The notes under the pieces are model-generated. The model did no database searches. It was not told the origin of the DNA and saw only the letters and a list, made by a program, of their open reading frames with translations. From IMG/VR virus record IMGVR_UViG_3300033571_024432, positions 32,001 to 96,000 of that record: DNA of 64,000 nt; one strand, 5' to 3'. The position numbers and the translations under genes are program-made. The DNA is from a virus. The stretch's first letter is position 1. The number at the start of each line of letters is the position of its first letter. Below, in pieces: positions 1 to 64,000 of this stretch.

Positions 1-1
1 A

Positions 2-1891
2 GATAGCAAAGACATAAATGAAATTAGATCACAAATTTCAAAATTTCGAAAAGAAAACGATTCAATTAAACAAACAAAACAATATTCTGAAATATTTAAT
101 GATATTGAATTACAATTAAAAAATGCTACTGACGTTATTACTGACGCAGCAAAGACTAAAAAAAGTTTTTTAGATAACAATTTTAATTTTTTAAATGATC
201 CTAAGATATTTGAAAATGATCCTTTTATTGATGAATTGTGGTGGAAAAAAAATGGATTTGATAATAAGACACATGTAAGTTTAGGTTGCATTTTAACATA
301 TATAGTTGGAAAGTTTATATTAAAAGTTAATACATTTGATGAAATACAATTGGTTTTTTATAATTTAAATGCAAAAGCAATTAGGGCTAGTTATTTAAAT
401 ATTGCGTCAATACCAGTTAATCTAGATAATTTTAAGCAGTGGATTCAAAAAACATTAAATCGTATCACAAAAATATCAGTTGAAGAATTAATAACTTTAA
501 TATTAAAAAGATGTGTAAATGAAAAAGCAGCAGATGTTTATGGTTTAAATCAATTTTTTATATATGATCAAAATGATTCAGCTGTATTTAATACAAGAAA
601 GAATCAGATTGAAAATAATGAAGATATTGATCAAAAAAAAGTAATAACTGAAGAGCAAAACAAAGCAGATATTCAACAAATAAATAAAAGTTTAAAAGGA
701 GAAATATTTAAACAATATTATGACTTTAAAATTGAAGAATTTGGTCGTGATACTACTGAAGAAGCAATTAAAAAAAAGTTGGACGAGTTAAATCAAGGAA
801 TATATGATTTAACATTTAATACACCAAAAGTAGTTATGAATTTTGATTCAATTTATCATGAGAACGATAAAAATATTTCAATTTTAAGAATACACTTTTA
901 TGATAATTTAGATAATCCGTATGAATCATTAACAGATGTAATCTCTTCAATACAAAGTGGTAATATTTCAAAAGCTTTATCTTCTATTCATACATACAGA
1001 ATGTCAAAATATCAAGGTAAAAATTCTGTATCAACAACAGATACAACAACAAGTACAAATGAACCTATTCAACAACAGCAATTAGCAAATGAAGCAAAAG
1101 AAATAATACAATATTTAATTTCAGAAAAAATAATTAAACTAACTAAAAAAAATAATGGTACAGAAACTCAAACAAACGATCTATTTGATAATAATTTATC
1201 AAGCATCAAAATTAATATAACAGATAAATTTGATAAAACAAATCAGTTTATAAATTTGAAACAAAAATTTAAATCTTATATGCCTTCATTGACATTAGGG
1301 CAAACTAGAAGTGCATTATTGAGTGGTAACATCACTACAAATCAAGATGCTAAGTATTCAACTGCTTTATTGACAAGACAAAGTGGTGAAGTATTTACTT
1401 CTCCTGAACAAGATGTTGATATAGATTTATTTAATGAGAGTAATGAAGCACCGATGTTTGTAATACCTTCACAGGCGTCTGCACAAATTATTGGCTGTCC
1501 TTTAATTAATTTTTCACAATTAATTTTTTTAGATTTTAATACAGGCACAACTGTTGATAATATGTATTTTGTAAATGGTATTAAACATTCAATTACACCA
1601 GGAAAATTTTCAACAGATTTAACATTGGTTCAAAACGATTTATACTCAAGATATGAATCACAAGCAACATCTATCGCACAATTTTTAATAAATCTCAGAG
1701 ATTTAAATGACGCTAATAAAAAAGATGAACTTAAAGATGCAGCAAATGCAAATATCGAAATGCAAAGAAGATCACCTAACTCAGGTTCAGAATCAAAAAC
1801 TGAAGATTTTATTGTTCAAAATCAAGAAGCAAATTACTTGTTTGATATTTACATTCAGTATGAAAATCATGCTGGAAATAATGATGATTAA
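2..1891 (+). CDS. Large virion protein, probable baseplate hub/tail protein (5' truncated)
   Basis: The frame is open from base 2 (DSKDINEIRS...). The C-terminal motif GCPLINFSQLIFLDFNTGTTVDNMYFVNGIKHSITPGKFSTDLTL resembles the C-terminal region of gp27/late-control-D-like hub proteins. Confidence 0.45.
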   Translation, partial: DSKDINEIRSQISKFRKENDSIKQTKQYSEIFNDIELQLKNATDVITDAAKTKKSFLDNNFNFLNDPKIFENDPFIDELWWKKNGFDNKTHVSLGCILTYIVGKFILKVNTFDEIQLVFYNLNAKAIRASYLNIASIPVNLDNFKQWIQKTLNRITKISVEELITLILKRCVNEKAADVYGLNQFFIYDQNDSAVFNTRKNQIENNEDIDQKKVITEEQNKADIQQINKSLKGEIFKQYYDFKIEEFGRDTTEEAIKKKLDELNQGIYDLTFNTPKVVMNFDSIYHENDKNISILRIHFYDNLDNPYESLTDVISSIQSGNISKALSSIHTYRMSKYQGKNSVSTTDTTTSTNEPIQQQQLANEAKEIIQYLISEKIIKLTKKNNGTETQTNDLFDNNLSSIKINITDKFDKTNQFINLKQKFKSYMPSLTLGQTRSALLSGNITTNQDAKYSTALLTRQSGEVFTSPEQDVDIDLFNESNEAPMFVIPSQASAQIIGCPLINFSQLIFLDFNTGTTVDNMYFVNGIKHSITPGKFSTDLTLVQNDLYSRYESQATSIAQFLINLRDLNDANKKDELKDAANANIEMQRRSPNSGSESKTEDFIVQNQEANYLFDIYIQYENHAGNNDD

Positions 1892-1915
1892 AAATTAGAT
1901 TAAGAAAGAATAAAT

Positions 1916-2692
1916 ATGATAAATAGTAATATTGATAAAATTGGTGAAATCAGAGGCATAAGTTTTGTATATACATTAAAACCTACATTAAATTTATTAG
2001 GATTAAAACCTAGCAGTGATAAACCGGTTAGCATTATAGTTAAAGGGACTGAATCAATAAATTTATCACTTTCTAATTTAGAAAGAATTAATAGTCTTGA
2101 TATAATTCCACCAGAATATCAAACAAACGCAACTAATTTATTAATTAAATTTTCAGCATTATTAAATCGTTGTTTTGTTATAGATAATAAAAGTTTTTAT
2201 GGTAATGAAAATATAGGTTCTTTTAAGTTACCATTTATATCTGGGTATAGAAGTGTAAATTCAAATGATAGTGTCGGTGGTGCACAAAATTCAAAACATT
2301 TAACAGGCGAAGCTCTTGATTTTAATTTACAGTATGCAGCTGACGCTATAGTTGATGTTATAAAAATTTCTTACTTAATTTTAAAAGATGTATATAAAAT
2401 AGATGATAATACTCTTAATAATTTATTTGATATTAAAAATAATAATACTAATTCAAATGAACCAAATATTTTTACATTTAAAGATCTAGCATATAAACGT
2501 CAGGTATTACAAATAAATAGTACAGATGTTGATTCATTGCCTAAAACATTTTTTGTTTATGAACAACAAAATTTTATACATGTAGATATTAGGAAAGAAG
2601 AAGAAGGAAAAATAATATTTCAAGCAAAAGAAAGACCAACCACTAGCAACATAAAAAAACCAACATCAAATAATGAGAATGATAATGATTAA
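1916..2692 (+). CDS. Peptidase M15A-like zinc peptidoglycan hydrolase (endolysin or tail lysin)
   Basis: Motifs SGYRS, VGGAQNSKHLTGEALD (SxH...D) and FIHVD. Confidence 0.8.
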   Translation: MINSNIDKIGEIRGISFVYTLKPTLNLLGLKPSSDKPVSIIVKGTESINLSLSNLERINSLDIIPPEYQTNATNLLIKFSALLNRCFVIDNKSFYGNENIGSFKLPFISGYRSVNSNDSVGGAQNSKHLTGEALDFNLQYAADAIVDVIKISYLILKDVYKIDDNTLNNLFDIKNNNTNSNEPNIFTFKDLAYKRQVLQINSTDVDSLPKTFFVYEQQNFIHVDIRKEEEGKIIFQAKERPTTSNIKKPTSNNENDND

Positions 2693-4124
2693 TAATTTAA
2701 AAAAAAATAAAGATTTTGTAAATATAATAAAAATTAACGAAACAGAAAATGATAAAATATTAAAAAAATTTTTAGAAATATCTGCGGATCATATTAAACC
2801 TGGATTATATATAAGTCCCCAATATGATTTTCAATTAATAACAAATGATATTCGTAATAAAATAGGAGCAAATGATTATATTAATTATTTAAATTCGATA
2901 GATGAAGAAACTGTATCACTTGCTGGAACAAATAAAAATAGTAAAATAACAAATACTAAAATTTTAAATGAAAAACAAATAGATAAAATTGTTGATAATC
3001 TTAATGCTTTTAAAAGTTTTGATACACAAAATAACCAAAAAAGATCATATTTCGATTTTATATTTCCAATGAGATTATTGAAAGATGATACACAACTTTC
3101 AGATGATGATTTTTTAAATTATGTAATGCAACCTATATTTTTAGTAATTAGAATATTTGATATATCAAAAAAAGTAGATATTGATGCAACAATATCAAAA
3201 GTAAAAGATAAAACAAATGTTAATTTTAATAGTAATGATATCAGAGAAATTGACTTAATATTAGAAGATAATTCTTCTAAATATGAAGTTTTCTTTTTAG
3301 TTAAAGAAGACAATAATATTATTTTTTATTCTGATGTTATTATGCAAAGCATTAATAATTCAACAAATATTAAAAATATTTTATATGCAGAAGAAACATA
3401 TTTTAAAAAAACAAAAATAAGTAAAAAAGATTCACCTTTCGATCATTTAGATATTAATATTTCTTTTGATGAAAAAAAAATAACATTATCAAGCAATTTC
3501 AATTTTTCAATTAGAAATAAACCATTCGAAAATAATGCAAATTATAGTTATGCAGAGTATTCAAGTAAATTTAAAATTAATAATTTTTTTAAAGCGGCAG
3601 CAAATAATGAACATGTTATTAATTTTAACAATTTCAAAATAAACGAAAATGACACTTTAATTCATAATAATTTATTTTTAGATAGTTATACAAAAGATAA
3701 AGATACCAGTGACGCTTTTGCTGAAGCTATAAAAAATAAAAGTACAGAAAAAGATATTCAATTAAGAAATATAACTCAGTTATATTATGAGTTAATTTCA
3801 TCTGATGATACTAGGTTATCATTAAGAAATTTACAAAAATTTAAATCAGAGATACGGGCTTGGAATAACATATGTCATATAATTACTAACAATAAGAATA
3901 TATATTCAAATTATTTTGAGTTGACAAATGCTAGTGCAGATTTATGGCCTATGGCATTTTCAACTGTAGGTATGAGAGGATATTATATTCTTACTTTGGA
4001 AGGATATATAAATGAAATATATGAAGGATTGAAAAACCCAATTAAAGAACATTCTATTGATTTAAATGAATTGTATAAGTATATTGTTAATAATATAATA
4101 AGATTAGATGTAACATTACTTTAA
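2673..4124 (+). CDS. Hypothetical protein (483 aa)
   Basis: Long ORF with no recognisable motif. Confidence 0.6.
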   Translation: MRMIMINNLKKNKDFVNIIKINETENDKILKKFLEISADHIKPGLYISPQYDFQLITNDIRNKIGANDYINYLNSIDEETVSLAGTNKNSKITNTKILNEKQIDKIVDNLNAFKSFDTQNNQKRSYFDFIFPMRLLKDDTQLSDDDFLNYVMQPIFLVIRIFDISKKVDIDATISKVKDKTNVNFNSNDIREIDLILEDNSSKYEVFFLVKEDNNIIFYSDVIMQSINNSTNIKNILYAEETYFKKTKISKKDSPFDHLDINISFDEKKITLSSNFNFSIRNKPFENNANYSYAEYSSKFKINNFFKAAANNEHVINFNNFKINENDTLIHNNLFLDSYTKDKDTSDAFAEAIKNKSTEKDIQLRNITQLYYELISSDDTRLSLRNLQKFKSEIRAWNNICHIITNNKNIYSNYFELTNASADLWPMAFSTVGMRGYYILTLEGYINEIYEGLKNPIKEHSIDLNELYKYIVNNIIRLDVTLL

Positions 4125-4143
4125 ATTTATATAGGTTTTTTTT

Positions 4144-5181
4144 ATGGATCAAGAATTGTATTCAATTTTTTTAGAAAATGAAGTATTTGTAGATTTTAAA
4201 AAGTTTTTTAAGGATTTAAAAACTGATTTTAATATGTTGAGTTTACCTAAGCATTTCATAGGAAGATATGAAGAAGAAGTTGATAAGATTGAAAATTTGA
4301 TTATTAAGAAGGATGAGAAAAATTATAGATATGTGTTTAATAAGAATAATGAGTTATTTAAAAAAATACGAGATATAAGAGTTGATAAATTATTATTGAG
4401 TATGTATAAAAAGATTGAGAAGCATGAAGGTAATATTTCTTTGTTGAATAGTTTTCGTGATGGTGATTGTATTGAATATACTAGATCTGAGATTGTAACA
4501 GGTAGATTGAGTATTAAGAATGGTCCTAAATTGATGAATTTGCCTAAAAAATATAGAAATATATTGAAAAGTCGATTTGATAATGGCGAGATTTTGATGG
4601 TGGATTATAAATCTTTGGAACCGAGAGTTGCAAGATATATAGTGGGTGAGAAAGCTGCAGAGGATATATATCAGGACATTTGTGATAGAATGGATTTTTT
4701 GGTTGATAGAAGTGTGATGAAAAAAGCTGTGATATCTGTGTTATATGGTATATCAGAGGAAAGTATGAATATTGGAGAATTGTCTCTAGATAAGGTTAGA
4801 GACATCAGGATGAAAGTTTTGGAGTATTTTAATATAAATTATATTCTTAAACTTGCGATGCAACAGAACGCATCTGGATATTATATGACTTATTTTGGTC
4901 GACCTATTCATTGGAATAAAGAAGAAGTTCATTTGAATCAAATTTTGAATGGTTATATTCAAGGGACAGCAGTTGATGTTGCATTATCAGGATTTTTGGA
5001 GTTAGTTAATAATTTCGATGATAAAATGATACCAATTGGATTAATTCATGATGCGATGTTGGTAGATGTAGCAGCAGAAAGTAAAAATTCTTTTGTAAAG
5101 TTAGTAAAAAATAATTATAATTATAATAACTTAGGTTACTTTCCTTTAAATATAGAAACTATTTCACAAAGAAAGAGTTAA
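4144..5181 (+). CDS. polA: Family A DNA polymerase, polymerase domain only
   Basis: TGRLS, NLP, motif A VDYKSLEPRV, motif B RSVMKKAVISVLYG, FGR, NGYIQGTAVD and motif C IHDA. At 345 aa it has no exonuclease domains. Confidence 0.85.
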   Translation: MDQELYSIFLENEVFVDFKKFFKDLKTDFNMLSLPKHFIGRYEEEVDKIENLIIKKDEKNYRYVFNKNNELFKKIRDIRVDKLLLSMYKKIEKHEGNISLLNSFRDGDCIEYTRSEIVTGRLSIKNGPKLMNLPKKYRNILKSRFDNGEILMVDYKSLEPRVARYIVGEKAAEDIYQDICDRMDFLVDRSVMKKAVISVLYGISEESMNIGELSLDKVRDIRMKVLEYFNINYILKLAMQQNASGYYMTYFGRPIHWNKEEVHLNQILNGYIQGTAVDVALSGFLELVNNFDDKMIPIGLIHDAMLVDVAAESKNSFVKLVKNNYNYNNLGYFPLNIETISQRKS

Positions 5182-5185
5182 TTTT

Positions 5186-5809
5186 ATGAATACAATGAAT
5201 GAAAATCAATTGACAGACTTATATACTACATATTCTGGTTATTTGAATAGATTCCAAGATGAAAATATTAATAAATTTTTAGAAGAAAATGGAGAAAGAT
5301 TATTGTTATCTACATATGGATTAAAAAAAGATGATCCTTATTGTGGACCAGGTGGTATTATGAAATATGCATTGGATTCTTTTGCAATTTCAACAAAAAT
5401 GTTAAAAGCAATTCAATTTGATGTGAATCAAGAAGAGATTTCAATCAAATCATTAGCATTAATTACATTATTAGGATTAATTGGCAGAATGGGTGATTTA
5501 GAAAATGAACAATTTGTCGAACAAAAGAGTGATTGGCACAGAAATAAATTAGGTCAATTATATGATTGGAATCCAAATTGTCAAAAAATGTCAATTCCAC
5601 ACAGATCATTATTTTTATTACAACATTATAATATTAAACTAACATATCAAGAAATGTTAGGCATTATTTGTTCAGAAGGTATGCATTTAGAAGAAAACAG
5701 ATTTTATGTAAATGATTTACCTATTGTTTCAAAAGTTGCTATGATGTCTTTTGATTTAGCTTATGAGAATGAAAGAAAATTTATTAAATTAAATAACGTA
5801 AATGTATAA
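5186..5809 (+). CDS. Degenerate HD-domain (YhaM-like) protein
   Basis: GPGGIMKYAL, LLGLIGRMGD (at the LLHDIGK position) and HRSLFLLQHYNIKLTYQEMLGIICSEG follow the phage HD-protein pattern, but the metal ligands are missing. Confidence 0.55.
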   Translation: MNTMNENQLTDLYTTYSGYLNRFQDENINKFLEENGERLLLSTYGLKKDDPYCGPGGIMKYALDSFAISTKMLKAIQFDVNQEEISIKSLALITLLGLIGRMGDLENEQFVEQKSDWHRNKLGQLYDWNPNCQKMSIPHRSLFLLQHYNIKLTYQEMLGIICSEGMHLEENRFYVNDLPIVSKVAMMSFDLAYENERKFIKLNNVNV

Positions 5810-5832
5810 AAAAATATATTTAATAATATTAG

Positions 5833-6039
5833 GTGATAATCATGAATCAAAATCAAATATTATTAAATATATTTAATCGTTTATTGGCAGAATCAGATTT
5901 AAATGAATTTTCTGCTTTAGGTGGTGGTGCAATCACAGGTTTTAGCTCACCTGCGCCATATATTATCGATAAAAAAAATCGAGTTAGAAAAAAAAGAAGA
6001 AAAAAATTATCTGAAATTGATTTCAACAAAGAGATGTAA
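5833..6039 (+). CDS. Small basic protein with LxE leader (candidate internal head protein)
   Basis: RLLAES-DLNEFS leader, Gly-rich GGGAITGFSSP, and basic tail KKNRVRKKRRKK. Confidence 0.55.
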   Translation: MIIMNQNQILLNIFNRLLAESDLNEFSALGGGAITGFSSPAPYIIDKKNRVRKKRRKKLSEIDFNKEM

Positions 6040-6041
6040 AA

Positions 6042-6254
6042 ATGCAAGAAAAAGATAAATCAAATCCACAACATTATAAAAATAAAGTATCTCCAATAGA
6101 TATAATTGAAATGTATGATTTGAATTTTAGTTTAGGAAATGTAATTAAATATGTATTGAGGGCTGGTAAGAAAGATGGTGAAAGTGATTATGATGATTTA
6201 AGTAAAGCTTTATGGTACTTAAATAGGGAAATAGATCGATTGAATTTAAAATAA
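6042..6254 (+). CDS. DUF3310-like protein
   Basis: NPQHY...IDIIE...FSLGNVIKYVLRAGKK...DLSKALWYLNREI is the characteristic DUF3310 pattern. Confidence 0.8.
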   Translation: MQEKDKSNPQHYKNKVSPIDIIEMYDLNFSLGNVIKYVLRAGKKDGESDYDDLSKALWYLNREIDRLNLK

Positions 6255-6357
6255 TAATATATAATATTAAAATGAATATTATATGAGTTTATTAAAAAAG
6301 TGTAATATTATTATGATATTAACAAAGATTCATATGAGTCAAAAGAAAGAGAATAAA

Positions 6358-7488
6358 ATGACTAGTTTTAAAAATATTTTAAATAATTTTTTATTTGAAT
6401 CTACAGATAATCCCAAAAGTATTGAAATGGATTTAGATAAAAGATATGAAAATGATATCGAATTAAAAGATATTGAATTTAAATCAAGTCCTGGTTGGTA
6501 TGAATTAGATATGATTATACACGACTTAAAAAAAATAAGTAAAAAAAATTTTATTTCTCCAGACAAAATATCAATTAATGATTTTTTATTAAGTAAAGGT
6601 TATAATCTATTAGGTAGTGGAGCTTATAGAGACGTTTATTCTATGAGTAATTGTCCATGGGTAATAAAAGTTGATAAATCACTTAGGGGTAATTATAATA
6701 CTAGGGAATTAAATATTTATTTTTATAAAAAAATGGGAACAGGAACATTAGGTTTATATCCTAAAATATATGCATGGGATAATACTGTAAATAAATTACG
6801 TGGTAAATTGATAAAAGATGATCAAAGTCCTGTTAGATGGATTATATTTGAAAAAGTAGTACCAATTAAAACCGTTTCAACTTTAAAAAGTATTTTTAAA
6901 CCTTTTTATAGAGATTTAGACTTATATTTAAATGAATTAATCAAAATAGGATTAGCTGAACATTCTATTTTTGATTATATTAATGATGATCCTGAATATG
7001 AAAAAGCTGCAGGATATACAACAGAAGATATGAATACAATGAATTGGTGGAAATTAATTTATGATAATTTATTACAATTAAAGAAATTCAGAAGAGTTTC
7101 AATTCGTAATATGAAAAAACATTTTACTGATCCTTCTTTATATAATCTTTCTCAAAAAGAAAATGAATTATTTTTCTCAAAAGGCAAAGTTAATGATACA
7201 AATATTAATACAACTTTTTTAAAATTTTTATTTAAGCAGATTCATCAAAGATATATCGAATCAGATGTGTTAGAAAGAAAATTTGTTAATATATCTTTTA
7301 AAATCTGCGATGATCTAGGTATTTTTAAATCATTTTCTCCTGACGTAGCTTATATTTATAAAGACTTTGCGAATGATATGTGGGAAGATATGCATATTAA
7401 AAATCTTGGTTATAGACCTCATATTTTAGAAAAATCATTAAATTCATGGGAATCTCTAGCATTTTTGGATTTTGCTGAGGATTATTAA
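6358..7488 (+). CDS. Atypical protein-kinase-like protein 1 with LxE leader
   Basis: G-loop LLGSGAYRDVY, VIK lysine, hinge IIFEKV, catalytic loop DMHIKNLGYR and LDF. The likely start is MTSFKNILNNFLFES at 6358; the ORF track starts at 6283. Confidence 0.75.
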   Translation: MTSFKNILNNFLFESTDNPKSIEMDLDKRYENDIELKDIEFKSSPGWYELDMIIHDLKKISKKNFISPDKISINDFLLSKGYNLLGSGAYRDVYSMSNCPWVIKVDKSLRGNYNTRELNIYFYKKMGTGTLGLYPKIYAWDNTVNKLRGKLIKDDQSPVRWIIFEKVVPIKTVSTLKSIFKPFYRDLDLYLNELIKIGLAEHSIFDYINDDPEYEKAAGYTTEDMNTMNWWKLIYDNLLQLKKFRRVSIRNMKKHFTDPSLYNLSQKENELFFSKGKVNDTNINTTFLKFLFKQIHQRYIESDVLERKFVNISFKICDDLGIFKSFSPDVAYIYKDFANDMWEDMHIKNLGYRPHILEKSLNSWESLAFLDFAEDY

Positions 7489-7520
7489 ATTATATATAAA
7501 TATTAAAGGTTATTATTACA

Positions 7521-8357
7521 ATGGAAATATTAAGAAAATATATCAATTTATTATTTGAATCATCTGGAAATTATAATATTGATAATGAAAAAGAATTATT
7601 TGAAACAATTAAAGCATTAAAAGAAAATAAAATGAGATATACAATCGAATATTCAAATTTTATTTCAGATGTTTTAGGATTTGATTTAATTGGACAAGGT
7701 GAAACAAGAACAGTTTATTCTAAACCTGGATTAAATTTTGTAATAAAAACAGGTGATAGAGAAAATTTAAGAGAAATTAGACACATTTTAAAATATAATT
7801 TAATTAATTTACCAAAACTATATGCATATGATGAAGATAAAGGTTATTGGATGATAGTAGAAAAAGTAGAGCTATTTAAAAAAGTAGATTCTGAATTTGA
7901 TCATACTGACTTCAATTCTAACGTATTTTTACAAATATTTCCAACTGCAAATGAACTTATAAATATAATAGAGGAGTTAATTCAAAAAGGTTTATTAGAC
8001 GAAAAAATATATGAAGGTTATTCTGAATATTATTATTTATCTTTTAATGAAAAATATTATTTAACTTACGATATTATACAAAAAACAATTGATGAATATA
8101 GCGTATCTTTATTTGAAAGCTTTCTATATTACTGTGAAGATTATTTTATTAATGTAGATTCAGAACAAATAGATAATATCAAATCAAAAATATCCAATAT
8201 TGTTACATCAGATATTGATTATTTAAAAAGTGTATTGAATAATACACAAATTATAGATATTCATATTGACAATATTGGATATAGAAAAAACGAAGAAAAC
8301 AAATATACAATTAAAGATCTAATTATCTTAGATACTGCTGGTATTCAACACACATAA
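7521..8357 (+). CDS. Atypical protein-kinase-like protein 2 with LxE leader
   Basis: LIGQGETRTVY, VIK, MIVEKV, DIHIDNIGYR and ILDT. Leader MEILRKYINLLFES. Confidence 0.75.
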   Translation: MEILRKYINLLFESSGNYNIDNEKELFETIKALKENKMRYTIEYSNFISDVLGFDLIGQGETRTVYSKPGLNFVIKTGDRENLREIRHILKYNLINLPKLYAYDEDKGYWMIVEKVELFKKVDSEFDHTDFNSNVFLQIFPTANELINIIEELIQKGLLDEKIYEGYSEYYYLSFNEKYYLTYDIIQKTIDEYSVSLFESFLYYCEDYFINVDSEQIDNIKSKISNIVTSDIDYLKSVLNNTQIIDIHIDNIGYRKNEENKYTIKDLIILDTAGIQHT

Positions 8358-8452
8358 AAAAATTAAAAAAACAACCCACCACCATCTAATACGTGGACAA
8401 AATAATATATAAATATAAAATTATAATAATTAATAACAAAAAAGGTTTATAA

Positions 8453-9640
8453 ATGCTTTATTTAAGAAAATATATTAAATTGTTATTTGAATCATCAGAT
8501 CTATCTGCACTTGAAAATAAATATTCATCTGAAATTATTAAAAAAAAATATCCTCAAAGCCATTATGAATTACATCATATAATAGATGAATTAAAAGACG
8601 TTTCAAAGAAATACGTAGGAAAAGAATGTTTAAACAAGTTAAAAGAAAAGATATTAGAAAATAACTATGAATTATTAGGTGAAGGTAATTATAGATCAGT
8701 TTATTCTAAACCTGAAGTGGATTTTATAATAAAATTATCAAGAAAAACTATAGAAGAAATTGACGATGATGTAGAAAAATATATAGAAGGTCAAAAGCAA
8801 TATAATATCGCTTTTCCAGACAGTCCTAAAAAATATAATGAAACACATTTTGATATAATTAGGAAAGCAAAAAAAGATACAGCTAGAGGAAATAGCATTG
8901 AATATAATAAAAGTTTGGAATATGGTAATAAATTTTTTACAAAGCAATATGCCGTTGATGAAAAAAATAATTATTGGGTTATTTCAGAAAAAGTAAATAA
9001 ACTGTATGGCAAAGATTTCGGAAAGTTTTTTCCATATTTGTATAACTTATATATAAAATTGCTTGTTAGTTATATAAAAATATTTTTTAGAATAGAAGAT
9101 ATAACAGAAGAAAAAGTAATGACTCATATTAATAGTGATTCATTTTTACAATCTTTTTTTCTTGCTGGAAAAGTAGAGTTTATGGATTCTATTTTTTCAG
9201 GATTAGAAAATAAAAGAATTTTTAATTTTAAAGATATTTTAAAACAATTTATATTTATTACTAACCCTTTTTGTGAATCTTCTGGCGTTGAATTAGTAAC
9301 AGCAATTCTTAAAGAAATCTCCGATATTGAACATTTAAAAGAATTAAATAAAGAAATATATAATATTCCTATAAGAAATGGTAATTATTTGTCAGGTATT
9401 GTTGAAGATATTATGTTAGAAATAGGAAATTTATCAAGTAATTTAAGTTATTTATTAAATGATATGTATACTGATTTAAATATGTCTCTTAATGATTTCC
9501 CAGATTTAACTTACTTGATGAATATTGTAATTAATGCAAATTTTAAAGATTTCCATGTAGATAATATTGGATATAGGAATAATGATATGAATAAAGAAAA
9601 GCCATGGAAAAATTTAGTCTTTTTAGATTATGGCAATTAA
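8453..9640 (+). CDS. Atypical protein-kinase-like protein 3 with LxE leader
   Basis: LLGEGNYRSVY, IIK, VISEKV, DFHVDNIGYR and LDYG. Leader MLYLRKYIKLLFES. Confidence 0.75.
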   Translation: MLYLRKYIKLLFESSDLSALENKYSSEIIKKKYPQSHYELHHIIDELKDVSKKYVGKECLNKLKEKILENNYELLGEGNYRSVYSKPEVDFIIKLSRKTIEEIDDDVEKYIEGQKQYNIAFPDSPKKYNETHFDIIRKAKKDTARGNSIEYNKSLEYGNKFFTKQYAVDEKNNYWVISEKVNKLYGKDFGKFFPYLYNLYIKLLVSYIKIFFRIEDITEEKVMTHINSDSFLQSFFLAGKVEFMDSIFSGLENKRIFNFKDILKQFIFITNPFCESSGVELVTAILKEISDIEHLKELNKEIYNIPIRNGNYLSGIVEDIMLEIGNLSSNLSYLLNDMYTDLNMSLNDFPDLTYLMNIVINANFKDFHVDNIGYRNNDMNKEKPWKNLVFLDYGN

Positions 9641-9665
9641 TAATAAAAAATTTTTATAAAAACTT

Positions 9666-9694
9666 TTGTAAAGTAATAAAAATAATATTATAAT
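9666..9694 (+). promoter_or_regulatory. Sigma70-type promoter TTGTAA-N17-TATAAT upstream of SSB
   Basis: TTGTAA at 9666-9671, 17-nt spacer, TATAAT at 9689-9694. Confidence 0.7.
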
Positions 9695-9768
9695 ATAAAT
9701 ATATATTAAATAATATAATTTAATTTAATATAAACATTTAAAAACTAAACATTTAAAGGAAAATTTAT

Positions 9769-10596
9769 ATGGCTATCGATCTCGCTGCTATTCGTAAAAA
9801 ATTAAATCAAATCTCTGGCGTTTCTTCAAAGAGAAACATCACATGGCGTCCTGAAGAAGGTCAAGAATATCAAGTTCGTTTGTTATCATTCCCAAATAAT
9901 GATGGACAACCATTCAAAGAAATCATGTTTTACTATAATATTGGTACTAATCCAGGTCTTGTTGCACCTTTTCAATTTGGAAAACCAGATCCTATTCAAG
10001 AATTGATTACAAAATTAAGAGATGAAGGTTCAAAAGAAAGTTATGAACTTGCAAAGAAACTTTATCCTAAAATGCGTTGTTTTGCCCCTGTTGTTGTCAG
10101 AGGTGAAGAAGATAAAGGTGTTAGAATTTGGTCATTTGGCAAAACTTTATATCAAAATATCTTAAATCTAATGTTAGATGAAGATTATGGTGATATTACT
10201 GATATTCATCAAGGTAGAGATTTAAAATTAACATGCACAAAATCACCTGGAAAGACATTTGCTGATACAGAAGTTAGGCCTCGTGCAAAAAATACACCTT
10301 TAGCTGATCGTGAAGATGCAATTAATAAATTGGTTGCATCAATTCCTGATGTTTCTGAATTATTTGAAACAAAATCATATGTTGAACTTGAAAAGATCGT
10401 TAATGATTGGTTAAATGGTGATAATGAAAAAGAAACAGGAACAGTTAAAGGTGGTTCAAACACACAAGCAAGCGACTTTTTAGAAGATGACGAAGAAATC
10501 CAAGTAAAACCTTCACAAACAAAAACAACAAAACCTTCACAAACAAATAATTCTAAATATTCAAATTTAAATGACGCCTTTGCAGATCTTGAATAA
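9769..10596 (+). CDS. Single-stranded DNA-binding protein (gp32-like)
   Basis: WRPEEG, VRLL, FYYNIG, SFGKTLY, DYGDITD...GRDL and an acidic tail ending AFADLE; lies directly upstream of recA. Confidence 0.7.
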   Translation: MAIDLAAIRKKLNQISGVSSKRNITWRPEEGQEYQVRLLSFPNNDGQPFKEIMFYYNIGTNPGLVAPFQFGKPDPIQELITKLRDEGSKESYELAKKLYPKMRCFAPVVVRGEEDKGVRIWSFGKTLYQNILNLMLDEDYGDITDIHQGRDLKLTCTKSPGKTFADTEVRPRAKNTPLADREDAINKLVASIPDVSELFETKSYVELEKIVNDWLNGDNEKETGTVKGGSNTQASDFLEDDEEIQVKPSQTKTTKPSQTNNSKYSNLNDAFADLE

Positions 10597-10612
10597 ATGC
10601 AGATCTTGAATA
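10581..10612 (+). repeat. 15-bp direct repeat TGCAGATCTTGAATA spanning the SSB stop codon
   Basis: Copies at 10581-10595 and 10598-10612. Confidence 0.85.
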
Positions 10613-10697
10613 CAATTATTCTTTATTTCTTTGCTTTTTCTTATTTTTTACTAAAATATATTATATTAAAACTACTTTTAAACAAAAGGACTTTTTT

Positions 10698-11405
10698 ATG
10701 GCCGCACCTAAAAAGAAAATAAGTCAGGATTTACAACCTGATCTAATCACTGATGACTTTACTAGTGATCTCATTAAATCTCTAAATAAAGAACGTGGTA
10801 TGCGTATTGCATACAATCTCTCATCAGATGAATCACCTACACATGTCAAACGTTGGATTAGCACAGGCTCAATTCAACTTGACTATATTATTTCAAATCG
10901 TAAAAATGGCGGTCTTCCAGAAGGTCGTATTATCGAAATCTTCGGTCCACCATCGATTGGTAAATCACATATAGCCTCTCAGATTGCTAAATCAACTCAA
11001 AGAGCAGGTGGTATTGTTGTTTATATTGATACAGAAAATGCTGTTAGTATTGAAAATCTTAAAACTTTAGGTGTCGATATCTCAAAGCGCTTTGTCTATG
11101 TCGATACACACTGCACAGAAGAAGTCTTTAGTATCGCTGAAAGTACTATCATGAAATCTAAAGCTATGCAAAAAGATGTTCCTGTAACAATTATCTGGGA
11201 CTCAGTTGCAGCAACATCACCTAAGGCTGAATTGGCAGGTGAATACGATAAAGATAGTATCGGTCTTCAAGCTCGAGCCATTTCAAAAGGTATGAGAAAA
11301 ATTACAGGTGTTATCGCTAATCAGAATATTCTCTTTGTCTGTCTTAATCAAGTACGAACAAAGATGGGTGTAATGTATGGCGATCCTTCAACAACTCCTG
11401 GAGGT
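10698..11405 (+). CDS. recA: RecA recombinase, exon 1 (236 codons)
   Basis: ISTGSIQLD, GGLPEGRIIEIFGPPSIGKS, YIDTENA, IIWDSVAA and NQVR...GDPSTTPGG. RecA similarity stops after TPGG. Confidence 0.92.
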
Positions 11406-12497
11406 GAAAGCTACGCCCCCTATTCTAGAGTATAAATAGAAAATTAATTCCGTGAATTGCTGGAAACCCTTTAGAGTCTTTATTACTACAACATGATAAG
11501 TAATTGTGAGTGTGAAAGTTTGAAAAAATAAAGAATTAGGCAATCAGCAGCCAAGCATCCTGGTGACAGGTTGAAGGTTCAGAGACTAGTGTTAGTAACC
11601 TTTATCGATTTGTCATTATTTACCACAGAAAAACGAAGAAAGATAAAGAAGAAAAGACCTATGAGCGCGGAACAAAAATATAAATGCGAAATTTGTGGAA
11701 AATATTTCAAGTCAATTACAAATTCACATCTAAAGAAACATCAAATTACAACATATGAATACAAAGATATGTATCCTAATGTTGTTTTTGGAAATTTTGA
11801 AAGATTTAATAATTGGAGAGTGTCAGAAGAGAATAAACAAAATTGCATAAAAATGTCGCAAAAAGTTTATTCAAATGATGATATTAATTCAAGAAGAGTA
11901 CAATCAATCAAAAAAGTTACAAAAAGTCAAGAATATAAAAGTAGTCAATCCCAAAAAATGAAATTAGTTGCAAAAACAGAGAAAATGATTTCTTTTTACA
12001 ATGAAGCAAAAGAAAGAATTACACCTTGGATGAAAAAATCTAATTTCGAAAGATGGGAAATATTATACGGTTTAGAAGAAGCAAATAGACGTTTAGAGGA
12101 TTGGACAAAAAGGAATGTTTTACCTTCTAATTCAAGAAATACTAAACCTGAAATATTATTCATGAATATTTTAGACAATCTATGCTTATCATTTACTACG
12201 CAGAAAAGAGTTGGTAAATATATTTGCGACTTCTATCTTCCTGACTATAATTTGATTGTTGAAATCGATGGTAATTATTGGCATGCAAATCCCGAGATAT
12301 ATAAATCGACAGATATTATTGGACCAAAAAGATTTTCAGCCCAGAAAATATGGGAAAAAGACAATAATAAAAGTGCGTATATTCTTAATAAAAATTTTAA
12401 TTTGTTAAGATATTGGGAAAATGATATTAAAAATATTTCGTATGAAAAAGTTTTTGAAGATATAGTCCAAACATCTAAGAAATTAGATGAAGAAAAG
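11406..12497 (+). mobile_element. Self-splicing group I intron (subgroup IA-like) in recA
   Basis: 5' exon ends in U and the intron ends in G. Core elements: P AATTGCTGGAAA 11455-11466, Q AATCAGCAGC 11542-11551, R GTTCAGAGACTA 11577-11588, S AAGATATAGTCC 12457-12468. P3 TTCCGTG 11448-11454 pairs with CGCGGAA 11666-11672. P6 is CCTG-GTGA-CAGG and P9 is CATCTAA-GAAA-TTAGATG 12472-12489. Splicing restores TPGG|VAIPFHSSVR. Confidence 0.92.
11661..12497 (+). CDS. Intron-encoded homing endonuclease, Vsr/DUF559-like (EDxHD family); reads on in frame into recA exon 2
   Basis: N-terminal Zn finger CEICGK...HLKKH; nuclease motifs PEILF, ICDFY, VEIDGNYWH, D and LRYWE. There is no stop codon before 13007. 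Confidence 0.8.
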
Positions 12498-13007
12498 GTC
12501 GCAATTCCTTTCCACTCATCTGTAAGAATTAAATTAGGCGCAGGTAGCCCAATTGAAGGTGCAGATAAAGAACCTATTGGTATTAATGTATCAGCGAAAA
12601 TTATTAAAAATAAAGTATCAGCCCCATTTAGAAAAGCTGAATTTAGAATTATTTTTGGTAAAGGCATTTTTGAACATGAAGAAATTTTTGATACATTAAG
12701 AAAATTAGGTGAATTTGAATATAATGGTAAAAAAGTGTGTATTGATGGCAATGGTGCTTGGAAATCATTAGTAGTTACTACAATGACAGATGTTATTGAG
12801 ATAGAAAAAAAGTTTTATAAGTCTGATTTCGATAAAATCATGAATGATCCTTTATATAAGGAATACATTGATGTTGCAATTGAAAAAGCATATACAAAAT
12901 CGTCCAATGATATTTTAGTAGAAGATATTGATCAAGATTCTTATATTGAAAATGAAGCTGCAGCGATGGCTTTAGTAGAAAATGATTATTTAGCAGGTGA
13001 TGATTGA
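12498..13007 (+). CDS. recA: RecA recombinase, exon 2
   Basis: VAIPFHSSVRIKL, IIKNKVSAPFRKAEFRIIFGKGI and GAW. Confidence 0.92.
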   Translation, partial: VAIPFHSSVRIKLGAGSPIEGADKEPIGINVSAKIIKNKVSAPFRKAEFRIIFGKGIFEHEEIFDTLRKLGEFEYNGKKVCIDGNGAWKSLVVTTMTDVIEIEKKFYKSDFDKIMNDPLYKEYIDVAIEKAYTKSSNDILVEDIDQDSYIENEAAAMALVENDYLAGDD

Positions 13008-13990
13008 TGCAAACTGAATTACTTATTGATGGTTTAAATAATTTTATTCGACATTTCTCGACAAATCCTAAAATGTCTATGTATAATGAACCTTGTGGTG
13101 CAATTTCAGGAGTTTTAGGAACGATATATAGAGGTATTGAAAAATATAAACCTGATAAAGTAACTGTTGTATGGGAAGGTGGTGGTAGTATCAGACGAAG
13201 AGCATTATATCCTGAATATAAGGCAGGACGTAAGCCATTAAGTTTAAATCGACCATATTCAGATTATGAGAAAAGAAATCCAAATGAAAATGATAATTGG
13301 GATTGGCAATTAAGAACGTTGATTCATCTTTTACCAATGTTAAAAATTGGTCAAATATATATAGATGACTGTGAAGCAGATGATGTTATTGCATATATTT
13401 GTAAATGGAAGTCTAGAGAAGATGCGAAAATTATCATTAGTACTGATCATGATTATTTACAATTAATTGATGATAAGACACGAGTTTGGACGCCTAGAAA
13501 ACATCATAATTTATATGATAAAGATGAAGTAAAATTAATGTTTGGTATACCCCCACACAATTTTTGTGTAGCTAGATGCTTCACTGGTGATACATCTGAT
13601 AACATTAGAGGGATAGTAGGCGTTGGTTATAAGTATTTAATTAAATACGCGCCAAAGATTACTGGTGATGATCCTGTAACAATTGAAGAAGTATTAGCAG
13701 AAGCAGCAATGTCTCTTGAAACAGCCAAGAATGAAAAAAAGGCAATTGTTAGATGTGAAAAAATCGCTAGTTTTCCATTACAACAAGCCAAATTGAATTG
13801 GCAGTTGATGAATCTAGATAATCCGCAAATGTCTGCTACACAAATACAACAATTAATTTATCAACATGATCTACAGAGAAAAATGTCTCCAAAGCTAGAA
13901 GTTAAGAAATTTCTTAGTAATCAAGGTTTAAATAATATTGACGTTGATTTATTTGGAATGATGGTACAAAATACATTGGCTAAAGATTAA
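13004..13990 (+). CDS. 5'-3' exonuclease / flap endonuclease (T4 RNase H-like)
   Basis: LLIDGLNNF, WEGG, YPEYKAGR, EADDVIA, STDHDYLQL and GDTSDNIRG. Confidence 0.88.
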   Translation: MMQTELLIDGLNNFIRHFSTNPKMSMYNEPCGAISGVLGTIYRGIEKYKPDKVTVVWEGGGSIRRRALYPEYKAGRKPLSLNRPYSDYEKRNPNENDNWDWQLRTLIHLLPMLKIGQIYIDDCEADDVIAYICKWKSREDAKIIISTDHDYLQLIDDKTRVWTPRKHHNLYDKDEVKLMFGIPPHNFCVARCFTGDTSDNIRGIVGVGYKYLIKYAPKITGDDPVTIEEVLAEAAMSLETAKNEKKAIVRCEKIASFPLQQAKLNWQLMNLDNPQMSATQIQQLIYQHDLQRKMSPKLEVKKFLSNQGLNNIDVDLFGMMVQNTLAKD

Positions 13991-14009
13991 AAATTATATT
14001 TTTAATGAA

Positions 14010-14038
14010 TTGTAAATGTATGTTTTAATTAATAATAT
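14010..14038 (+). promoter_or_regulatory. Probable promoter TTGTAA-N17-TAATAT upstream of the helicase
   Basis: TTGTAA at 14010-14015 and TAATAT at 14033-14038. Confidence 0.45.
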
Positions 14039-14087
14039 TTAATTTATATTATAAATCTATTTTTTTAATAATTAACAGGAAAATTCA

Positions 14088-15467
14088 ATGAATATTACTG
14101 AAAAAAGTTTTTCGAAATACGGCAAATCATTTCAAGAGAAAGTATTTCAAAGTTTATTAAGCGATCGTATTTGGGCTGCGCAAATGATTGAGGTAATGGA
14201 TCCTAGTTATTTTGATATTAAATATTTATCATTTTTGTGTGAGAAATATTTTAAGTATTATGATAAATATAAATCTTTTCCTACTTTATCATTATTAGTA
14301 ACAATTGTAAAAGAAGAGTTTGAAAAAAATAACGATACTATTTTAAGAGATCAAATTATTGAATATTTGACTAGAATGAAAACAAATCCTGATTTAGGTG
14401 ATATTGAATATATCAAAGATAAATCATTGGAATTTTGTAAAAGACAAGTTTTTAAAGAGGCTCTAGAAAAAAGTGTGCAAATGATTCAAACAGAAAATTA
14501 TGATTCTGTTTTAGGTATCATGAAAGATGCTATTGCTGCAGGTTTACCATCATCTCAAGGACATGATTTCTTTGAAGATATTCAAGCAAGATTTGTAAAA
14601 GTCAATAGATTAGCTGTTCCTACAGGTTTAAAAAGACTTGATGATAAAGATTTATTACGAGGTGGTTTAGGTAGAGGAGAAATTGGTGTTCTTGCAGCAC
14701 CTACTGGTGTTGGTAAATCACATTTTTTGGTTGCAATGGGAGCTAATGCAATGCGTCATGGTAAAAATGTTATTCATTATACATTTGAATTAACAGAGAC
14801 TGATGTTGGTTTAAGATATGATTCAAACTTATGTGATATTCCTTCAAATGAAATTGTTGATAGAAAAGACGAAGTAATTGAAAAATATAATAACATGGAT
14901 TTAGGTAGACTTGTTATTAAAGAATATCCAACAGGAACAGCAACTGTTAATACTTTAAGAACGCATATTGAAAAACTATCGTTGAAAGGTTTTGTACCAA
15001 ATATTATTATTGTAGATTATGCTGATGTTATGAGATCTAGTCGTAAAATGGAAAGTTTAAGACATGAATTAAAATTAGTATATGAAGAATTAAGAAATCT
15101 TGCAATGGATTTAAATTTACCTATTTGGACAGCATCGCAAGCAAATAGAGACGCATCAAATTCAGATGTTGTAGGTCTTGAAAATATGTCTGAGGCTTAT
15201 GGTAAAGCAATGGTCGCCGATATTGTTTTATCTTTAAGCAGAAAACCTACAGAAAAAGCAACAGGGCAAGCAAGACTTTTTGTTGCTAAAAATAGAGCAG
15301 GTCGTGATGGTATTTTATTTCCAATATCAATTGATACAGCTAAATCTAAGTTTGCAATTTTAGATGATACAGAAATGACATTGAATGAAATAATGCAGCA
15401 AGACAAGACAGACATGAAAGAAATTTTAAAAAGAAAATGGAATGAAGTTCAAAATAAGGATGAATAA
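14088..15467 (+). CDS. dnaB: Replicative helicase, DnaB/gp41-like
   Basis: Walker A APTGVGKS, IIVDYAD, WTASQANR and AKNRAG. Confidence 0.9.
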   Translation: MNITEKSFSKYGKSFQEKVFQSLLSDRIWAAQMIEVMDPSYFDIKYLSFLCEKYFKYYDKYKSFPTLSLLVTIVKEEFEKNNDTILRDQIIEYLTRMKTNPDLGDIEYIKDKSLEFCKRQVFKEALEKSVQMIQTENYDSVLGIMKDAIAAGLPSSQGHDFFEDIQARFVKVNRLAVPTGLKRLDDKDLLRGGLGRGEIGVLAAPTGVGKSHFLVAMGANAMRHGKNVIHYTFELTETDVGLRYDSNLCDIPSNEIVDRKDEVIEKYNNMDLGRLVIKEYPTGTATVNTLRTHIEKLSLKGFVPNIIIVDYADVMRSSRKMESLRHELKLVYEELRNLAMDLNLPIWTASQANRDASNSDVVGLENMSEAYGKAMVADIVLSLSRKPTEKATGQARLFVAKNRAGRDGILFPISIDTAKSKFAILDDTEMTLNEIMQQDKTDMKEILKRKWNEVQNKDE

Positions 15468-15470
15468 TAA

Positions 15471-15953
15471 ATGATTAAAGTATATACAACAGAAAAATTA
15501 AAAAAAGTTTTAAATGAAAAAAATATTCAAAATTATGTTCCTGCTTATGCTGGAGAAAGTGTAGGATTAGATTTATACGCAACACAAAAAGTACAATTTG
15601 ATCCAGCAACTTCATTATTAGGCGATAAAGGATCAACTATTCCAACTGGATTACATATTGCATTACCTAGATCATACGCAGGTTTAATTCTTGAAAGAGG
15701 TTCAATTACAAAAACACCTTTAAAAGTAAGGGCAGGTGTAGTTGATCCAGGATATACGGGTGAAATATTTGTAAATGCTGTAAACGTTTCAGATACTTCG
15801 TATTTAATTAAAGAAGGTGATAAATTACCTTTTCAAATTATTGTTGTAAAATGTGACAATGATTTTCAGGTAATTCAAGAAGAAGAATATTTAGAAATTA
15901 CTAAATCATCTTTGAGACAGAACGGACAAGTAGGAAGTTCTGATAAAAAATAA
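15471..15953 (+). CDS. dut: Trimeric dUTPase
   Basis: AGESVGLDL, ILERGS, AGVVDPGYTGEI and C-terminal RQNGQVGSS. Confidence 0.85.
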   Translation: MIKVYTTEKLKKVLNEKNIQNYVPAYAGESVGLDLYATQKVQFDPATSLLGDKGSTIPTGLHIALPRSYAGLILERGSITKTPLKVRAGVVDPGYTGEIFVNAVNVSDTSYLIKEGDKLPFQIIVVKCDNDFQVIQEEEYLEITKSSLRQNGQVGSSDKK

Positions 15954-15972
15954 ATTTATATATTGAGGTTTT

Positions 15973-17115
15973 ATGAAATATAATGGTATAGAAATTGATG
16001 TTAATTATGATAATAATTTAAGTGAACAAGCATATTCATTACTTAAAGATTATTATATGTTAGAAGGTGAAACAACACCTCAAATGAGTTATGCTAGGGC
16101 TGCATTAGCTTTTTGTTATAATGATTTTGAATTAGCACAAAGAATTTATGAATATGCAGCTAAAAACTGGTTTATGTTTAGCTCTCCAATTTTGTCAAAC
16201 GCTAAAACGCAAGACGGGAAAAACTCAAAAGGTTTACCTATCAGTTGTTTTTTAAGTTATGTTGATGATTCATTAGAAGGTTTAATGGATCACTCTAATG
16301 AATTAAGATGGATGTCTGTTAAAGGCGGTGGCGTTGGAGGTCATTGGTCAGCAGTTAGAGCAAATAGCGAAATTTCTCCAGGACCTATACCTTTTTTAAA
16401 GACTGTTGATGCAGATATGACAGCTTATAGACAAGGAAAAACTCGTAAAGGCAGTTATGCTGCATATATTGATATTAGTCACCCTGATATTGTTGAATTT
16501 TTAAATATTAGAGTACCTACAGGCGGTGATAGTCATCGTAAATGTTTTAATCTTAATAATGCAATTAATATTACAGATGATTTTATGAATGCAGTATTGG
16601 AAAACCAAGATTGGAAATTAATTGATCCTAAAACAAAAAGCGTTAGAGATACTATTAATGCACGTGAATTATGGCAACGTATTTTAGAAGTCAGATTTAG
16701 AACAGGTGAACCATATCTTAATTTCATTGATGAAGCGAATAGAAAATTACCACAATATCAACAAGAAAAAGATTTAAAGATACATGGCAGCAATTTGTGT
16801 ATAACTGGAGATTCTTTATTAACAGTTATGATTGATAATCAAATCAAAGAAATGAATATTAAAGACGTTATTACAGAGTTTGAAGAAAATAAAGATATTT
16901 ATGTATTATCATATAATATTGATAAGAAAATAAATGAGTTTCAAAAAGTGTTAGAAGGTCAATTAATGTCAGAAAGTGCTGAATTGTTGGAAATCGAGGA
17001 TGATGAAACAGGATTTAAATTAATTTGTACACCTGAGCATTTGATTTTTACAAAAAACAGAGGCTACGTGATGGCTAAAGACCTTACAGAACAAGATGAA
17101 CTGTTAATAAAATAA
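15973..17115 (+). CDS. nrdA: Class I ribonucleotide reductase alpha, N-terminal fragment fused to split-intein N-half
   Basis: FMFSSPILSN, LPISCF, GGGVG, RQGKTRKGSYAAY and GEPY...HGSNL, followed by intein sequence. Confidence 0.92.
   Translation: MKYNGIEIDVNYDNNLSEQAYSLLKDYYMLEGETTPQMSYARAALAFCYNDFELAQRIYEYAAKNWFMFSSPILSNAKTQDGKNSKGLPISCFLSYVDDSLEGLMDHSNELRWMSVKGGGVGGHWSAVRANSEISPGPIPFLKTVDADMTAYRQGKTRKGSYAAYIDISHPDIVEFLNIRVPTGGDSHRKCFNLNNAINITDDFMNAVLENQDWKLIDPKTKSVRDTINARELWQRILEVRFRTGEPYLNFIDEANRKLPQYQQEKDLKIHGSNLCITGDSLLTVMIDNQIKEMNIKDVITEFEENKDIYVLSYNIDKKINEFQKVLEGQLMSESAELLEIEDDETGFKLICTPEHLIFTKNRGYVMAKDLTEQDELLIK
16798..17112 (+). mobile_element. Split intein, N-half (105 aa)
   Basis: Block A CITGDSLL and block B LICTPEHLIFTKNRGYVMAKDL, then a stop codon. 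Confidence 0.9.
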
Positions 17116-17160
17116 TGAAATTCACTCAGCCATAATTCTATATAAAAAAAAGGAAAACAA

Positions 17161-17922
17161 ATGAGTGAAAAATTTATTATTTATATTCATACTTTTAAAT
17201 CAACAAATAAATCATATATTGGTTATACATCATTAACTATTGAAAAAAGATTGCATAAACATATATTAAATTGTAAAGCAGGTTTTGAATCAAAGTTTTA
17301 TAGGGCTATAAAAAAATATGGAGTATCTGATATTGAAAGTCATATTTTACATGAATGTAAAAGTAAAGAAGAAGCAAAAGAAAAAGAAATCGAAATGATA
17401 AAAAATTTTGACACATTTGAAAATGGTCTAAATGAAACAATAGGCGGTGATGGAGGATGGATTGTTCCTGATGCTAAACTTGAAAGATGGAAGAAAACAA
17501 AAAGTGAAAGAATGTTAGGAGAGAGAAATCCGACATATTCAGGTGTAAAGGATATTGAAATTTTAGAAAAAGCATATGATTATTTTCTTAAGACAAATCA
17601 TATGCCGATTCGAAAATGGCAAATGTTTAGTAGCAAAGAATATAATTTTCCTAAGTCATATTCAAAATTTAGATTTAGAGAATATGGCTCAGGTTTAAAA
17701 GGTTTTAAAAATGCGATGAAAGAAATATATTCTCTAAATGATAATGATTTCAAATATGTCATAACCCAAGAACATATATCAAAGTTATCCAATTCAAAAA
17801 ATGGAAAGCATTGGTATATTAATATACATACGCAACAAAGAAGACAGTGTTTTGAGAAAGACATTGATAGAAAAGATTGGTTAACAGCCAATGAGATTAA
17901 AGGATTAAAAAATGGCAATTAA
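17161..17922 (+). CDS. Free-standing GIY-YIG homing endonuclease inside the fractured nrdA
   Basis: IIYIHTFKSTNKSYIGYT, RLHKH, FYRAIKKYG, conserved E and NETIGGDG. Confidence 0.85.
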   Translation: MSEKFIIYIHTFKSTNKSYIGYTSLTIEKRLHKHILNCKAGFESKFYRAIKKYGVSDIESHILHECKSKEEAKEKEIEMIKNFDTFENGLNETIGGDGGWIVPDAKLERWKKTKSERMLGERNPTYSGVKDIEILEKAYDYFLKTNHMPIRKWQMFSSKEYNFPKSYSKFRFREYGSGLKGFKNAMKEIYSLNDNDFKYVITQEHISKLSNSKNGKHWYINIHTQQRRQCFEKDIDRKDWLTANEIKGLKNGN

Positions 17923-18013
17923 AATAAAGAAAATTGAAAATACACAAGCTGTATACGATATTAAAGTAGAAAATAATCAAAATTTCTTTGCAAATAATAT
18001 GTTAATTCATAAT
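17912..18013 (+). mobile_element. Split intein, C-half (34 aa)
   Basis: IKIKKI...VYDIKVENNQNFFANNMLIHN followed by Cys+1 at 18014. Confidence 0.9.
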
Positions 18014-18973
18014 TGCAACGAGATTCATCTCGCAACTAACAAAGATCGAAGTGCAGTTTGTTGTTTATCATCATTAAACTTAGAAAAATTTGAAGAATGG
18101 AAAAATACAACAATCGTCGAAGATTGCATCACTTTTTTAGACAACGTACTTCAATATTTCATTGATAATGCTACAGATATAGGATTAAAAAAGGCTCGTT
18201 TTAGCGCAATTCAAGAAAGATCTTTAGGATTAGGTGCAATGGGTTTTCATGCTTATTTACAATCAAAAAATATACCATGGGAAAGTGCATTAGCTAAATC
18301 TCAAAATATGAAAATTTTCACATTAATTAAAGAAAGAGCATTTTCACAGACAAAAAAGCTTGCAAAAGAAAGAGGAGAGGCCCCTGATGCTATTGGTTAT
18401 GGCGTCAGAAATGCTCATCTTTTAGCTATAGCCCCTAATGCAAATAGTTCTATTATCGCAGGTACTTCTCCGTCAATAGAACCATATAAAAGTAATGCAT
18501 ATACACATCGTACTCGAGCAGGAGCTCATTTAGTTAAAAATCGTTATTTAGAAAATATACTAAATGAAAAATCTTTAAAAATTGAAGAAGAAAATAGACA
18601 AATTTGGTTAAATGAATTATGGACATCAATTATTACAAATGATGGATCAGTTCAGCATTTAGATTGTTTAAATGAATGGGAAAAAAATGTATTTAAAACA
18701 GCTTTTGAAATTGATCAAAGATGGTTAATTGATCATGCCGCTGATAGACAAGAATTTGTTTGTCAAGGACAAAGCGTAAATCTATTTTTTCCAGCAGGTA
18801 CAGATAAAGCAATTGTAAATGCTGTGCATTTAAGAGCATGGAAAAATAAATTAAAAGGTTTATATTATCTTCGTACAAATTCAGGTGCAAAAGCAGAAAA
18901 TGTCAGTGAAAAAGTCAGAAGTGATAAATTAAAAGACTTTAAAGATACTGATTGTTTAAGTTGTCAAGGATAA
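17912..18973 (+). CDS. nrdA: Split-intein C-half fused to the NrdA C-terminal fragment
   Basis: HN|CNEIHL, AVCCLSSLNL, RSLGLGAMG, AIAPNANSS, QGQSVN, KGLYYLR and C-terminal CLSCQG. Confidence 0.92.
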   Translation: MAIKIKKIENTQAVYDIKVENNQNFFANNMLIHNCNEIHLATNKDRSAVCCLSSLNLEKFEEWKNTTIVEDCITFLDNVLQYFIDNATDIGLKKARFSAIQERSLGLGAMGFHAYLQSKNIPWESALAKSQNMKIFTLIKERAFSQTKKLAKERGEAPDAIGYGVRNAHLLAIAPNANSSIIAGTSPSIEPYKSNAYTHRTRAGAHLVKNRYLENILNEKSLKIEEENRQIWLNELWTSIITNDGSVQHLDCLNEWEKNVFKTAFEIDQRWLIDHAADRQEFVCQGQSVNLFFPAGTDKAIVNAVHLRAWKNKLKGLYYLRTNSGAKAENVSEKVRSDKLKDFKDTDCLSCQG

Positions 18974-19005
18974 TATTATAATTTAAATTATTCAAAGGAT
19001 AATTT

Positions 19006-19650
19006 ATGTATCTTAATCTACCTTATACAAAAGTTTGGGTCAAACAAAGTTTTCTTCAAGGACCTGATAATTTTAAAACTGGACACGATCCTCATATGTT
19101 GGAGTCTTATTTAATTGGTGTGAGGGCAACACCTTATGAACCACCTTTATATGAGGTATATATACCAAAATATAACGCTTGTTATGACAAAGTTTTACAA
19201 AATGCAATTTTTGATAGAGATGAATCACCGCAAGAAGATATTTCCTTAACATATGTAGCGTGGTGGGATTGTATTTCAGATAATATTTTTTTATATCGCA
19301 AAAACCTCATGACAAATTGTCACGTGAGTATGCAGAATCGTCATAGTAAACATGTAGAAGGCCGATATTTATTTACTATAGATTTTAATAATCCTTATCA
19401 CCAGAGTGCTGTGCATATGGCTGAGAGTAAATTTTGGCAGGAACATAAATCAACGCATTATTTCTTTGATGAAAAAACAGGTGTATTATGTTGTGGCCCG
19501 AATAATAAGATGCGTTGGTTTCATAGTTCTTTAGGCACTAAAAATACTGAACGACCTCCTTTTCAGGTTTTTAATCCACCTGATCATTTTAGTCATGAAA
19601 TTAAAAAAAACATTGAATATTCAAATGAATTTGATTATCAAACAAAATAA
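19006..19650 (+). CDS. Conserved hypothetical phage protein
   Basis: WDC, GRYLFTID, EHK and PNN motifs recall a family I recognise from aquatic phages; function unknown. Confidence 0.6.
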   Translation: MYLNLPYTKVWVKQSFLQGPDNFKTGHDPHMLESYLIGVRATPYEPPLYEVYIPKYNACYDKVLQNAIFDRDESPQEDISLTYVAWWDCISDNIFLYRKNLMTNCHVSMQNRHSKHVEGRYLFTIDFNNPYHQSAVHMAESKFWQEHKSTHYFFDEKTGVLCCGPNNKMRWFHSSLGTKNTERPPFQVFNPPDHFSHEIKKNIEYSNEFDYQTK

Positions 19651-19695
19651 AAAATCAGATAAAAAGTTATGCTAACATTTAGTGTTAGATTATAA

Positions 19696-19724
19696 TTGTA
19701 ATAATGTAATAGATCAAGTAAGAT
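19696..19724 (+). promoter_or_regulatory. Probable promoter TTGTAA-N17-TAAGAT upstream of nrdB
   Basis: TTGTAA at 19696-19701 and TAAGAT at 19719-19724. Confidence 0.45.
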
Positions 19725-19764
19725 TTTATAATTAATAATATTAATAAAAAGTAAGAGAATAAAA

Positions 19765-20730
19765 ATGAGTTTAACAGAGAGTAATATTACATATAAGCCA
19801 TTTCAATATCCATGGGCAATGGAAATGGCTGAATCACATGAAAAGATTCATTGGGGAAGTTGGGAGGCAAAGTTACAGGAAGATGTTAATCAATGGAAAA
19901 GTGGTAAAATTTCACAATCTGAAAAAAATCATATTACACAAATTTTACGTCTTTTTACACAGTCTGATGTAGCAGTAGGCGGAAATTATTGTGATCTCTT
20001 TATACCTAAATTCAAGAATAACGAGATACGTTCTATGCTACTTTCTTTTGCAAACCGTGAAGGTACTCATCAACGTAGCTACGCCCTTCTAAATGATACG
20101 TTAGGTTTACCAGAAGAAGAGTATTCAGCTTTTTTATCATATCATCAATTAAAAGAAAAAATTGAATTTATGCAAAAAGCTGATGTTTCAACCAAAAAAG
20201 GCCTTGCATGTGCCTTGGCCCAATCAGCATGTAATGAAGGCATGTCACTTTTTAGCGCTTTTGTTATGTTATTAAATTATCAAAGATTTGGTAAGATGAA
20301 AGGTATGTGTGAGATTGTTGAATGGTCAATTAGAGACGAAACAATGCATGTGCAAGGTATGACGCAGCTATTTAGAGAATACGTAAAGGAAAATCCTAGA
20401 ATTGTAAATGATGAATTAAAGTCAGAAATTTATCGTATGTTTACAAATGCTGTTGATTTAGAAGATAAAGTGATTGATTTAGCTTATGATATGGGTGGGA
20501 CAGAAGGATTAACTTCTGATGAAGTGAAGGAATATATTAGGTATATTGCAGATAGAAGATTAATTCAATTAGGATTAAAACCTATTTTTAATATTAAAAC
20601 AAATCCATTATCTTGGTTGGACTGGATTATTAATGGAGATAGTTTTAAAAACTTTTTTGAGGGAGTTGTAACTGATTATAATGCTGATGGTATGTCTGGA
20701 AATACTTGGGGTTGGGATTTAATTAATTAA
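19765..20730 (+). CDS. nrdB: Ribonucleotide reductase beta subunit
   Basis: YKPFQYPWA, FTQSD, REGTHQRSY, EGMSLFSAF, RDETMH and NFFE. Confidence 0.93.
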   Translation: MSLTESNITYKPFQYPWAMEMAESHEKIHWGSWEAKLQEDVNQWKSGKISQSEKNHITQILRLFTQSDVAVGGNYCDLFIPKFKNNEIRSMLLSFANREGTHQRSYALLNDTLGLPEEEYSAFLSYHQLKEKIEFMQKADVSTKKGLACALAQSACNEGMSLFSAFVMLLNYQRFGKMKGMCEIVEWSIRDETMHVQGMTQLFREYVKENPRIVNDELKSEIYRMFTNAVDLEDKVIDLAYDMGGTEGLTSDEVKEYIRYIADRRLIQLGLKPIFNIKTNPLSWLDWIINGDSFKNFFEGVVTDYNADGMSGNTWGWDLIN

Positions 20731-20777
20731 TAAAATATAAAAAAAATAAATATATATAATAAAAAACAGGTATTTTT

Positions 20778-22418
20778 ATGATATTAAATGAAAAAAAATT
20801 AAATGAAATAATAAAAAAAGTTTTAAAGGAATCTAGATTTATTTTTGGTGATTATAAAGACGATCAAGGAAATTCTACAGATTTAAAAGCTGTTAATATA
20901 TCAAAAAAGTTGGGGAAACAATCAAACCCGCATGAAAGATGGACAAATCAGGATGAAAGAGAACAAATAATTGATGAAGTATATTCATTGGCAGGTCCAG
21001 ATGTATTTATTTCTTTTGTTGATCCATTTGAAAAAGGTGCAGATGGTTATTTAGCATCGCCTGCATTTAGTTTAAACCCGAATGCTACTTTTAATACACC
21101 TCATGGTATATATGCTTATCCTTTTGATAAAAACGATGCACAAAGATTTATAGAGACAGGTTCACCTACACCTTCTCCATTTGCTACAGGACGTAAATAT
21201 TTTCATTTAATGAGAATTGATTTAGCAAATCCAAATATAATTGTTTTTAATAAAGATGGAACATGTAATAGAAATATTAGTAATCAAGAATACGAGGCAA
21301 ATATCGACGAAATGATTAGAATGCATTATTTGTTTTTTAAAGATGAAATAATGAATTGTGTAATGAAATATGATCGTGAATATTGGCCACGTGGTGTTAA
21401 TAAGCAAACAGATAAAAATAAAAATGTTAAAATTGTTATTGATGAATATTATTTTAAAGATTCTAAAAAAGAAGAATTACAGAAATTTTTGAATAGTTTA
21501 AGATCTTCAACTAGAAGCATGTATATTGATAATAATTATTATAGACTTTATAAAGCAGCATACCATTTATCAAAAAATAAATATATGGGTGATTCATCAT
21601 CAGATGTAAATATTGATGCCAACTTAAATGTTAAATTTTCAAAAACAAGAGAGGTAAATTCTGAATTTTTTACATTGTTATTGAATAGGATTGGTATAAA
21701 GTGTGTTATCGATAAAGGAACAGGGGCAATACACCCAAATGAGCCAAGTCAAGTACATATTTTAACATTAGCAGATGATTCTTCTTATTATGAATATCTA
21801 GGTACATATCATAATAATTTAACAGCATCAGATGAATTGTTTTATTATTTCTTAAAAAATAATTTATCTGTTAATAAAAAATTTATTGCAATTGATAAAG
21901 ATAAAAAAATATTTGTTTGTGATATTACAAATGCTGAGGCAAAATTGGTAACATCAGTAGAACAATATATGGTTGAACACCCTGAGGATTTTGGACATCA
22001 TAAAATTAATAATGATGTTGATGTTGATGTTGATGTTGAAAATGAATATTCTAATGATCCTGATGTTATTCCATTAATAGATGAATGGGATGATGAAGAT
22101 TATGAAGATTATATTGAAACTTTCGGAATAAAGCCTACAAGAATGACAAAAAATCTAGAAAAAAAGTTCAAAAAAGAAAATTATCAAGAATTATATACAT
22201 TTTTTACTACAGAATTAGGATATCCACCAATTTTTATACCAGTCGATTGGAAAGAAATATCAAGCAAATTAAAAGTACCTTTATTGGTTTCTTTTGAGAA
22301 AAAAGTTAAAATATCTGCAATTTCAGGGTTAACATTTTTATTGAAAAAAATAGCTAAAAAATATTTTGGATATGAAAAAGTTTCGAACTCTTCTGATTCA
22401 AATGATGATGATTTTTAA
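20778..22418 (+). CDS. TPHGIY/HxNEPxQ family protein 1 (putative ADP-ribosyltransferase-like fold) with LxE leader
   Basis: GPDVFISFVDP, NATFNTPHGIYAYPFD and CVIDKGTGAIHPNEPSQ. Leader MILNEKKLNEIIKKVLKES. The paralogy is certain; the function is inferred. Confidence 0.55.
   Translation: MILNEKKLNEIIKKVLKESRFIFGDYKDDQGNSTDLKAVNISKKLGKQSNPHERWTNQDEREQIIDEVYSLAGPDVFISFVDPFEKGADGYLASPAFSLNPNATFNTPHGIYAYPFDKNDAQRFIETGSPTPSPFATGRKYFHLMRIDLANPNIIVFNKDGTCNRNISNQEYEANIDEMIRMHYLFFKDEIMNCVMKYDREYWPRGVNKQTDKNKNVKIVIDEYYFKDSKKEELQKFLNSLRSSTRSMYIDNNYYRLYKAAYHLSKNKYMGDSSSDVNIDANLNVKFSKTREVNSEFFTLLLNRIGIKCVIDKGTGAIHPNEPSQVHILTLADDSSYYEYLGTYHNNLTASDELFYYFLKNNLSVNKKFIAIDKDKKIFVCDITNAEAKLVTSVEQYMVEHPEDFGHHKINNDVDVDVDVENEYSNDPDVIPLIDEWDDEDYEDYIETFGIKPTRMTKNLEKKFKKENYQELYTFFTTELGYPPIFIPVDWKEISSKLKVPLLVSFEKKVKISAISGLTFLLKKIAKKYFGYEKVSNSSDSNDDDF
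21081..21129 (+). repeat. 49-nt perfect repeat, copy 1 (copy 2 at 22795-22843)
   Basis: AATGCTACTTTTAATACACCTCATGGTATATATGCTTATCCTTTTGATA is identical in both paralogues. Confidence 0.85.
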
Positions 22419-22461
22419 TTTTATTTAATATATATATATTAAAAAAAGTATATATTAAATT

Positions 22462-24294
22462 ATGATATTAACTAGAAACAAATTAAATAAAATAATAAAA
22501 AATAATTTAAAAGAAACCAGATTTATTTTCGGTGATTATGAAGAAGAAGATGTTGATTCTAATGATAAAAATTTAAAAAAATCAACAGGATTATCAGCAA
22601 AAAATATGTCTAAAAATATAGGTTCAAAATTAAATTTCATGAAATTTAATTCTAATGAAGAATCTAAAGAATTTATAAAAAATATCGCAGGACCTGATAC
22701 TTTTATTTCTTTTATAGACCCTTATGAAAAAGAAGACGCTGATTCTGATGATTCTGAATCTGCGATGAAGGTTCCGTCATTTAGTTTAAATCCAAATGCT
22801 ACTTTTAATACACCTCATGGTATATATGCTTATCCTTTTGATACTAAACACTGTGAAAAATTTATTATAACAGGACAACCTACAAATGCTGAATTTGCTA
22901 TTGCAAGACCTTATTTTCATTTAATTAGAATTGATTTAAATCACCCAAATGTAATTAGTTTTAATGCAGATGGTAGTAGTAATAAAAGTATAAATAGAAA
23001 TAAATATTTAAAAGAACTTAATGAACTTATAAGAGTTCATTGTAAATATTATAATAAAGATGAAAATGAAAAAGAAAATATTTCAGAATCAATTAATGAA
23101 AGGCTTAAAGAATCAATACATTTTCAATTAAGAGATCTAGGGATGAGTAATGATGAAAAATTTGACAAATTAAAAGAAAAATTTTTAAATAATCATTATT
23201 ATAAATTATATAAAGCAGCTTTTTATTTATGCTTTGAAAATGTTTTAAGAAAGTCATATGGATCTGAAGAAAAAAATTCAGAACTATATGCATTATTATT
23301 AAATGTAATTGGTATGAAATGTATTGTTGATAATAATACAGGTACAATACACGAAAATGAACCAACGCAAATGCACATTTTGACATTTGGCGAAAATGAT
23401 TCTTTTTATGAATACGTAGGTACATTTAAAAATAATATAAAAGCAAATGAAAAAGAATTATCAGATTATATTTCAAATTTAAAGTATACAGATATTGTAA
23501 AATTTTATTCAAAATTAGACGGTAGCAAATGTTTTGATAAAAATCTAATTGATACTATTTTTAATTTATATAAAAATGATGATGATATAATGTCATTGTT
23601 TGTAAAATTAATTTATGAAAAATTAATGACATTTTGTTTCGATACAGAAGAAAGAATAGATATTATTAATAAAATAATATCACAAGACTTTGTTAATTGG
23701 TTAGAAACTTCTGTAGTAAGTGCTAGTGGTATGAAAAATATAAAAAAATGGTTAGGTATAAACGAAGAAAATATATCAAACAAGTATACTTCTTTAAAAG
23801 ACTGGATATCATTATTTAAAGAAAAAAGTAAAAGTCAAATTACATTTTTATTACACGAACATGTATTAAACAAATTTGATGGTCTAGAAATATTAATAGC
23901 AGCAAGAAATATAGATTTAAAAACATTTTGTTTATTATATGAAATAATAATGTATGAACATGAATTTAATAAAAAAATAACCGAACAAGATAATGCAACA
24001 AAAACTTTCCTGCTTAATACATTAAGTAATATTGATATAGATATATTTAAAAATATAATTAAAGCAACAGATATCGATTTATTTAAAGAACAAAATACTA
24101 TAGAAATGTTTATAAATAAAAACATTAATGATCTAAAAAGAATTGATATATTTTTTAATTATATTTCAAATTCTTTACCTCATATGGAAGATAAAATTAA
24201 GCAATATATAAAAAATAAAGTTAAAAATAAAAATGAATCATTAAAAAAATTAAAAGCGTTAATTAGATATGAATTAAAAAATATATTACATTAA
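22462..24294 (+). CDS. TPHGIY/HxNEPxQ family protein 2 with LxE leader
   Basis: GPDTFISFIDP, TPHGIYAYPFD and CIVDNNTGTIHENEPTQ. Leader IIKNNLKET. Confidence 0.55.
   Translation: MILTRNKLNKIIKNNLKETRFIFGDYEEEDVDSNDKNLKKSTGLSAKNMSKNIGSKLNFMKFNSNEESKEFIKNIAGPDTFISFIDPYEKEDADSDDSESAMKVPSFSLNPNATFNTPHGIYAYPFDTKHCEKFIITGQPTNAEFAIARPYFHLIRIDLNHPNVISFNADGSSNKSINRNKYLKELNELIRVHCKYYNKDENEKENISESINERLKESIHFQLRDLGMSNDEKFDKLKEKFLNNHYYKLYKAAFYLCFENVLRKSYGSEEKNSELYALLLNVIGMKCIVDNNTGTIHENEPTQMHILTFGENDSFYEYVGTFKNNIKANEKELSDYISNLKYTDIVKFYSKLDGSKCFDKNLIDTIFNLYKNDDDIMSLFVKLIYEKLMTFCFDTEERIDIINKIISQDFVNWLETSVVSASGMKNIKKWLGINEENISNKYTSLKDWISLFKEKSKSQITFLLHEHVLNKFDGLEILIAARNIDLKTFCLLYEIIMYEHEFNKKITEQDNATKTFLLNTLSNIDIDIFKNIIKATDIDLFKEQNTIEMFINKNINDLKRIDIFFNYISNSLPHMEDKIKQYIKNKVKNKNESLKKLKALIRYELKNILH
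22795..22843 (+). repeat. 49-nt perfect repeat, copy 2
   Basis: Identical to 21081-21129. Confidence 0.85.
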
Positions 24295-25760
24295 TTATTC
24301 TTTGATTCATTAAATTTTTCTAAGTAATATTGATATATTTCGTTTGTAATATTTTCAGTTGATTCTTTTTCTAAATCAATATTTCTTTCATTAACTATTT
24401 TTTTAAAATTTTTTAATAAAGAAATAGAAGGTTTAGACTTTTTACTATTGTCTAGTTTTAAAAATTTCCTAAAATCATACATTTTATTATTTGAGTTTGA
24501 TATATTTTTTAAAAATGTTATATCATTATTAATTTTTACTATTTTTTTTCTATCATTCATTAGTGGTAATTTATTCTTTCTACAAAAACTTTCCAAGTTT
24601 TGTAGAAAATATATAAAAACATCAATAATTTGATCTGTAATTTCAGTAGGATCTGTTCCACCATGAGCTTTTTTTAATTTTTCAATAAATGATTGATAAT
24701 TATTAATAATATTATCAACTTCTGGAATATCGCCAGATTGATAATCAAAAACGTATAATTTTCTACTTTCAATCCAATTTGAATTTGGTACAATTAAATG
24801 TTTATTAAAATATGCATCTGCAATTGACCAAGCGATAAAAGATCCTATAAATTTTAATACAGGAATGAAAAGCACCTCATTTAATTTATTTGTTTTTTTA
24901 TAAGATTTGACATATGATTCGGTATATGGAATAAAACCCTTTACTTTATTTGGAAGCACTTCCTCGGCAACGTCAATAGGTTTAAAAGCATCTTTAACTT
25001 TATTTTTAATAAAAGATCCTATTTTTTTAGTTTGATTTTTAGCTACACCTGGTGATACTAGACTTGTTACGGCTGTAAATCCATCTCCTTCATCACCTTC
25101 AAAATAATCTATCCAATCTTCATCGCCTGTATAATAAGATTTTTGTTTAGAAATATATAAACTACTTCCTTCTTCATTAATAACATCAGAAATTGCATGA
25201 CGTATATATTCAGATTCTGAATTATCTAACATTATACATATTTTCTTTTTATTTCCATTTAATAATATTTTAAATTTAGATGTTAGAATTAATTCATTAT
25301 ATTCTTTTTGTTTATTATTATCAATTTTATCGCCATTTGATATAGATTTAAAAAATTTAGTATATTTTTGATAATTATCTATAGGTATTTGTTTCCATTC
25401 AGTAAAATATTTTTTTAAATTTTCATCATCTTGAGACAATTTTTCAAAACCAGATAACTTAGCAATACTTTTATTAATTTCTTTTTTAATATTTGTGTTA
25501 AAAAAAGGTAAATTATCTGTAAGAGATTTTTTTTGATTATATAATTTTTGTACAGAACTCATAATTTGATTATTTGTAATAATCTTATAACATTTTTCAT
25601 AAAATAAATTTAGTACGTCGTCTCCTATAGTTGAATCATCTTCTTGTCCTTCTTTCTCGTCATATGAATCTTCTAAATTATTTTGATTAAGCTCTTTTAA
25701 AATTTTTTCTATAATTATTTTTTTTATTTGACTTTCATTAATAATTTTTATATCACTCAT
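24291..25760 (-). CDS. Hypothetical protein with LxE leader and an internal LNE site
   Basis: MSDIKIINESQIKKIIIEKILKE; internal KLNE followed by hydrophobic VLFIPVLKFIGSFIAWSIA. Confidence 0.65.
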   Translation of the reverse strand: MSDIKIINESQIKKIIIEKILKELNQNNLEDSYDEKEGQEDDSTIGDDVLNLFYEKCYKIITNNQIMSSVQKLYNQKKSLTDNLPFFNTNIKKEINKSIAKLSGFEKLSQDDENLKKYFTEWKQIPIDNYQKYTKFFKSISNGDKIDNNKQKEYNELILTSKFKILLNGNKKKICIMLDNSESEYIRHAISDVINEEGSSLYISKQKSYYTGDEDWIDYFEGDEGDGFTAVTSLVSPGVAKNQTKKIGSFIKNKVKDAFKPIDVAEEVLPNKVKGFIPYTESYVKSYKKTNKLNEVLFIPVLKFIGSFIAWSIADAYFNKHLIVPNSNWIESRKLYVFDYQSGDIPEVDNIINNYQSFIEKLKKAHGGTDPTEITDQIIDVFIYFLQNLESFCRKNKLPLMNDRKKIVKINNDITFLKNISNSNNKMYDFRKFLKLDNSKKSKPSISLLKNFKKIVNERNIDLEKESTENITNEIYQYYLEKFNESKNN

Positions 25761-25875
25761 AAAACTTATATCCTATTTTTATATAAAATAAATATATTAT
25801 ACTTTTTTTTATTTATAAATTAAAATTGATTAATTTTCATTCTTAATCATAACAATAATTTTATTGAATTTATTT

Positions 25876-27282
25876 TTATTTTGATTGATTTAACTGTATA
25901 GTCTTTGTGTTTGGTTTATTTGAATTTGTTTGAAGTTGATTATTAGATGTTTTTTTAGCAGCTCTGTCTTTGAACATTTTTTCTAATGAAATATTGGCAG
26001 CGTCTTCTAACTCTGTTATTTTGCTTAATGCATCACTTACATTAATATTTGATTTAAGTACTTTATTTAAACCTTTTTCTTTTGCTTCTTGTAGGGATTT
26101 GTCTGTCCATTCTTTATCACTGTCAGCAATGCAATATAGGTATCTAAATAATGTTCTTGATATGACAATATATTGTGATACTTTAAACATTTGATTGCCA
26201 TAAAAAGCAGCTAAATATTTTCCTAAATTATTAACATTTTTTAACTTATCTATAGTGGGTTGAAGTTTATCACTATTTTTATCGTTATTATACAAACCCA
26301 CAAGTATTTCGTTTTGCGGATTTGTTAAATAATCAGTAATTTTTGAAATTAAATCTTTATTTTCTGTAATTGGACCAAATTTTTTAATTCCTTTTTTAGC
26401 CAAAATTTGTTCAAATTTTTTAGTAGATTTAGAAGTGTCTTGTAAAGCATTCATTAATTGTGGATTTAACAAAATTTTTGCCAATTCAAAATAACCGCCA
26501 TTAAGTTGAGGGATTCTAAATAATACTGGCAATTCATTACTTTCAACTGTTACGTTATTTTGATTTTGATTTTGTGTTTGAGGATTATTATTAGCAATAT
26601 AATCTTTATTATTATTAACATATTCATCATCTAAATATTTGAATACAGCACTTACGTCAATTAATTTTTTGTAAAGGTCAGATTCAGTAAATATAATTAT
26701 TGCCTTAGCATCAAAAAAGTTTTTTTTCTCTGCACCGAATAACGTGACGGAATCATACTCAGTATAATAATTAACAAGATCAGAATCATATGTATATCCT
26801 TCAAATTGAGCAAATTTCTTTTGAAGTTCATCATATATATTATTATTTGACTTTTTAATCATTATTATTTTGTGCCTACCACCGTCAAAATGACTTGATT
26901 GAAGTTCGCTTGTTTTTAATATTAAAGTAGGATCAGCATCAAAAAGATTGCTTTTTGCATCTCCTTTAATTATATTATCACGATAAGATAAATTTTTGTT
27001 TGCAATATCATCATCCACTTTTAAGTAATTTTCAATTACTCCTGCAATTTCTTTATTCAAATAAACTGATTTGTCTGTATTACTTGAATTTAAGAATTCG
27101 TTTAATTGATTGTCTGTGCTATCTTGTTGTTGATCAGCGACTGAAGTCGCTGTGTCATCTTGCTCTTCCCCAACAACGTCATCAACTTCTTCCTCTTCTT
27201 TTAATAATTTTTTTTTATAATTTTCTATAAGCTTTGTTTTTATAATTTTTCTTATAACTGATTCGTTAATTCTTTTTAACAT
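25876..27282 (-). CDS. Hypothetical protein with LxE leader
   Basis: MLKRINESVIRKIIKTKLIENYKKKLLKEE followed by an acidic linker. Confidence 0.65.
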   Translation of the reverse strand: MLKRINESVIRKIIKTKLIENYKKKLLKEEEEVDDVVGEEQDDTATSVADQQQDSTDNQLNEFLNSSNTDKSVYLNKEIAGVIENYLKVDDDIANKNLSYRDNIIKGDAKSNLFDADPTLILKTSELQSSHFDGGRHKIIMIKKSNNNIYDELQKKFAQFEGYTYDSDLVNYYTEYDSVTLFGAEKKNFFDAKAIIIFTESDLYKKLIDVSAVFKYLDDEYVNNNKDYIANNNPQTQNQNQNNVTVESNELPVLFRIPQLNGGYFELAKILLNPQLMNALQDTSKSTKKFEQILAKKGIKKFGPITENKDLISKITDYLTNPQNEILVGLYNNDKNSDKLQPTIDKLKNVNNLGKYLAAFYGNQMFKVSQYIVISRTLFRYLYCIADSDKEWTDKSLQEAKEKGLNKVLKSNINVSDALSKITELEDAANISLEKMFKDRAAKKTSNNQLQTNSNKPNTKTIQLNQSK

Positions 27283-27386
27283 AAAAATCCTTTAAATTGT
27301 TTTAATAATAAATATATCTATGATTTAAATTTAGTTTATATAAAATAGATATATATTAATATTAAGAAGTATTTATGTGAGATGAT

Positions 27387-27836
27387 ATGATATATGTTAG
27401 AGTTGAAGATTTGTATTCTTTGATAAGAGAGAGTATATATGAAAATATGAATGTTGATCAGGAGTATTTGACTGAGACTGTATCTATGTGGTTGGATGAT
27501 GAGACTGATCATAAGATTGATGATACAGCTGAAAAGCATAATATGCCTCCTGGATCTTTAGCATCAATTTATCGAAAAGCATTGGCTAGATGGTTTAAAG
27601 TAAATAGATATGGAGATGGTAAAGATCAGCATTTACATGCGTTGAAAGATGTGCAAAATTTTATATATAATAAAGATGAGTTTAGATCAAAACATCCTGT
27701 TGAGTGGAATCGTGTGAAAAAGTTTAGGAAGAAGAAGATATCTGATGATTTTGCACACAATATTGAGATGCGAAAGAAGCGATTGCAGAGATTGAAGATG
27801 AAAAAAATGCGTCAGCGTATGTTAGATAATTCATAG
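27387..27836 (+). CDS. DUF5824-like protein with LxE leader and basic tail
   Basis: AEKHNMPPGSLASIYRKALARW...HALKDVQNFI resembles the KA..G...L..VY.RG.AAW...WA.ARVNSF family. Leader LIRES. Confidence 0.45.
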   Translation: MIYVRVEDLYSLIRESIYENMNVDQEYLTETVSMWLDDETDHKIDDTAEKHNMPPGSLASIYRKALARWFKVNRYGDGKDQHLHALKDVQNFIYNKDEFRSKHPVEWNRVKKFRKKKISDDFAHNIEMRKKRLQRLKMKKMRQRMLDNS

Positions 27837-27847
27837 AAAATATAAAA

Positions 27848-27876
27848 TAGTAAAAGTATATTTTATTTATTATAAT
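27848..27876 (+). promoter_or_regulatory. Probable promoter TAGTAA-N17-TATAAT upstream of the clp pair
   Basis: TAGTAA at 27848-27853 and TATAAT at 27871-27876. Confidence 0.55.
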
Positions 27877-27916
27877 AGTATTATAAGTTTTATTTTATAG
27901 ATTTATTAGAAAGAAA

Positions 27917-28561
27917 ATGAATATGAATTGTATTTATAATGTTTCTCCTAATTTAAAAGTTGTTGAATTGAGACAAGATCCGTTGATGATAAATATTACA
28001 ACGATTGATGAAGAAACAGCAGCTGAATTTAGAGATGCCATGTCCATGGCACATAATTCAGGACAAGAAGTTATTCCTATTATTATTGATAGTTATGGTG
28101 GTAATGTTCATAGTTTGTTATCTATGGTTGATTGTATTGTTGAATCTAAGCGAAAAGTTGCTACGATTGTAATAGGTAAAGCATTAGGTTGTGCTTCTAT
28201 TTTGGCTGCTATGGGAAACAAAGGTTTACGTTTTGTATCTCCTAATGCATCATTAATGTTAAATAATGTAAGTAAAGAAAGTTGGGGTAAAACTGGTGAT
28301 TTTAAACCTGATAGTAGAGAAGTTGAAAGATTATATAAACTTGTATGTAAAATGCTTGACAAAAATTGTGATAAAGAAGAAGGATATTTTGAATCACTTA
28401 TCAAAGATAAAGGTGGTTGTGATTGGTATTTTGAAGCTTCTGATGCTGTTGATTATAACTTGATTGATCATATTAAACTGCCATGGATGGAAGTAAATAT
28501 ACAACCTGAATATCAATTTGATAATATTAAATATAAGGAGAATGTCAATGAAATTGATTAG
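27917..28561 (+). CDS. ClpP-like subunit lacking catalytic Ser and His (ClpR-like)
   Basis: IDSYGG is present, but GKALGCA has Gly at the Ser nucleophile position and MLNN has Asn at the catalytic His position. Confidence 0.8.
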   Translation: MNMNCIYNVSPNLKVVELRQDPLMINITTIDEETAAEFRDAMSMAHNSGQEVIPIIIDSYGGNVHSLLSMVDCIVESKRKVATIVIGKALGCASILAAMGNKGLRFVSPNASLMLNNVSKESWGKTGDFKPDSREVERLYKLVCKMLDKNCDKEEGYFESLIKDKGGCDWYFEASDAVDYNLIDHIKLPWMEVNIQPEYQFDNIKYKENVNEID

Positions 28562-29156
28562 AAATATTTCTAAAAAGATTAAAGAATTAGAGATGAGATT
28601 GGCGCCTGTTATAATTTGTGTTAATGATTTTACAGAAGAGAATGCAAATCAATTTATTAAAGAAATTGGATTAGCACATAACACTGGACAGCCTATTATT
28701 CCTGTTGTAATTGATAGTTATGGCGGTGATGTATATTCATTAGGTCGTATGATTGATGCTATTAAAAATGCAACTTTACCTGTTGCGACTATAGTTGAAG
28801 GAAAAGCAATGAGTTGTGGAGCTATTCTGATGACATATGGAACCAAAGGATATCGTTATTGTAATCAAGATGCAACAGTTATGATGCATGATATTAGTGC
28901 TTCATCTTATGGTAAAATTGAAGAAATACGTAGTTCATTACAAGAAGTTGATAGATTACAAAGTAAAATTTTAGCAGAAGTTGATAGAAATTGTTGTCAG
29001 GAAAAAGGTTATTTTAATAAAAATATTCATGATAAAGGTCGAGCAGATTGGTTTATTAATCCTGATGAAGCTCTTGCGATAGGTATGTGTGATAAATTAG
29101 GAAATCCTAATTTAAATATTGATTTTAAAGTTGACATTTCGTTTAAATTTGATTGA
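28548..29156 (+). CDS. clpP: ClpP protease subunit with intact catalytic triad
   Basis: IDSYGG, GKAMSCGA (Ser), MMHD (His), ADWF (Asp) and EAL..GMCD. The start at 28548 follows an AAGGAG RBS. Confidence 0.85.
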   Translation: MKLIRNISKKIKELEMRLAPVIICVNDFTEENANQFIKEIGLAHNTGQPIIPVVIDSYGGDVYSLGRMIDAIKNATLPVATIVEGKAMSCGAILMTYGTKGYRYCNQDATVMMHDISASSYGKIEEIRSSLQEVDRLQSKILAEVDRNCCQEKGYFNKNIHDKGRADWFINPDEALAIGMCDKLGNPNLNIDFKVDISFKFD

Positions 29157-29168
29157 AAGAAAAAAAAT

Positions 29169-29864
29169 ATGGTAGAATATAATAACAAAATTTATTTATA
29201 TGAAGATAATATAGGATATGTTGAGTATATTCAACATGTTGGTAATGATTTAACAATCGTTAATGCTGCGCGTGTATCGACAGGAAAAGAATCTGTAAAT
29301 TTTGAAGAGAAAGATAGGAAATTATTAGATTTTCTGATCAAATCAGGACATACATCAACTCTTGAACATAATATCTTAACTGTTAGATGTAAAGTTCCAA
29401 TGTTTATTTCTAAACAACATATGAGGCATAGAACACAATCATATAATGAAATAAGTAGAAGATATACAGCAGAAAAAATTGAATTTTATATCCCTGATTC
29501 ATTAAGACCGCAGGATAAAAAGAATCGTCAAGCAACATTGATGGAAGAATATAATCCTTTATTAGAAACAACAGGCTTTGATGCTATTAATAGTTTAAGA
29601 TTACATTGTGAAAATTCAAAAAAAGTATATGATGAAATGATTCAAAAAGGTGTAGGAAGAGAAATGGCTAGAATGTATTTACCTCAGAATTTATATACTA
29701 CATATTGGGCTACAGCTAATTTAAATAATTGGATGGATTTTGTATCTAAAAGATCTCATATAGATGCGCAATATGAGATTAGACAATTGGCTGAAGGTGT
29801 TGAAAAAATTATTAGAGATTTATGGCCTTTTGCATATGAATCATATTTAAATAATAAAAAATAA
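29169..29864 (+). CDS. thyX: Flavin-dependent thymidylate synthase
   Basis: NAARVS, GHTSTLEH, RHRTQSYNEISRRY, REMARMYLP and AQYEIR. Confidence 0.93.
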   Translation: MVEYNNKIYLYEDNIGYVEYIQHVGNDLTIVNAARVSTGKESVNFEEKDRKLLDFLIKSGHTSTLEHNILTVRCKVPMFISKQHMRHRTQSYNEISRRYTAEKIEFYIPDSLRPQDKKNRQATLMEEYNPLLETTGFDAINSLRLHCENSKKVYDEMIQKGVGREMARMYLPQNLYTTYWATANLNNWMDFVSKRSHIDAQYEIRQLAEGVEKIIRDLWPFAYESYLNNKK

Positions 29865-29904
29865 TAATATTGAATAAATAGATATTAATTAAAAGGAATA
29901 AACA

Positions 29905-31626
29905 GTGTTAATATCTGATGAAAGTTTATTAAGAAAATATATTAATAATTTAATATTTGAAGGTTTTACTCCACAAAATCCTTCTATTTCTTTTGTTGAT
30001 AGTAGTAAATTTATAAATCCTATTTATAATAAAATATGTAAGGAAATTTTACCATTAGTTTTAGGTGAATTAAATAAATTTTATCCTGATTTAAGTCAAT
30101 TTATATTTAAATCATTTAATAATAAATATACAGTACATAAAGATAAATTATTAAATGCATTATCTGATCCTGCTTTTATTACATCAATATTGTCTAAACT
30201 TCCTGATTTAAAAAATTTTATCGATATTAATGAAATGTTGACTCCAGATAATGTTCGATTTATAAAATTAATTAATAATAATTTAGGTGGATTTAAAATA
30301 TTAAATTCTGATACTCCTTTTAATGTTCAAATATTTTTTTCAAATAATGATGCTGGTTTATGGTCAAATAATATAACAAATATAAATATCCCAAAAGACG
30401 CATATGCAGGGTTTTTTCAATTGGTCGGATATAAACAAACAGGTATAGAATGTTATATAACTTTTAATTTATTTCATTTTATATATCACTCTTTTTTTAT
30501 ATATTATGTTGGTGTTACAAGAAAAAATGATTCATGGGAAAATGTATTTAATAAATATCTGAGTGATTCTATTAAAATTCAATTATTAAAAGTAATAAGA
30601 CATGAATTAGAGCACGCATTTCAGACAACAAATAATCTTTTAAATAAGATGAAAACTCGTCTTATTAATTATATAAATCCTATTTTAAAGCAGACAAGAA
30701 ATAAAGAAAGAAAAATAAGGGCTAAAGATAGGTTAGCAGGTAAAAATATTGCCATACCAATTAAATCAAGTATTGTATCTTTTTTAAAAGATAAAAATAC
30801 TGATTATCTTCATTTTAAAAAATTGACGCTAATATTATTAGAAACATTACGTGAAAGTCCTTCAATATCTATACAATATAGTGTTAATAAAAAAAGAAAA
30901 GGATATGGCTTTACTAAAACAAATCCTAATATTTTAAAATATTCAAATCAAAAATATGTAAATCAAAATAATAATATTGCTAGTGATCGCGAATCTAAAT
31001 TATATCGATATGATCCAGTTGAAATAATTCCGCAATTAAATGATCTTGTAATGTCATATGTATTTGCTGCTGCTGGATTTTTTGCAAATGTAGAATCGGC
31101 AATAGATTGGTTTTTTGAATTTATTGAATCTGATTTATTTAAAGAAAAATATGCTTTTGAAAAAGATTCAAAAACAAAAACTGATATATTAGAGGCATTT
31201 TTAAAGAATTCTAATTGTTTAAAAAATAAAGAGTTTGTAATTGATGATGTATTAATTAATAATAAATTACCATATAAATCTTTTAATTTTACAGAAGATT
31301 TTAATGAAATAATTAATGAATTTATTAATAATTTTAATTATATAACAATTGGTCAATCAGACTTATTATTTGATTTATTATCTGTTAAATCAAATGAACG
31401 TAATATTTATTTTGATGAAAGCACACCTACAGTAAATATTAATAGATCTGAATCTGTTTTAACAGATACTGATATCTTAAACGATCCTCAAACAAAGTCA
31501 GTAAATATTACTGATTTAAATAATTATAGAGATAAGCTTGGAAAAGAAATTAAAAATTTGTTTATTAAAAAAATGAAAAAATTGTGGCAACAAAAAAATA
31601 TGTTGAATATAAATTTAGATATTTAA
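29905..31626 (+). CDS. HExxH zinc-metallopeptidase-like protein with LxE leader
   Basis: VIRHELEHAFQ and a downstream YRYDPVEI. Leader SLLRKYINNLIFEG; GTG start after AAGGA. Confidence 0.6.
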   Translation: MLISDESLLRKYINNLIFEGFTPQNPSISFVDSSKFINPIYNKICKEILPLVLGELNKFYPDLSQFIFKSFNNKYTVHKDKLLNALSDPAFITSILSKLPDLKNFIDINEMLTPDNVRFIKLINNNLGGFKILNSDTPFNVQIFFSNNDAGLWSNNITNINIPKDAYAGFFQLVGYKQTGIECYITFNLFHFIYHSFFIYYVGVTRKNDSWENVFNKYLSDSIKIQLLKVIRHELEHAFQTTNNLLNKMKTRLINYINPILKQTRNKERKIRAKDRLAGKNIAIPIKSSIVSFLKDKNTDYLHFKKLTLILLETLRESPSISIQYSVNKKRKGYGFTKTNPNILKYSNQKYVNQNNNIASDRESKLYRYDPVEIIPQLNDLVMSYVFAAAGFFANVESAIDWFFEFIESDLFKEKYAFEKDSKTKTDILEAFLKNSNCLKNKEFVIDDVLINNKLPYKSFNFTEDFNEIINEFINNFNYITIGQSDLLFDLLSVKSNERNIYFDESTPTVNINRSESVLTDTDILNDPQTKSVNITDLNNYRDKLGKEIKNLFIKKMKKLWQQKNMLNINLDI

Positions 31627-31829
31627 TCTATAATTTCATCTATAAAATGTTGCAACCAAACTAATGGTACTATATTCTTTTTACCATCTAAAAAATATTC
31701 TATTTCATCATATCCACCGTCATTTTCAGCTAAATTTATTTTTATAAAAAGACCATATACATCATCTTTTTTAAATAATTTATTCACTAACTGTTCTTTT
31801 TTATCTATGTTTTGTAAAACACTACTCAT
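31623..31829 (-). CDS. Small hypothetical protein
   Basis: 68-aa ORF filling the gap; shares a TTAA stop with the convergent gene. Confidence 0.5.
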   Translation of the reverse strand: MSSVLQNIDKKEQLVNKLFKKDDVYGLFIKINLAENDGGYDEIEYFLDGKKNIVPLVWLQHFIDEIID

Positions 31830-31840
31830 TTTATTATAAT
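31812..31840 (+). promoter_or_regulatory. Promoter TTGTAA-N17-TATAAT
   Basis: TTGTAA at 31812-31817 and TATAAT at 31835-31840; overlaps the start of the minus-strand gene. Confidence 0.7.
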
Positions 31841-31883
31841 ATTCTATATACTTACGCTAATATAAAATTAAATAGGAGTAAAA

Positions 31884-32102
31884 ATGAAATTACATGATAA
31901 TTCAATTTCGCATATTGCCAAAATTGTGCAAATGGCAATTTTAACAGGAACAGACATTGTTGATAATCTACGTTCTGTTGAATTTGATATTGAAAATGAT
32001 TATTTAAAGGTAAATGAAGAATATGAAAAATCATTTGAATTAAATATTAATAAAATGATTGAAGATTTTATGAAATTACAACAAACACAAAACGAACAAT
32101 AA
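31884..32102 (+). CDS. Small hypothetical protein
   Basis: AGGAG RBS; IAKIVQMAILTGTDIVDNLR. Confidence 0.7.
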   Translation: MKLHDNSISHIAKIVQMAILTGTDIVDNLRSVEFDIENDYLKVNEEYEKSFELNINKMIEDFMKLQQTQNEQ

Positions 32103-32114
32103 TAAAGGAAAAAA

Positions 32115-32498
32115 ATGCAAAATTTTGATAGATTATCTGATATGTTTACTAAACGTGAATCATTTATGCATTTGTTAAGACAAAAATTCCCAAATGCTTA
32201 TCCTGTTGCATGGCCAGTTGATTTAAGTAATAAAGATGCACAATCAAATATTAGAGATATTGCATTGAAAGGTGTTGAAGAAATGTTTGAAGCACTTCAG
32301 CATTTAAAAAACTGGAAATCACATAGAGAAACAGATATGCCTGATGTTAATAAGGATGAATTTTTAGAAGAAGTTGTTGATTCATTTAATTATTTTTTCT
32401 CTTTACTAATATTGGCTGGGTTTAATGAAAACGATTTTTTTGATGCCTTTAATAAAAAGGATGAAATTATCAGAAATCGTCTAACAAATAAATATTAA
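32115..32498 (+). CDS. All-alpha NTP pyrophosphatase (MazG / dCTPase-dUTPase-like)
   Basis: EEMFEALQHLKNWKSHR...EFLEEVVDSFNYF (ExxE...EExxD pattern). Confidence 0.7.
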   Translation: MQNFDRLSDMFTKRESFMHLLRQKFPNAYPVAWPVDLSNKDAQSNIRDIALKGVEEMFEALQHLKNWKSHRETDMPDVNKDEFLEEVVDSFNYFFSLLILAGFNENDFFDAFNKKDEIIRNRLTNKY

Positions 32499-32508
32499 AC
32501 CTATTAAA

Positions 32509-32539
32509 TTTTTCCTAATTATTTTAAAATTAGGAAAAA
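32509..32539 (+). terminator. AT-rich hairpin (12-bp stem), possible terminator
   Basis: TTTTTCCTAATT (32509-32520) pairs with AATTAGGAAAAA (32528-32539), 7-nt loop. Confidence 0.45.
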
Positions 32540-32542
32540 AAA

Positions 32543-33229
32543 TTGTATAGAAAAAATGATAGAACAATACAAAAAATTATTAAAAACAGACAATCATGTT
32601 TTAAAATAATAACAGAAATTTGGGAATATATTGAAACTGATTTGATATATTATTTAGGTATTTACAATGAATTTGATGCTCGTTTTGAATTAGTTGGAAA
32701 TACTATTGATATTTGTTTTTTATCTAATAATGATGTTATTTTTGAAAAACAAATAGAATATGAATTTGAAAATAATAAAGAAATAGATTTTGAAATTGAT
32801 ATAAATTATAAGTTAGCAGATATAAATTTTTTTGAAACATATATCTGTTATGATATAAATGCAATATCAGATCAAGGTAAAATTATTTCTTCAAAAATAT
32901 TATTAAACATAAACTATTCAGGAAATATTGATGGTCTAACATATTTTAAAATTGAGTTTATATTAAGTTTAATAAATGGAACACAAGAAATATTGAATAT
33001 AAAAAATAAAAACATAAAAGATAAAAATATTCTATTATTAGACTCTATATTAGAAGAAACGATTTGTTTAATGTTGCTTGATGATCTTATATTTCAAGAT
33101 GCGATTGACAAAATTTTTGAATTTCATAAAGGACTTTTTGATAAAATGAAGTATGAAGTTAAAGAAAAAATAAAGTTACAAATTGAAGAATTATATAATA
33201 GAATGTTTTTATTGGATTGTAAAAGTTAA
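32543..33229 (+). CDS. Hypothetical protein
   Basis: 228-aa ORF; the TTG start is uncertain. Confidence 0.55.
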   Translation: MYRKNDRTIQKIIKNRQSCFKIITEIWEYIETDLIYYLGIYNEFDARFELVGNTIDICFLSNNDVIFEKQIEYEFENNKEIDFEIDINYKLADINFFETYICYDINAISDQGKIISSKILLNINYSGNIDGLTYFKIEFILSLINGTQEILNIKNKNIKDKNILLLDSILEETICLMLLDDLIFQDAIDKIFEFHKGLFDKMKYEVKEKIKLQIEELYNRMFLLDCKS

Positions 33230-33245
33230 AAAATAAAATTATAAT
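33217..33245 (+). promoter_or_regulatory. Promoter TTGTAA-N17-TATAAT upstream of NDT
   Basis: TTGTAA at 33217-33222 and TATAAT at 33240-33245. Confidence 0.7.
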
Positions 33246-33283
33246 ATTAATATAATAAAAAAACAAACAAACAAAGGATAAAA

Positions 33284-33850
33284 ATGTTAAAAAAAATTAG
33301 CGAAAATGCATATATGTTAACTGAAAATGTTTCTGTACAAAGATCAAACAGTGAAGTTATTAATTTAAATAAAGAAAAACATACTAAAACAAGATCTGAT
33401 CGTTGGAAGGTTTATTTGGCATCTGGTTGGTTTAATCCGCCAGCATTACAAGAATTATTACAACTCGAAAACTTTTTCGATGAATTAAATGAAAAGATTG
33501 AATTAGCAGCACCACGACGTATTTTTGTTTGTCCTCCTGACGCCTCTCAGTCTGTTCAAGATGATACATTTAATGGTAATTGTCATCATATTGAAACAGC
33601 AGATTTTCTATTAGTAAACACACGTGATAAAGATATGGGTACTATTTGGGAAGCTGGTTATGCATATGCTCACTCAAAGCCGATTGTTTATTATTGTTCG
33701 GGATTACCAGCAGGATCAAAATTTAATTTAATGTTGTCTAGATCAGGAATCAAAGTTTGTACATCTATTGAAGAATTAAAAGATTATTTCAATCGTTGTT
33801 TTGAAATGGGTGGTTTAATTGTAGAAAATTATGATAGAGAAATTGAATAA
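33284..33850 (+). CDS. Nucleoside 2-deoxyribosyltransferase / N-glycosidase family protein
   Basis: VYLASGWF and DMGTIWEAGYAYAHSKPIV with the catalytic Glu. Confidence 0.8.
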   Translation: MLKKISENAYMLTENVSVQRSNSEVINLNKEKHTKTRSDRWKVYLASGWFNPPALQELLQLENFFDELNEKIELAAPRRIFVCPPDASQSVQDDTFNGNCHHIETADFLLVNTRDKDMGTIWEAGYAYAHSKPIVYYCSGLPAGSKFNLMLSRSGIKVCTSIEELKDYFNRCFEMGGLIVENYDREIE

Positions 33851-33853
33851 TGT

Positions 33854-34231
33854 ATGATTCATCACATTTCAGATCACGAATATTGTCAGTTAATAGAGGC
33901 TGAAATCTCTCGAAATGAAAGTGTCATTATTAAAAAAACATTTTTCAATAAAGCTATTTTAAAAAAGTGTGCGATTAGTTTTGTTTTATGTTGTATTGGC
34001 GACTTATGGTCGTCTTTTGATCATTATGCAATTACTCATGATTGGATATATACTCAAATAGCAACGGGTTTAATTTCTCAAGCAATTTGGTTAACATCTG
34101 GGTTTTTATTTTTTGATGCCACTGATAAGAAAGAGAGAATTGCTATTGGTATTTCAAACGCCTTAGGATTTTCAGTAGGTTCAACTTTAATGTTAATATA
34201 TCTTAAACCTTTTTTCAACTCGTTTTTCTAA
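33854..34231 (+). CDS. Small membrane protein (about 3 TM helices)
   Basis: Three hydrophobic segments. Confidence 0.6.
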   Translation: MIHHISDHEYCQLIEAEISRNESVIIKKTFFNKAILKKCAISFVLCCIGDLWSSFDHYAITHDWIYTQIATGLISQAIWLTSGFLFFDATDKKERIAIGISNALGFSVGSTLMLIYLKPFFNSFF

Positions 34232-34255
34232 AAATTATAATTTAAATTGTAATTA

Positions 34256-34690
34256 CTAAATAGAAAATTTAAATGTGATACCTGTTTCATCATGACCTAA
34301 ATCATTTTTATTTCTATATAAATCTACTTCTAAAGATTTAATAAAGTGATTATTATCTAATTTTATTTTAAATGTAGGTGTTAATAAATTAAACAAAGAA
34401 TTTTTAGCTGTATCAACGCCTACTTCTTCTTTCCACGTTTGCAAAAAATTATTTTTAAATTTTTGAGTGTCAGTATTATCATATAATTGAAAATTAAAAT
34501 CAAAATCTTTTAATACATCTTGCATTTTTTCTAATATTTTATTTTGAATATTAGGTGATAAATTTAATTTAATATTTTTTGATAATTGTATATCTATTTC
34601 ATTTGAAAATTTATTTTCTTCGTTTTCTAAAATTTTATGTATTTCTTTAATTTTATTTTCAAACAATAATTCTTTTAATTTATAATTCAT
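34256..34690 (-). CDS. Hypothetical protein with LxE leader
   Basis: MNYKLKELLFEN. Confidence 0.6.
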   Translation of the reverse strand: MNYKLKELLFENKIKEIHKILENEENKFSNEIDIQLSKNIKLNLSPNIQNKILEKMQDVLKDFDFNFQLYDNTDTQKFKNNFLQTWKEEVGVDTAKNSLFNLLTPTFKIKLDNNHFIKSLEVDLYRNKNDLGHDETGITFKFSI

Positions 34691-34716
34691 TTTAAATAAC
34701 CTATAATTATATAATT

Positions 34717-34745
34717 TTGTAATTATCTGTTTTTAAGTATATAAT
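34717..34745 (+). promoter_or_regulatory. Promoter TTGTAA-N17-TATAAT upstream of thioredoxin
   Basis: TTGTAA at 34717-34722 and TATAAT at 34740-34745. Confidence 0.7.
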
Positions 34746-34802
34746 AAATAAAAAGTTAAAGCAAATTTAGAAGTCTTTTATTGATAATAAAGGTTTAATA
34801 TT

Positions 34803-35144
34803 ATGTTAAATATTACAAGTGAAAATTTTGAAGCTGAGGTTTTACAAAGTAATCAAACTGTTTTGGTAGATTTTTGGGCACCTTGGTGTGGGCAATGTAA
34901 ACAATTGAATCCAATTCTAGAACAATTAGAGATTGAATTTAAAGATAAAGTGAAATTTATTAAAATAGATATTTCTGATTCTGAAGGTATTGCTTCAAAA
35001 TATTATGTATCATTATTACCTACTATTTTACTATTTACATCTGATGGTGTTTTGGCAAAAAGATTAGTAGGATTAAATAATAAAATATTTTTAACAAAAA
35101 ACATACAAGAAACTATTGATAAAAAGATAGATGAGTTATATTAA
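34803..35144 (+). CDS. trxA: Thioredoxin
   Basis: VDFWAPWCGQCK and a cis-Pro region LPT. Confidence 0.9.
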   Translation: MLNITSENFEAEVLQSNQTVLVDFWAPWCGQCKQLNPILEQLEIEFKDKVKFIKIDISDSEGIASKYYVSLLPTILLFTSDGVLAKRLVGLNNKIFLTKNIQETIDKKIDELY

Positions 35145-35746
35145 TGGATAATATACAAAACAAAATATATAAAATTTATGATATTTATGAATTTATTGAT
35201 AATCAAAACATATTATCAAAAGATAATTTTTTAAATCATTTAATTTGTTATTCAAATTTTTTAAGTTTAATTAATTTAAAAAGTGAAGAAGAAAAAAATC
35301 ATGCTACATCAATTGCTATTATTTATTCTGTCGTTAAAGAACTATATATTAAACATTTAGAAATAATAAATATTTATAATGAGAATGTAAAGAGAAAAAT
35401 TAAAAAAGTTTCATGTAAAAAATATTTATTAAATAAAAAATTGAATATAAAAAATGAACCAAATAAAAGTATAAACACTTTATGTAATTTATATCAAAGT
35501 GCTTTTAATTGTGTATTTATTGAAACAAATAAAATATTAAACAATTACATGAATAATCAAAAAACTAAATACACAGATGATGATGAATATTTTTCTTTAT
35601 TATCAAAACAAGGTAAATATTCTGATATTTGTACATTAGTAAATCAACACAATATAACAATAAATAATATTAATTATTGCTTTTATGAATGTTATAATGA
35701 TTATGGAGTTTTTTATGTATTATCAGACTTTTTAAAAGAAATTTAA
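35144..35746 (+). CDS. Hypothetical protein
   Basis: 200-aa ORF coupled to the trxA stop. Confidence 0.55.
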   Translation: MDNIQNKIYKIYDIYEFIDNQNILSKDNFLNHLICYSNFLSLINLKSEEEKNHATSIAIIYSVVKELYIKHLEIINIYNENVKRKIKKVSCKKYLLNKKLNIKNEPNKSINTLCNLYQSAFNCVFIETNKILNNYMNNQKTKYTDDDEYFSLLSKQGKYSDICTLVNQHNITINNINYCFYECYNDYGVFYVLSDFLKEI

Positions 35747-35855
35747 CCTATTAAAAATTTTAAATATTTTTAAATCATACATGAATATTATAATAATTTA
35801 AATTATAATTTTTTATAATATCTTTATTACAACTCTAAGTAGGAGATAATTTTTA

Positions 35856-38800
35856 ATGTTTTCTAATTTTCAAACACCTAAACAATTTGTAGGACTTCAT
35901 GCACATTCACATTTTTCTGTTTATGATGGTTTAGGTTATCCATCTGATCATATTGATTTTGTATTACAAAATGGTATGAATGCGTGGGCTTTAACAGATC
36001 ATGGTAATGCTAATGGTTTAGCACATGCACGCAGTCATACTGCTAAGTTGCAAAAGAAAGGAATTGATTATAGACAACTTTATGGTGTTGAATGTTATTT
36101 TGTTCCTTCTTTAAAAGATTGGGCGTCTGATTATGCAAATCATAAACAAACAATTAAAGATGCTAGAACTGCTGCTGAAGCTGAAAAAATTGCAAAATCT
36201 AAGGTTGATATTGATGCAGATGATGATGTTGATGCTGGCGGATTAGTAATTGAAGATGAAAATGAATCAAAATCTTTAAATGTAATGGATGATGAATGGA
36301 AAAGACGTTATCATTTAGTTGTATTGGCACGTAATAGAAAAGGTTTATCGAATCTTTTCACAATGGTAAAAAAATCTTATAAAGAAGGTTTTTATAGATA
36401 TCCTAGAATTGATTTTGAAATGTTAAAAGAATTCGGTTCTGATCTTATTGTTTCAACTGCATGTTTAGGTGGTATTTATTCTAATCGTATTTTGAGAGGT
36501 GTTGCACATGGTCAATCACGTGATCAAATTCAGAATGAATTAAAAAATTTAACAGATCGTTTTCATCAATATATTGGTGAAGGATTTCATTTGGAATTAC
36601 AATTTAATAAATTAGAAAAACAACATGTTGTAAACGATTATTTAATCGAACATTCTAAATTAACTGGGATTCCATTAATTGCAACTTGCGATAGTCATTA
36701 TCCAACTCCTGATAAATGGCAAGCACGTGAAATGTATAAAAAATTAGGTTGGTTAGGTAGCGAATTAAATACAGAATTACCTAAATTTGAAGATTTAAAA
36801 TGTGAATTATATCCTAAAAATGCTGATCAAATGTGGCAAGAATTTAAAACAGCATGGGAAGAATTAGATTTTTATAAAGGTAATGAAGAAATTGTTAAAA
36901 ATGCAATTGAAAGAACATATGATATTGCATGGGAAATGTGTGAAGATACATGGATTGATACAAAAGTAAAATTACCTGTAACTGATTTACCTAATAAAAC
37001 AACAATGCAACAATTAACAGAATTAGTTAAAGAAGCTTTAATTAATGAAGGTCTTGCAGATAATCAAATTTATATTGAAAGAGCAAAAGAAGAATTATCT
37101 GATATCAAATACTTGGGGCATGAGGCTTATTTCTTAACAATGTATAAAATTTTTAAGGAAGCAGAAAAACATACATTTTTAGGACCGGGTCGTGGCTCAG
37201 GTGCAGGATCTTTAGTTAATTATTTATTAGGAATCACTCAACTTGATCCTATTCCTTACAATCTTCTTTGGAATCGATTTTTAGGTCGACATCGTGTAAA
37301 TTGGCCTGATATTGATACTGATGCTGGTAATCGTGATGAATTGATTAAAGCAGCACAAAAATTGTTTGGCGAAGAAGCTGTAATCCCTGTCAGCAATTTT
37401 AATACTCTTAAATTAAAATCATTAGTAAAGGATATTTCAAAGTTTTATAATGTTCCATTTGAAGAAGTTAATGCAGTAACAGGTCCATTACAAGATGAAG
37501 TAATGTATCATGCGATGGATGAATCTATGGAAAAATCTGTGTTTGTTCTAAAACATGAAGATTGTATGGAATATAGCACGCGTTATAAAGAATTTATGGA
37601 AAAATATCCAAAAGTAGAAGAACATATCAGAACATTATTTACTCAAAATAAATCTATTGGTAGACATGCAGGTGGCGTTATTGTAGCTGACCCTAAAGAG
37701 TTAGAACAAACAATGCCAATGGTTGGTGTACGTGGTGAATTACAGACGCCATGGGCTGAAGGTCTTAACTTTCGAAATTTAGAAGATAATGGTTTTTTAA
37801 AATTTGACTTTTTAGGTTTAACATTATTACGTGATGTTGAAAACTGTATTAACAGAATCTTAAAAAGAGAGAATAAAAGAAAAGCAACATTTGAAGAAAT
37901 TAAAAAGTTTTTTGATGAAAAATTAAATTGTCGTTATGTTAAACAAGATGATTTAATTGTATGGAAACATGTTTATGAAATGGGACATTTTACAGGTATT
38001 TTTCAATTTGCACAAACAGGCGCACGTAATTTTGCAATGGAGGCTAAACCACAAAATATTGAAGATTTAGCAGCTGTTACAGCAATTTATCGCCCAGGCC
38101 CTTTAAAGGCAAATGTGCATAAAAAATATGTAAAAGCTAAAAATGATGCAATGATTAAAAAACCAAAATATGCGCATCCTGTAATCGAAGAAGTTTTAGG
38201 ACCTACATATGGATTTATTGCATTTCAAGAACAATTTATGTTATTAGCACAAAAATTAGCAGGATTTAGTCCTGCAGAAGGTGATAAGTTACGTAAAACG
38301 CTTGTTAAGAAATCTGTTGAAAAATTAGATGCAATTTATAAAGAAAGGCAAGATGCTCGTGAAAAATTTATTAAAGGTGCAAAAGAAGTAAGTAATGTTC
38401 AAGAAAGTGTAGCAATTGGTTTATGGGAAGAAATTGATTTTTTTGCGCAATATGGCTTCAATAAATCACATGCTGTTGCTTATGCAATTGATTCATATTA
38501 CGCTGCATGGTTACATACACATTATGAAACAGATTGGTTATCTACAATTTTAGAAACAGAAAAAACAGATCCTGCACGTATGGCAAAAGCTATTTCAGAA
38601 GTTAAATCTTATGGATATAAATTTAGTCAAATAGATGTAAATTATTCTGGTGATGAATGGTATTATTCAAATGATTTAAAGGCTTTTGTTCCTCCTTTAT
38701 CATCATTAAAAGGTACAGGTGATAAAGCTGTTGAAGAAATTATGAAATATAGACCATATAATAATTTAGAAGAATTATTATATAATGAAAATGGTGAATG

Positions 38801-39437
38801 GAAACATTCAAAAATGAATAAAGCTTCATTTGGTTCATTATGTAAAATGGAAGCATTTGGTTCATTAGAAGAAATGAAGAATGGGCATATTGCAAATCAT
38901 AGACAATTATACGATTTAATCATTGGAAATTATGACACTTTGAAAAAAGGAAAATATGGAATAACAGATGCAGCACGAAAAAAGATTGAAAAAAGAGGTG
39001 AACAACCACAATTAATTATTGATGTTTTATTATCAGATATATTACAGGATCACTCAGATTGGTCACGTACGCAAAAGATTAGTAATCAATTCGAACTTAG
39101 TTCTAATTCATCAGATGAGCTCCTGTATCCATCTGAGTTAATTGATAAGTTAAAAAAGCAAGAAATACCTAGCGCATTAACATTACCTGAAGGTAAGTTT
39201 GTTGCTTGGTTCTGTATTATGGATGGATTTGAAATTAAAAAAACAAAAAATGATAAAAATTTTATAAAAGCTGCAGTGTCAGATAATGAAGGAAATATTA
39301 GTAAAATTAAAATATGGGGTGACATAGATACAAATGATTTTGCATATACAGTTTGGATAGCTGAAGTGAATATGCAAGCAGATTGGGGATTATCAACTAA
39401 TTCTTTTAAAATGAAAAGGGTTACTATTTTTGATTAA
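35856..39437 (+). CDS. dnaE: DNA polymerase III alpha subunit (family C)
   Basis: PHP domain LHAHSHFS, TDHG, GVE and DSHY; GPGRGSGAGSLV; catalytic PDIDTD; RHAGG; KFDFLGL; YRPGP; QEQFM; FNKSHA. Confidence 0.96.
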   Translation: MFSNFQTPKQFVGLHAHSHFSVYDGLGYPSDHIDFVLQNGMNAWALTDHGNANGLAHARSHTAKLQKKGIDYRQLYGVECYFVPSLKDWASDYANHKQTIKDARTAAEAEKIAKSKVDIDADDDVDAGGLVIEDENESKSLNVMDDEWKRRYHLVVLARNRKGLSNLFTMVKKSYKEGFYRYPRIDFEMLKEFGSDLIVSTACLGGIYSNRILRGVAHGQSRDQIQNELKNLTDRFHQYIGEGFHLELQFNKLEKQHVVNDYLIEHSKLTGIPLIATCDSHYPTPDKWQAREMYKKLGWLGSELNTELPKFEDLKCELYPKNADQMWQEFKTAWEELDFYKGNEEIVKNAIERTYDIAWEMCEDTWIDTKVKLPVTDLPNKTTMQQLTELVKEALINEGLADNQIYIERAKEELSDIKYLGHEAYFLTMYKIFKEAEKHTFLGPGRGSGAGSLVNYLLGITQLDPIPYNLLWNRFLGRHRVNWPDIDTDAGNRDELIKAAQKLFGEEAVIPVSNFNTLKLKSLVKDISKFYNVPFEEVNAVTGPLQDEVMYHAMDESMEKSVFVLKHEDCMEYSTRYKEFMEKYPKVEEHIRTLFTQNKSIGRHAGGVIVADPKELEQTMPMVGVRGELQTPWAEGLNFRNLEDNGFLKFDFLGLTLLRDVENCINRILKRENKRKATFEEIKKFFDEKLNCRYVKQDDLIVWKHVYEMGHFTGIFQFAQTGARNFAMEAKPQNIEDLAAVTAIYRPGPLKANVHKKYVKAKNDAMIKKPKYAHPVIEEVLGPTYGFIAFQEQFMLLAQKLAGFSPAEGDKLRKTLVKKSVEKLDAIYKERQDAREKFIKGAKEVSNVQESVAIGLWEEIDFFAQYGFNKSHAVAYAIDSYYAAWLHTHYETDWLSTILETEKTDPARMAKAISEVKSYGYKFSQIDVNYSGDEWYYSNDLKAFVPPLSSLKGTGDKAVEEIMKYRPYNNLEELLYNENGEWKHSKMNKASFGSLCKMEAFGSLEEMKNGHIANHRQLYDLIIGNYDTLKKGKYGITDAARKKIEKRGEQPQLIIDVLLSDILQDHSDWSRTQKISNQFELSSNSSDELLYPSELIDKLKKQEIPSALTLPEGKFVAWFCIMDGFEIKKTKNDKNFIKAAVSDNEGNISKIKIWGDIDTNDFAYTVWIAEVNMQADWGLSTNSFKMKRVTIFD

Positions 39438-39485
39438 TATTTATAATAAAACATAATTATTAATTTATAAAGAAATGGAAAATAT

Positions 39486-42212
39486 ATGTCACTAAATATA
39501 TTAAAAAATTATATTAAAATGATATCTGAGGGTAGCGCATCTACAGATTTAAGTCCTAATAAATTAAATGCAGGATATATGTCTAAAATTTTTGGAAAAA
39601 ACAGAAGCAAATCTAATATCGATCAATATAATTTTAAATTACTTGCTGAAATTAATGAAAAATTAGAAAATTTTGATTATGATGAAATGCATAATAATTA
39701 TAATATTGACAAAGAAGATATAAATTATAAAAAAAATTTAGCAATATATTATGCTATTTTAGGTAAATTACTAAATAATAGTTTATTAAAAAATATTTTT
39801 ATAAAAAAAAATTTTACAAATGATCAATATATATACATTCCTGAAAACGCTATTTATACAACTGCTGATTATACAAATATTTCCAAAGGCGAAATAATAT
39901 TAAAAAAAATAGATGAAGAAGATGAAAATTATGATGAAGAAAATTTAATAATTAATGAACTTAATAAACTTTTAAATATTTTAATGAGTGTTTACGATTT
40001 TTCTGTACATGATACAGAAAATATAAAGTTTGATATCGATGAAAAATATTTTAATATATCAGAATTTGTGTCTGCCAAACCGAATGCAAATCAAACTAAA
40101 AAACAAATATATGAACAACAAACAGGCGCAGATTATAACGCTCAAGTTAATTTTGCACAATTTTTATTAAATATATCAGGATCTGATATATTTATTTCTT
40201 TTGTTGATCCATATGAAAAAAATAAAAATGGCACTTTTAAAGTACCTCTTTTAGGTATAAATCCAAATGCGACATTTGGGACTCCACATGGTATATATGC
40301 ATATCCTTTTGATAAACATAATGCTTTAAGTTATATAGCTACTGGTACAGCAACTCATGCAAAATTCGCTAGAAAAAGAGAATATTTTCATTTAATTAGA
40401 GTTGATTTAAATCATCCGAATGTATTAAATATCGATGAATCAGGTAACTCAAAAATTGGTAGTAGAAAGTATGATAAAAATGATTATCAAAAAGATTTTA
40501 ATGAACTTGTTAGAATGGCAAATATTTTATTTAATTTTCCTTTATCACGTAATTTTTCAGGAAATATTTTAGATTTAGAAAATAATATTACAGATTTAAA
40601 ATATTCTCATACAAAAACTAGTATTTCACATATGTACACAGGCGTTACAAATAATTTAAGATATTTATTTAAGAAAGTAGCAACAGAATTAAATATTGAT
40701 GCTCAATTAACTGATAAGAAAATTAATGAAATAATAAATGATATTGCTAATTCTTGCGGTTTAACAGACTATGTTATGAAAAACTATGTTAATAAAATAA
40801 TTGGTAATAATATTGATAAAAATAATTTTGATAAAAATGCAGAGGAGCAATTTTATGATTTTGTTGAAGAATTTAAAAATATAACAGTAGAAGAGTTGCC
40901 TTCAAAAAGTAGTATTTATAGAAATTTTGTAAAAAATTATCCTCAATTTAATAATTTAATGAAAAAACATTATGATAATTATATGCAAGAAAATTTGCCT
41001 GAAAGATATTCAGAATTAGTTCCTGATAGTACAAATAGTATAAATATTAAAGATTTTATGACAAATAATGATGTTTTAAATGCAAAATTTCAATATAAAA
41101 AGCATGATCCTCTAGGAAATATATCAACTAATTCAAATGCTGAATTGGCTGATAGGATACTTAGTAATATAGTTATTATTAAAGATGAATTAAATAAAAT
41201 AAAAGATTTTGGCGTCCGTATTTGGAAAGCAGCATTTTTTATATCAAGGATTTTTTCTTATAATCAAAAAAATCAAAACTTTAATATTACACGTCTAATG
41301 CATGATGCAAAAAGTAATAGTTTTATTAGTTCTCATGAAGGAAGATCTGAATTTTTTTCATTATTGTTAAATTCAATTGGCATTAAATGTGTGATTGATC
41401 AAGGTAGTGGTACTGTTCATGGAAATGAACCATCTCAAATGCATATTGCAACATTTGGAGAGGATAATTCTTTTTATGGATATATTGGCACATTTGATAA
41501 CATTTTTGAATATGGAGATCAAGGTGAAGCCATAGAAGAGTTAAGAGAAAAAAAGCGTAGAGAACTTATTATTAGCGCATTAGGGGGAGAAAATATAGAA
41601 AATTTTACTGGAACTCAACCTGCTTTTTATCTAAGAAACAAATCTCCTAAAGAATTTAAAGCAGAGAATGAAAAAAGTGCAAGAAAATTGACAGATGCAT
41701 ATTTAGAATATGTCTTGAGATACAATAAACCTAAAGTTGATTATGGCCCATTGGGACCTCCAGGAAATAGATATATACCAAAAAATCCAAAGATTGAAAA
41801 GAAAGATAAAACACAAGCACTTTCGACAGAAAACCCTTTAATATATAATCAACTAAAAGCAACAAATATTTTATCAGATATATATGAAAAAATATATGCA
41901 TTAAATGACGACATAAAAAATGAAAATTGGTATCGTGATATTGTTGAAAAAATTAATCAGAATTATTTCGATGATACTAAATATAAAGATTATTATCTAC
42001 TTCAAGATGAATATGGAAATATGCCACATGGTTATACAAACGCAATTGGTAAAAAGCCAGAAAAAGATGAAATTAAGCATTTTAAAGATGGTCGTAATAT
42101 GAGGAATATGCCTATTGGTAAATTTCACTGGAGAAATCCTACTGTAAATGAAAATTTAAATAAAGAAATATTTAATGCTTTAAAGTATAAAAAATTAAAG
42201 TTATTATATTAA
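39486..42212 (+). CDS. TPHGIY/HxNEPxQ family protein 3 (largest, with internal insertion) with LxE leader
   Basis: SGSDIFISFVDP, TFGTPHGIYAYPFD and CVIDQGSGTVHGNEPSQ. Leader ILKNYIKMISEG. Confidence 0.55.
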   Translation: MSLNILKNYIKMISEGSASTDLSPNKLNAGYMSKIFGKNRSKSNIDQYNFKLLAEINEKLENFDYDEMHNNYNIDKEDINYKKNLAIYYAILGKLLNNSLLKNIFIKKNFTNDQYIYIPENAIYTTADYTNISKGEIILKKIDEEDENYDEENLIINELNKLLNILMSVYDFSVHDTENIKFDIDEKYFNISEFVSAKPNANQTKKQIYEQQTGADYNAQVNFAQFLLNISGSDIFISFVDPYEKNKNGTFKVPLLGINPNATFGTPHGIYAYPFDKHNALSYIATGTATHAKFARKREYFHLIRVDLNHPNVLNIDESGNSKIGSRKYDKNDYQKDFNELVRMANILFNFPLSRNFSGNILDLENNITDLKYSHTKTSISHMYTGVTNNLRYLFKKVATELNIDAQLTDKKINEIINDIANSCGLTDYVMKNYVNKIIGNNIDKNNFDKNAEEQFYDFVEEFKNITVEELPSKSSIYRNFVKNYPQFNNLMKKHYDNYMQENLPERYSELVPDSTNSINIKDFMTNNDVLNAKFQYKKHDPLGNISTNSNAELADRILSNIVIIKDELNKIKDFGVRIWKAAFFISRIFSYNQKNQNFNITRLMHDAKSNSFISSHEGRSEFFSLLLNSIGIKCVIDQGSGTVHGNEPSQMHIATFGEDNSFYGYIGTFDNIFEYGDQGEAIEELREKKRRELIISALGGENIENFTGTQPAFYLRNKSPKEFKAENEKSARKLTDAYLEYVLRYNKPKVDYGPLGPPGNRYIPKNPKIEKKDKTQALSTENPLIYNQLKATNILSDIYEKIYALNDDIKNENWYRDIVEKINQNYFDDTKYKDYYLLQDEYGNMPHGYTNAIGKKPEKDEIKHFKDGRNMRNMPIGKFHWRNPTVNENLNKEIFNALKYKKLKLLY

Positions 42213-43471
42213 TAAAAATTTAATATATTTTCTAAAGTGCTTTTCGAAATAAATATACCATATTTTTTCCATTTTTCGATATTATCTTCTATATAATCTA
42301 AAATATTTAAATCTACATTATATTTTGAAGTGTATTCTCTTGAAAGATAAGCATTTAATAGTTCATTAATAATATTTCTTATATAATCTATTTGTGTTTC
42401 ATCCCTTAATCCTGTATTATGATTAATAGGTGCTAGAGTATTAAAATTTGTTAAAGTTTTAAACTGATTTAAATCAATTAATGAAAAATATTTCATTTTA
42501 TCAATAGGTTGTATGTTTAACATTATTTTTTCCAAATGATTTAAAATATTTAAACTTATTCCTGTTTTTTTATTAATTTCTATTTTTAAATTATCATTAA
42601 ACTCAAATTCTGTTTCTCCATATTTTGAGTTTAAGTAAAATGTATTATTTGAAGTAATTACGCTGGTTATTTTATTGCAATATATTTTTTCGCCAGAATT
42701 AGTTATTATTTTTTTTAAACCTAAAGAAATTTTATTATGTCCTGATATATCGTTTTCTGGTAAAAAATAAAATATATTATCGCCGCTGAAAAAATATGTA
42801 TTAAATAAATTTGAATCTAAACGAGCTGTACACCATTTTGTATCATCTTTATTATTTAAAACAATATCCTCAGCTAACCAATTTGTTCTAGCCCAAAAAA
42901 TTGAAGACGCCATATTTAATGGACAAACTACTAAAAAGCCATCAATAATATTATTATTAAATGGATAGAATGTTTTATTTTTTTTTAATAAATTTTTTTC
43001 TTCAATGATTCTGTTTAATCCTGATATTTCTGATTTTTCTTGTATTTTTTGATAAACAAATAATAATTTTTCATATGTATTTGTTGAATATTCATAGTTA
43101 TTTTTATTATAGTTTAACATAAAATCATAAATATAATCTTTAAAAATAATACCATTTGTTGTTTTTTTAGATGTAACATCTTTTTGTTGATATAAAAACA
43201 ATAATGATGTGCATATATTTTCTATATAATATTGTATATTTGATTCATTAAATTTAGAAATATCATTAATACATTCATATAAAACATCAATAAAAAAACG
43301 TCCTGGTGAATTTTGATTATATAAAGAATATTTTATATTAATATTTTCAAATGTTTCATTAATTAAATTGAAAATAACATTTTTTTCTTTTAAATTAAAT
43401 AATTTATATTTTGTCTCAAATAAAATATTTTCTCTTATTATTTTTTTGAAATCTGCTAATTTAATTATCAA
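42209..43471 (-). CDS. Hypothetical protein with LxE leader and KWCTA motif
   Basis: FKKIIRENILFET; TKWCTA..N.F..Y motif. Confidence 0.55.
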   Translation of the reverse strand: MIIKLADFKKIIRENILFETKYKLFNLKEKNVIFNLINETFENINIKYSLYNQNSPGRFFIDVLYECINDISKFNESNIQYYIENICTSLLFLYQQKDVTSKKTTNGIIFKDYIYDFMLNYNKNNYEYSTNTYEKLLFVYQKIQEKSEISGLNRIIEEKNLLKKNKTFYPFNNNIIDGFLVVCPLNMASSIFWARTNWLAEDIVLNNKDDTKWCTARLDSNLFNTYFFSGDNIFYFLPENDISGHNKISLGLKKIITNSGEKIYCNKITSVITSNNTFYLNSKYGETEFEFNDNLKIEINKKTGISLNILNHLEKIMLNIQPIDKMKYFSLIDLNQFKTLTNFNTLAPINHNTGLRDETQIDYIRNIINELLNAYLSREYTSKYNVDLNILDYIEDNIEKWKKYGIFISKSTLENILNFY

Positions 43472-43531
43472 TTTAATATATCCTTATATTTTATTCATAA
43501 TTATATTTAAAAAAGTATAAGAGTTAGATAA

Positions 43532-44464
43532 ATGAAAGAAAAAACAATAAGATTATATATAAAAAATTTATTAGAATCTAAATTTTTAGCAATGGCTTCA
43601 GATGACTTAAATGCAGATAATATTAGTCGTTTTTTTAATCAAAGATTAAATTTTATAGATATAAAAAATGTAAATGATTTAAAAGATTATTTAATAGATA
43701 TTTCTGGACCTGATGTTTTTATTTCATTTACAAACCCATGGAATCAAAATATTCCTACTTTTTCAATAAATCCTATAGCAAAGTTTGGAACTCCACACGG
43801 AATATATTTTTATCCCTTTGATATAAAAAATGCTATTAAATTTATAAATGAAGGTAAACCTACAAATGCTAATTTTGCAATCAGAAATGATTATTTTCAT
43901 TTGTTAAAAGTAGATTTAAATCATCCAAGTGTATTGATATTAAATCAAGATGAAACAGTAAATAGAAAAGATTTATCAATTATTGAATTTAAAATATGTT
44001 TAAATGAAATAATAAGAATATGTAAAGAATACTCAAATATTGAAATAAATAAAAATGAATTATTTTTTGAATTAAAAAAATATAATAAACAATATAACAA
44101 TTTTTATATAAAATTATATCAAATATGTGGTATAATATCAAAAAAAGTATCATTAAAAAATAATTCTGAATTATTTGGTTTATTATTAAATAGTTTGAAT
44201 ATAAAGTGTGTAATTGATCGTGGTTTAGGTGTAATACATCATAATGAACCTAATCAAATGCATATTTTACAATATGATGATAATGATAGTTTTTATGAAT
44301 ATATTGGCACTTTTAAAAATTTAATTAAAGATTACGTTTATTTTGAAGACAGAACTATTGCACAACCTAAAAAAGATTTTCAAAATATAAACAATTTATT
44401 AAAACAAAAATCATTAAATATCGATGATGTTATGAATAATCCTAATTTTAAAATTAATAATTAA
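43532..44464 (+). CDS. TPHGIY/HxNEPxQ family protein 4 (minimal core) with LxE leader
   Basis: SGPDVFISF, KFGTPHGIYFYPFD and CVIDRGLGVIHHNEPNQ. Leader IRLYIKNLLES. Confidence 0.55.
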   Translation: MKEKTIRLYIKNLLESKFLAMASDDLNADNISRFFNQRLNFIDIKNVNDLKDYLIDISGPDVFISFTNPWNQNIPTFSINPIAKFGTPHGIYFYPFDIKNAIKFINEGKPTNANFAIRNDYFHLLKVDLNHPSVLILNQDETVNRKDLSIIEFKICLNEIIRICKEYSNIEINKNELFFELKKYNKQYNNFYIKLYQICGIISKKVSLKNNSELFGLLLNSLNIKCVIDRGLGVIHHNEPNQMHILQYDDNDSFYEYIGTFKNLIKDYVYFEDRTIAQPKKDFQNINNLLKQKSLNIDDVMNNPNFKINN

Positions 44465-44544
44465 TATTACATACGTGAATATTTAAAATTTTTTATTTAA
44501 AATTTTTTTATAACTACAAAATTTAATAATATTAAAAGAGTAAA

Positions 44545-45477
44545 ATGATGAATAGCATTTCAAAACTAAATAAACCTATTGAGAATAGTTATTGGGTAAT
44601 ACCTAATACATTTTTAGCTGCAGAATATCCTAGAACAATTGATGAAGATGAATCACATGAAAAAATAAAAAACATTTTAAAATCAGGTATTACATGTTTT
44701 GTTGATTTAACTGATGATAAGCATTTAAAAGAATATGAATATATTATCGATAAATATAAAAAAGAATATCCAGGTGTTAAAAGAATCAATTTTAAAATAA
44801 AAGATGGATATACACCTAGTGTTGATTTTATGGATCAAATTTTAAATAAAATTGACGAATTATTATGTAATGGCGAAAAGATATATCTTCATTGTTGGGG
44901 CGGAATTGGAAGAACAGGTACTGTTGTTGATTGTTGGTTACATAAAAATGTTAATGGAAGAATTAATAATAATGTAGGTAAAAATAATTTTACAGGAAAA
45001 GTTGAAAGTGATCTAAATTTAGTTAAATTATGGTGTACTAATTTTAAAGCACTTAGAAAAAGAGAACCTAAAAAACCAACGAATCATAGACAAAGAATAT
45101 TTGTAGGTAATTGGATTGATGAATATATCAAAAATAATAAATTAAATCAAACACATTTAAATGTAAATGAAGTTTTAAATAGAAATATAAATTTAGATTT
45201 AAATAGTTTAAATGAAAATTTATATAAAAATCTGATAAAAATTATTGATATTATGAATGTAAAAATAGAAGATAAAGAGTATTTTTGTCAAAATGTATTA
45301 TTAAATTTACTTAAAAAATACAATAAAGTAAATATTGAAACGCAAAATTTTTCTTTAATTTTTCAAAATAAAAATAATGATTTTATAACTTTAAAATTTA
45401 TAGATTTAAAAGAAAACAAAAAAATAAATACTTTTTTGTTTTGCAGTAATGGATTTAGACAAATAGAAGGTTTATAA
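44545..45477 (+). CDS. Cys-dependent (PTP/dual-specificity) phosphatase
   Basis: CX5R signature IYLHCWGGIGRTG; N-terminal SYWVIP...AAEYP and FVDLT. Confidence 0.85.
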   Translation: MMNSISKLNKPIENSYWVIPNTFLAAEYPRTIDEDESHEKIKNILKSGITCFVDLTDDKHLKEYEYIIDKYKKEYPGVKRINFKIKDGYTPSVDFMDQILNKIDELLCNGEKIYLHCWGGIGRTGTVVDCWLHKNVNGRINNNVGKNNFTGKVESDLNLVKLWCTNFKALRKREPKKPTNHRQRIFVGNWIDEYIKNNKLNQTHLNVNEVLNRNINLDLNSLNENLYKNLIKIIDIMNVKIEDKEYFCQNVLLNLLKKYNKVNIETQNFSLIFQNKNNDFITLKFIDLKENKKINTFLFCSNGFRQIEGL

Positions 45478-45552
45478 TTATTTAAATTTTAAATAAAAAA
45501 TTTTTATAAAATAAAAAAAAATAAATAATAATAAAAATTTATAAAATAAAAG

Positions 45553-46122
45553 GTGAGTATGATTGACCCTAAATTTATTGTATATACAGGTCCTATGTAT
45601 GGATCAAAAACTACTAAATTGTTAGCGATGATTGATAGATTTGCTAGACAAAAGAAAAATGTGATTGCTTTTAAACCTAAAATAGATAATAGATATGCAG
45701 ATTCATATATACAATCTCATAATGGTGGTAAATTTACAGCATATCAAGTATCAAACGGACATGAACTATTAAATGAATTAAAAAAGCAAGAATTAAATAA
45801 TAAAATTAATTATGATGTGATTGCAATAGATGAAGCATTTATGATTGATGATTGTTCAGATGCATTAATTGGATTATTTTGTAATGGTTATACAATTATT
45901 GTATCGTCTATTCAATTAGATGCACATTTTAAACCATTTACTGAAATTATGAAAATTATGCCTTATGCAACACAAATTGAAATTTGTCCCGCTGTATGTC
46001 CTATAACAGGAAATGATGCTTACTATACAATGGCCAAATTTGATTATAAAGAAGTTACTGTTGGTGGAGACATTTTATATGAACCAAGAAGTTGGTCTGC
46101 ATTCCCAATAATCAAAGGATAA
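45553..46122 (+). CDS. tdk: Thymidine kinase
   Basis: YTGPMYGSKTT, AFKPKIDNRY, IAIDEAF and VGG..LY. Confidence 0.88.
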   Translation: MSMIDPKFIVYTGPMYGSKTTKLLAMIDRFARQKKNVIAFKPKIDNRYADSYIQSHNGGKFTAYQVSNGHELLNELKKQELNNKINYDVIAIDEAFMIDDCSDALIGLFCNGYTIIVSSIQLDAHFKPFTEIMKIMPYATQIEICPAVCPITGNDAYYTMAKFDYKEVTVGGDILYEPRSWSAFPIIKG

Positions 46123-46126
46123 AATC

Positions 46127-46531
46127 ATGACAAGACCTACTTGGAAAGAAATATGGATGAATGTAACAGAATTAATTGCACAACGTTCTCATCATCCTAC
46201 ATTTAAGGTTGGTGCAATTATTACATCAAATGATAATACACAAATTTTATCAATAGGTTATAATGGTAATGAAGCAGGAGGTAATAATATACCTGATAGC
46301 TGTGAGCCTGGTATGAGTGGATTATTACATGCAGAAATAAATTGTTTAATTAAATTAGATTATAATAATTATAAAGATAAAACAATGTGGCTAACGTTAA
46401 GTCCTTGTGCACAATGTGCAAAAGCAATTGTAAATGCTGGTATTAAAAGTGTTATATATAAAAATCAATATCGTGATATTGAAGGAATTAATATATTAGT
46501 AAATTCAGGAGTTAATGTCGAAAAATATTAA
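46127..46531 (+). CDS. dCMP deaminase (ComEB-like)
   Basis: KVGAII, IGYNG, HAEIN and LSPCAQC. Confidence 0.9.
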   Translation: MTRPTWKEIWMNVTELIAQRSHHPTFKVGAIITSNDNTQILSIGYNGNEAGGNNIPDSCEPGMSGLLHAEINCLIKLDYNNYKDKTMWLTLSPCAQCAKAIVNAGIKSVIYKNQYRDIEGINILVNSGVNVEKY

Positions 46532-46593
46532 TAATTAATATATAAGTATTGACAATATTTTATAATTAAAATATAAAAAGGAATTATGTTATT

Positions 46594-47097
46594 ATGTTTC
46601 AATTGAATGAAAATAGTATGAAACGTATTATGCGTGAGGAATATTTTAAAAGATTAAAACATTTTTTACAAGAAGAAATGTCTATAATGTATAAAAATGG
46701 TTCAAATGAAATAGATGTATTGTCAGATGCTTCAAAATTAAAAGTAAGAAATGATAAAAGTGGTTTAGAATATACTGTTTTAAAATTTGATAAAGCTAAT
46801 AAAAAGGTTGTATTATTATGTCCTGAATTTTCTAGATTTGATTCTAGTTATAAACCTAAATCAACAAAAAAATTAACTGAGGTTGATTTTGATAATGATG
46901 GTGTTGATGATTTAAGTATTAAATTAAACAAAATAGATAGTTTATTAGACGATGAAGATGAAAAAGATTCTAGAAAAACAACGAATGATAAAATAAAATT
47001 AATGGATTTTAATAAAGATGATGATTCAAGCATATCTAAAAATAAAGATTATATTATCGTTGATTTAGATGAATTTATTAAAGAATATAGTTTATAA
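46594..47097 (+). CDS. Hypothetical protein with LxE leader
   Basis: MFQLNENSMKRIMREEYFKRLKHFLQEE. Confidence 0.6.
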   Translation: MFQLNENSMKRIMREEYFKRLKHFLQEEMSIMYKNGSNEIDVLSDASKLKVRNDKSGLEYTVLKFDKANKKVVLLCPEFSRFDSSYKPKSTKKLTEVDFDNDGVDDLSIKLNKIDSLLDDEDEKDSRKTTNDKIKLMDFNKDDDSSISKNKDYIIVDLDEFIKEYSL

Positions 47098-47108
47098 AAG
47101 GATATAAA

Positions 47109-47840
47109 ATGTTTGATAAAAAATTAGAAAATTTAGTTAAACAAAGCGTTATTAAAACAATGAATGAAAATAACGTTTTATTAAAAAATAGTAATATTAA
47201 AAATGAAAATGAAAAAAAATTAAATGAAGCATATGTTGCACAACCAACAAACTTTAATTTAAATACTGAATTGTTATCAGAAAAAACAAAAATAGCCCAT
47301 CAGGAATTATTTGAAGGTTATATAAAAGAATTAAATACTGTTTCTGCAAAATTAGATACAGCTGATCGTGAAAATGTTAATCCAAATAATAGTCAATTTC
47401 GTTCTTTAAAATTAGATGAAATACATAATCATAATGCTTCATTTTTACACGGTTTATATTTTCAAAATATAAGCGATGTAAATAGTGAAATAACAGCAGA
47501 TAGTTTAGCATTTATGAGAATTGAAAGGGATTTTGGAAGTTTTGATTTGTGGCAAGAAGATTTTATTGCTTGTTGTATGTCTTCAAGAAATGGTTGGGCT
47601 ATGACTGTATATAGTTCAACATTAAAAAGATATATTAATACTATAGTAGATTTACATGATCAACATGTTTTAATAAGTTCTTTTCCTGTAATTGTTATGG
47701 ATTGTTGGGAACATAGTTATTATAGAGATTATTTAAAAAATAGAAAAGCCTATGTATATGGTATGATGAAAGAATTAAATTGGAATGTCATTGAAGAACG
47801 TTTCAAAATAGCAGATAAAATAGGAGCTTTAATTAAATGA
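47109..47840 (+). CDS. Fe/Mn superoxide dismutase-like protein with N-terminal LxE extension
   Basis: AHQELFEGY, LHGLYF, DFGSFDLW, SRNGW and DCWEHSYYRDY. The extension ends KKLNEA. Confidence 0.85.
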   Translation: MFDKKLENLVKQSVIKTMNENNVLLKNSNIKNENEKKLNEAYVAQPTNFNLNTELLSEKTKIAHQELFEGYIKELNTVSAKLDTADRENVNPNNSQFRSLKLDEIHNHNASFLHGLYFQNISDVNSEITADSLAFMRIERDFGSFDLWQEDFIACCMSSRNGWAMTVYSSTLKRYINTIVDLHDQHVLISSFPVIVMDCWEHSYYRDYLKNRKAYVYGMMKELNWNVIEERFKIADKIGALIK

Positions 47841-48877
47841 TCAAAAGAAATAATTTAAATTATATTGAAAAACTTTTATTAGAAAAAAAACTGCCTAGTT
47901 TAAAAATTTTATTAGAAGACGAAGAAAAACAATCAAAAACTAAAGAATCAAAACCTGCAGAAAATAAATCTTCAAGTACTGATTCATCAAGGCAAAGTAG
48001 TTCTGGTGATAGTGCGGCTGCAGATAATAACACGGGTGGTGATACAGGAGGTACTGGTGGTGGGTTAGATGATTTATTTGCAGATTCAGGAAGTGGTGGA
48101 GATACAGGCGACGGTGAAGAAGGTGGTGGAGATGTAGGTGGTGGAGATATTTTTGCAGGTGGAGGTGGTGATCCAAATGCGCAACAAGACATTAGTCAAC
48201 AGTCTGCTGATCCTGAAAAGGAAAAGGATGAAAAGGAAAAGAAAATTAAAAAAGGTCTTAAATTAGCTGCAGATACATTATATGATGTGTCTAGCGGAGG
48301 CTTTGACCCAAATATAAGTCATCAAATTACTCAGAATTTATTTGATATTAAAAATGAATCAAGATTTTACAATAAAAATAAAAAGAAGTTAATTGAAAAT
48401 ATTAGCAAATTTTTATTTAAAAATGTAAAAGATTATGATATTAAAAAATATAAAAAATTATCATTAAAAGATAAAAGTTTTTATTTAAACGAAAAAAAAT
48501 TATTAAGAATGAATAAAATTTTATTAGAAAATGAAACTGACGATATTATAGGTGATAAATTTTGGCAAGAAAATGCACCAATTGATGCTATTGTAAATAA
48601 TGCTGTTGAATTGACGAATAATTTTATAGATAAAGTTGATATACCATCATTAATTATAAATTCTGTATCTATTAAATTTGGTAAAATGGCAGGCGAAGAG
48701 CAAGAAGAAAATAAAAATGCGCCAAATGAATATAAGCAAAAATTGGCAGATTTTATTCAAAAATATACATCAGCATTAAAAAATATACCTGATTATAAAA
48801 ATTATCCTACAGATAAATTTGCAGTTAATTCAAATATTCCTGATATTCAAGCAGTTGGTGCTTCAAATAGTCAATAA
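47837..48877 (+). CDS. Hypothetical protein with LxE leaders and Gly/Asp-rich linker
   Basis: KLLLEK, ILLED and internal ILLEN; GGDTGGTGGGLDDLF... region. Confidence 0.65.
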   Translation: MIKRNNLNYIEKLLLEKKLPSLKILLEDEEKQSKTKESKPAENKSSSTDSSRQSSSGDSAAADNNTGGDTGGTGGGLDDLFADSGSGGDTGDGEEGGGDVGGGDIFAGGGGDPNAQQDISQQSADPEKEKDEKEKKIKKGLKLAADTLYDVSSGGFDPNISHQITQNLFDIKNESRFYNKNKKKLIENISKFLFKNVKDYDIKKYKKLSLKDKSFYLNEKKLLRMNKILLENETDDIIGDKFWQENAPIDAIVNNAVELTNNFIDKVDIPSLIINSVSIKFGKMAGEEQEENKNAPNEYKQKLADFIQKYTSALKNIPDYKNYPTDKFAVNSNIPDIQAVGASNSQ

Positions 48878-48916
48878 AAAATAAACATTATAAAAAAAAG
48901 AATATAATTTTATATT

Positions 48917-49345
48917 ATGAAAGATAACAATAAAAATAAAGGATTGTCAATTCAAACAGAGGCTGAAAAATTTGGTATTGCTCAAAAATATATTATGCGA
49001 GTTAGTACAACTCATCCTCAAATGAGATTTTTTAAATCTTTATTGGTTTTAAGAGATTTAACAACACAAGATTTTTTTCATACATTTTTTAGATTAGTAA
49101 TGGATGAAGATGAAAAAATAGTTGGTTTAATTGAAGAAGCTTATAAAATGAAAAAAGACAAGAGCATATCTAGATTAGTAAATCATGATAAGGAAAATAT
49201 ATATGAGCTTATTGAAAAACATTCTCCAATTGATCCAGGAGGAATTGGAGAAACAGAGTATAATGAATCAGAGTGGGGACCAAAAAATTATAAACAAAGA
49301 CTTAGAGTCAACAGAGAAATATGTTCAAGAGACTCAGACGAATGA
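48917..49345 (+). CDS. Hypothetical protein (possible small DNA-binding protein)
   Basis: 142-aa ORF whose 3' end overlaps the next ORF. Confidence 0.55.
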   Translation: MKDNNKNKGLSIQTEAEKFGIAQKYIMRVSTTHPQMRFFKSLLVLRDLTTQDFFHTFFRLVMDEDEKIVGLIEEAYKMKKDKSISRLVNHDKENIYELIEKHSPIDPGGIGETEYNESEWGPKNYKQRLRVNREICSRDSDE

Positions 49346-49667
49346 TGATATTATAAAAAGAATTTCAAAAATAGAAAACAAAATATCTGAAATTGAAAAA
49401 TTACAAGATTTATCTATTAAAAATATATTGCAATTTGATAAAAATTTAAAAACATTAAATGAAGATTTTGCTTTAATAGCAAAAACAATTACTGATATTT
49501 TATATTTTTTTAATAGCATAAAGATTGTAAATTTAGATGAAGATTTAAATGAAGATTTAGATGAAGATTTAAATGAAAAAGATAAAGAAGAATCTGAAAA
49601 TGATAATAGTGAAACGATTGAAGATCTTGACGAATTTATAAAAAGAAATAAAAAAAAATATCAATAA
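49203..49667 (+). CDS. Hypothetical coiled-coil protein
   Basis: MSLLKNILQLIQEE; heptad region IIKRISKIENKISEIEKL; acidic DEDLNE repeats. Confidence 0.55.
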   Translation: MSLLKNILQLIQEELEKQSIMNQSGDQKIINKDLESTEKYVQETQTNDDIIKRISKIENKISEIEKLQDLSIKNILQFDKNLKTLNEDFALIAKTITDILYFFNSIKIVNLDEDLNEDLDEDLNEKDKEESENDNSETIEDLDEFIKRNKKKYQ

Positions 49668-49733
49668 TAAAAAAATTATTTATAATTTAAATCGATAATT
49701 ATTGTTTATATAATAAAGCATCGAGGTAAATAT

Positions 49734-50228
49734 ATGAAAATTAATCTAAATGAAAAAACAGTTAGAGCCTTAGCAAGAAATATTTTATTTGAATCAAATG
49801 AAAAAATAAATTTGCACGAAATGAGTTTATCTCCTGATAAAACAGGTGGAGGTAATAGTAATATTAATACTACTGCTAATAATCAAAAAGCAGATATTTT
49901 CAAAAAAGGGCCAAAAACTTCATCAATAAAAAAACAAAAAGAATACGGCGAAAAAGAATTTGAAGTCGATGATGAATTACCTATTAATGACAAAAAATAT
50001 GGAGGTAATATTTCTTATGAAATGTCACCAAATTTTTATGAAACATCAGAAGGTGATGTTGAAAATTATTTAGATAATGACGATTTTTATCCTCCAAAAG
50101 CAACATTACCAACTGTTATGACAAAAATTGGTAAAGAAATTGGTAAAGAAGTTAAAGATAGTAATGTTAAAAAATATTATGATGAATTAAAATCTTTAAG
50201 CAAAAAATATTTAAAGGATAATAAATAA
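49734..50228 (+). CDS. Hypothetical protein with LxE leader
   Basis: MKINLNEKTVRALARNILFES...LHEMS. Confidence 0.65.
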   Translation: MKINLNEKTVRALARNILFESNEKINLHEMSLSPDKTGGGNSNINTTANNQKADIFKKGPKTSSIKKQKEYGEKEFEVDDELPINDKKYGGNISYEMSPNFYETSEGDVENYLDNDDFYPPKATLPTVMTKIGKEIGKEVKDSNVKKYYDELKSLSKKYLKDNK

Positions 50229-50229
50229 A

Positions 50230-53200
50230 ATGTTAAATAAAAAAATAATAAATTTCTTAATAGAATCTATAAACGATGATGATGATGATTTCGAAATTAA
50301 TAAAGAAGAATTAGGGAAATATAGAAGTGAAATTTCATTAGTAGGTAAATCAAAATTTCTTAAATTAAAAAAACACAAAAAAAAATATTATAAAAGTGGA
50401 TTATTTACGAAAGATTTCCAAGATGCTTTAAAAGACGCGGCAGATAGAGCACAGGAAAGTACTGAACGTGGTCAAATGTCAGATGAAGAATTTGAATTAC
50501 ATAAGAAGTCTTTAGCTAAAGATGTATCAAAGGCACAATTAGAAATTGAAAATAATAAATTATTTTATTATATAGCATGGTTAAAAGGTAATTATTTTTG
50601 GAAAAATTTATATATTAAATATTTAGATGCATGTGTAAAAAATTCTCAATCATATGAAAGAAATAAAAAATTTGATAAAAATAAAAGAGCGCTTGCAGAC
50701 AAAGATGATGAAGAAAATCCAACAGGTAAAGTTTTAGATTGGACTGCATCTGACTATATTGATTATGCTGTTCCTAGAAAAACAGAAGAATCTGTTAAAG
50801 AATGGAATAGCTTTCAAGCTGCTTTTATAAAAGAATTAATAACTTTATTATATAAAGATGTTTCACAAGCTGATTATGATAGAATGTTAAATTTTAAAAA
50901 TATTAAATCAACAAACGATTCTTTTAAAGAAAAAACTTTTTCAAATTGGGTAATGAAAGATAATACAGCTATTGAGGATTATTATCTTGAAAAAAATAAA
51001 GATAAAAACTTAATGGATTATAATTTTGAGGCTGCTAATAAATTATTAGCAGATATGTCTGGTATTGATATATCAACAGGTGAATTTGATTCAAAAAATA
51101 TTACTAGCGAAGATTTGGATGAAATAAAAGAATCATTTATTAATAATCCTTATGATCAAATAGAATTTGAAATAAAAAAAGAAAATGAAAGACAATCTGA
51201 TTTTGAAAATGAAACAAATGAATATAATGAATTAATGTCTACAAATAATAGATTATCTAATAATGAAGATGATAATTTATCGTATGATGATCAAGTGGCA
51301 TTTAAGCAAAACAAAATGGATTCAGATTTTTATGATTTATCATTTAATAATAATCAAAATAAATTATCAATTGAAGAAAAAATTAAAAATTTTAATAAAA
51401 ACAAGGAAAGAGAATTAAAAAATTTAATCGATAATATTAGATATCCATCAAATATTCAAGGTTCAAGAAAAGATGAATTTTTAAATAATAGAATAAAAGC
51501 TTTTGAACAAAAGAAAGAAATAGAATATCAACAATTAATAAATTCAGAAAATGATATTAATGTAAGAATAGACAATTTTAATAAAAAGCAAGACGCTGAT
51601 TTACAAAGAATAATTGCTGATTTAAATGATACATTTTCAAATGAAACTGAAGAATTTCGTGAAAAAATAGTCGCTGATGAAATTAAAAATTTTGAAAAAG
51701 AAAAAGAAAGAAAATTTAAAGCATTATTCTCTTCAAAATTATTGTCAGATGAAGAAAATATGAAAATGCGTGCAGAAGATTTTGAACAATCAAATGAAAT
51801 GTTAGATAAAATAAAAAATGGAGATGATTCAAATGTATATATTAGCGATTCAGAAAAGGTAATTGAATATATTGCTGCATATAATGAATTAGACAAAATG
51901 ATAAATAGCGAGCAATTTTTACCTGAAAATTTAAATAAATACGCTTCTGAATTTGAAAATATTAATAATAATGAATTTGAAGAAATAGAAGATATTCAAG
52001 ATGAAAATAATGAAAAAATTTCTTCAAGGGAAATAATAAATAATGTTTTATCTAGAAAAGATAATCCAAAAAATATTGATAGATTGGAAGATATTTTTTA
52101 TATATATGCTTTATTAAAAGCTGATATTGCAATGATTACAGAACGTTTATCTAAACAAAAAAATGTTAAATATAAATATGGTGATATTACTAAAAAAATG
52201 GATGCTGCGTTAAAAGAGGTAGTAACGCAAGTATATAAAATGATTAATAATATACAATCATCTAATCCTATTGCAACAAATAAACTGGCAATGATTGCAA
52301 GAAATATAGATCAATATAGAAATAAATTAAACAATCCTAAAAAAGATAAATTTTGGACTTTACCAGTAATGGTTACTGCAGCGGGAGGTTTATATGCAAT
52401 TGATACAACTGGAAAAAATATAGCAACATCTGGTTTACAAAGATCAATGGCTGAAATGCTTATGCAAGCAACATGGGCACAATCAATGTTAAAACAGAAC
52501 AAAATAGCAGAATTACGTATTATATCAATGCAATCATGGTTAGATGATCTTGATTTAAATTATAATTTATCTTTGGGTTATGAAGAAAAATATAAAGAAG
52601 GTATAACATTACAAGAAAAATTAAAACAATTAGTCTCTCAATTAAGTGATTCTGAAAAAAAGAAAATTAAACCAAGAACGCAAGATGTCGTAAGAAAAGA
52701 ATATAAAAAAATTGCTGTTGATAATTTAAATATAGATCCTTTATATACTAAATTAACAGATAAATATTATGAATATGAAGAAAAAATTGAAGATTTAATT
52801 GAAGAGATGGATATCATGGGTGGTTCTGAATTAACCAGTATTCGTGAATTAAAAATACAATTAAATTATTTTACAGAAAAATATGAAAAAACAAAGCAAC
52901 AAATGTCTAAAATTGAATATCAATTTGAAAGATTAGCAAAGAATGAATATTTTTCTGAACGTGAAGAAAAGAAAAAACAAATGTCTGATGAAATAATTAA
53001 TCAGATTGAAAAAATACAAGATGAAATTTATGAATTAGATTCATGGAATAAAAAATCATATATAAAAGCTGGTACAGTTAAAGGTGTTAAACAATATGAT
53101 AAAAAAGACTTTGATAGTTTTATAGATAATGATATTAGAAAAGATAAAACATTAACACCTGAATATATTTTAAATCAAGCAAAGGTAGCAGATTATAATC

Positions 53201-54039
53201 CAACAGATAAACGTCTTGAGATAAATAAAAATATGAAATCTGCGATTGAAAAATATTATAATTATCCTGATATGACTGATCAATCTGAATTAGGTGAAAC
53301 ATTGAGAGATATGTATTTAGATTCTATGAGGAAATCATTTGTAGGTAAAGATATAGACGTTTTTTATATTGAAAAATTAATGAATGATAATAAAAGCCCA
53401 TTTTCAAATTATCATAGAATATTAGTTAGTAAATTTTTTGATTCAGAAAAATCAGAATCATATTATACATCTGTAAATGATGCGATTATAGATTATTTAA
53501 ATCAAAATTATGGGCAAATAAATGTTGTTAGAAATAGATCAGATGAATTGTTAGTAAAATATATTAAAGAATACACATTTGGATATTCAAATTCAGAATA
53601 TGATTATTCTCTTAAAAAAACCTATATTAAACAAAATCAAAAACAATTTGTAGCTGATCTTGAAAAATATTGGACAGATAAAGGTTTTTGTAATACATTG
53701 TCTCAATGTCAAATTGATGGTTTTTATAAATATCCACATATAAGAAAAGCATTTTGGAATGAATTGGTAAAAAGCGCTACAACTCTTTCATTTCAAAAAG
53801 AAACTGGCGAAAGAAGACCTGGCGGACAAATAGCAGCTGCTTTTTTAAAAAATATTTATGATCCAAATGTAACACAAAAATATGAAGAATTTGTAAATTC
53901 TTTATCAAAATCTGTTAGACAATCTGCGTTTAATCAATCTTTAAATGCAACTAATTTTTATTCAAGATTTAATAAAAAAGATGAACATATAATTATTGAA
54001 CCTGAAAGTTATTTTAAGAGTAAAGAATTAAAAAAATAG
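50230..54039 (+). CDS. Large (1269 aa) coiled-coil-rich protein with LxE leader
   Basis: MLNKKIINFLIES; long charged helical regions. Confidence 0.7.
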   Translation: MLNKKIINFLIESINDDDDDFEINKEELGKYRSEISLVGKSKFLKLKKHKKKYYKSGLFTKDFQDALKDAADRAQESTERGQMSDEEFELHKKSLAKDVSKAQLEIENNKLFYYIAWLKGNYFWKNLYIKYLDACVKNSQSYERNKKFDKNKRALADKDDEENPTGKVLDWTASDYIDYAVPRKTEESVKEWNSFQAAFIKELITLLYKDVSQADYDRMLNFKNIKSTNDSFKEKTFSNWVMKDNTAIEDYYLEKNKDKNLMDYNFEAANKLLADMSGIDISTGEFDSKNITSEDLDEIKESFINNPYDQIEFEIKKENERQSDFENETNEYNELMSTNNRLSNNEDDNLSYDDQVAFKQNKMDSDFYDLSFNNNQNKLSIEEKIKNFNKNKERELKNLIDNIRYPSNIQGSRKDEFLNNRIKAFEQKKEIEYQQLINSENDINVRIDNFNKKQDADLQRIIADLNDTFSNETEEFREKIVADEIKNFEKEKERKFKALFSSKLLSDEENMKMRAEDFEQSNEMLDKIKNGDDSNVYISDSEKVIEYIAAYNELDKMINSEQFLPENLNKYASEFENINNNEFEEIEDIQDENNEKISSREIINNVLSRKDNPKNIDRLEDIFYIYALLKADIAMITERLSKQKNVKYKYGDITKKMDAALKEVVTQVYKMINNIQSSNPIATNKLAMIARNIDQYRNKLNNPKKDKFWTLPVMVTAAGGLYAIDTTGKNIATSGLQRSMAEMLMQATWAQSMLKQNKIAELRIISMQSWLDDLDLNYNLSLGYEEKYKEGITLQEKLKQLVSQLSDSEKKKIKPRTQDVVRKEYKKIAVDNLNIDPLYTKLTDKYYEYEEKIEDLIEEMDIMGGSELTSIRELKIQLNYFTEKYEKTKQQMSKIEYQFERLAKNEYFSEREEKKKQMSDEIINQIEKIQDEIYELDSWNKKSYIKAGTVKGVKQYDKKDFDSFIDNDIRKDKTLTPEYILNQAKVADYNPTDKRLEINKNMKSAIEKYYNYPDMTDQSELGETLRDMYLDSMRKSFVGKDIDVFYIEKLMNDNKSPFSNYHRILVSKFFDSEKSESYYTSVNDAIIDYLNQNYGQINVVRNRSDELLVKYIKEYTFGYSNSEYDYSLKKTYIKQNQKQFVADLEKYWTDKGFCNTLSQCQIDGFYKYPHIRKAFWNELVKSATTLSFQKETGERRPGGQIAAAFLKNIYDPNVTQKYEEFVNSLSKSVRQSAFNQSLNATNFYSRFNKKDEHIIIEPESYFKSKELKK

Positions 54040-54087
54040 ATATTTATATATAATAAAATATGTTTTATATAATATTATGGAAAATAA

Positions 54088-54471
54088 ATGAATATATCTA
54101 ATTTAATGAAAAATTATTTTAATGAAGAAAATCAATATATGATAAATGAGAATTTAAATACAAAAAATAAATCAATACCTATCGTTGTTTCTAAATCAAA
54201 ATGGAATATAGAAAGTAATATTATGTCAAGAATATACGAATTTTCTGAAAAGGATCATTCAGTTTATTTTATGCAACAAATAATGCAATATATTTCAAAC
54301 TCTGAACATAATATAGAGGTTAGGTTTAAAAAGGAAAAATGTACAGTTATTATTAGGGCTTTAGCATCTTTTATAAATGAATATGAAATAGAAGCTTGTA
54401 AATATTTTGATAAAATTTATAATGATACTAATTACATAAAATTAAAATATGATTATGAGGATGAATTTTAA
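54088..54471 (+). CDS. Pterin-4a-carbinolamine dehydratase-like protein with LxE leader
   Basis: W...SRIYEF...FMQQI....EH.IEV pattern; leader YFNEE / MINEN. Confidence 0.55.
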   Translation: MNISNLMKNYFNEENQYMINENLNTKNKSIPIVVSKSKWNIESNIMSRIYEFSEKDHSVYFMQQIMQYISNSEHNIEVRFKKEKCTVIIRALASFINEYEIEACKYFDKIYNDTNYIKLKYDYEDEF

Positions 54472-54855
54472 ATGAGTAATGATAAAAATATATTTTTAAG
54501 TCAAAACTTAGTTGATTTAATAGATATCGATTATTTATATGAAGATGATAATAAAAGAAACGAAGAAGATAAATTAAATATAAATTTTGAGTTTGAAAAT
54601 AGTGATATATCTATTAGAAAAGGCAAAATACAAAAATTAATTAAAAAATCAAATGAACAAAATTATAAAATTTCATTGGATTTAAATAAAAATGAAGCAC
54701 AATATTTTTTTATTAATGACGAAATAAAAAAGATTGAACTAAATTTAGACTTTGAAAAAAGAGTATTTGAATCAGATAAATATTTAATTAAATATTGTAT
54801 AATTTATAGCAATGAAAATAATTACAATTTAAAAGTAATAATTAAAGGTATTTAA
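54472..54855 (+). CDS. Hypothetical protein
   Basis: 127-aa ORF abutting its neighbours. Confidence 0.6.
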   Translation: MSNDKNIFLSQNLVDLIDIDYLYEDDNKRNEEDKLNINFEFENSDISIRKGKIQKLIKKSNEQNYKISLDLNKNEAQYFFINDEIKKIELNLDFEKRVFESDKYLIKYCIIYSNENNYNLKVIIKGI

Positions 54856-54856
54856 A

Positions 54857-55030
54857 ATGAGCAATCAATTCGATAAATTTATGACAGATATGTTATATAA
54901 TCAAAAAAGAAATAAAAATTGGCAAATGCCTATTTTAGATCAACAAGGTACTCATGAAGAATACATGAAAAGATTAAGAATGTATCGTGAAAGAGAACTT
55001 TGGCAGAATAGAATAAATTGGAGTAAATAA
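54857..55030 (+). CDS. Small hypothetical protein (57 aa; not in the ORF track)
   Basis: MSNQFDKFMTDMLYNQKRNKNWQMPILDQQGTHEEYMKRLRMYRERELWQNRINWSK fills the gap exactly. Confidence 0.65.
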   Translation: MSNQFDKFMTDMLYNQKRNKNWQMPILDQQGTHEEYMKRLRMYRERELWQNRINWSK

Positions 55031-55031
55031 C

Positions 55032-55790
55032 ATGAATATATCAAAATTTATTTCATTATTAGAAAGATCAATTAAAGAGGGTGATGTAACAGCTAATGAA
55101 AAAAAACAACAACAATCAATTGATTTAGAAATATCTCCAAGTTTAAAAGCACCTAAAAAACAAAATAAAAACCAAGATAATAATAAAAAAAACGATAAAA
55201 ATCAAAATAAAAAAAATAATAATCAATTAGATGATGAAGAAGTTTCTGAGGATCAAGATTCTCCATATGACGCATTTGAAAAATCTGTAAAGAAAAATGA
55301 TTCACAAGACGAAGATTATGAAGAATTAGATGATACAGAAGATATTGATGAAGATGATGAAGAAAAAAGAGAAAAAAAAGAAAGATCAGGATTTAAATTA
55401 TCAAATGCAAAACAATACACTTATTTTAAAGATTTAGTAAATAAATTCAGAGCAGCTGAAAGTATTAATAAAAGTAATGCAGCTGAAAAATTTTATAATA
55501 AATTAACATTAGGCGAAAAGCAAACAATTTGTTTATTTTTTGATTCAATGACAAAAGTTTTAAATGCAAATACAGATGCAGATTTTAAAATGCCTAAGAC
55601 ACCTTTACAACATGGTATTAAAATAAAAGAAAAGGTTTCTTCTAACGAAGAACATATGAAAACAATTTCAGCTGCAGCTTCAGGTGACAAAAAAGCTGAA
55701 AAGAAAATGTCTTCAATGGCTCCTATCACAGTAGGTGAATCAATAAAAAGATTTACATCAATAGATAATTTATTAAAAGAAGTAAAATAA
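55032..55790 (+). CDS. Hypothetical protein with LxE leader and acidic linker
   Basis: ISLLERSIKEG; D/E-rich middle section. Confidence 0.65.
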   Translation: MNISKFISLLERSIKEGDVTANEKKQQQSIDLEISPSLKAPKKQNKNQDNNKKNDKNQNKKNNNQLDDEEVSEDQDSPYDAFEKSVKKNDSQDEDYEELDDTEDIDEDDEEKREKKERSGFKLSNAKQYTYFKDLVNKFRAAESINKSNAAEKFYNKLTLGEKQTICLFFDSMTKVLNANTDADFKMPKTPLQHGIKIKEKVSSNEEHMKTISAAASGDKKAEKKMSSMAPITVGESIKRFTSIDNLLKEVK

Positions 55791-55791
55791 C

Positions 55792-56067
55792 ATGGAACCA
55801 GTACATTTATATGTTAATCAAATTTTATTAGAAAGCTTTCGAAAAAATATTGATCATGAACATTATATCAGTATTAATGGTGAAAGATTAAAATTTGGAA
55901 GTAAAAAATGTATTCAAGATCTTGAATATAGAATTGGCGATGCTGTAAGGGTTAGAGATAGCTATCAAGCAAGAACAGACGGACGTGTATACTTCTCAGG
56001 TATTTTAAGAATACTACGTAGAGAACTACAAACTGCTAAAAAGATATACCAGAATTTACCAGTTTAA
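55792..56067 (+). CDS. Conserved hypothetical protein
   Basis: QILLES leader; FGSKKCIQDLE..I...RD. Confidence 0.65.
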   Translation: MEPVHLYVNQILLESFRKNIDHEHYISINGERLKFGSKKCIQDLEYRIGDAVRVRDSYQARTDGRVYFSGILRILRRELQTAKKIYQNLPV

Positions 56068-56139
56068 TTTTTATTTAAAATATATAAAATTATATATAAA
56101 AATAATTTCTAATCAATAGAGAAGATCCCAGGATAGTCT

Positions 56140-56745
56140 ATGAAGCATTTATACGCATGTAATATATTAAATCATCCATATATTAAAAACGAAGAAGATG
56201 TCAAAAAATTAATACATATTTTAAACACAACTGATTCTTGGGAAATAAATGAAGGAGAATCGTATATTATAAGAAGAACTCTTTCAGGATCATGGGTATG
56301 GGATAAAATGACAAGAAATCCAATAGATATTGGCGGAAGATTATACGAAAATAAATGGACAGAACTTTTTAATAATAATAAAATGAATCAAGATTTTTAT
56401 GGTGTAGGAAGAAATCCAAATAAAGGGTTTTTAATGATAAATGATACTTTATGGGGAATAGTAACATTTGATGTTAATATTAAAGGAAGAAATTTAAAAA
56501 GATTAAATATACCAAATGAAATATTAAATAATATTTGTGATGAAATAGGCTTCAATAAAAAAACAAAACACCAATCAACCAACCCAATCTACTACGTGGA
56601 CAAAGATGATTTTAAAACAAATTTATCAAATATTCAAAATTACTTTGATAAATTAATTGTTAATTTAAGTGATGAATTTAAAATTCCTATTTATATTTCA
56701 AAATATAAAAAAGAAAATGATCAAATAATAATGGAAGAAAATTAA
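56140..56745 (+). CDS. Hypothetical protein
   Basis: 201-aa ORF. Confidence 0.6.
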   Translation: MKHLYACNILNHPYIKNEEDVKKLIHILNTTDSWEINEGESYIIRRTLSGSWVWDKMTRNPIDIGGRLYENKWTELFNNNKMNQDFYGVGRNPNKGFLMINDTLWGIVTFDVNIKGRNLKRLNIPNEILNNICDEIGFNKKTKHQSTNPIYYVDKDDFKTNLSNIQNYFDKLIVNLSDEFKIPIYISKYKKENDQIIMEEN

Positions 56746-56746
56746 T

Positions 56747-59233
56747 ATGCATAATCAATATAAATTAATTATAAAAAATAATATGAAAATATTGAAGGAA
56801 GATGCCTCACAATATTCTGTTGGAGATTTAAAAGCATTTGTTACAGATATTTATCAAATTGTTTCGAAAACTACAGAAGCAACAATTAGAAATTTTAGTG
56901 CTCAATTAGAATATGTCATATTAGCAACAAAAATTATTGGTTTTGCAGATATGAAAGCATTAAATGAAGACTTTGAAGAAAAATTAAAAAAATCTGCAGA
57001 ATTATATGATGCAGCAATTCCTGATAAAATTAAGGATGATGTTGATACTTTATTAAAATTTTCAAATCCAGGTGCATTTATGTTACAAAAAGCAACTAGC
57101 GCATTATCTGAAAAAGATGGTATATTATCAGCAACACCTTTTTATAAATTTGCTAAAAGTTTAATATCAGGTGATTTTTTTAAAACAAGTGTTGAAAATT
57201 GGGGTAAAGAAGGATTATTTGGTTTACAATTTAATAATATTATTTGGTATAATGGTTTTGTGAGAAAAGAATTATTATATGATAATGTAAAATATTTACA
57301 AAAATATATTGACAGAGGAGGTTTAACAGGCACTTCTTTACAAATAACAGATATGAATGATTTAAGAACAAAAATGCCACTTATTTGGTATGGTATTAAA
57401 TCTGCAGATGTTTATGAAATATATAACAGAGGAACATTTACTTTTTATGATTTTTGTAAAAATTCTAATGATACAATGTTAACATATTTAGGCCGAGAAA
57501 TGCAACATAGATCAAATCCAGAACCTGAACAAGGTACTCCTGAATGGGATGTTTGGGATAGACAACAAACAGCATTAAAAAAAGATCAAGAAATCATTTT
57601 AAATGATTTTATGACAAGATGTAATCAAAATTTATCACATTTAAATAATACTATACCTGATGCATATCGTTTAATTATGGATGAAGAATTTGAAGTATCT
57701 GACGCATTTATGATGGTATTAGGAGCTACAAATGTTGTTGATGATATTGTTGAAGATACAACATTTATACCTTCTGCTATTTCAAATTTTGCTACAGCAT
57801 CAACTAGCCCTTTTGTCACAATTGGTAGTTGGTTAGGTATAAATCCGCCTGCTGAACCTGGACAAATAAATGGATTTATACAACAAGTATTAAATATACT
57901 TGATAATGCTTTTATAATTAATGAATCAAATGTAGCTAAATCTAAATTAATATTAAGAGGAAATAAAAAAATATTATTAGAAAATGATATGCAAGAAAAA
58001 TCTAATAATAAAAAAAAGCCAATACAATTTTTAGATGAACAAAATGAAATGATTAATGAATTAATACCTGATTCTGATAAAAGTAAAAAGTTAAAAGATT
58101 GGAAAGAATTTATATTAAGAGTAAAAGCTATTAAACCAGGTGAAAATAAAAATAAAAAAAATAAGTTAATTCTAGAAATGATGGAATATTCTTTACAATT
58201 TTTTGATCAGGTATTTGATGAGTTAAAAGGAAAATTAAAATTAATAGAAGATGAATCAAACGAGTATACTCAAAACTTTAATAATAAAATTGAAAAAAAA
58301 TTTGGATTTGAAATGACGCCAAAGGGTTTTGCGACAAAACAAAATTTTGATTTTGAATTAATTTGTGAAAATAGCAGATTAACAAGTATATCACATATCA
58401 TGAATATAGAAATAATTTTAGAAGAATTGAATATATTAAAAAATTTATTAATGAATATTGAAAAAAGTGAAAATAAAAATATTAATTTATTAATAAATGA
58501 ATTTAAAAATAAATTGATGCAAAAAGAAAAAATTATTAATGATAATGCAACATTAAAAAAGTTTAATACGATACATTCACAAATTAAAAAAGAATTTGGA
58601 GAAAAATCTAAAACTTTGGAAAATTTTGAAAATAATTTAAAAAAATCAAGAGAAAGTTTTAATAATTTAAAAAAGAAATCAATTCAATTTTGTGATAATA
58701 TAATACAAATAGTACAAAAAAGATCAGAAATTCAAAATGAATCAGAAATTATTAATTTATTAAAAAGTATTATTAAAAACATCGAAGACAATTCAAAGTC
58801 AATGAATGAAAAATTATATTCTAAGTTATTACCAGATTTAGAAAAAAATAAAAATTATTTCGAAAAAGATTTAAAAAAAATGAAAAATGATTTAAATCAA
58901 AAATTTGGAAAAATTTGTGAAAAAATAAATCTTGAATCTTTTGATAAAATATACAATGAAAATATACAGAAATTTTATTATGCATATAATGAATGTATAA
59001 AAATATTGAAAAAAATTGATTCTAAAAATATATTGAAAGATATATTACAAAATTTAAATAAAAAAATATCTAATCACGATATTAATTTAGATAAAAACGA
59101 AAAAGATCAATTAATAAATCAAAAAGATATAAACAATAAAGATGATGTTAAAGACAATGATGAAGCTGTTTTATCGATATCAAATGATGAAAAGTCTTTA
59201 ACACCAATTAAAGTAAAAAATAAAGAAGAATAA
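56747..59233 (+). CDS. Large protein with N-terminal and internal LxE sites and a coiled-coil C-terminus
   Basis: MKILKED; internal FIINES and KKILLEN. Confidence 0.65.
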   Translation: MHNQYKLIIKNNMKILKEDASQYSVGDLKAFVTDIYQIVSKTTEATIRNFSAQLEYVILATKIIGFADMKALNEDFEEKLKKSAELYDAAIPDKIKDDVDTLLKFSNPGAFMLQKATSALSEKDGILSATPFYKFAKSLISGDFFKTSVENWGKEGLFGLQFNNIIWYNGFVRKELLYDNVKYLQKYIDRGGLTGTSLQITDMNDLRTKMPLIWYGIKSADVYEIYNRGTFTFYDFCKNSNDTMLTYLGREMQHRSNPEPEQGTPEWDVWDRQQTALKKDQEIILNDFMTRCNQNLSHLNNTIPDAYRLIMDEEFEVSDAFMMVLGATNVVDDIVEDTTFIPSAISNFATASTSPFVTIGSWLGINPPAEPGQINGFIQQVLNILDNAFIINESNVAKSKLILRGNKKILLENDMQEKSNNKKKPIQFLDEQNEMINELIPDSDKSKKLKDWKEFILRVKAIKPGENKNKKNKLILEMMEYSLQFFDQVFDELKGKLKLIEDESNEYTQNFNNKIEKKFGFEMTPKGFATKQNFDFELICENSRLTSISHIMNIEIILEELNILKNLLMNIEKSENKNINLLINEFKNKLMQKEKIINDNATLKKFNTIHSQIKKEFGEKSKTLENFENNLKKSRESFNNLKKKSIQFCDNIIQIVQKRSEIQNESEIINLLKSIIKNIEDNSKSMNEKLYSKLLPDLEKNKNYFEKDLKKMKNDLNQKFGKICEKINLESFDKIYNENIQKFYYAYNECIKILKKIDSKNILKDILQNLNKKISNHDINLDKNEKDQLINQKDINNKDDVKDNDEAVLSISNDEKSLTPIKVKNKEE

Positions 59234-59242
59234 GGTATTAAT

Positions 59243-59644
59243 ATGTCAAATACAAAATGGATTCCAAATATATATTATGAAGAAAATAAAGATGGTATTA
59301 CTGGTGGATTGCCATTTATAGACGTTCCATATGGACGTAGTATGCCAGGATGTTTATTTATTTGTGAGGCTAAGGATTATAAGGATTTATCCCAAGAAAC
59401 AAAAGATAACTTGGATTTAGAGCATCTTGAAAAAGAAATAGTTGTTCATTCTTACGCTAATATGACAATATTAAAACAAAAATTATCTCCTGAACTTTTT
59501 GATGATGTTAGACTTGCGATTGGTTTACAACCGTTACAAACTGCTTTATTAGAAGGCGCAAAAAAAACATACGAAATTCAAAAAAACATAGATCAAATGA
59601 TAAATAAGATTAATGATAAAAACTCATTACAGAAAGAGGAATAA
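59243..59644 (+). CDS. Conserved hypothetical protein
   Basis: WIPNIYYEE...GGLPFIDVP.G..MPG.LF. Confidence 0.65.
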   Translation: MSNTKWIPNIYYEENKDGITGGLPFIDVPYGRSMPGCLFICEAKDYKDLSQETKDNLDLEHLEKEIVVHSYANMTILKQKLSPELFDDVRLAIGLQPLQTALLEGAKKTYEIQKNIDQMINKINDKNSLQKEE

Positions 59645-59971
59645 ATGAGCAAGCAAAGAATTCAAAAATCACGTTTAATGGAACTTTCAGGTTTCAATAA
59701 AGGACGCGAACCCTTATTAATTACAGAATCAGGACCTGTATATGCATATGATCTAGCAGAAATGATTCAACAAGAAATTAGAAATGTTTTAAATGAAATG
59801 AAATTAAAAAATTTCCAAAGTGATATTATTACAGCACAAAATACAAAATCTGTATCAGCTGCAATGGGTTTTGTAGGACCAGGTTTTTCATCATATAATA
59901 ATATTGCTGGAAATAGAATATTTAAAGGTGCTGGCGGAACAAGAAGTATGTTAGGGCCAGGCTTTAGATAA
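59645..59971 (+). CDS. Small protein with multiple LxE sites and Gly-rich tail
   Basis: RLMELSG, LLITES and VLNE; MGFVGPGF...MLGPGFR. Confidence 0.6.
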   Translation: MSKQRIQKSRLMELSGFNKGREPLLITESGPVYAYDLAEMIQQEIRNVLNEMKLKNFQSDIITAQNTKSVSAAMGFVGPGFSSYNNIAGNRIFKGAGGTRSMLGPGFR

Positions 59972-59986
59972 AAATTAATTTTTATA

Positions 59987-60015
59987 TTGTATTTTTTTAA
60001 TTTTTTTATTATAAT
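59987..60015 (+). promoter_or_regulatory. Promoter TTGTAT-N17-TATAAT
   Basis: TTGTAT at 59987-59992 and TATAAT at 60010-60015. Confidence 0.6.
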
Positions 60016-60045
60016 ATTTTTATTATATCTTTTAAAGAGGCTATT

Positions 60046-60474
60046 ATGTCATATTTATTTAAAGTTGGACAGTTTGCATATATTAATTATACAAAAAAAC
60101 GATTAATTATTCCTGTAAAAATAACTGAACAAATTATTAGAAAAACAGAAAATAATGAATTTGTTGATTGGAGTTTAATGGCTCCAGATTCAACACAATT
60201 ATTATTTTCAGAATTATCAGACCCTATTTTTGCTTCATTAGATGAAGCAAAAGCTGATTTATTAAGAATAGCATCTGAAACTATTGAAAAAATGTGTGTT
60301 ACATGTATAGATATTCAAAATAAAACTTGGCCTAAAGTAGATGTTGAATTAAAAAATAATACACACGTGAATAATAATAAAAAGTTAGATAAAATTAAAG
60401 TAAAGTTATCTGATGGTAGCTTAGCGAATGTATCAATTCCTGATTTACAAAATGTAAATGTCGAAGAAATGTAA
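60046..60474 (+). CDS. Hypothetical protein
   Basis: 142-aa ORF with an AGAGG RBS. Confidence 0.6.
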   Translation: MSYLFKVGQFAYINYTKKRLIIPVKITEQIIRKTENNEFVDWSLMAPDSTQLLFSELSDPIFASLDEAKADLLRIASETIEKMCVTCIDIQNKTWPKVDVELKNNTHVNNNKKLDKIKVKLSDGSLANVSIPDLQNVNVEEM

Positions 60475-60483
60475 AGGCATAAT

Positions 60484-61296
60484 ATGAAAACACTAATATT
60501 AGATGGCTACAATTTATTTTATAGGGCAAGATTTTCAGGTGTTAAAGATAATGAAACAACAACTGTTTTTAATTTTTTTAGAGGTCTTAGACTGATAGTT
60601 GATACATTAAATTGTGACAATATTTTTCTAGTATTAGAAGGTTATCCTAAAAAAAGATTTGAAGCATTTCCTGAATATAAAGCAAATAGAAATTATTTAG
60701 ATAATTCTGATAAGTTTAAAGAGCAAAGAAGACAAATAATAGATATTTTACAAAATTATTTTCCGATACAAATTGTAAAACATGAGAATTATGAATGTGA
60801 TGATATTATTGCTTATTTGGCTAGAAAAGAAGAACAAGAAAATAATGATGTAATTGTAGTATCATCAGATACTGATTTTATTCAATTAATATCAGATAAA
60901 ATTAAATTATATAGTCCTATTAAAAAAGAATTTACTGAAAAAACTTTATATGATTATGTTACATTTAAGTCATTAAAAGGCGATTCTTCTGATAATATTG
61001 ACGGGTTTAATGGGATTGGTCCTAAAAAGGCTGAGTTATTATCTTTAGATGAAAATAAATTACAATCTTTTCTAAATGAAAATAATAATTTAGAAAAATT
61101 TAATTATAATGTTGAATTAATTAATTTTCATAAACTATCAGATGAAGATATTTCAACAATTAATTATTTTCAAAAACAAACAGAAAATAAATTTAATGAA
61201 TTACGTAAACTATTTCAAGAATTACGTTTTTATTCTTTGACAAATGATACATCTTGGAATAAATTTTTAAAAACATTTGATAAATATTTTAAATAA
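60484..61296 (+). CDS. Second 5'-3' exonuclease (Pol I N-terminal domain-like)
   Basis: ILDGYNLFYRA, PEYKANR, ECDDII, SSDTDFIQL and LKGDSSDNIDG..GIGPK.A. Confidence 0.9.
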   Translation: MKTLILDGYNLFYRARFSGVKDNETTTVFNFFRGLRLIVDTLNCDNIFLVLEGYPKKRFEAFPEYKANRNYLDNSDKFKEQRRQIIDILQNYFPIQIVKHENYECDDIIAYLARKEEQENNDVIVVSSDTDFIQLISDKIKLYSPIKKEFTEKTLYDYVTFKSLKGDSSDNIDGFNGIGPKKAELLSLDENKLQSFLNENNNLEKFNYNVELINFHKLSDEDISTINYFQKQTENKFNELRKLFQELRFYSLTNDTSWNKFLKTFDKYFK

Positions 61297-61301
61297 AAAA
61301 A

Positions 61302-61330
61302 TTGTAAAAACTTTGTTTTTATATTATAAT
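61302..61330 (+). promoter_or_regulatory. Promoter TTGTAA-N17-TATAAT upstream of the groEL operon
   Basis: TTGTAA at 61302-61307 and TATAAT at 61325-61330. Confidence 0.7.
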
Positions 61331-61361
61331 AAATTATATCTTTTAATAATAAGGAAAAAAA

Positions 61362-61553
61362 ATGGAAAAAGTATTGGATGATTCAACACAAAAACAATTA
61401 CGAGAACAAAAAGTTATTGGTAATGATGAAGTAGCAATGAAGGTTGGAGATTTATTTTTAGCTGAAAATGTTTTAACTAAAACACGTAGAAAAATTGATG
61501 TTTCTTTAAAACTAACAGAACATAAATCAACATCTAGTTTACTAAAAGGATAA
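61362..61553 (+). CDS. Small hypothetical protein immediately upstream of groEL
   Basis: AAGGA RBS; 63 aa; no GroES similarity seen. Confidence 0.65.
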   Translation: MEKVLDDSTQKQLREQKVIGNDEVAMKVGDLFLAENVLTKTRRKIDVSLKLTEHKSTSSLLKG

Positions 61554-61560
61554 TATACAC

Positions 61561-63213
61561 ATGAGCGATTTTTTATTTTTTGATATTGAAGCACAACAAC
61601 ATTTAAGAGTAGGCGTTGAAAAATTATATAAGGCAGTTTCTCAAACAATGGGACCACATGGCAAATTAGCATTAATTGAAAGAATGGGAAAACCACCTCA
61701 TTTAACAAAAGATGGTGCTACAGTTGCAAAAAATGTAAAATTATCAAATCCTATTGAAAGTTTAGGCGCGTCATTAATCAGACAAGCAAGTGAACAAACT
61801 GCGCAAACAGTTGGTGATGGATCTACAACAGCAACAGTCCTAACAAGAGAATTATACAATAAATCAATTCAAGCATTACAAACTGGTATTATTTCTTCAA
61901 ATGAAATGTCTAAATTATTAAAAAGTCGAGTTGAATTATTAGTAGAATATTTAAACGAAAACGCTCATAATATTTCAACTAATGAAGAAATTAGACAAAT
62001 TGCAGCAGTATCAGCGAATGGAGATACAAAAATTGGTGATCTGATTGCACAAGCAATTTCAGAGGTAGGTTCTGCAAAATTAGTAACTGTTCAAAAAAGT
62101 AAAACAACTCAAACAAATCTACAATTAGTAAAAGGTGTTAGAGTTGAAAGAGGTTATATTTCTCATTATTTTGCGAATGGTGAAGAAAGAAATAAATGTA
62201 CATTAGAAGAACCTTTCGTATTAATTTTGAATTGTAAATTAAATTCTTTGTCTCAATTAATTCCTGTTTTAGAAAAAGTAGCAGCTTCAGAAAAAAGTAT
62301 TTTAGTTATTGCAAATGACTTTGAAGATGAAGTAATTCAAGCTATGATTACTAATGTAACAAGAGGCGCATTAAAAATTTGTGCAATTAAATCTCCTTTT
62401 TATGGCGAAAATAGAGCACAAATTCTTCAAGATTTGGCTGATTCATTACATAGTAAAGTGTTAAACGAAATTGATGAAAAGCAAATTAAAAATTTAAATT
62501 TAAACGATTTAGGAACATGCAAATCTGCAATCATTTCTAATAATGAAACATTACTTGTTGAATGTGGTAAAAATAATGTTAAGAAATCAAAAGAAACAAA
62601 TACCGGAGAAAGTATTAAACAAATTGACGTTTTATTACAAAACAAAGATTTATCAAAAGAAGAAGAATCATTTTTAAAACAAAGATTAGTTATTCTTAAA
62701 GGTGTAGTTGCTGTTTTATCAATTGGGGCATATACTGAAAGTGAATTACTTGAAACTTTTGATCGTGTTGATGATGCTTTACATGCAACAAAAGCTGCGA
62801 TGGATGGAGGATTTTTACCAGGTGGTGGTTTATCATTATTACGAGCTGGTCAATTTTTAAGCAATATTGAATGTAGTGATTTAAAACAAAAAACTATAAA
62901 TAAAATTGTTGCAGATGCTTGCATTTCACCAATGAGACAAATTTTAAAAAATGCAGAATTATCATCAGATTATATTATTGAAAAAATAAAAGATATTAAT
63001 GATTTTAATTATGGATATGATATTAGTAATGGAGAATTTTGTAATTTAATTAATGCAGGTATAATTGATCCATTACATGTTTCGATTACAGCATTAAGAA
63101 ATGCAGCATCATCTGCTTCATCATTAATAAATATTGGATGCGTTATTTTAGATAATCCACAAGAATATCAACAAGATGTTCAAATGGTGCAATTAGATGA
63201 AAATATGGAATAA
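61561..63213 (+). CDS. groEL: Chaperonin GroEL-like
   Basis: TMGPHG, TKDGATVA, GDGSTTAT, SANGD, RVDDALHATKAA, PGGG and GIIDP. Confidence 0.93.
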   Translation: MSDFLFFDIEAQQHLRVGVEKLYKAVSQTMGPHGKLALIERMGKPPHLTKDGATVAKNVKLSNPIESLGASLIRQASEQTAQTVGDGSTTATVLTRELYNKSIQALQTGIISSNEMSKLLKSRVELLVEYLNENAHNISTNEEIRQIAAVSANGDTKIGDLIAQAISEVGSAKLVTVQKSKTTQTNLQLVKGVRVERGYISHYFANGEERNKCTLEEPFVLILNCKLNSLSQLIPVLEKVAASEKSILVIANDFEDEVIQAMITNVTRGALKICAIKSPFYGENRAQILQDLADSLHSKVLNEIDEKQIKNLNLNDLGTCKSAIISNNETLLVECGKNNVKKSKETNTGESIKQIDVLLQNKDLSKEEESFLKQRLVILKGVVAVLSIGAYTESELLETFDRVDDALHATKAAMDGGFLPGGGLSLLRAGQFLSNIECSDLKQKTINKIVADACISPMRQILKNAELSSDYIIEKIKDINDFNYGYDISNGEFCNLINAGIIDPLHVSITALRNAASSASSLINIGCVILDNPQEYQQDVQMVQLDENME

Positions 63214-63257
63214 TAATTCAATTTTCACACCATACCTAAATATTAGGAGGTAAAAAA

Positions 63258-63443
63258 ATGAATAAACAATTTATCTTAGAAGATTTAGATATTTCATTAT
63301 TAAATGAAATTAAAAAGAAAAAACAAAATGAAGAATTTACACAATTACAATTAGAACTACCAATATATCAAGAAATTATAAATGAAAAAAAAGAAGACTC
63401 ATGCGTGAATAATAATAATAATATTATTATAATTGAGTTATAA
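63258..63443 (+). CDS. Small hypothetical protein
   Basis: AGGAGG RBS; 61 aa. Confidence 0.55.
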   Translation: MNKQFILEDLDISLLNEIKKKKQNEEFTQLQLELPIYQEIINEKKEDSCVNNNNNIIIIEL

Positions 63444-63496
63444 TAAAAATTAAATATTAAAAATTTAAATACATTAACATAAACAAAGGCTATAAA

Positions 63497-64000
63497 ATGT
63501 CAAATATATTATCTGAATATCAAGAAATTATTAAATCAAATCCTTTACTTTCACGTGAGCAAGAAGTAATTCTGGCTAAAAAAATTAAGGAAGGTGATTT
63601 AAATGCAAAAAATAAAATGATTGAAAGTAATTATAGATTAGTTATTAATATGGCTAAAAAATATTATGAAAACAATAAAAATTTAGATTTTCGTGATTTA
63701 ATTGCTGAATCTCAATTAGGTTTATTAAAAGCAATTGAAAGATTTGATTATGAAAAAGGTTTTAAATTTTCCACTTATGCTTGTTGGTGGATTAAACAAG
63801 CATTAATGAGTTTTATTAATGACTCTTCATGTTTAATTAAAACACCTCAAAACAATAGAGTTATTTCTTCAAAAGCAAAAAAAATAAGAAAAGAATATTT
63901 AGAGAATTTTGGTTATACACCTGATAATTCAGAAATTGCAGATATTTTAGGTATTTCAAATACAACATTAAATAATGTCGAAAAAAATTCTCTTAAAATT
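63497..64000 (+). CDS. RNA polymerase sigma70-family factor (3' truncated)
   Basis: LLSREQEVILAKKIKEGD, MIESNYRLVINMAKKY, DLIAESQLGLLKAIERFDYEKGFKFSTYACWWIKQA. Confidence 0.92.
   Translation, partial: MSNILSEYQEIIKSNPLLSREQEVILAKKIKEGDLNAKNKMIESNYRLVINMAKKYYENNKNLDFRDLIAESQLGLLKAIERFDYEKGFKFSTYACWWIKQALMSFINDSSCLIKTPQNNRVISSKAKKIRKEYLENFGYTPDNSEIADILGISNTTLNNVEKNSLKI

Follow-up and report, generated by a model that had tools for sequence, protein, structure and literature searches.

The window, a 64-kb stretch of DNA, lies on a 116.7-kb contig (130 proteins, 44% complete, head module absent) of an uncultured, very AT-rich jumbo phage that is related to T4. Judged from their sequences, this phage and T4 are distant relatives with recognizable sheath and capsid families; the N-terminal region of the capsid protein of the clade is about 30% identical to that of T4 gp23. 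Between positions 5833 and 59971 of the window, we counted 24 ORFs that begin with a similar short leader, two of them weak candidates (49185 and 59645). The original prediction had put their number at about 25, and each of its 20 example strings is present at an ORF start (20/20). About 11 further leader ORFs elsewhere on the contig bring the total to approximately 35 of 130, about a quarter of the genes. The leaders in the window are given below, with an arrow at the predicted cut after Glu.

5833..5892, + strand: leader of a 68-aa ORF, (V/M)IIMNQNQILLNIFNRLLAE↓SD; matches h-x-x-h-h-x-E
6358..6399, + strand: leader of kinase-like paralogue 1, MTSFKNILNNFLFE↓ST; start is an internal ATG of ORF 6283-7488
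7521..7559, + strand: leader of kinase-like paralogue 2, MEILRKYINLLFE↓SS; conserved in orthologues P0005 and P0006
8453..8491, + strand: leader of kinase-like paralogue 3, MLYLRKYIKLLFE↓SS
20778..20831, + strand: leader of a TPHGIY-family protein (546 aa), MILNEKKLNEIIKKVLKE↓SR
22462..22515, + strand: leader of a TPHGIY-family protein (610 aa), MILTRNKLNKIIKNNLKE↓TR
25692..25760, - strand: double leader of a 489-aa orphan, MSDIKIINE↓SQIKKIIIEKILKE↓LN; no Pfam/PHROG match
27223..27282, - strand: double leader of a 468-aa orphan, MLKRINE↓SVIRKIIKTKLIE↓NY
27387..27431, + strand: leader of a 149-aa protein, MIYVRVEDLYSLIRE↓SI; the G012 orthologue begins MNDLILLENLIKELVLIE
29905..29961, + strand: leader of a 573-aa protein with HELEH at residue 233, (V/M)LISDESLLRKYINNLIFE↓GF
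34658..34690, - strand: leader of a 144-aa protein, MNYKLKELLFE↓NK
39486..39530, + strand: leader of a TPHGIY-family protein (908 aa), MSLNILKNYIKMISE↓GS; about 190 extra residues before the conserved domain
43415..43471, - strand: leader of a 420-aa orphan, (L/M)IIKLADFKKIIRENILFE↓TK
43532..43576, + strand: leader of a TPHGIY-family protein (310 aa), MKEKTIRLYIKNLLE↓SK; AF2 model: residues 2-16 a low-confidence helix, then a linker
46594..46641, + strand: leader of a 167-aa conserved small protein directly upstream of the SOD-like gene, MFQLNENSMKRIMREE↓YF
47109..47228, + strand: 40-residue propeptide of the SOD-like protein (Pfam PF02777); amphipathic leader, variable spacer, KKLNE↓AY
47837..47917, + strand: leader of a 346-aa acidic protein, MIKRNNLNYIEKLLLE↓KKLPSLKILLE↓DE; PSL.ILLEE motif kept in relatives
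49185..49244, + strand: weak candidate leader, MIRKIYMSLLKNILQLIQEE↓LE; ORF overlaps ORF 48917-49345
49734..49793, + strand: leader of a 164-aa protein, MKINLNEKTVRALARNILFE↓SN; (I/L)LFE↓N in orthologues of 5 relatives
50230..50265, + strand: leader of a 1269-aa orphan, MLNKKIINFLIE↓SI, then an acidic run
55032..55079, + strand: leader of a 252-aa protein, MNISKFISLLE↓RSIKE↓GD
55792..55833, + strand: leader of a 91-aa protein, MEPVHLYVNQILLE↓SF
56747..56800, + strand: leader of an 828-aa orphan, MHNQYKLIIKNNMKILKE↓DA
59645..59728, + strand: weak candidate leader of a 108-aa protein, MSKQRIQKSRLME↓LSG...LLITE↓SG

The leaders comprise 11-40 residues, are amphipathic, and end in hydrophobic-x-Glu (h-x-E) followed by a small residue. 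Their Glu is found at residues 11-23 in 21 of the 24 window ORFs, the exceptions being the SOD-like protein (residue 40) and ORFs 47837 (residue 27) and 59645 (residue 28). P1 is E in all 24 leaders; P3 is L, I, or M in 23/24 (N in 6358; S, A, or G in none), and P1' is S, G, T, N, or A in 19/24. An RBS-like AGG/GGA precedes most leader-ORF starts by 6-12 nt, and the exact sequence TATAAATA occurs upstream of 4 of the 35 leader genes and none of the 24 tail genes on the contig. The codons of the leaders vary from copy to copy, and conservation is therefore exerted at the protein level. Leaders are kept in relatives whose GC content ranges from 25 to 49%; in those of 44-49% GC they persist with K replaced by R.

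Enrichment of the motif at N-termini over internal sequence, as had been anticipated, was found. Bare [ILM]-x-E is common (2.77 per 100 aa at N-termini and 1.58 internally) and only 1.75-fold enriched; it is the extended pattern that stands out. The T4-CTS-like form h-x-x-h-h-x-E has 34 ends within the first 30 residues, distributed over 28 of the 130 proteins, which is 3.3 times the internal rate; the chance background is about 10 hits per 130 proteins. Compared with internal h-x-E sites, those at N-termini more often possess a hydrophobic residue at P4 (0.52 vs. 0.33, p=2e-4) and at P7 (0.51 vs. 0.38, p=0.012), and basic residues at P5/P6 and small ones at P1' are enriched as well. For the 82 proteins that are 150 aa or longer, ungapped BLOSUM62 comparison of N-terminal 25-mers with paralogue pairs excluded yielded 23 non-paralogous pairs scoring at least 35, against 1 and 2 in the internal controls and 1 in the C-terminal control. 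With a leave-one-out PWM, 15 N-termini outscored all of the approximately 30,000 internal windows. Staphylococcus phage K (30.6% GC, without a T4-type protease), used as negative control, gave 11 observed vs. 10.8 expected occurrences, while 60 kb of the T4 genome, the positive control, gave 18 vs. 6.1. The leader is absent from RecA, DnaB, NrdB, ThyX, DnaE, TK, and the phage-encoded GroEL of this contig, as originally described, and likewise from gp32 and dCMP deaminase; the dUTPase N-terminus is a weak look-alike that scores by chance. In this K/N/I/L/E-rich proteome, some of the leader calls are surely false positives. Many of the tagged genes are interspersed among replication genes.

Leader proteins are almost all fast-evolving orphans with a quick turnover between relatives. 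A Pfam domain was recognized in 1 of 30 leader proteins vs. 10 of 10 housekeeping proteins, and a BLASTP match in the complete genome of the relative G012 (239,550 bp) was obtained for 7/35 leader proteins vs. 58/95 non-leader proteins. This scarcity of Pfam domains and G012 matches mirrors the internal proteins of T4, which are diverse and have only the CTS in common (PMC3012670). The tagged proteins have a median length of 315 aa and reach 1269 aa; an acidic run directly follows the leader in 3/32 of them vs. 0/80 others, and in basicity their mature parts do not exceed other proteins. Their description as unrelated genes is an overstatement, since two paralogue families contribute 7 of the 24: a kinase-like group (6358/7521/8453) and a group that we refer to as the TPHGIY family (20778/22462/39486/43532). 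The best-conserved tagged proteins form a syntenic block, kept across the clade, in which the genes of a small and of an acidic protein accompany that of the SOD-like protein.

The cargo identities that had been proposed fared unequally. The SOD assignment holds: ORF 47109-47840 matches PF02777 (Sod_Fe_C) with E=1.5e-20 (73.5 bits, cut-off 20.9), and weakly PF00081 (Sod_Fe_N; 16.3 bits, cut-off 27). In all 22 orthologues (22/22), [LIVF]-x-E-[A/S/N] stands immediately before the SOD core, behind a variable N-terminal extension of 22-48 residues. The TPHGIY family comprises 632 clusters and matched no Pfam or PHROG family. Leaders of this type are family-wide: in 77 of the 149 best representatives, the strict pattern occurs within the first 30 residues (7.8% expected). 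Distant members begin MNFKEFLNEARRNP, which resembles T4 IPII, and the 908-aa paralogue has its leader at the extreme N-terminus despite the insertion of about 190 residues before the domain. Four ART-like proteins had been proposed. Whole-domain comparison of an AF2 model (pLDDT 67) returned only ParT (Z 5.2), MbcT (4.8), VPA0770 (4.6), and PARPs (about 4), and also a cyanophage A4 pre-ejectosome chain (Z 5.3), all of them within the background range; an ART-like or RES-ParT-MbcT-like NAD-using toxin fold is weakly suggested by the model. Three kinases had been named as well. The alignment of the kinase-like proteins (6358, 7521, 8453, and L001:1949) shows G.G..R.VY, one Lys, D.H..N.GYR, and LD as conserved, and of the 30 neighbour clusters in the ESM Atlas, 3 contain PF27024 (Phage_T7_kinase), which in the one listed is found on 17% of the members. 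AF2 gave a poor model (pLDDT 52), and neither Pfam nor a profile search of PDB sequences gave a match; the motifs and this one language-model lead point weakly to a kinase identity. The presumed metallopeptidase, which came down to a single HELEH in the 573-aa protein, is not supported, and no PCD-like protein was found.

The leaders resemble the capsid-targeting sequence (CTS) of T4, on which the work is reportedly that of Mullaney and Black in 1996. In T4, a CTS is present on IPI, IPII, IPIII, Alt, and gp24 and is removed by the prohead protease gp21 (PMC9026906, PMC3012670, PMC5694885), which cleaves after L/I-X-E (PMC9026906). The T4 record reads MKTYQEFIAE↓A for ipII/ipIII, MKTFKEF...ITE↓A for ipI, MAKINELLRE↓S for gp24, and MELITE↓L for alt, with ...SIFES in gp22 and NFLIEG in gp67. 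Targeting of IPIII depends on its residues 4 and 7, and its processing on residues 8 and 10 (PMC9026906); these correspond to P7, P4, P3, and P1. While h-x-E itself fixes P3 and P1, P7 and P4 are enriched here beyond it. In both phages (KTYQEFIAE↓A in T4, RKYINLLFE↓S here), N-terminal leaders of 10-20 residues with hydrophobic P7, P4, and P3 end in L/I-x-E and a small residue, and are carried by otherwise unrelated, fast-evolving proteins whose genes are scattered through the genome. The T4 system has been shown experimentally, whereas ours is predicted from sequence; only a handful of proteins are tagged in T4, compared to about 24 genes per 64 kb here, and the leaders studied here are often longer or doubled, on cargo of up to 1269 aa that includes enzyme-like families not known from T4. 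Jumbo phages of the phiKZ group (phiKZ, 201phi2-1, SPN3US) package a large protein set that includes some enzymes: their heads contain about 50 proteins, of which many undergo processing by a gp21-like protease and ejection. There the cut is made after Glu, as predicted here, and propeptides may hold several cleavage sites. The phiKZ-type cleavage motif is, however, S/A/G-x-E (PMC5694885, PMC9026906), and most of these propeptides exceed 100 residues and share no common short leader (PMC5694885). We rejected a phiKZ-type propeptide, given the hydrophobic P3 and the short leaders found here.

A gp21-like protease had been predicted to be encoded elsewhere in the genome. No protease, portal, or capsid gene is present on the 116.7-kb, 44%-complete contig, and we infer that the phage's own prohead protease lies off the contig. 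A Peptidase_S77 protease is encoded by G001, G002, G003, G005, G011, and the complete G012, and over 510 contigs of IMG/VR have it as well; the clade is thus widespread. All larger relatives searched possess it except G004, which is 44% complete. Alignment of the relatives' capsid protein to T4 gp23 shows an invariant L and E at the T4 LTE65 cleavage site (QVLRE↓SS in G012). Besides its gp21-family protease, the clade thus possesses a gp23-type capsid protein whose L-x-E occupies the cleavage position of T4. Head-module proteins of the relatives begin with leaders of the same kind (MAK(I/V)S+xxLK.IVKECLVEIL; LTPxLL+KIVLEE), and the G012 scaffold protein has a leader-type ..RLFES. When the proteome of our phage was searched with a PWM derived only from the relatives' head proteins, 15 of the 50 best hits were N-terminal vs. 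4.6 expected.

Taken together, the CTS positions, the S77 protease and capsid L-x-E of the relatives, their head leaders, the SOD-like propeptides, and the TPHGIY family lead us to favor, with reasonable confidence, the reading of the shared N-terminal peptide as a T4-type CTS joined to a prohead-protease cleavage site. A short amphipathic helix with hydrophobic P7/P4/P3 and basic P5/P6 would dock the newly made protein on the scaffolding core of the prohead, and the same helix is borne by core and scaffold proteins of the clade. A gp21-family serine protease would then cut after the Glu of hydrophobic-x-Glu and release the mature protein inside the head. The tagged proteins are thus probably packed in the capsid and trimmed there; whether this cargo enters the host along with the DNA we regard as somewhat less than an even bet. 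That about a quarter of the genes are tagged, far above T4's handful, counts against a CTS, as do the location of many tagged genes among replication genes, mature parts that are no more basic than those of other proteins, and the absence of protease, portal, and capsid genes from the contig.

A helix with a role unrelated to the capsid seems to us unlikely. It might dock to a shared partner (phage chaperonin or host factor), serve membrane association or oligomerisation, or be recognized by a RiPP-like modifying enzyme; short amphipathic helices are versatile, the phage has its own GroEL, and on the contig the tagged genes lie outside any head module. Such a role leaves unexplained why the leaders invariably end in h-x-E-small, why in the SOD-like family this ending falls where the propeptide meets the domain, why head-core and scaffold proteins carry the leader, and why it matches the mapped CTS positions of T4. 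There is also no radical-SAM gene in G000, the complete G012, G001, and G011.

We consider it still less probable that the leader does direct proteins to the prohead and to cleavage, with most of them serving as scaffold, core, or assembly helpers and being lost at maturation by degradation or expulsion rather than injected. T4 gp22, gp67, and gp68 have amphipathic N-termini, L/I-x-E sites, and acidic tracts; NFLIEG of gp67 and SIFES of gp22 are comparable to NFLIES and LLFES here and to RLFES of the G012 scaffold. The acidic run behind several leaders (as in gp67 and gp68), the clade-wide block that holds the best-conserved tagged proteins, and the leader on head-core and scaffold proteins all fit such helpers. 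The T4 proteins are conserved structural components of the head module, whereas most tagged proteins here are large, enzyme-like, lineage-specific, and encoded outside it, which is unexpected for essential scaffolding; T4 also provides precedents for delivered cargo, namely Alt, an enzyme, and IPI, which counters restriction (PMC3012670, PMC9026906). An artefact of AT-rich codons that produce K/N/I/L/E-rich N-termini, with the count inflated by a few paralogue families, is highly improbable and largely refuted: it could draw on the internal [ILM]-x-E rate (1.6 per 100 aa), on the 7/24 paralogues, and on a first EM motif run that drifted to generic low-complexity matches, but is opposed by the 23 paralogue-free N-terminal pairs vs. 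1-2 in controls, the lack of enrichment in AT-rich phage K, the R-for-K leaders at 44-49% GC, and the differing codons.

Returning to the T4-type CTS, we tentatively propose that this abundant, uncultured clade of T4-related jumbo phages has made it a general address label, carried in this phage by about a quarter of the genes. The principle is known for T4, and the set is a greatly expanded variant of this known system; new would be its scale, its cargo types, and its predictability, not the mechanism. Should the leader act as it does in T4, proteins carried in ahead of phage gene expression, likely first-strike anti-defence and takeover tools, would be predictable from metagenomic sequence alone, and its natural variants would be on offer for protein packaging, a use to which the T4 CTS has already been put. 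If the address-label reading is true, the TPHGIY proteins, which may have an NAD-using toxin-like fold, would be among those injected, together with the kinase-like enzymes and the SOD-like protein with its propeptide. This set, whose cargo would turn over between relatives like the T4 internal proteins, would exceed in size every other predicted set of co-injected phage proteins, and dozens of orphan families, including the 632-cluster TPHGIY family for which there is no Pfam/PHROG model, would gain a testable cellular context.

Of the 130 ORFs on the contig, about 35 open with a short amphipathic N-terminal peptide ending in a hydrophobic residue, any residue and glutamate (h-x-E), followed by a small residue; the window accounts for 24 of them, including two weak cases. 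All of the strings that the original prediction had read at ORF starts were confirmed in the sequence; the genes had been called unrelated, which most of them are, but two paralogue families account for 7 of the 24. The bare [ILM]-x-E motif occurs 2.77 times per 100 amino acids at N-termini versus 1.58 times internally, an enrichment that would not be convincing by itself. For a motif-free test, we compared the N-terminal 25-mers of 82 proteins of at least 150 amino acids by ungapped BLOSUM62 scoring after removal of paralogue pairs; 23 pairs scored at least 35, compared to one and two pairs in the internal controls and one in the C-terminal control. With a leave-one-out position weight matrix (PWM), 15 N-termini outscored all of the approximately 30,000 internal windows. 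The extended pattern h-x-x-h-h-x-E, ending within the first 30 residues, was found 34 times in 28 proteins, 3.3-fold its internal rate. Measured against internal sequence, the predicted leader was confirmed both as extended pattern and as N-terminal pairs.

Counting upstream from the leader glutamate (P1), the N-terminal h-x-E sites are enriched for hydrophobic residues at P4 and P7 for basic residues at P5/P6, and for small residues at P1', directly after the glutamate. As controls, we scored the pattern in the AT-rich Staphylococcus phage K (100 kb), which is not T4-like, and in T4 (60 kb); it was observed 11 times against 10.8 expected in the former and 18 times against 6.1 expected in the latter. 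The leaders use differing codons, and a purine run resembling a ribosome-binding site precedes most of the starts; since codon choice varies between leaders, it is the peptide that is conserved and not a repeated DNA cassette. Expectation-maximization (EM) with a motif width of 18 settled on amphipathic sequence in general, an over-fit, and was replaced by the leave-one-out PWM and the pairwise test, while a loose regular expression gave just 24 matches versus 13 expected, and the pattern was then tightened.

The SOD-like protein encoded at 47109-47840, earlier counted among the cargo, is supported as such a protein by its match to PF02777 (E=1.5e-20). It lies in a syntenic block of TK, dCMP deaminase, a small leader protein, the SOD-like protein and an acidic leader protein that recurs, over a GC range of 25-49%, at 24 related loci. 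Among 22 distinct SOD-like orthologues, the N-terminal extension differs in both its length and its sequence; an amphipathic leader always comes first and [LIVF]-x-E-[A/S/N] always last, with the SOD core starting about nine residues further on. Judged from these alignments, a propeptide cut by an enzyme of the type of gp21, the T4 prohead protease, should show just such a boundary. The adjacent acidic leader protein keeps PSL.ILLEE, and in five relatives the ORF 49734 orthologues retain (I/L)LFE↓N (↓ denotes the known or predicted cleavage point). The C-terminal SOD domain shares 27% identity with a protein of Pseudomonas jumbo phage PA5oct-like phages, which is annotated as sodB in some records.

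L/I-X-E is the cleavage signal of gp21, which cuts after it; residues 1-10 of the T4 internal protein IPIII are enough for packaging, with targeting depending on residues 4 and 7 and processing on residues 8 and 10 (PMC9026906). These four residues correspond to P7, P4, P3 and P1, and the leaders studied here resemble the T4 capsid-targeting sequence (CTS) in their enrichment at P7 and P4, beyond the P3 and P1 positions fixed by the motif. In T4, an Asp at position 10 prevents processing but leaves targeting intact. In the T4 record, ipII and ipIII start with MKTYQEFIAE↓A, ipI with MKTFKEF...ITE↓A, gp24 with MAKINELLRE↓S and alt with MELITE↓L; gp23, the major capsid protein, contains FLTE↓AEIGG, gp22 contains MLKEQLIAE↓A and SIFES, and gp67 contains NFLIEG. 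The leader RKYINLLFE↓S from our window superposes directly on KTYQEFIAE↓A of ipII and ipIII.

The source contig, of which the window spans bases 32001-96000, is linear, 116,707 bp long and of 25% GC (IMG/VR), with a CheckV completeness of 44%. Its genes include those of a contractile tail of the T4 type (gp15-like sheath stabiliser, sheath paralogues, gp19-like tube and T4-type baseplate hub) and, with clear Pfam matches, the replication and nucleotide-metabolism genes for gp32, RecA, DnaB, dUTPase, NrdB, ThyX, DnaE, TK, dCMP deaminase and GroEL. We searched its 116,707 bp for a Peptidase_S77 prohead protease and a gp23-type capsid gene and found neither, which would place the head module in the part of the genome that is missing. 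Searches for Peptidase_S77 and Gp23 were also negative in the five nearest relatives by sheath, each a short contig. Identical proteins are present on a 219,129-bp contig; used as query against metagenomes, the leftmost protein of our contig gave no match.

Several genes on the contig appear interrupted. RecA/UvsX is seemingly split at window 10698-13007: ORF 10698-11435 corresponds to residues 1-248 of the RecA of the related phage genome G001, and only residues 310-437 of ORF 11571-13007 match the rest, leaving an insertion of about 300 residues that is perhaps an intein or a homing-endonuclease gene. To the left of the window, a sheath paralogue is split at record positions 12265-15016 into ORFs of 670 and 220 amino acids, which jointly match one 1008-amino-acid gene of G001; the split could stem from misassembly, from a stop codon or from a frameshift. 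A GIY-YIG-like ORF (17161-17922) interrupts the NrdA region (window 15973-18973) and the ORF after it begins with the intein-like ...NNMLIHNC, which suggests that the ribonucleotide reductase gene houses a mobile element. A C/A-rich run followed by ATCTAATACGTGGACAAAA has three copies on the contig, at window 8345-8409 (genome 40390) and at genome 1655 and 111210, with a variant at window 56594; it adjoins the start codon at genome 1655 and 111210, precedes gene 8453 by about 50 nt, and is possibly a regulatory or mobile-element site. ACATACGTGAATA recurs intergenically at window 44473 and 60365 as well as at genome 102957 and 112156, beyond the window limits, and probably represents a non-canonical promoter class.

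The gp21-like protease sought elsewhere in the genome was not found on the contig but is present in relatives. Those found via the sheath include contigs of 140-324 kb, and four of five searched possess a Peptidase_S77 protease; in the same four, a capsid protein of the gp23 type exceeds the family cut-off. The protease is strongly conserved in the clade, with identities from 76-95% for the 80 best matches listed, and more than 510 contigs of IMG/VR carry it. Through the SOD-like gene we reached closer low-GC relatives, among them G012, a complete genome of 239,550 bp with terminal repeats and 29% GC, which contains the protease and has 65 of the 130 proteins in common with our contig (median identity 45%). 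The head module of the clade is ordered terminase, portal, a 277-amino-acid protein, S77 protease, a protein of about 135 amino acids, two core proteins (about 140 and 91 amino acids), two proteins of about 180 amino acids, scaffold and capsid. The two small core proteins start with MAK(I/V)S+xxLK.IVKECLVEIL.EGL and ..LTPxLL+KIVLEE, and RLFES is found within the G012 scaffold. When the capsid proteins of the clade are aligned to T4 gp23, L and E are invariant at T4 LTE65, where G012 has QVLRE↓SS. A PWM built from the head-core leaders of other phages alone placed 15 of its 50 top matches in our contig at N-termini, versus 4.6 expected, which lends modest but independent support to a capsid role.

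A Pfam domain was detected in 1 of 30 scanned leader proteins (the SOD-like one) versus all 10 of 10 housekeeping proteins, and a BLASTP search of G012 gave matches for 7 of the 35 leader proteins versus 58 of 95 others. Because of these few domains and few matches, we regard the tagged set as a fast-turnover accessory class, in agreement with the description of the T-even internal proteins as diverse, with the CTS alone conserved (PMC3012670). The five G012 matches outside the kinase-like family have likewise leader-like N-termini, and G012 has a tagged set of its own (50 proteins with the pattern versus 22 expected); enrichment is lower, 1.5-fold, in the more distant G001. The isoelectric points of the mature parts did not differ from those of other proteins. 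In a late-promoter test, TATAAATA was located in G012 upstream of capsid, scaffold, other structural genes and two leader genes; in our contig it was located before 4 of 35 leader genes and 1 of 71 others but before none of the 24 tail genes, so that the positive control fails. Of the enzymes originally proposed, the kinase candidates (ORFs 6358, 7521 and 8453) keep kinase-style motifs and gave one language-model lead to Phage_T7_kinase, but profile searches of Pfam and PDB sequences were empty and the AF2 model was poor and unfit for structure search. The metallopeptidase came down to a lone HELEH in ORF 29905, and no candidate for the PCD-like protein had any Pfam match.

Four paralogues in the window belong to the TPHGIY family, whose domain signature is F.SF...NP.S.Y.TP.GIY.YP ... 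IH.NEP.Q:

Loci of the TPHGIY family
Window 20778-24294, two paralogues (from 20778 and 22462)
Window 39486-42212, the 908-amino-acid paralogue
Window 43532-44464, the 310-amino-acid paralogue

A search of 1.84 billion representatives yielded 632 clusters at E<=1e-3; the family has no Pfam and no PHROG model, and no member was found in cultured phages, the sole matches in phage records being to uncultured huge phages (735-kb records). Among the 149 best representatives, 77 carry the strict pattern in the first 30 residues versus 7.8% expected, and many more do so by eye. Leaders vary by lineage (among them LL.NYI+.YLKE↓AT, ILKEW+.F.NE↓MS and MNFKEFLNE↓ARRNP), the last closely resembling T4 IPII; in the 908-amino-acid paralogue, the leader is still N-terminal, 190 residues from the domain. 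In the AF2 model (pLDDT 67), the leader is a helix of low confidence, with a linker after it. Whole-domain matches were limited to NAD-using ART/RES-type toxins (ParT, Z 5.2; MbcT, 4.8; VPA0770, 4.6), PARP catalytic domains (Z about 4) and one cyanophage A4 pre-ejectosome chain (Z 5.3, Foldseek E=2e-3), all within the background range. The ART-like nature originally proposed is a lead for this family and not a finding.

On the sequence comparisons assembled here, the best-supported reading is that the leader is probably a T4-type signal for capsid targeting and cleavage. Going beyond this, and more tentatively, the tagged proteins may be delivered as a set of effectors. Some may instead be assembly or core components, a role suggested by acidic tracts and the conserved SOD block, while size, enzyme-like character and turnover favour cargo. 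The amphipathic helix might conceivably serve some other role. As a recognition tag for a modifying enzyme, the leader would leave the h-x-E boundary and the leader-bearing head proteins unexplained, and no radical-SAM enzyme was found in the four genomes searched. A composition artefact is largely excluded by the paralogue-free N-terminal similarity, the SOD orthologue boundary and the phage K control.

In Flavobacterium phage immuto 2-6A, a cultured distant relative, small head-module proteins start with MKKSQIVKAVQEVLEE, MENNFDIHKWQAKFLKES and MRTLQEKYNAIQEGKFSKEHFIAEA, KFLKES is among the leaders of the module, and the capsid protein has QIVSE↓AN at the gp23 cleavage position; this phage would be usable as an experimental model. 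Read as capsid-targeting and cleavage leaders, the tags described here constitute an expanded variant of a known system and not a new principle.
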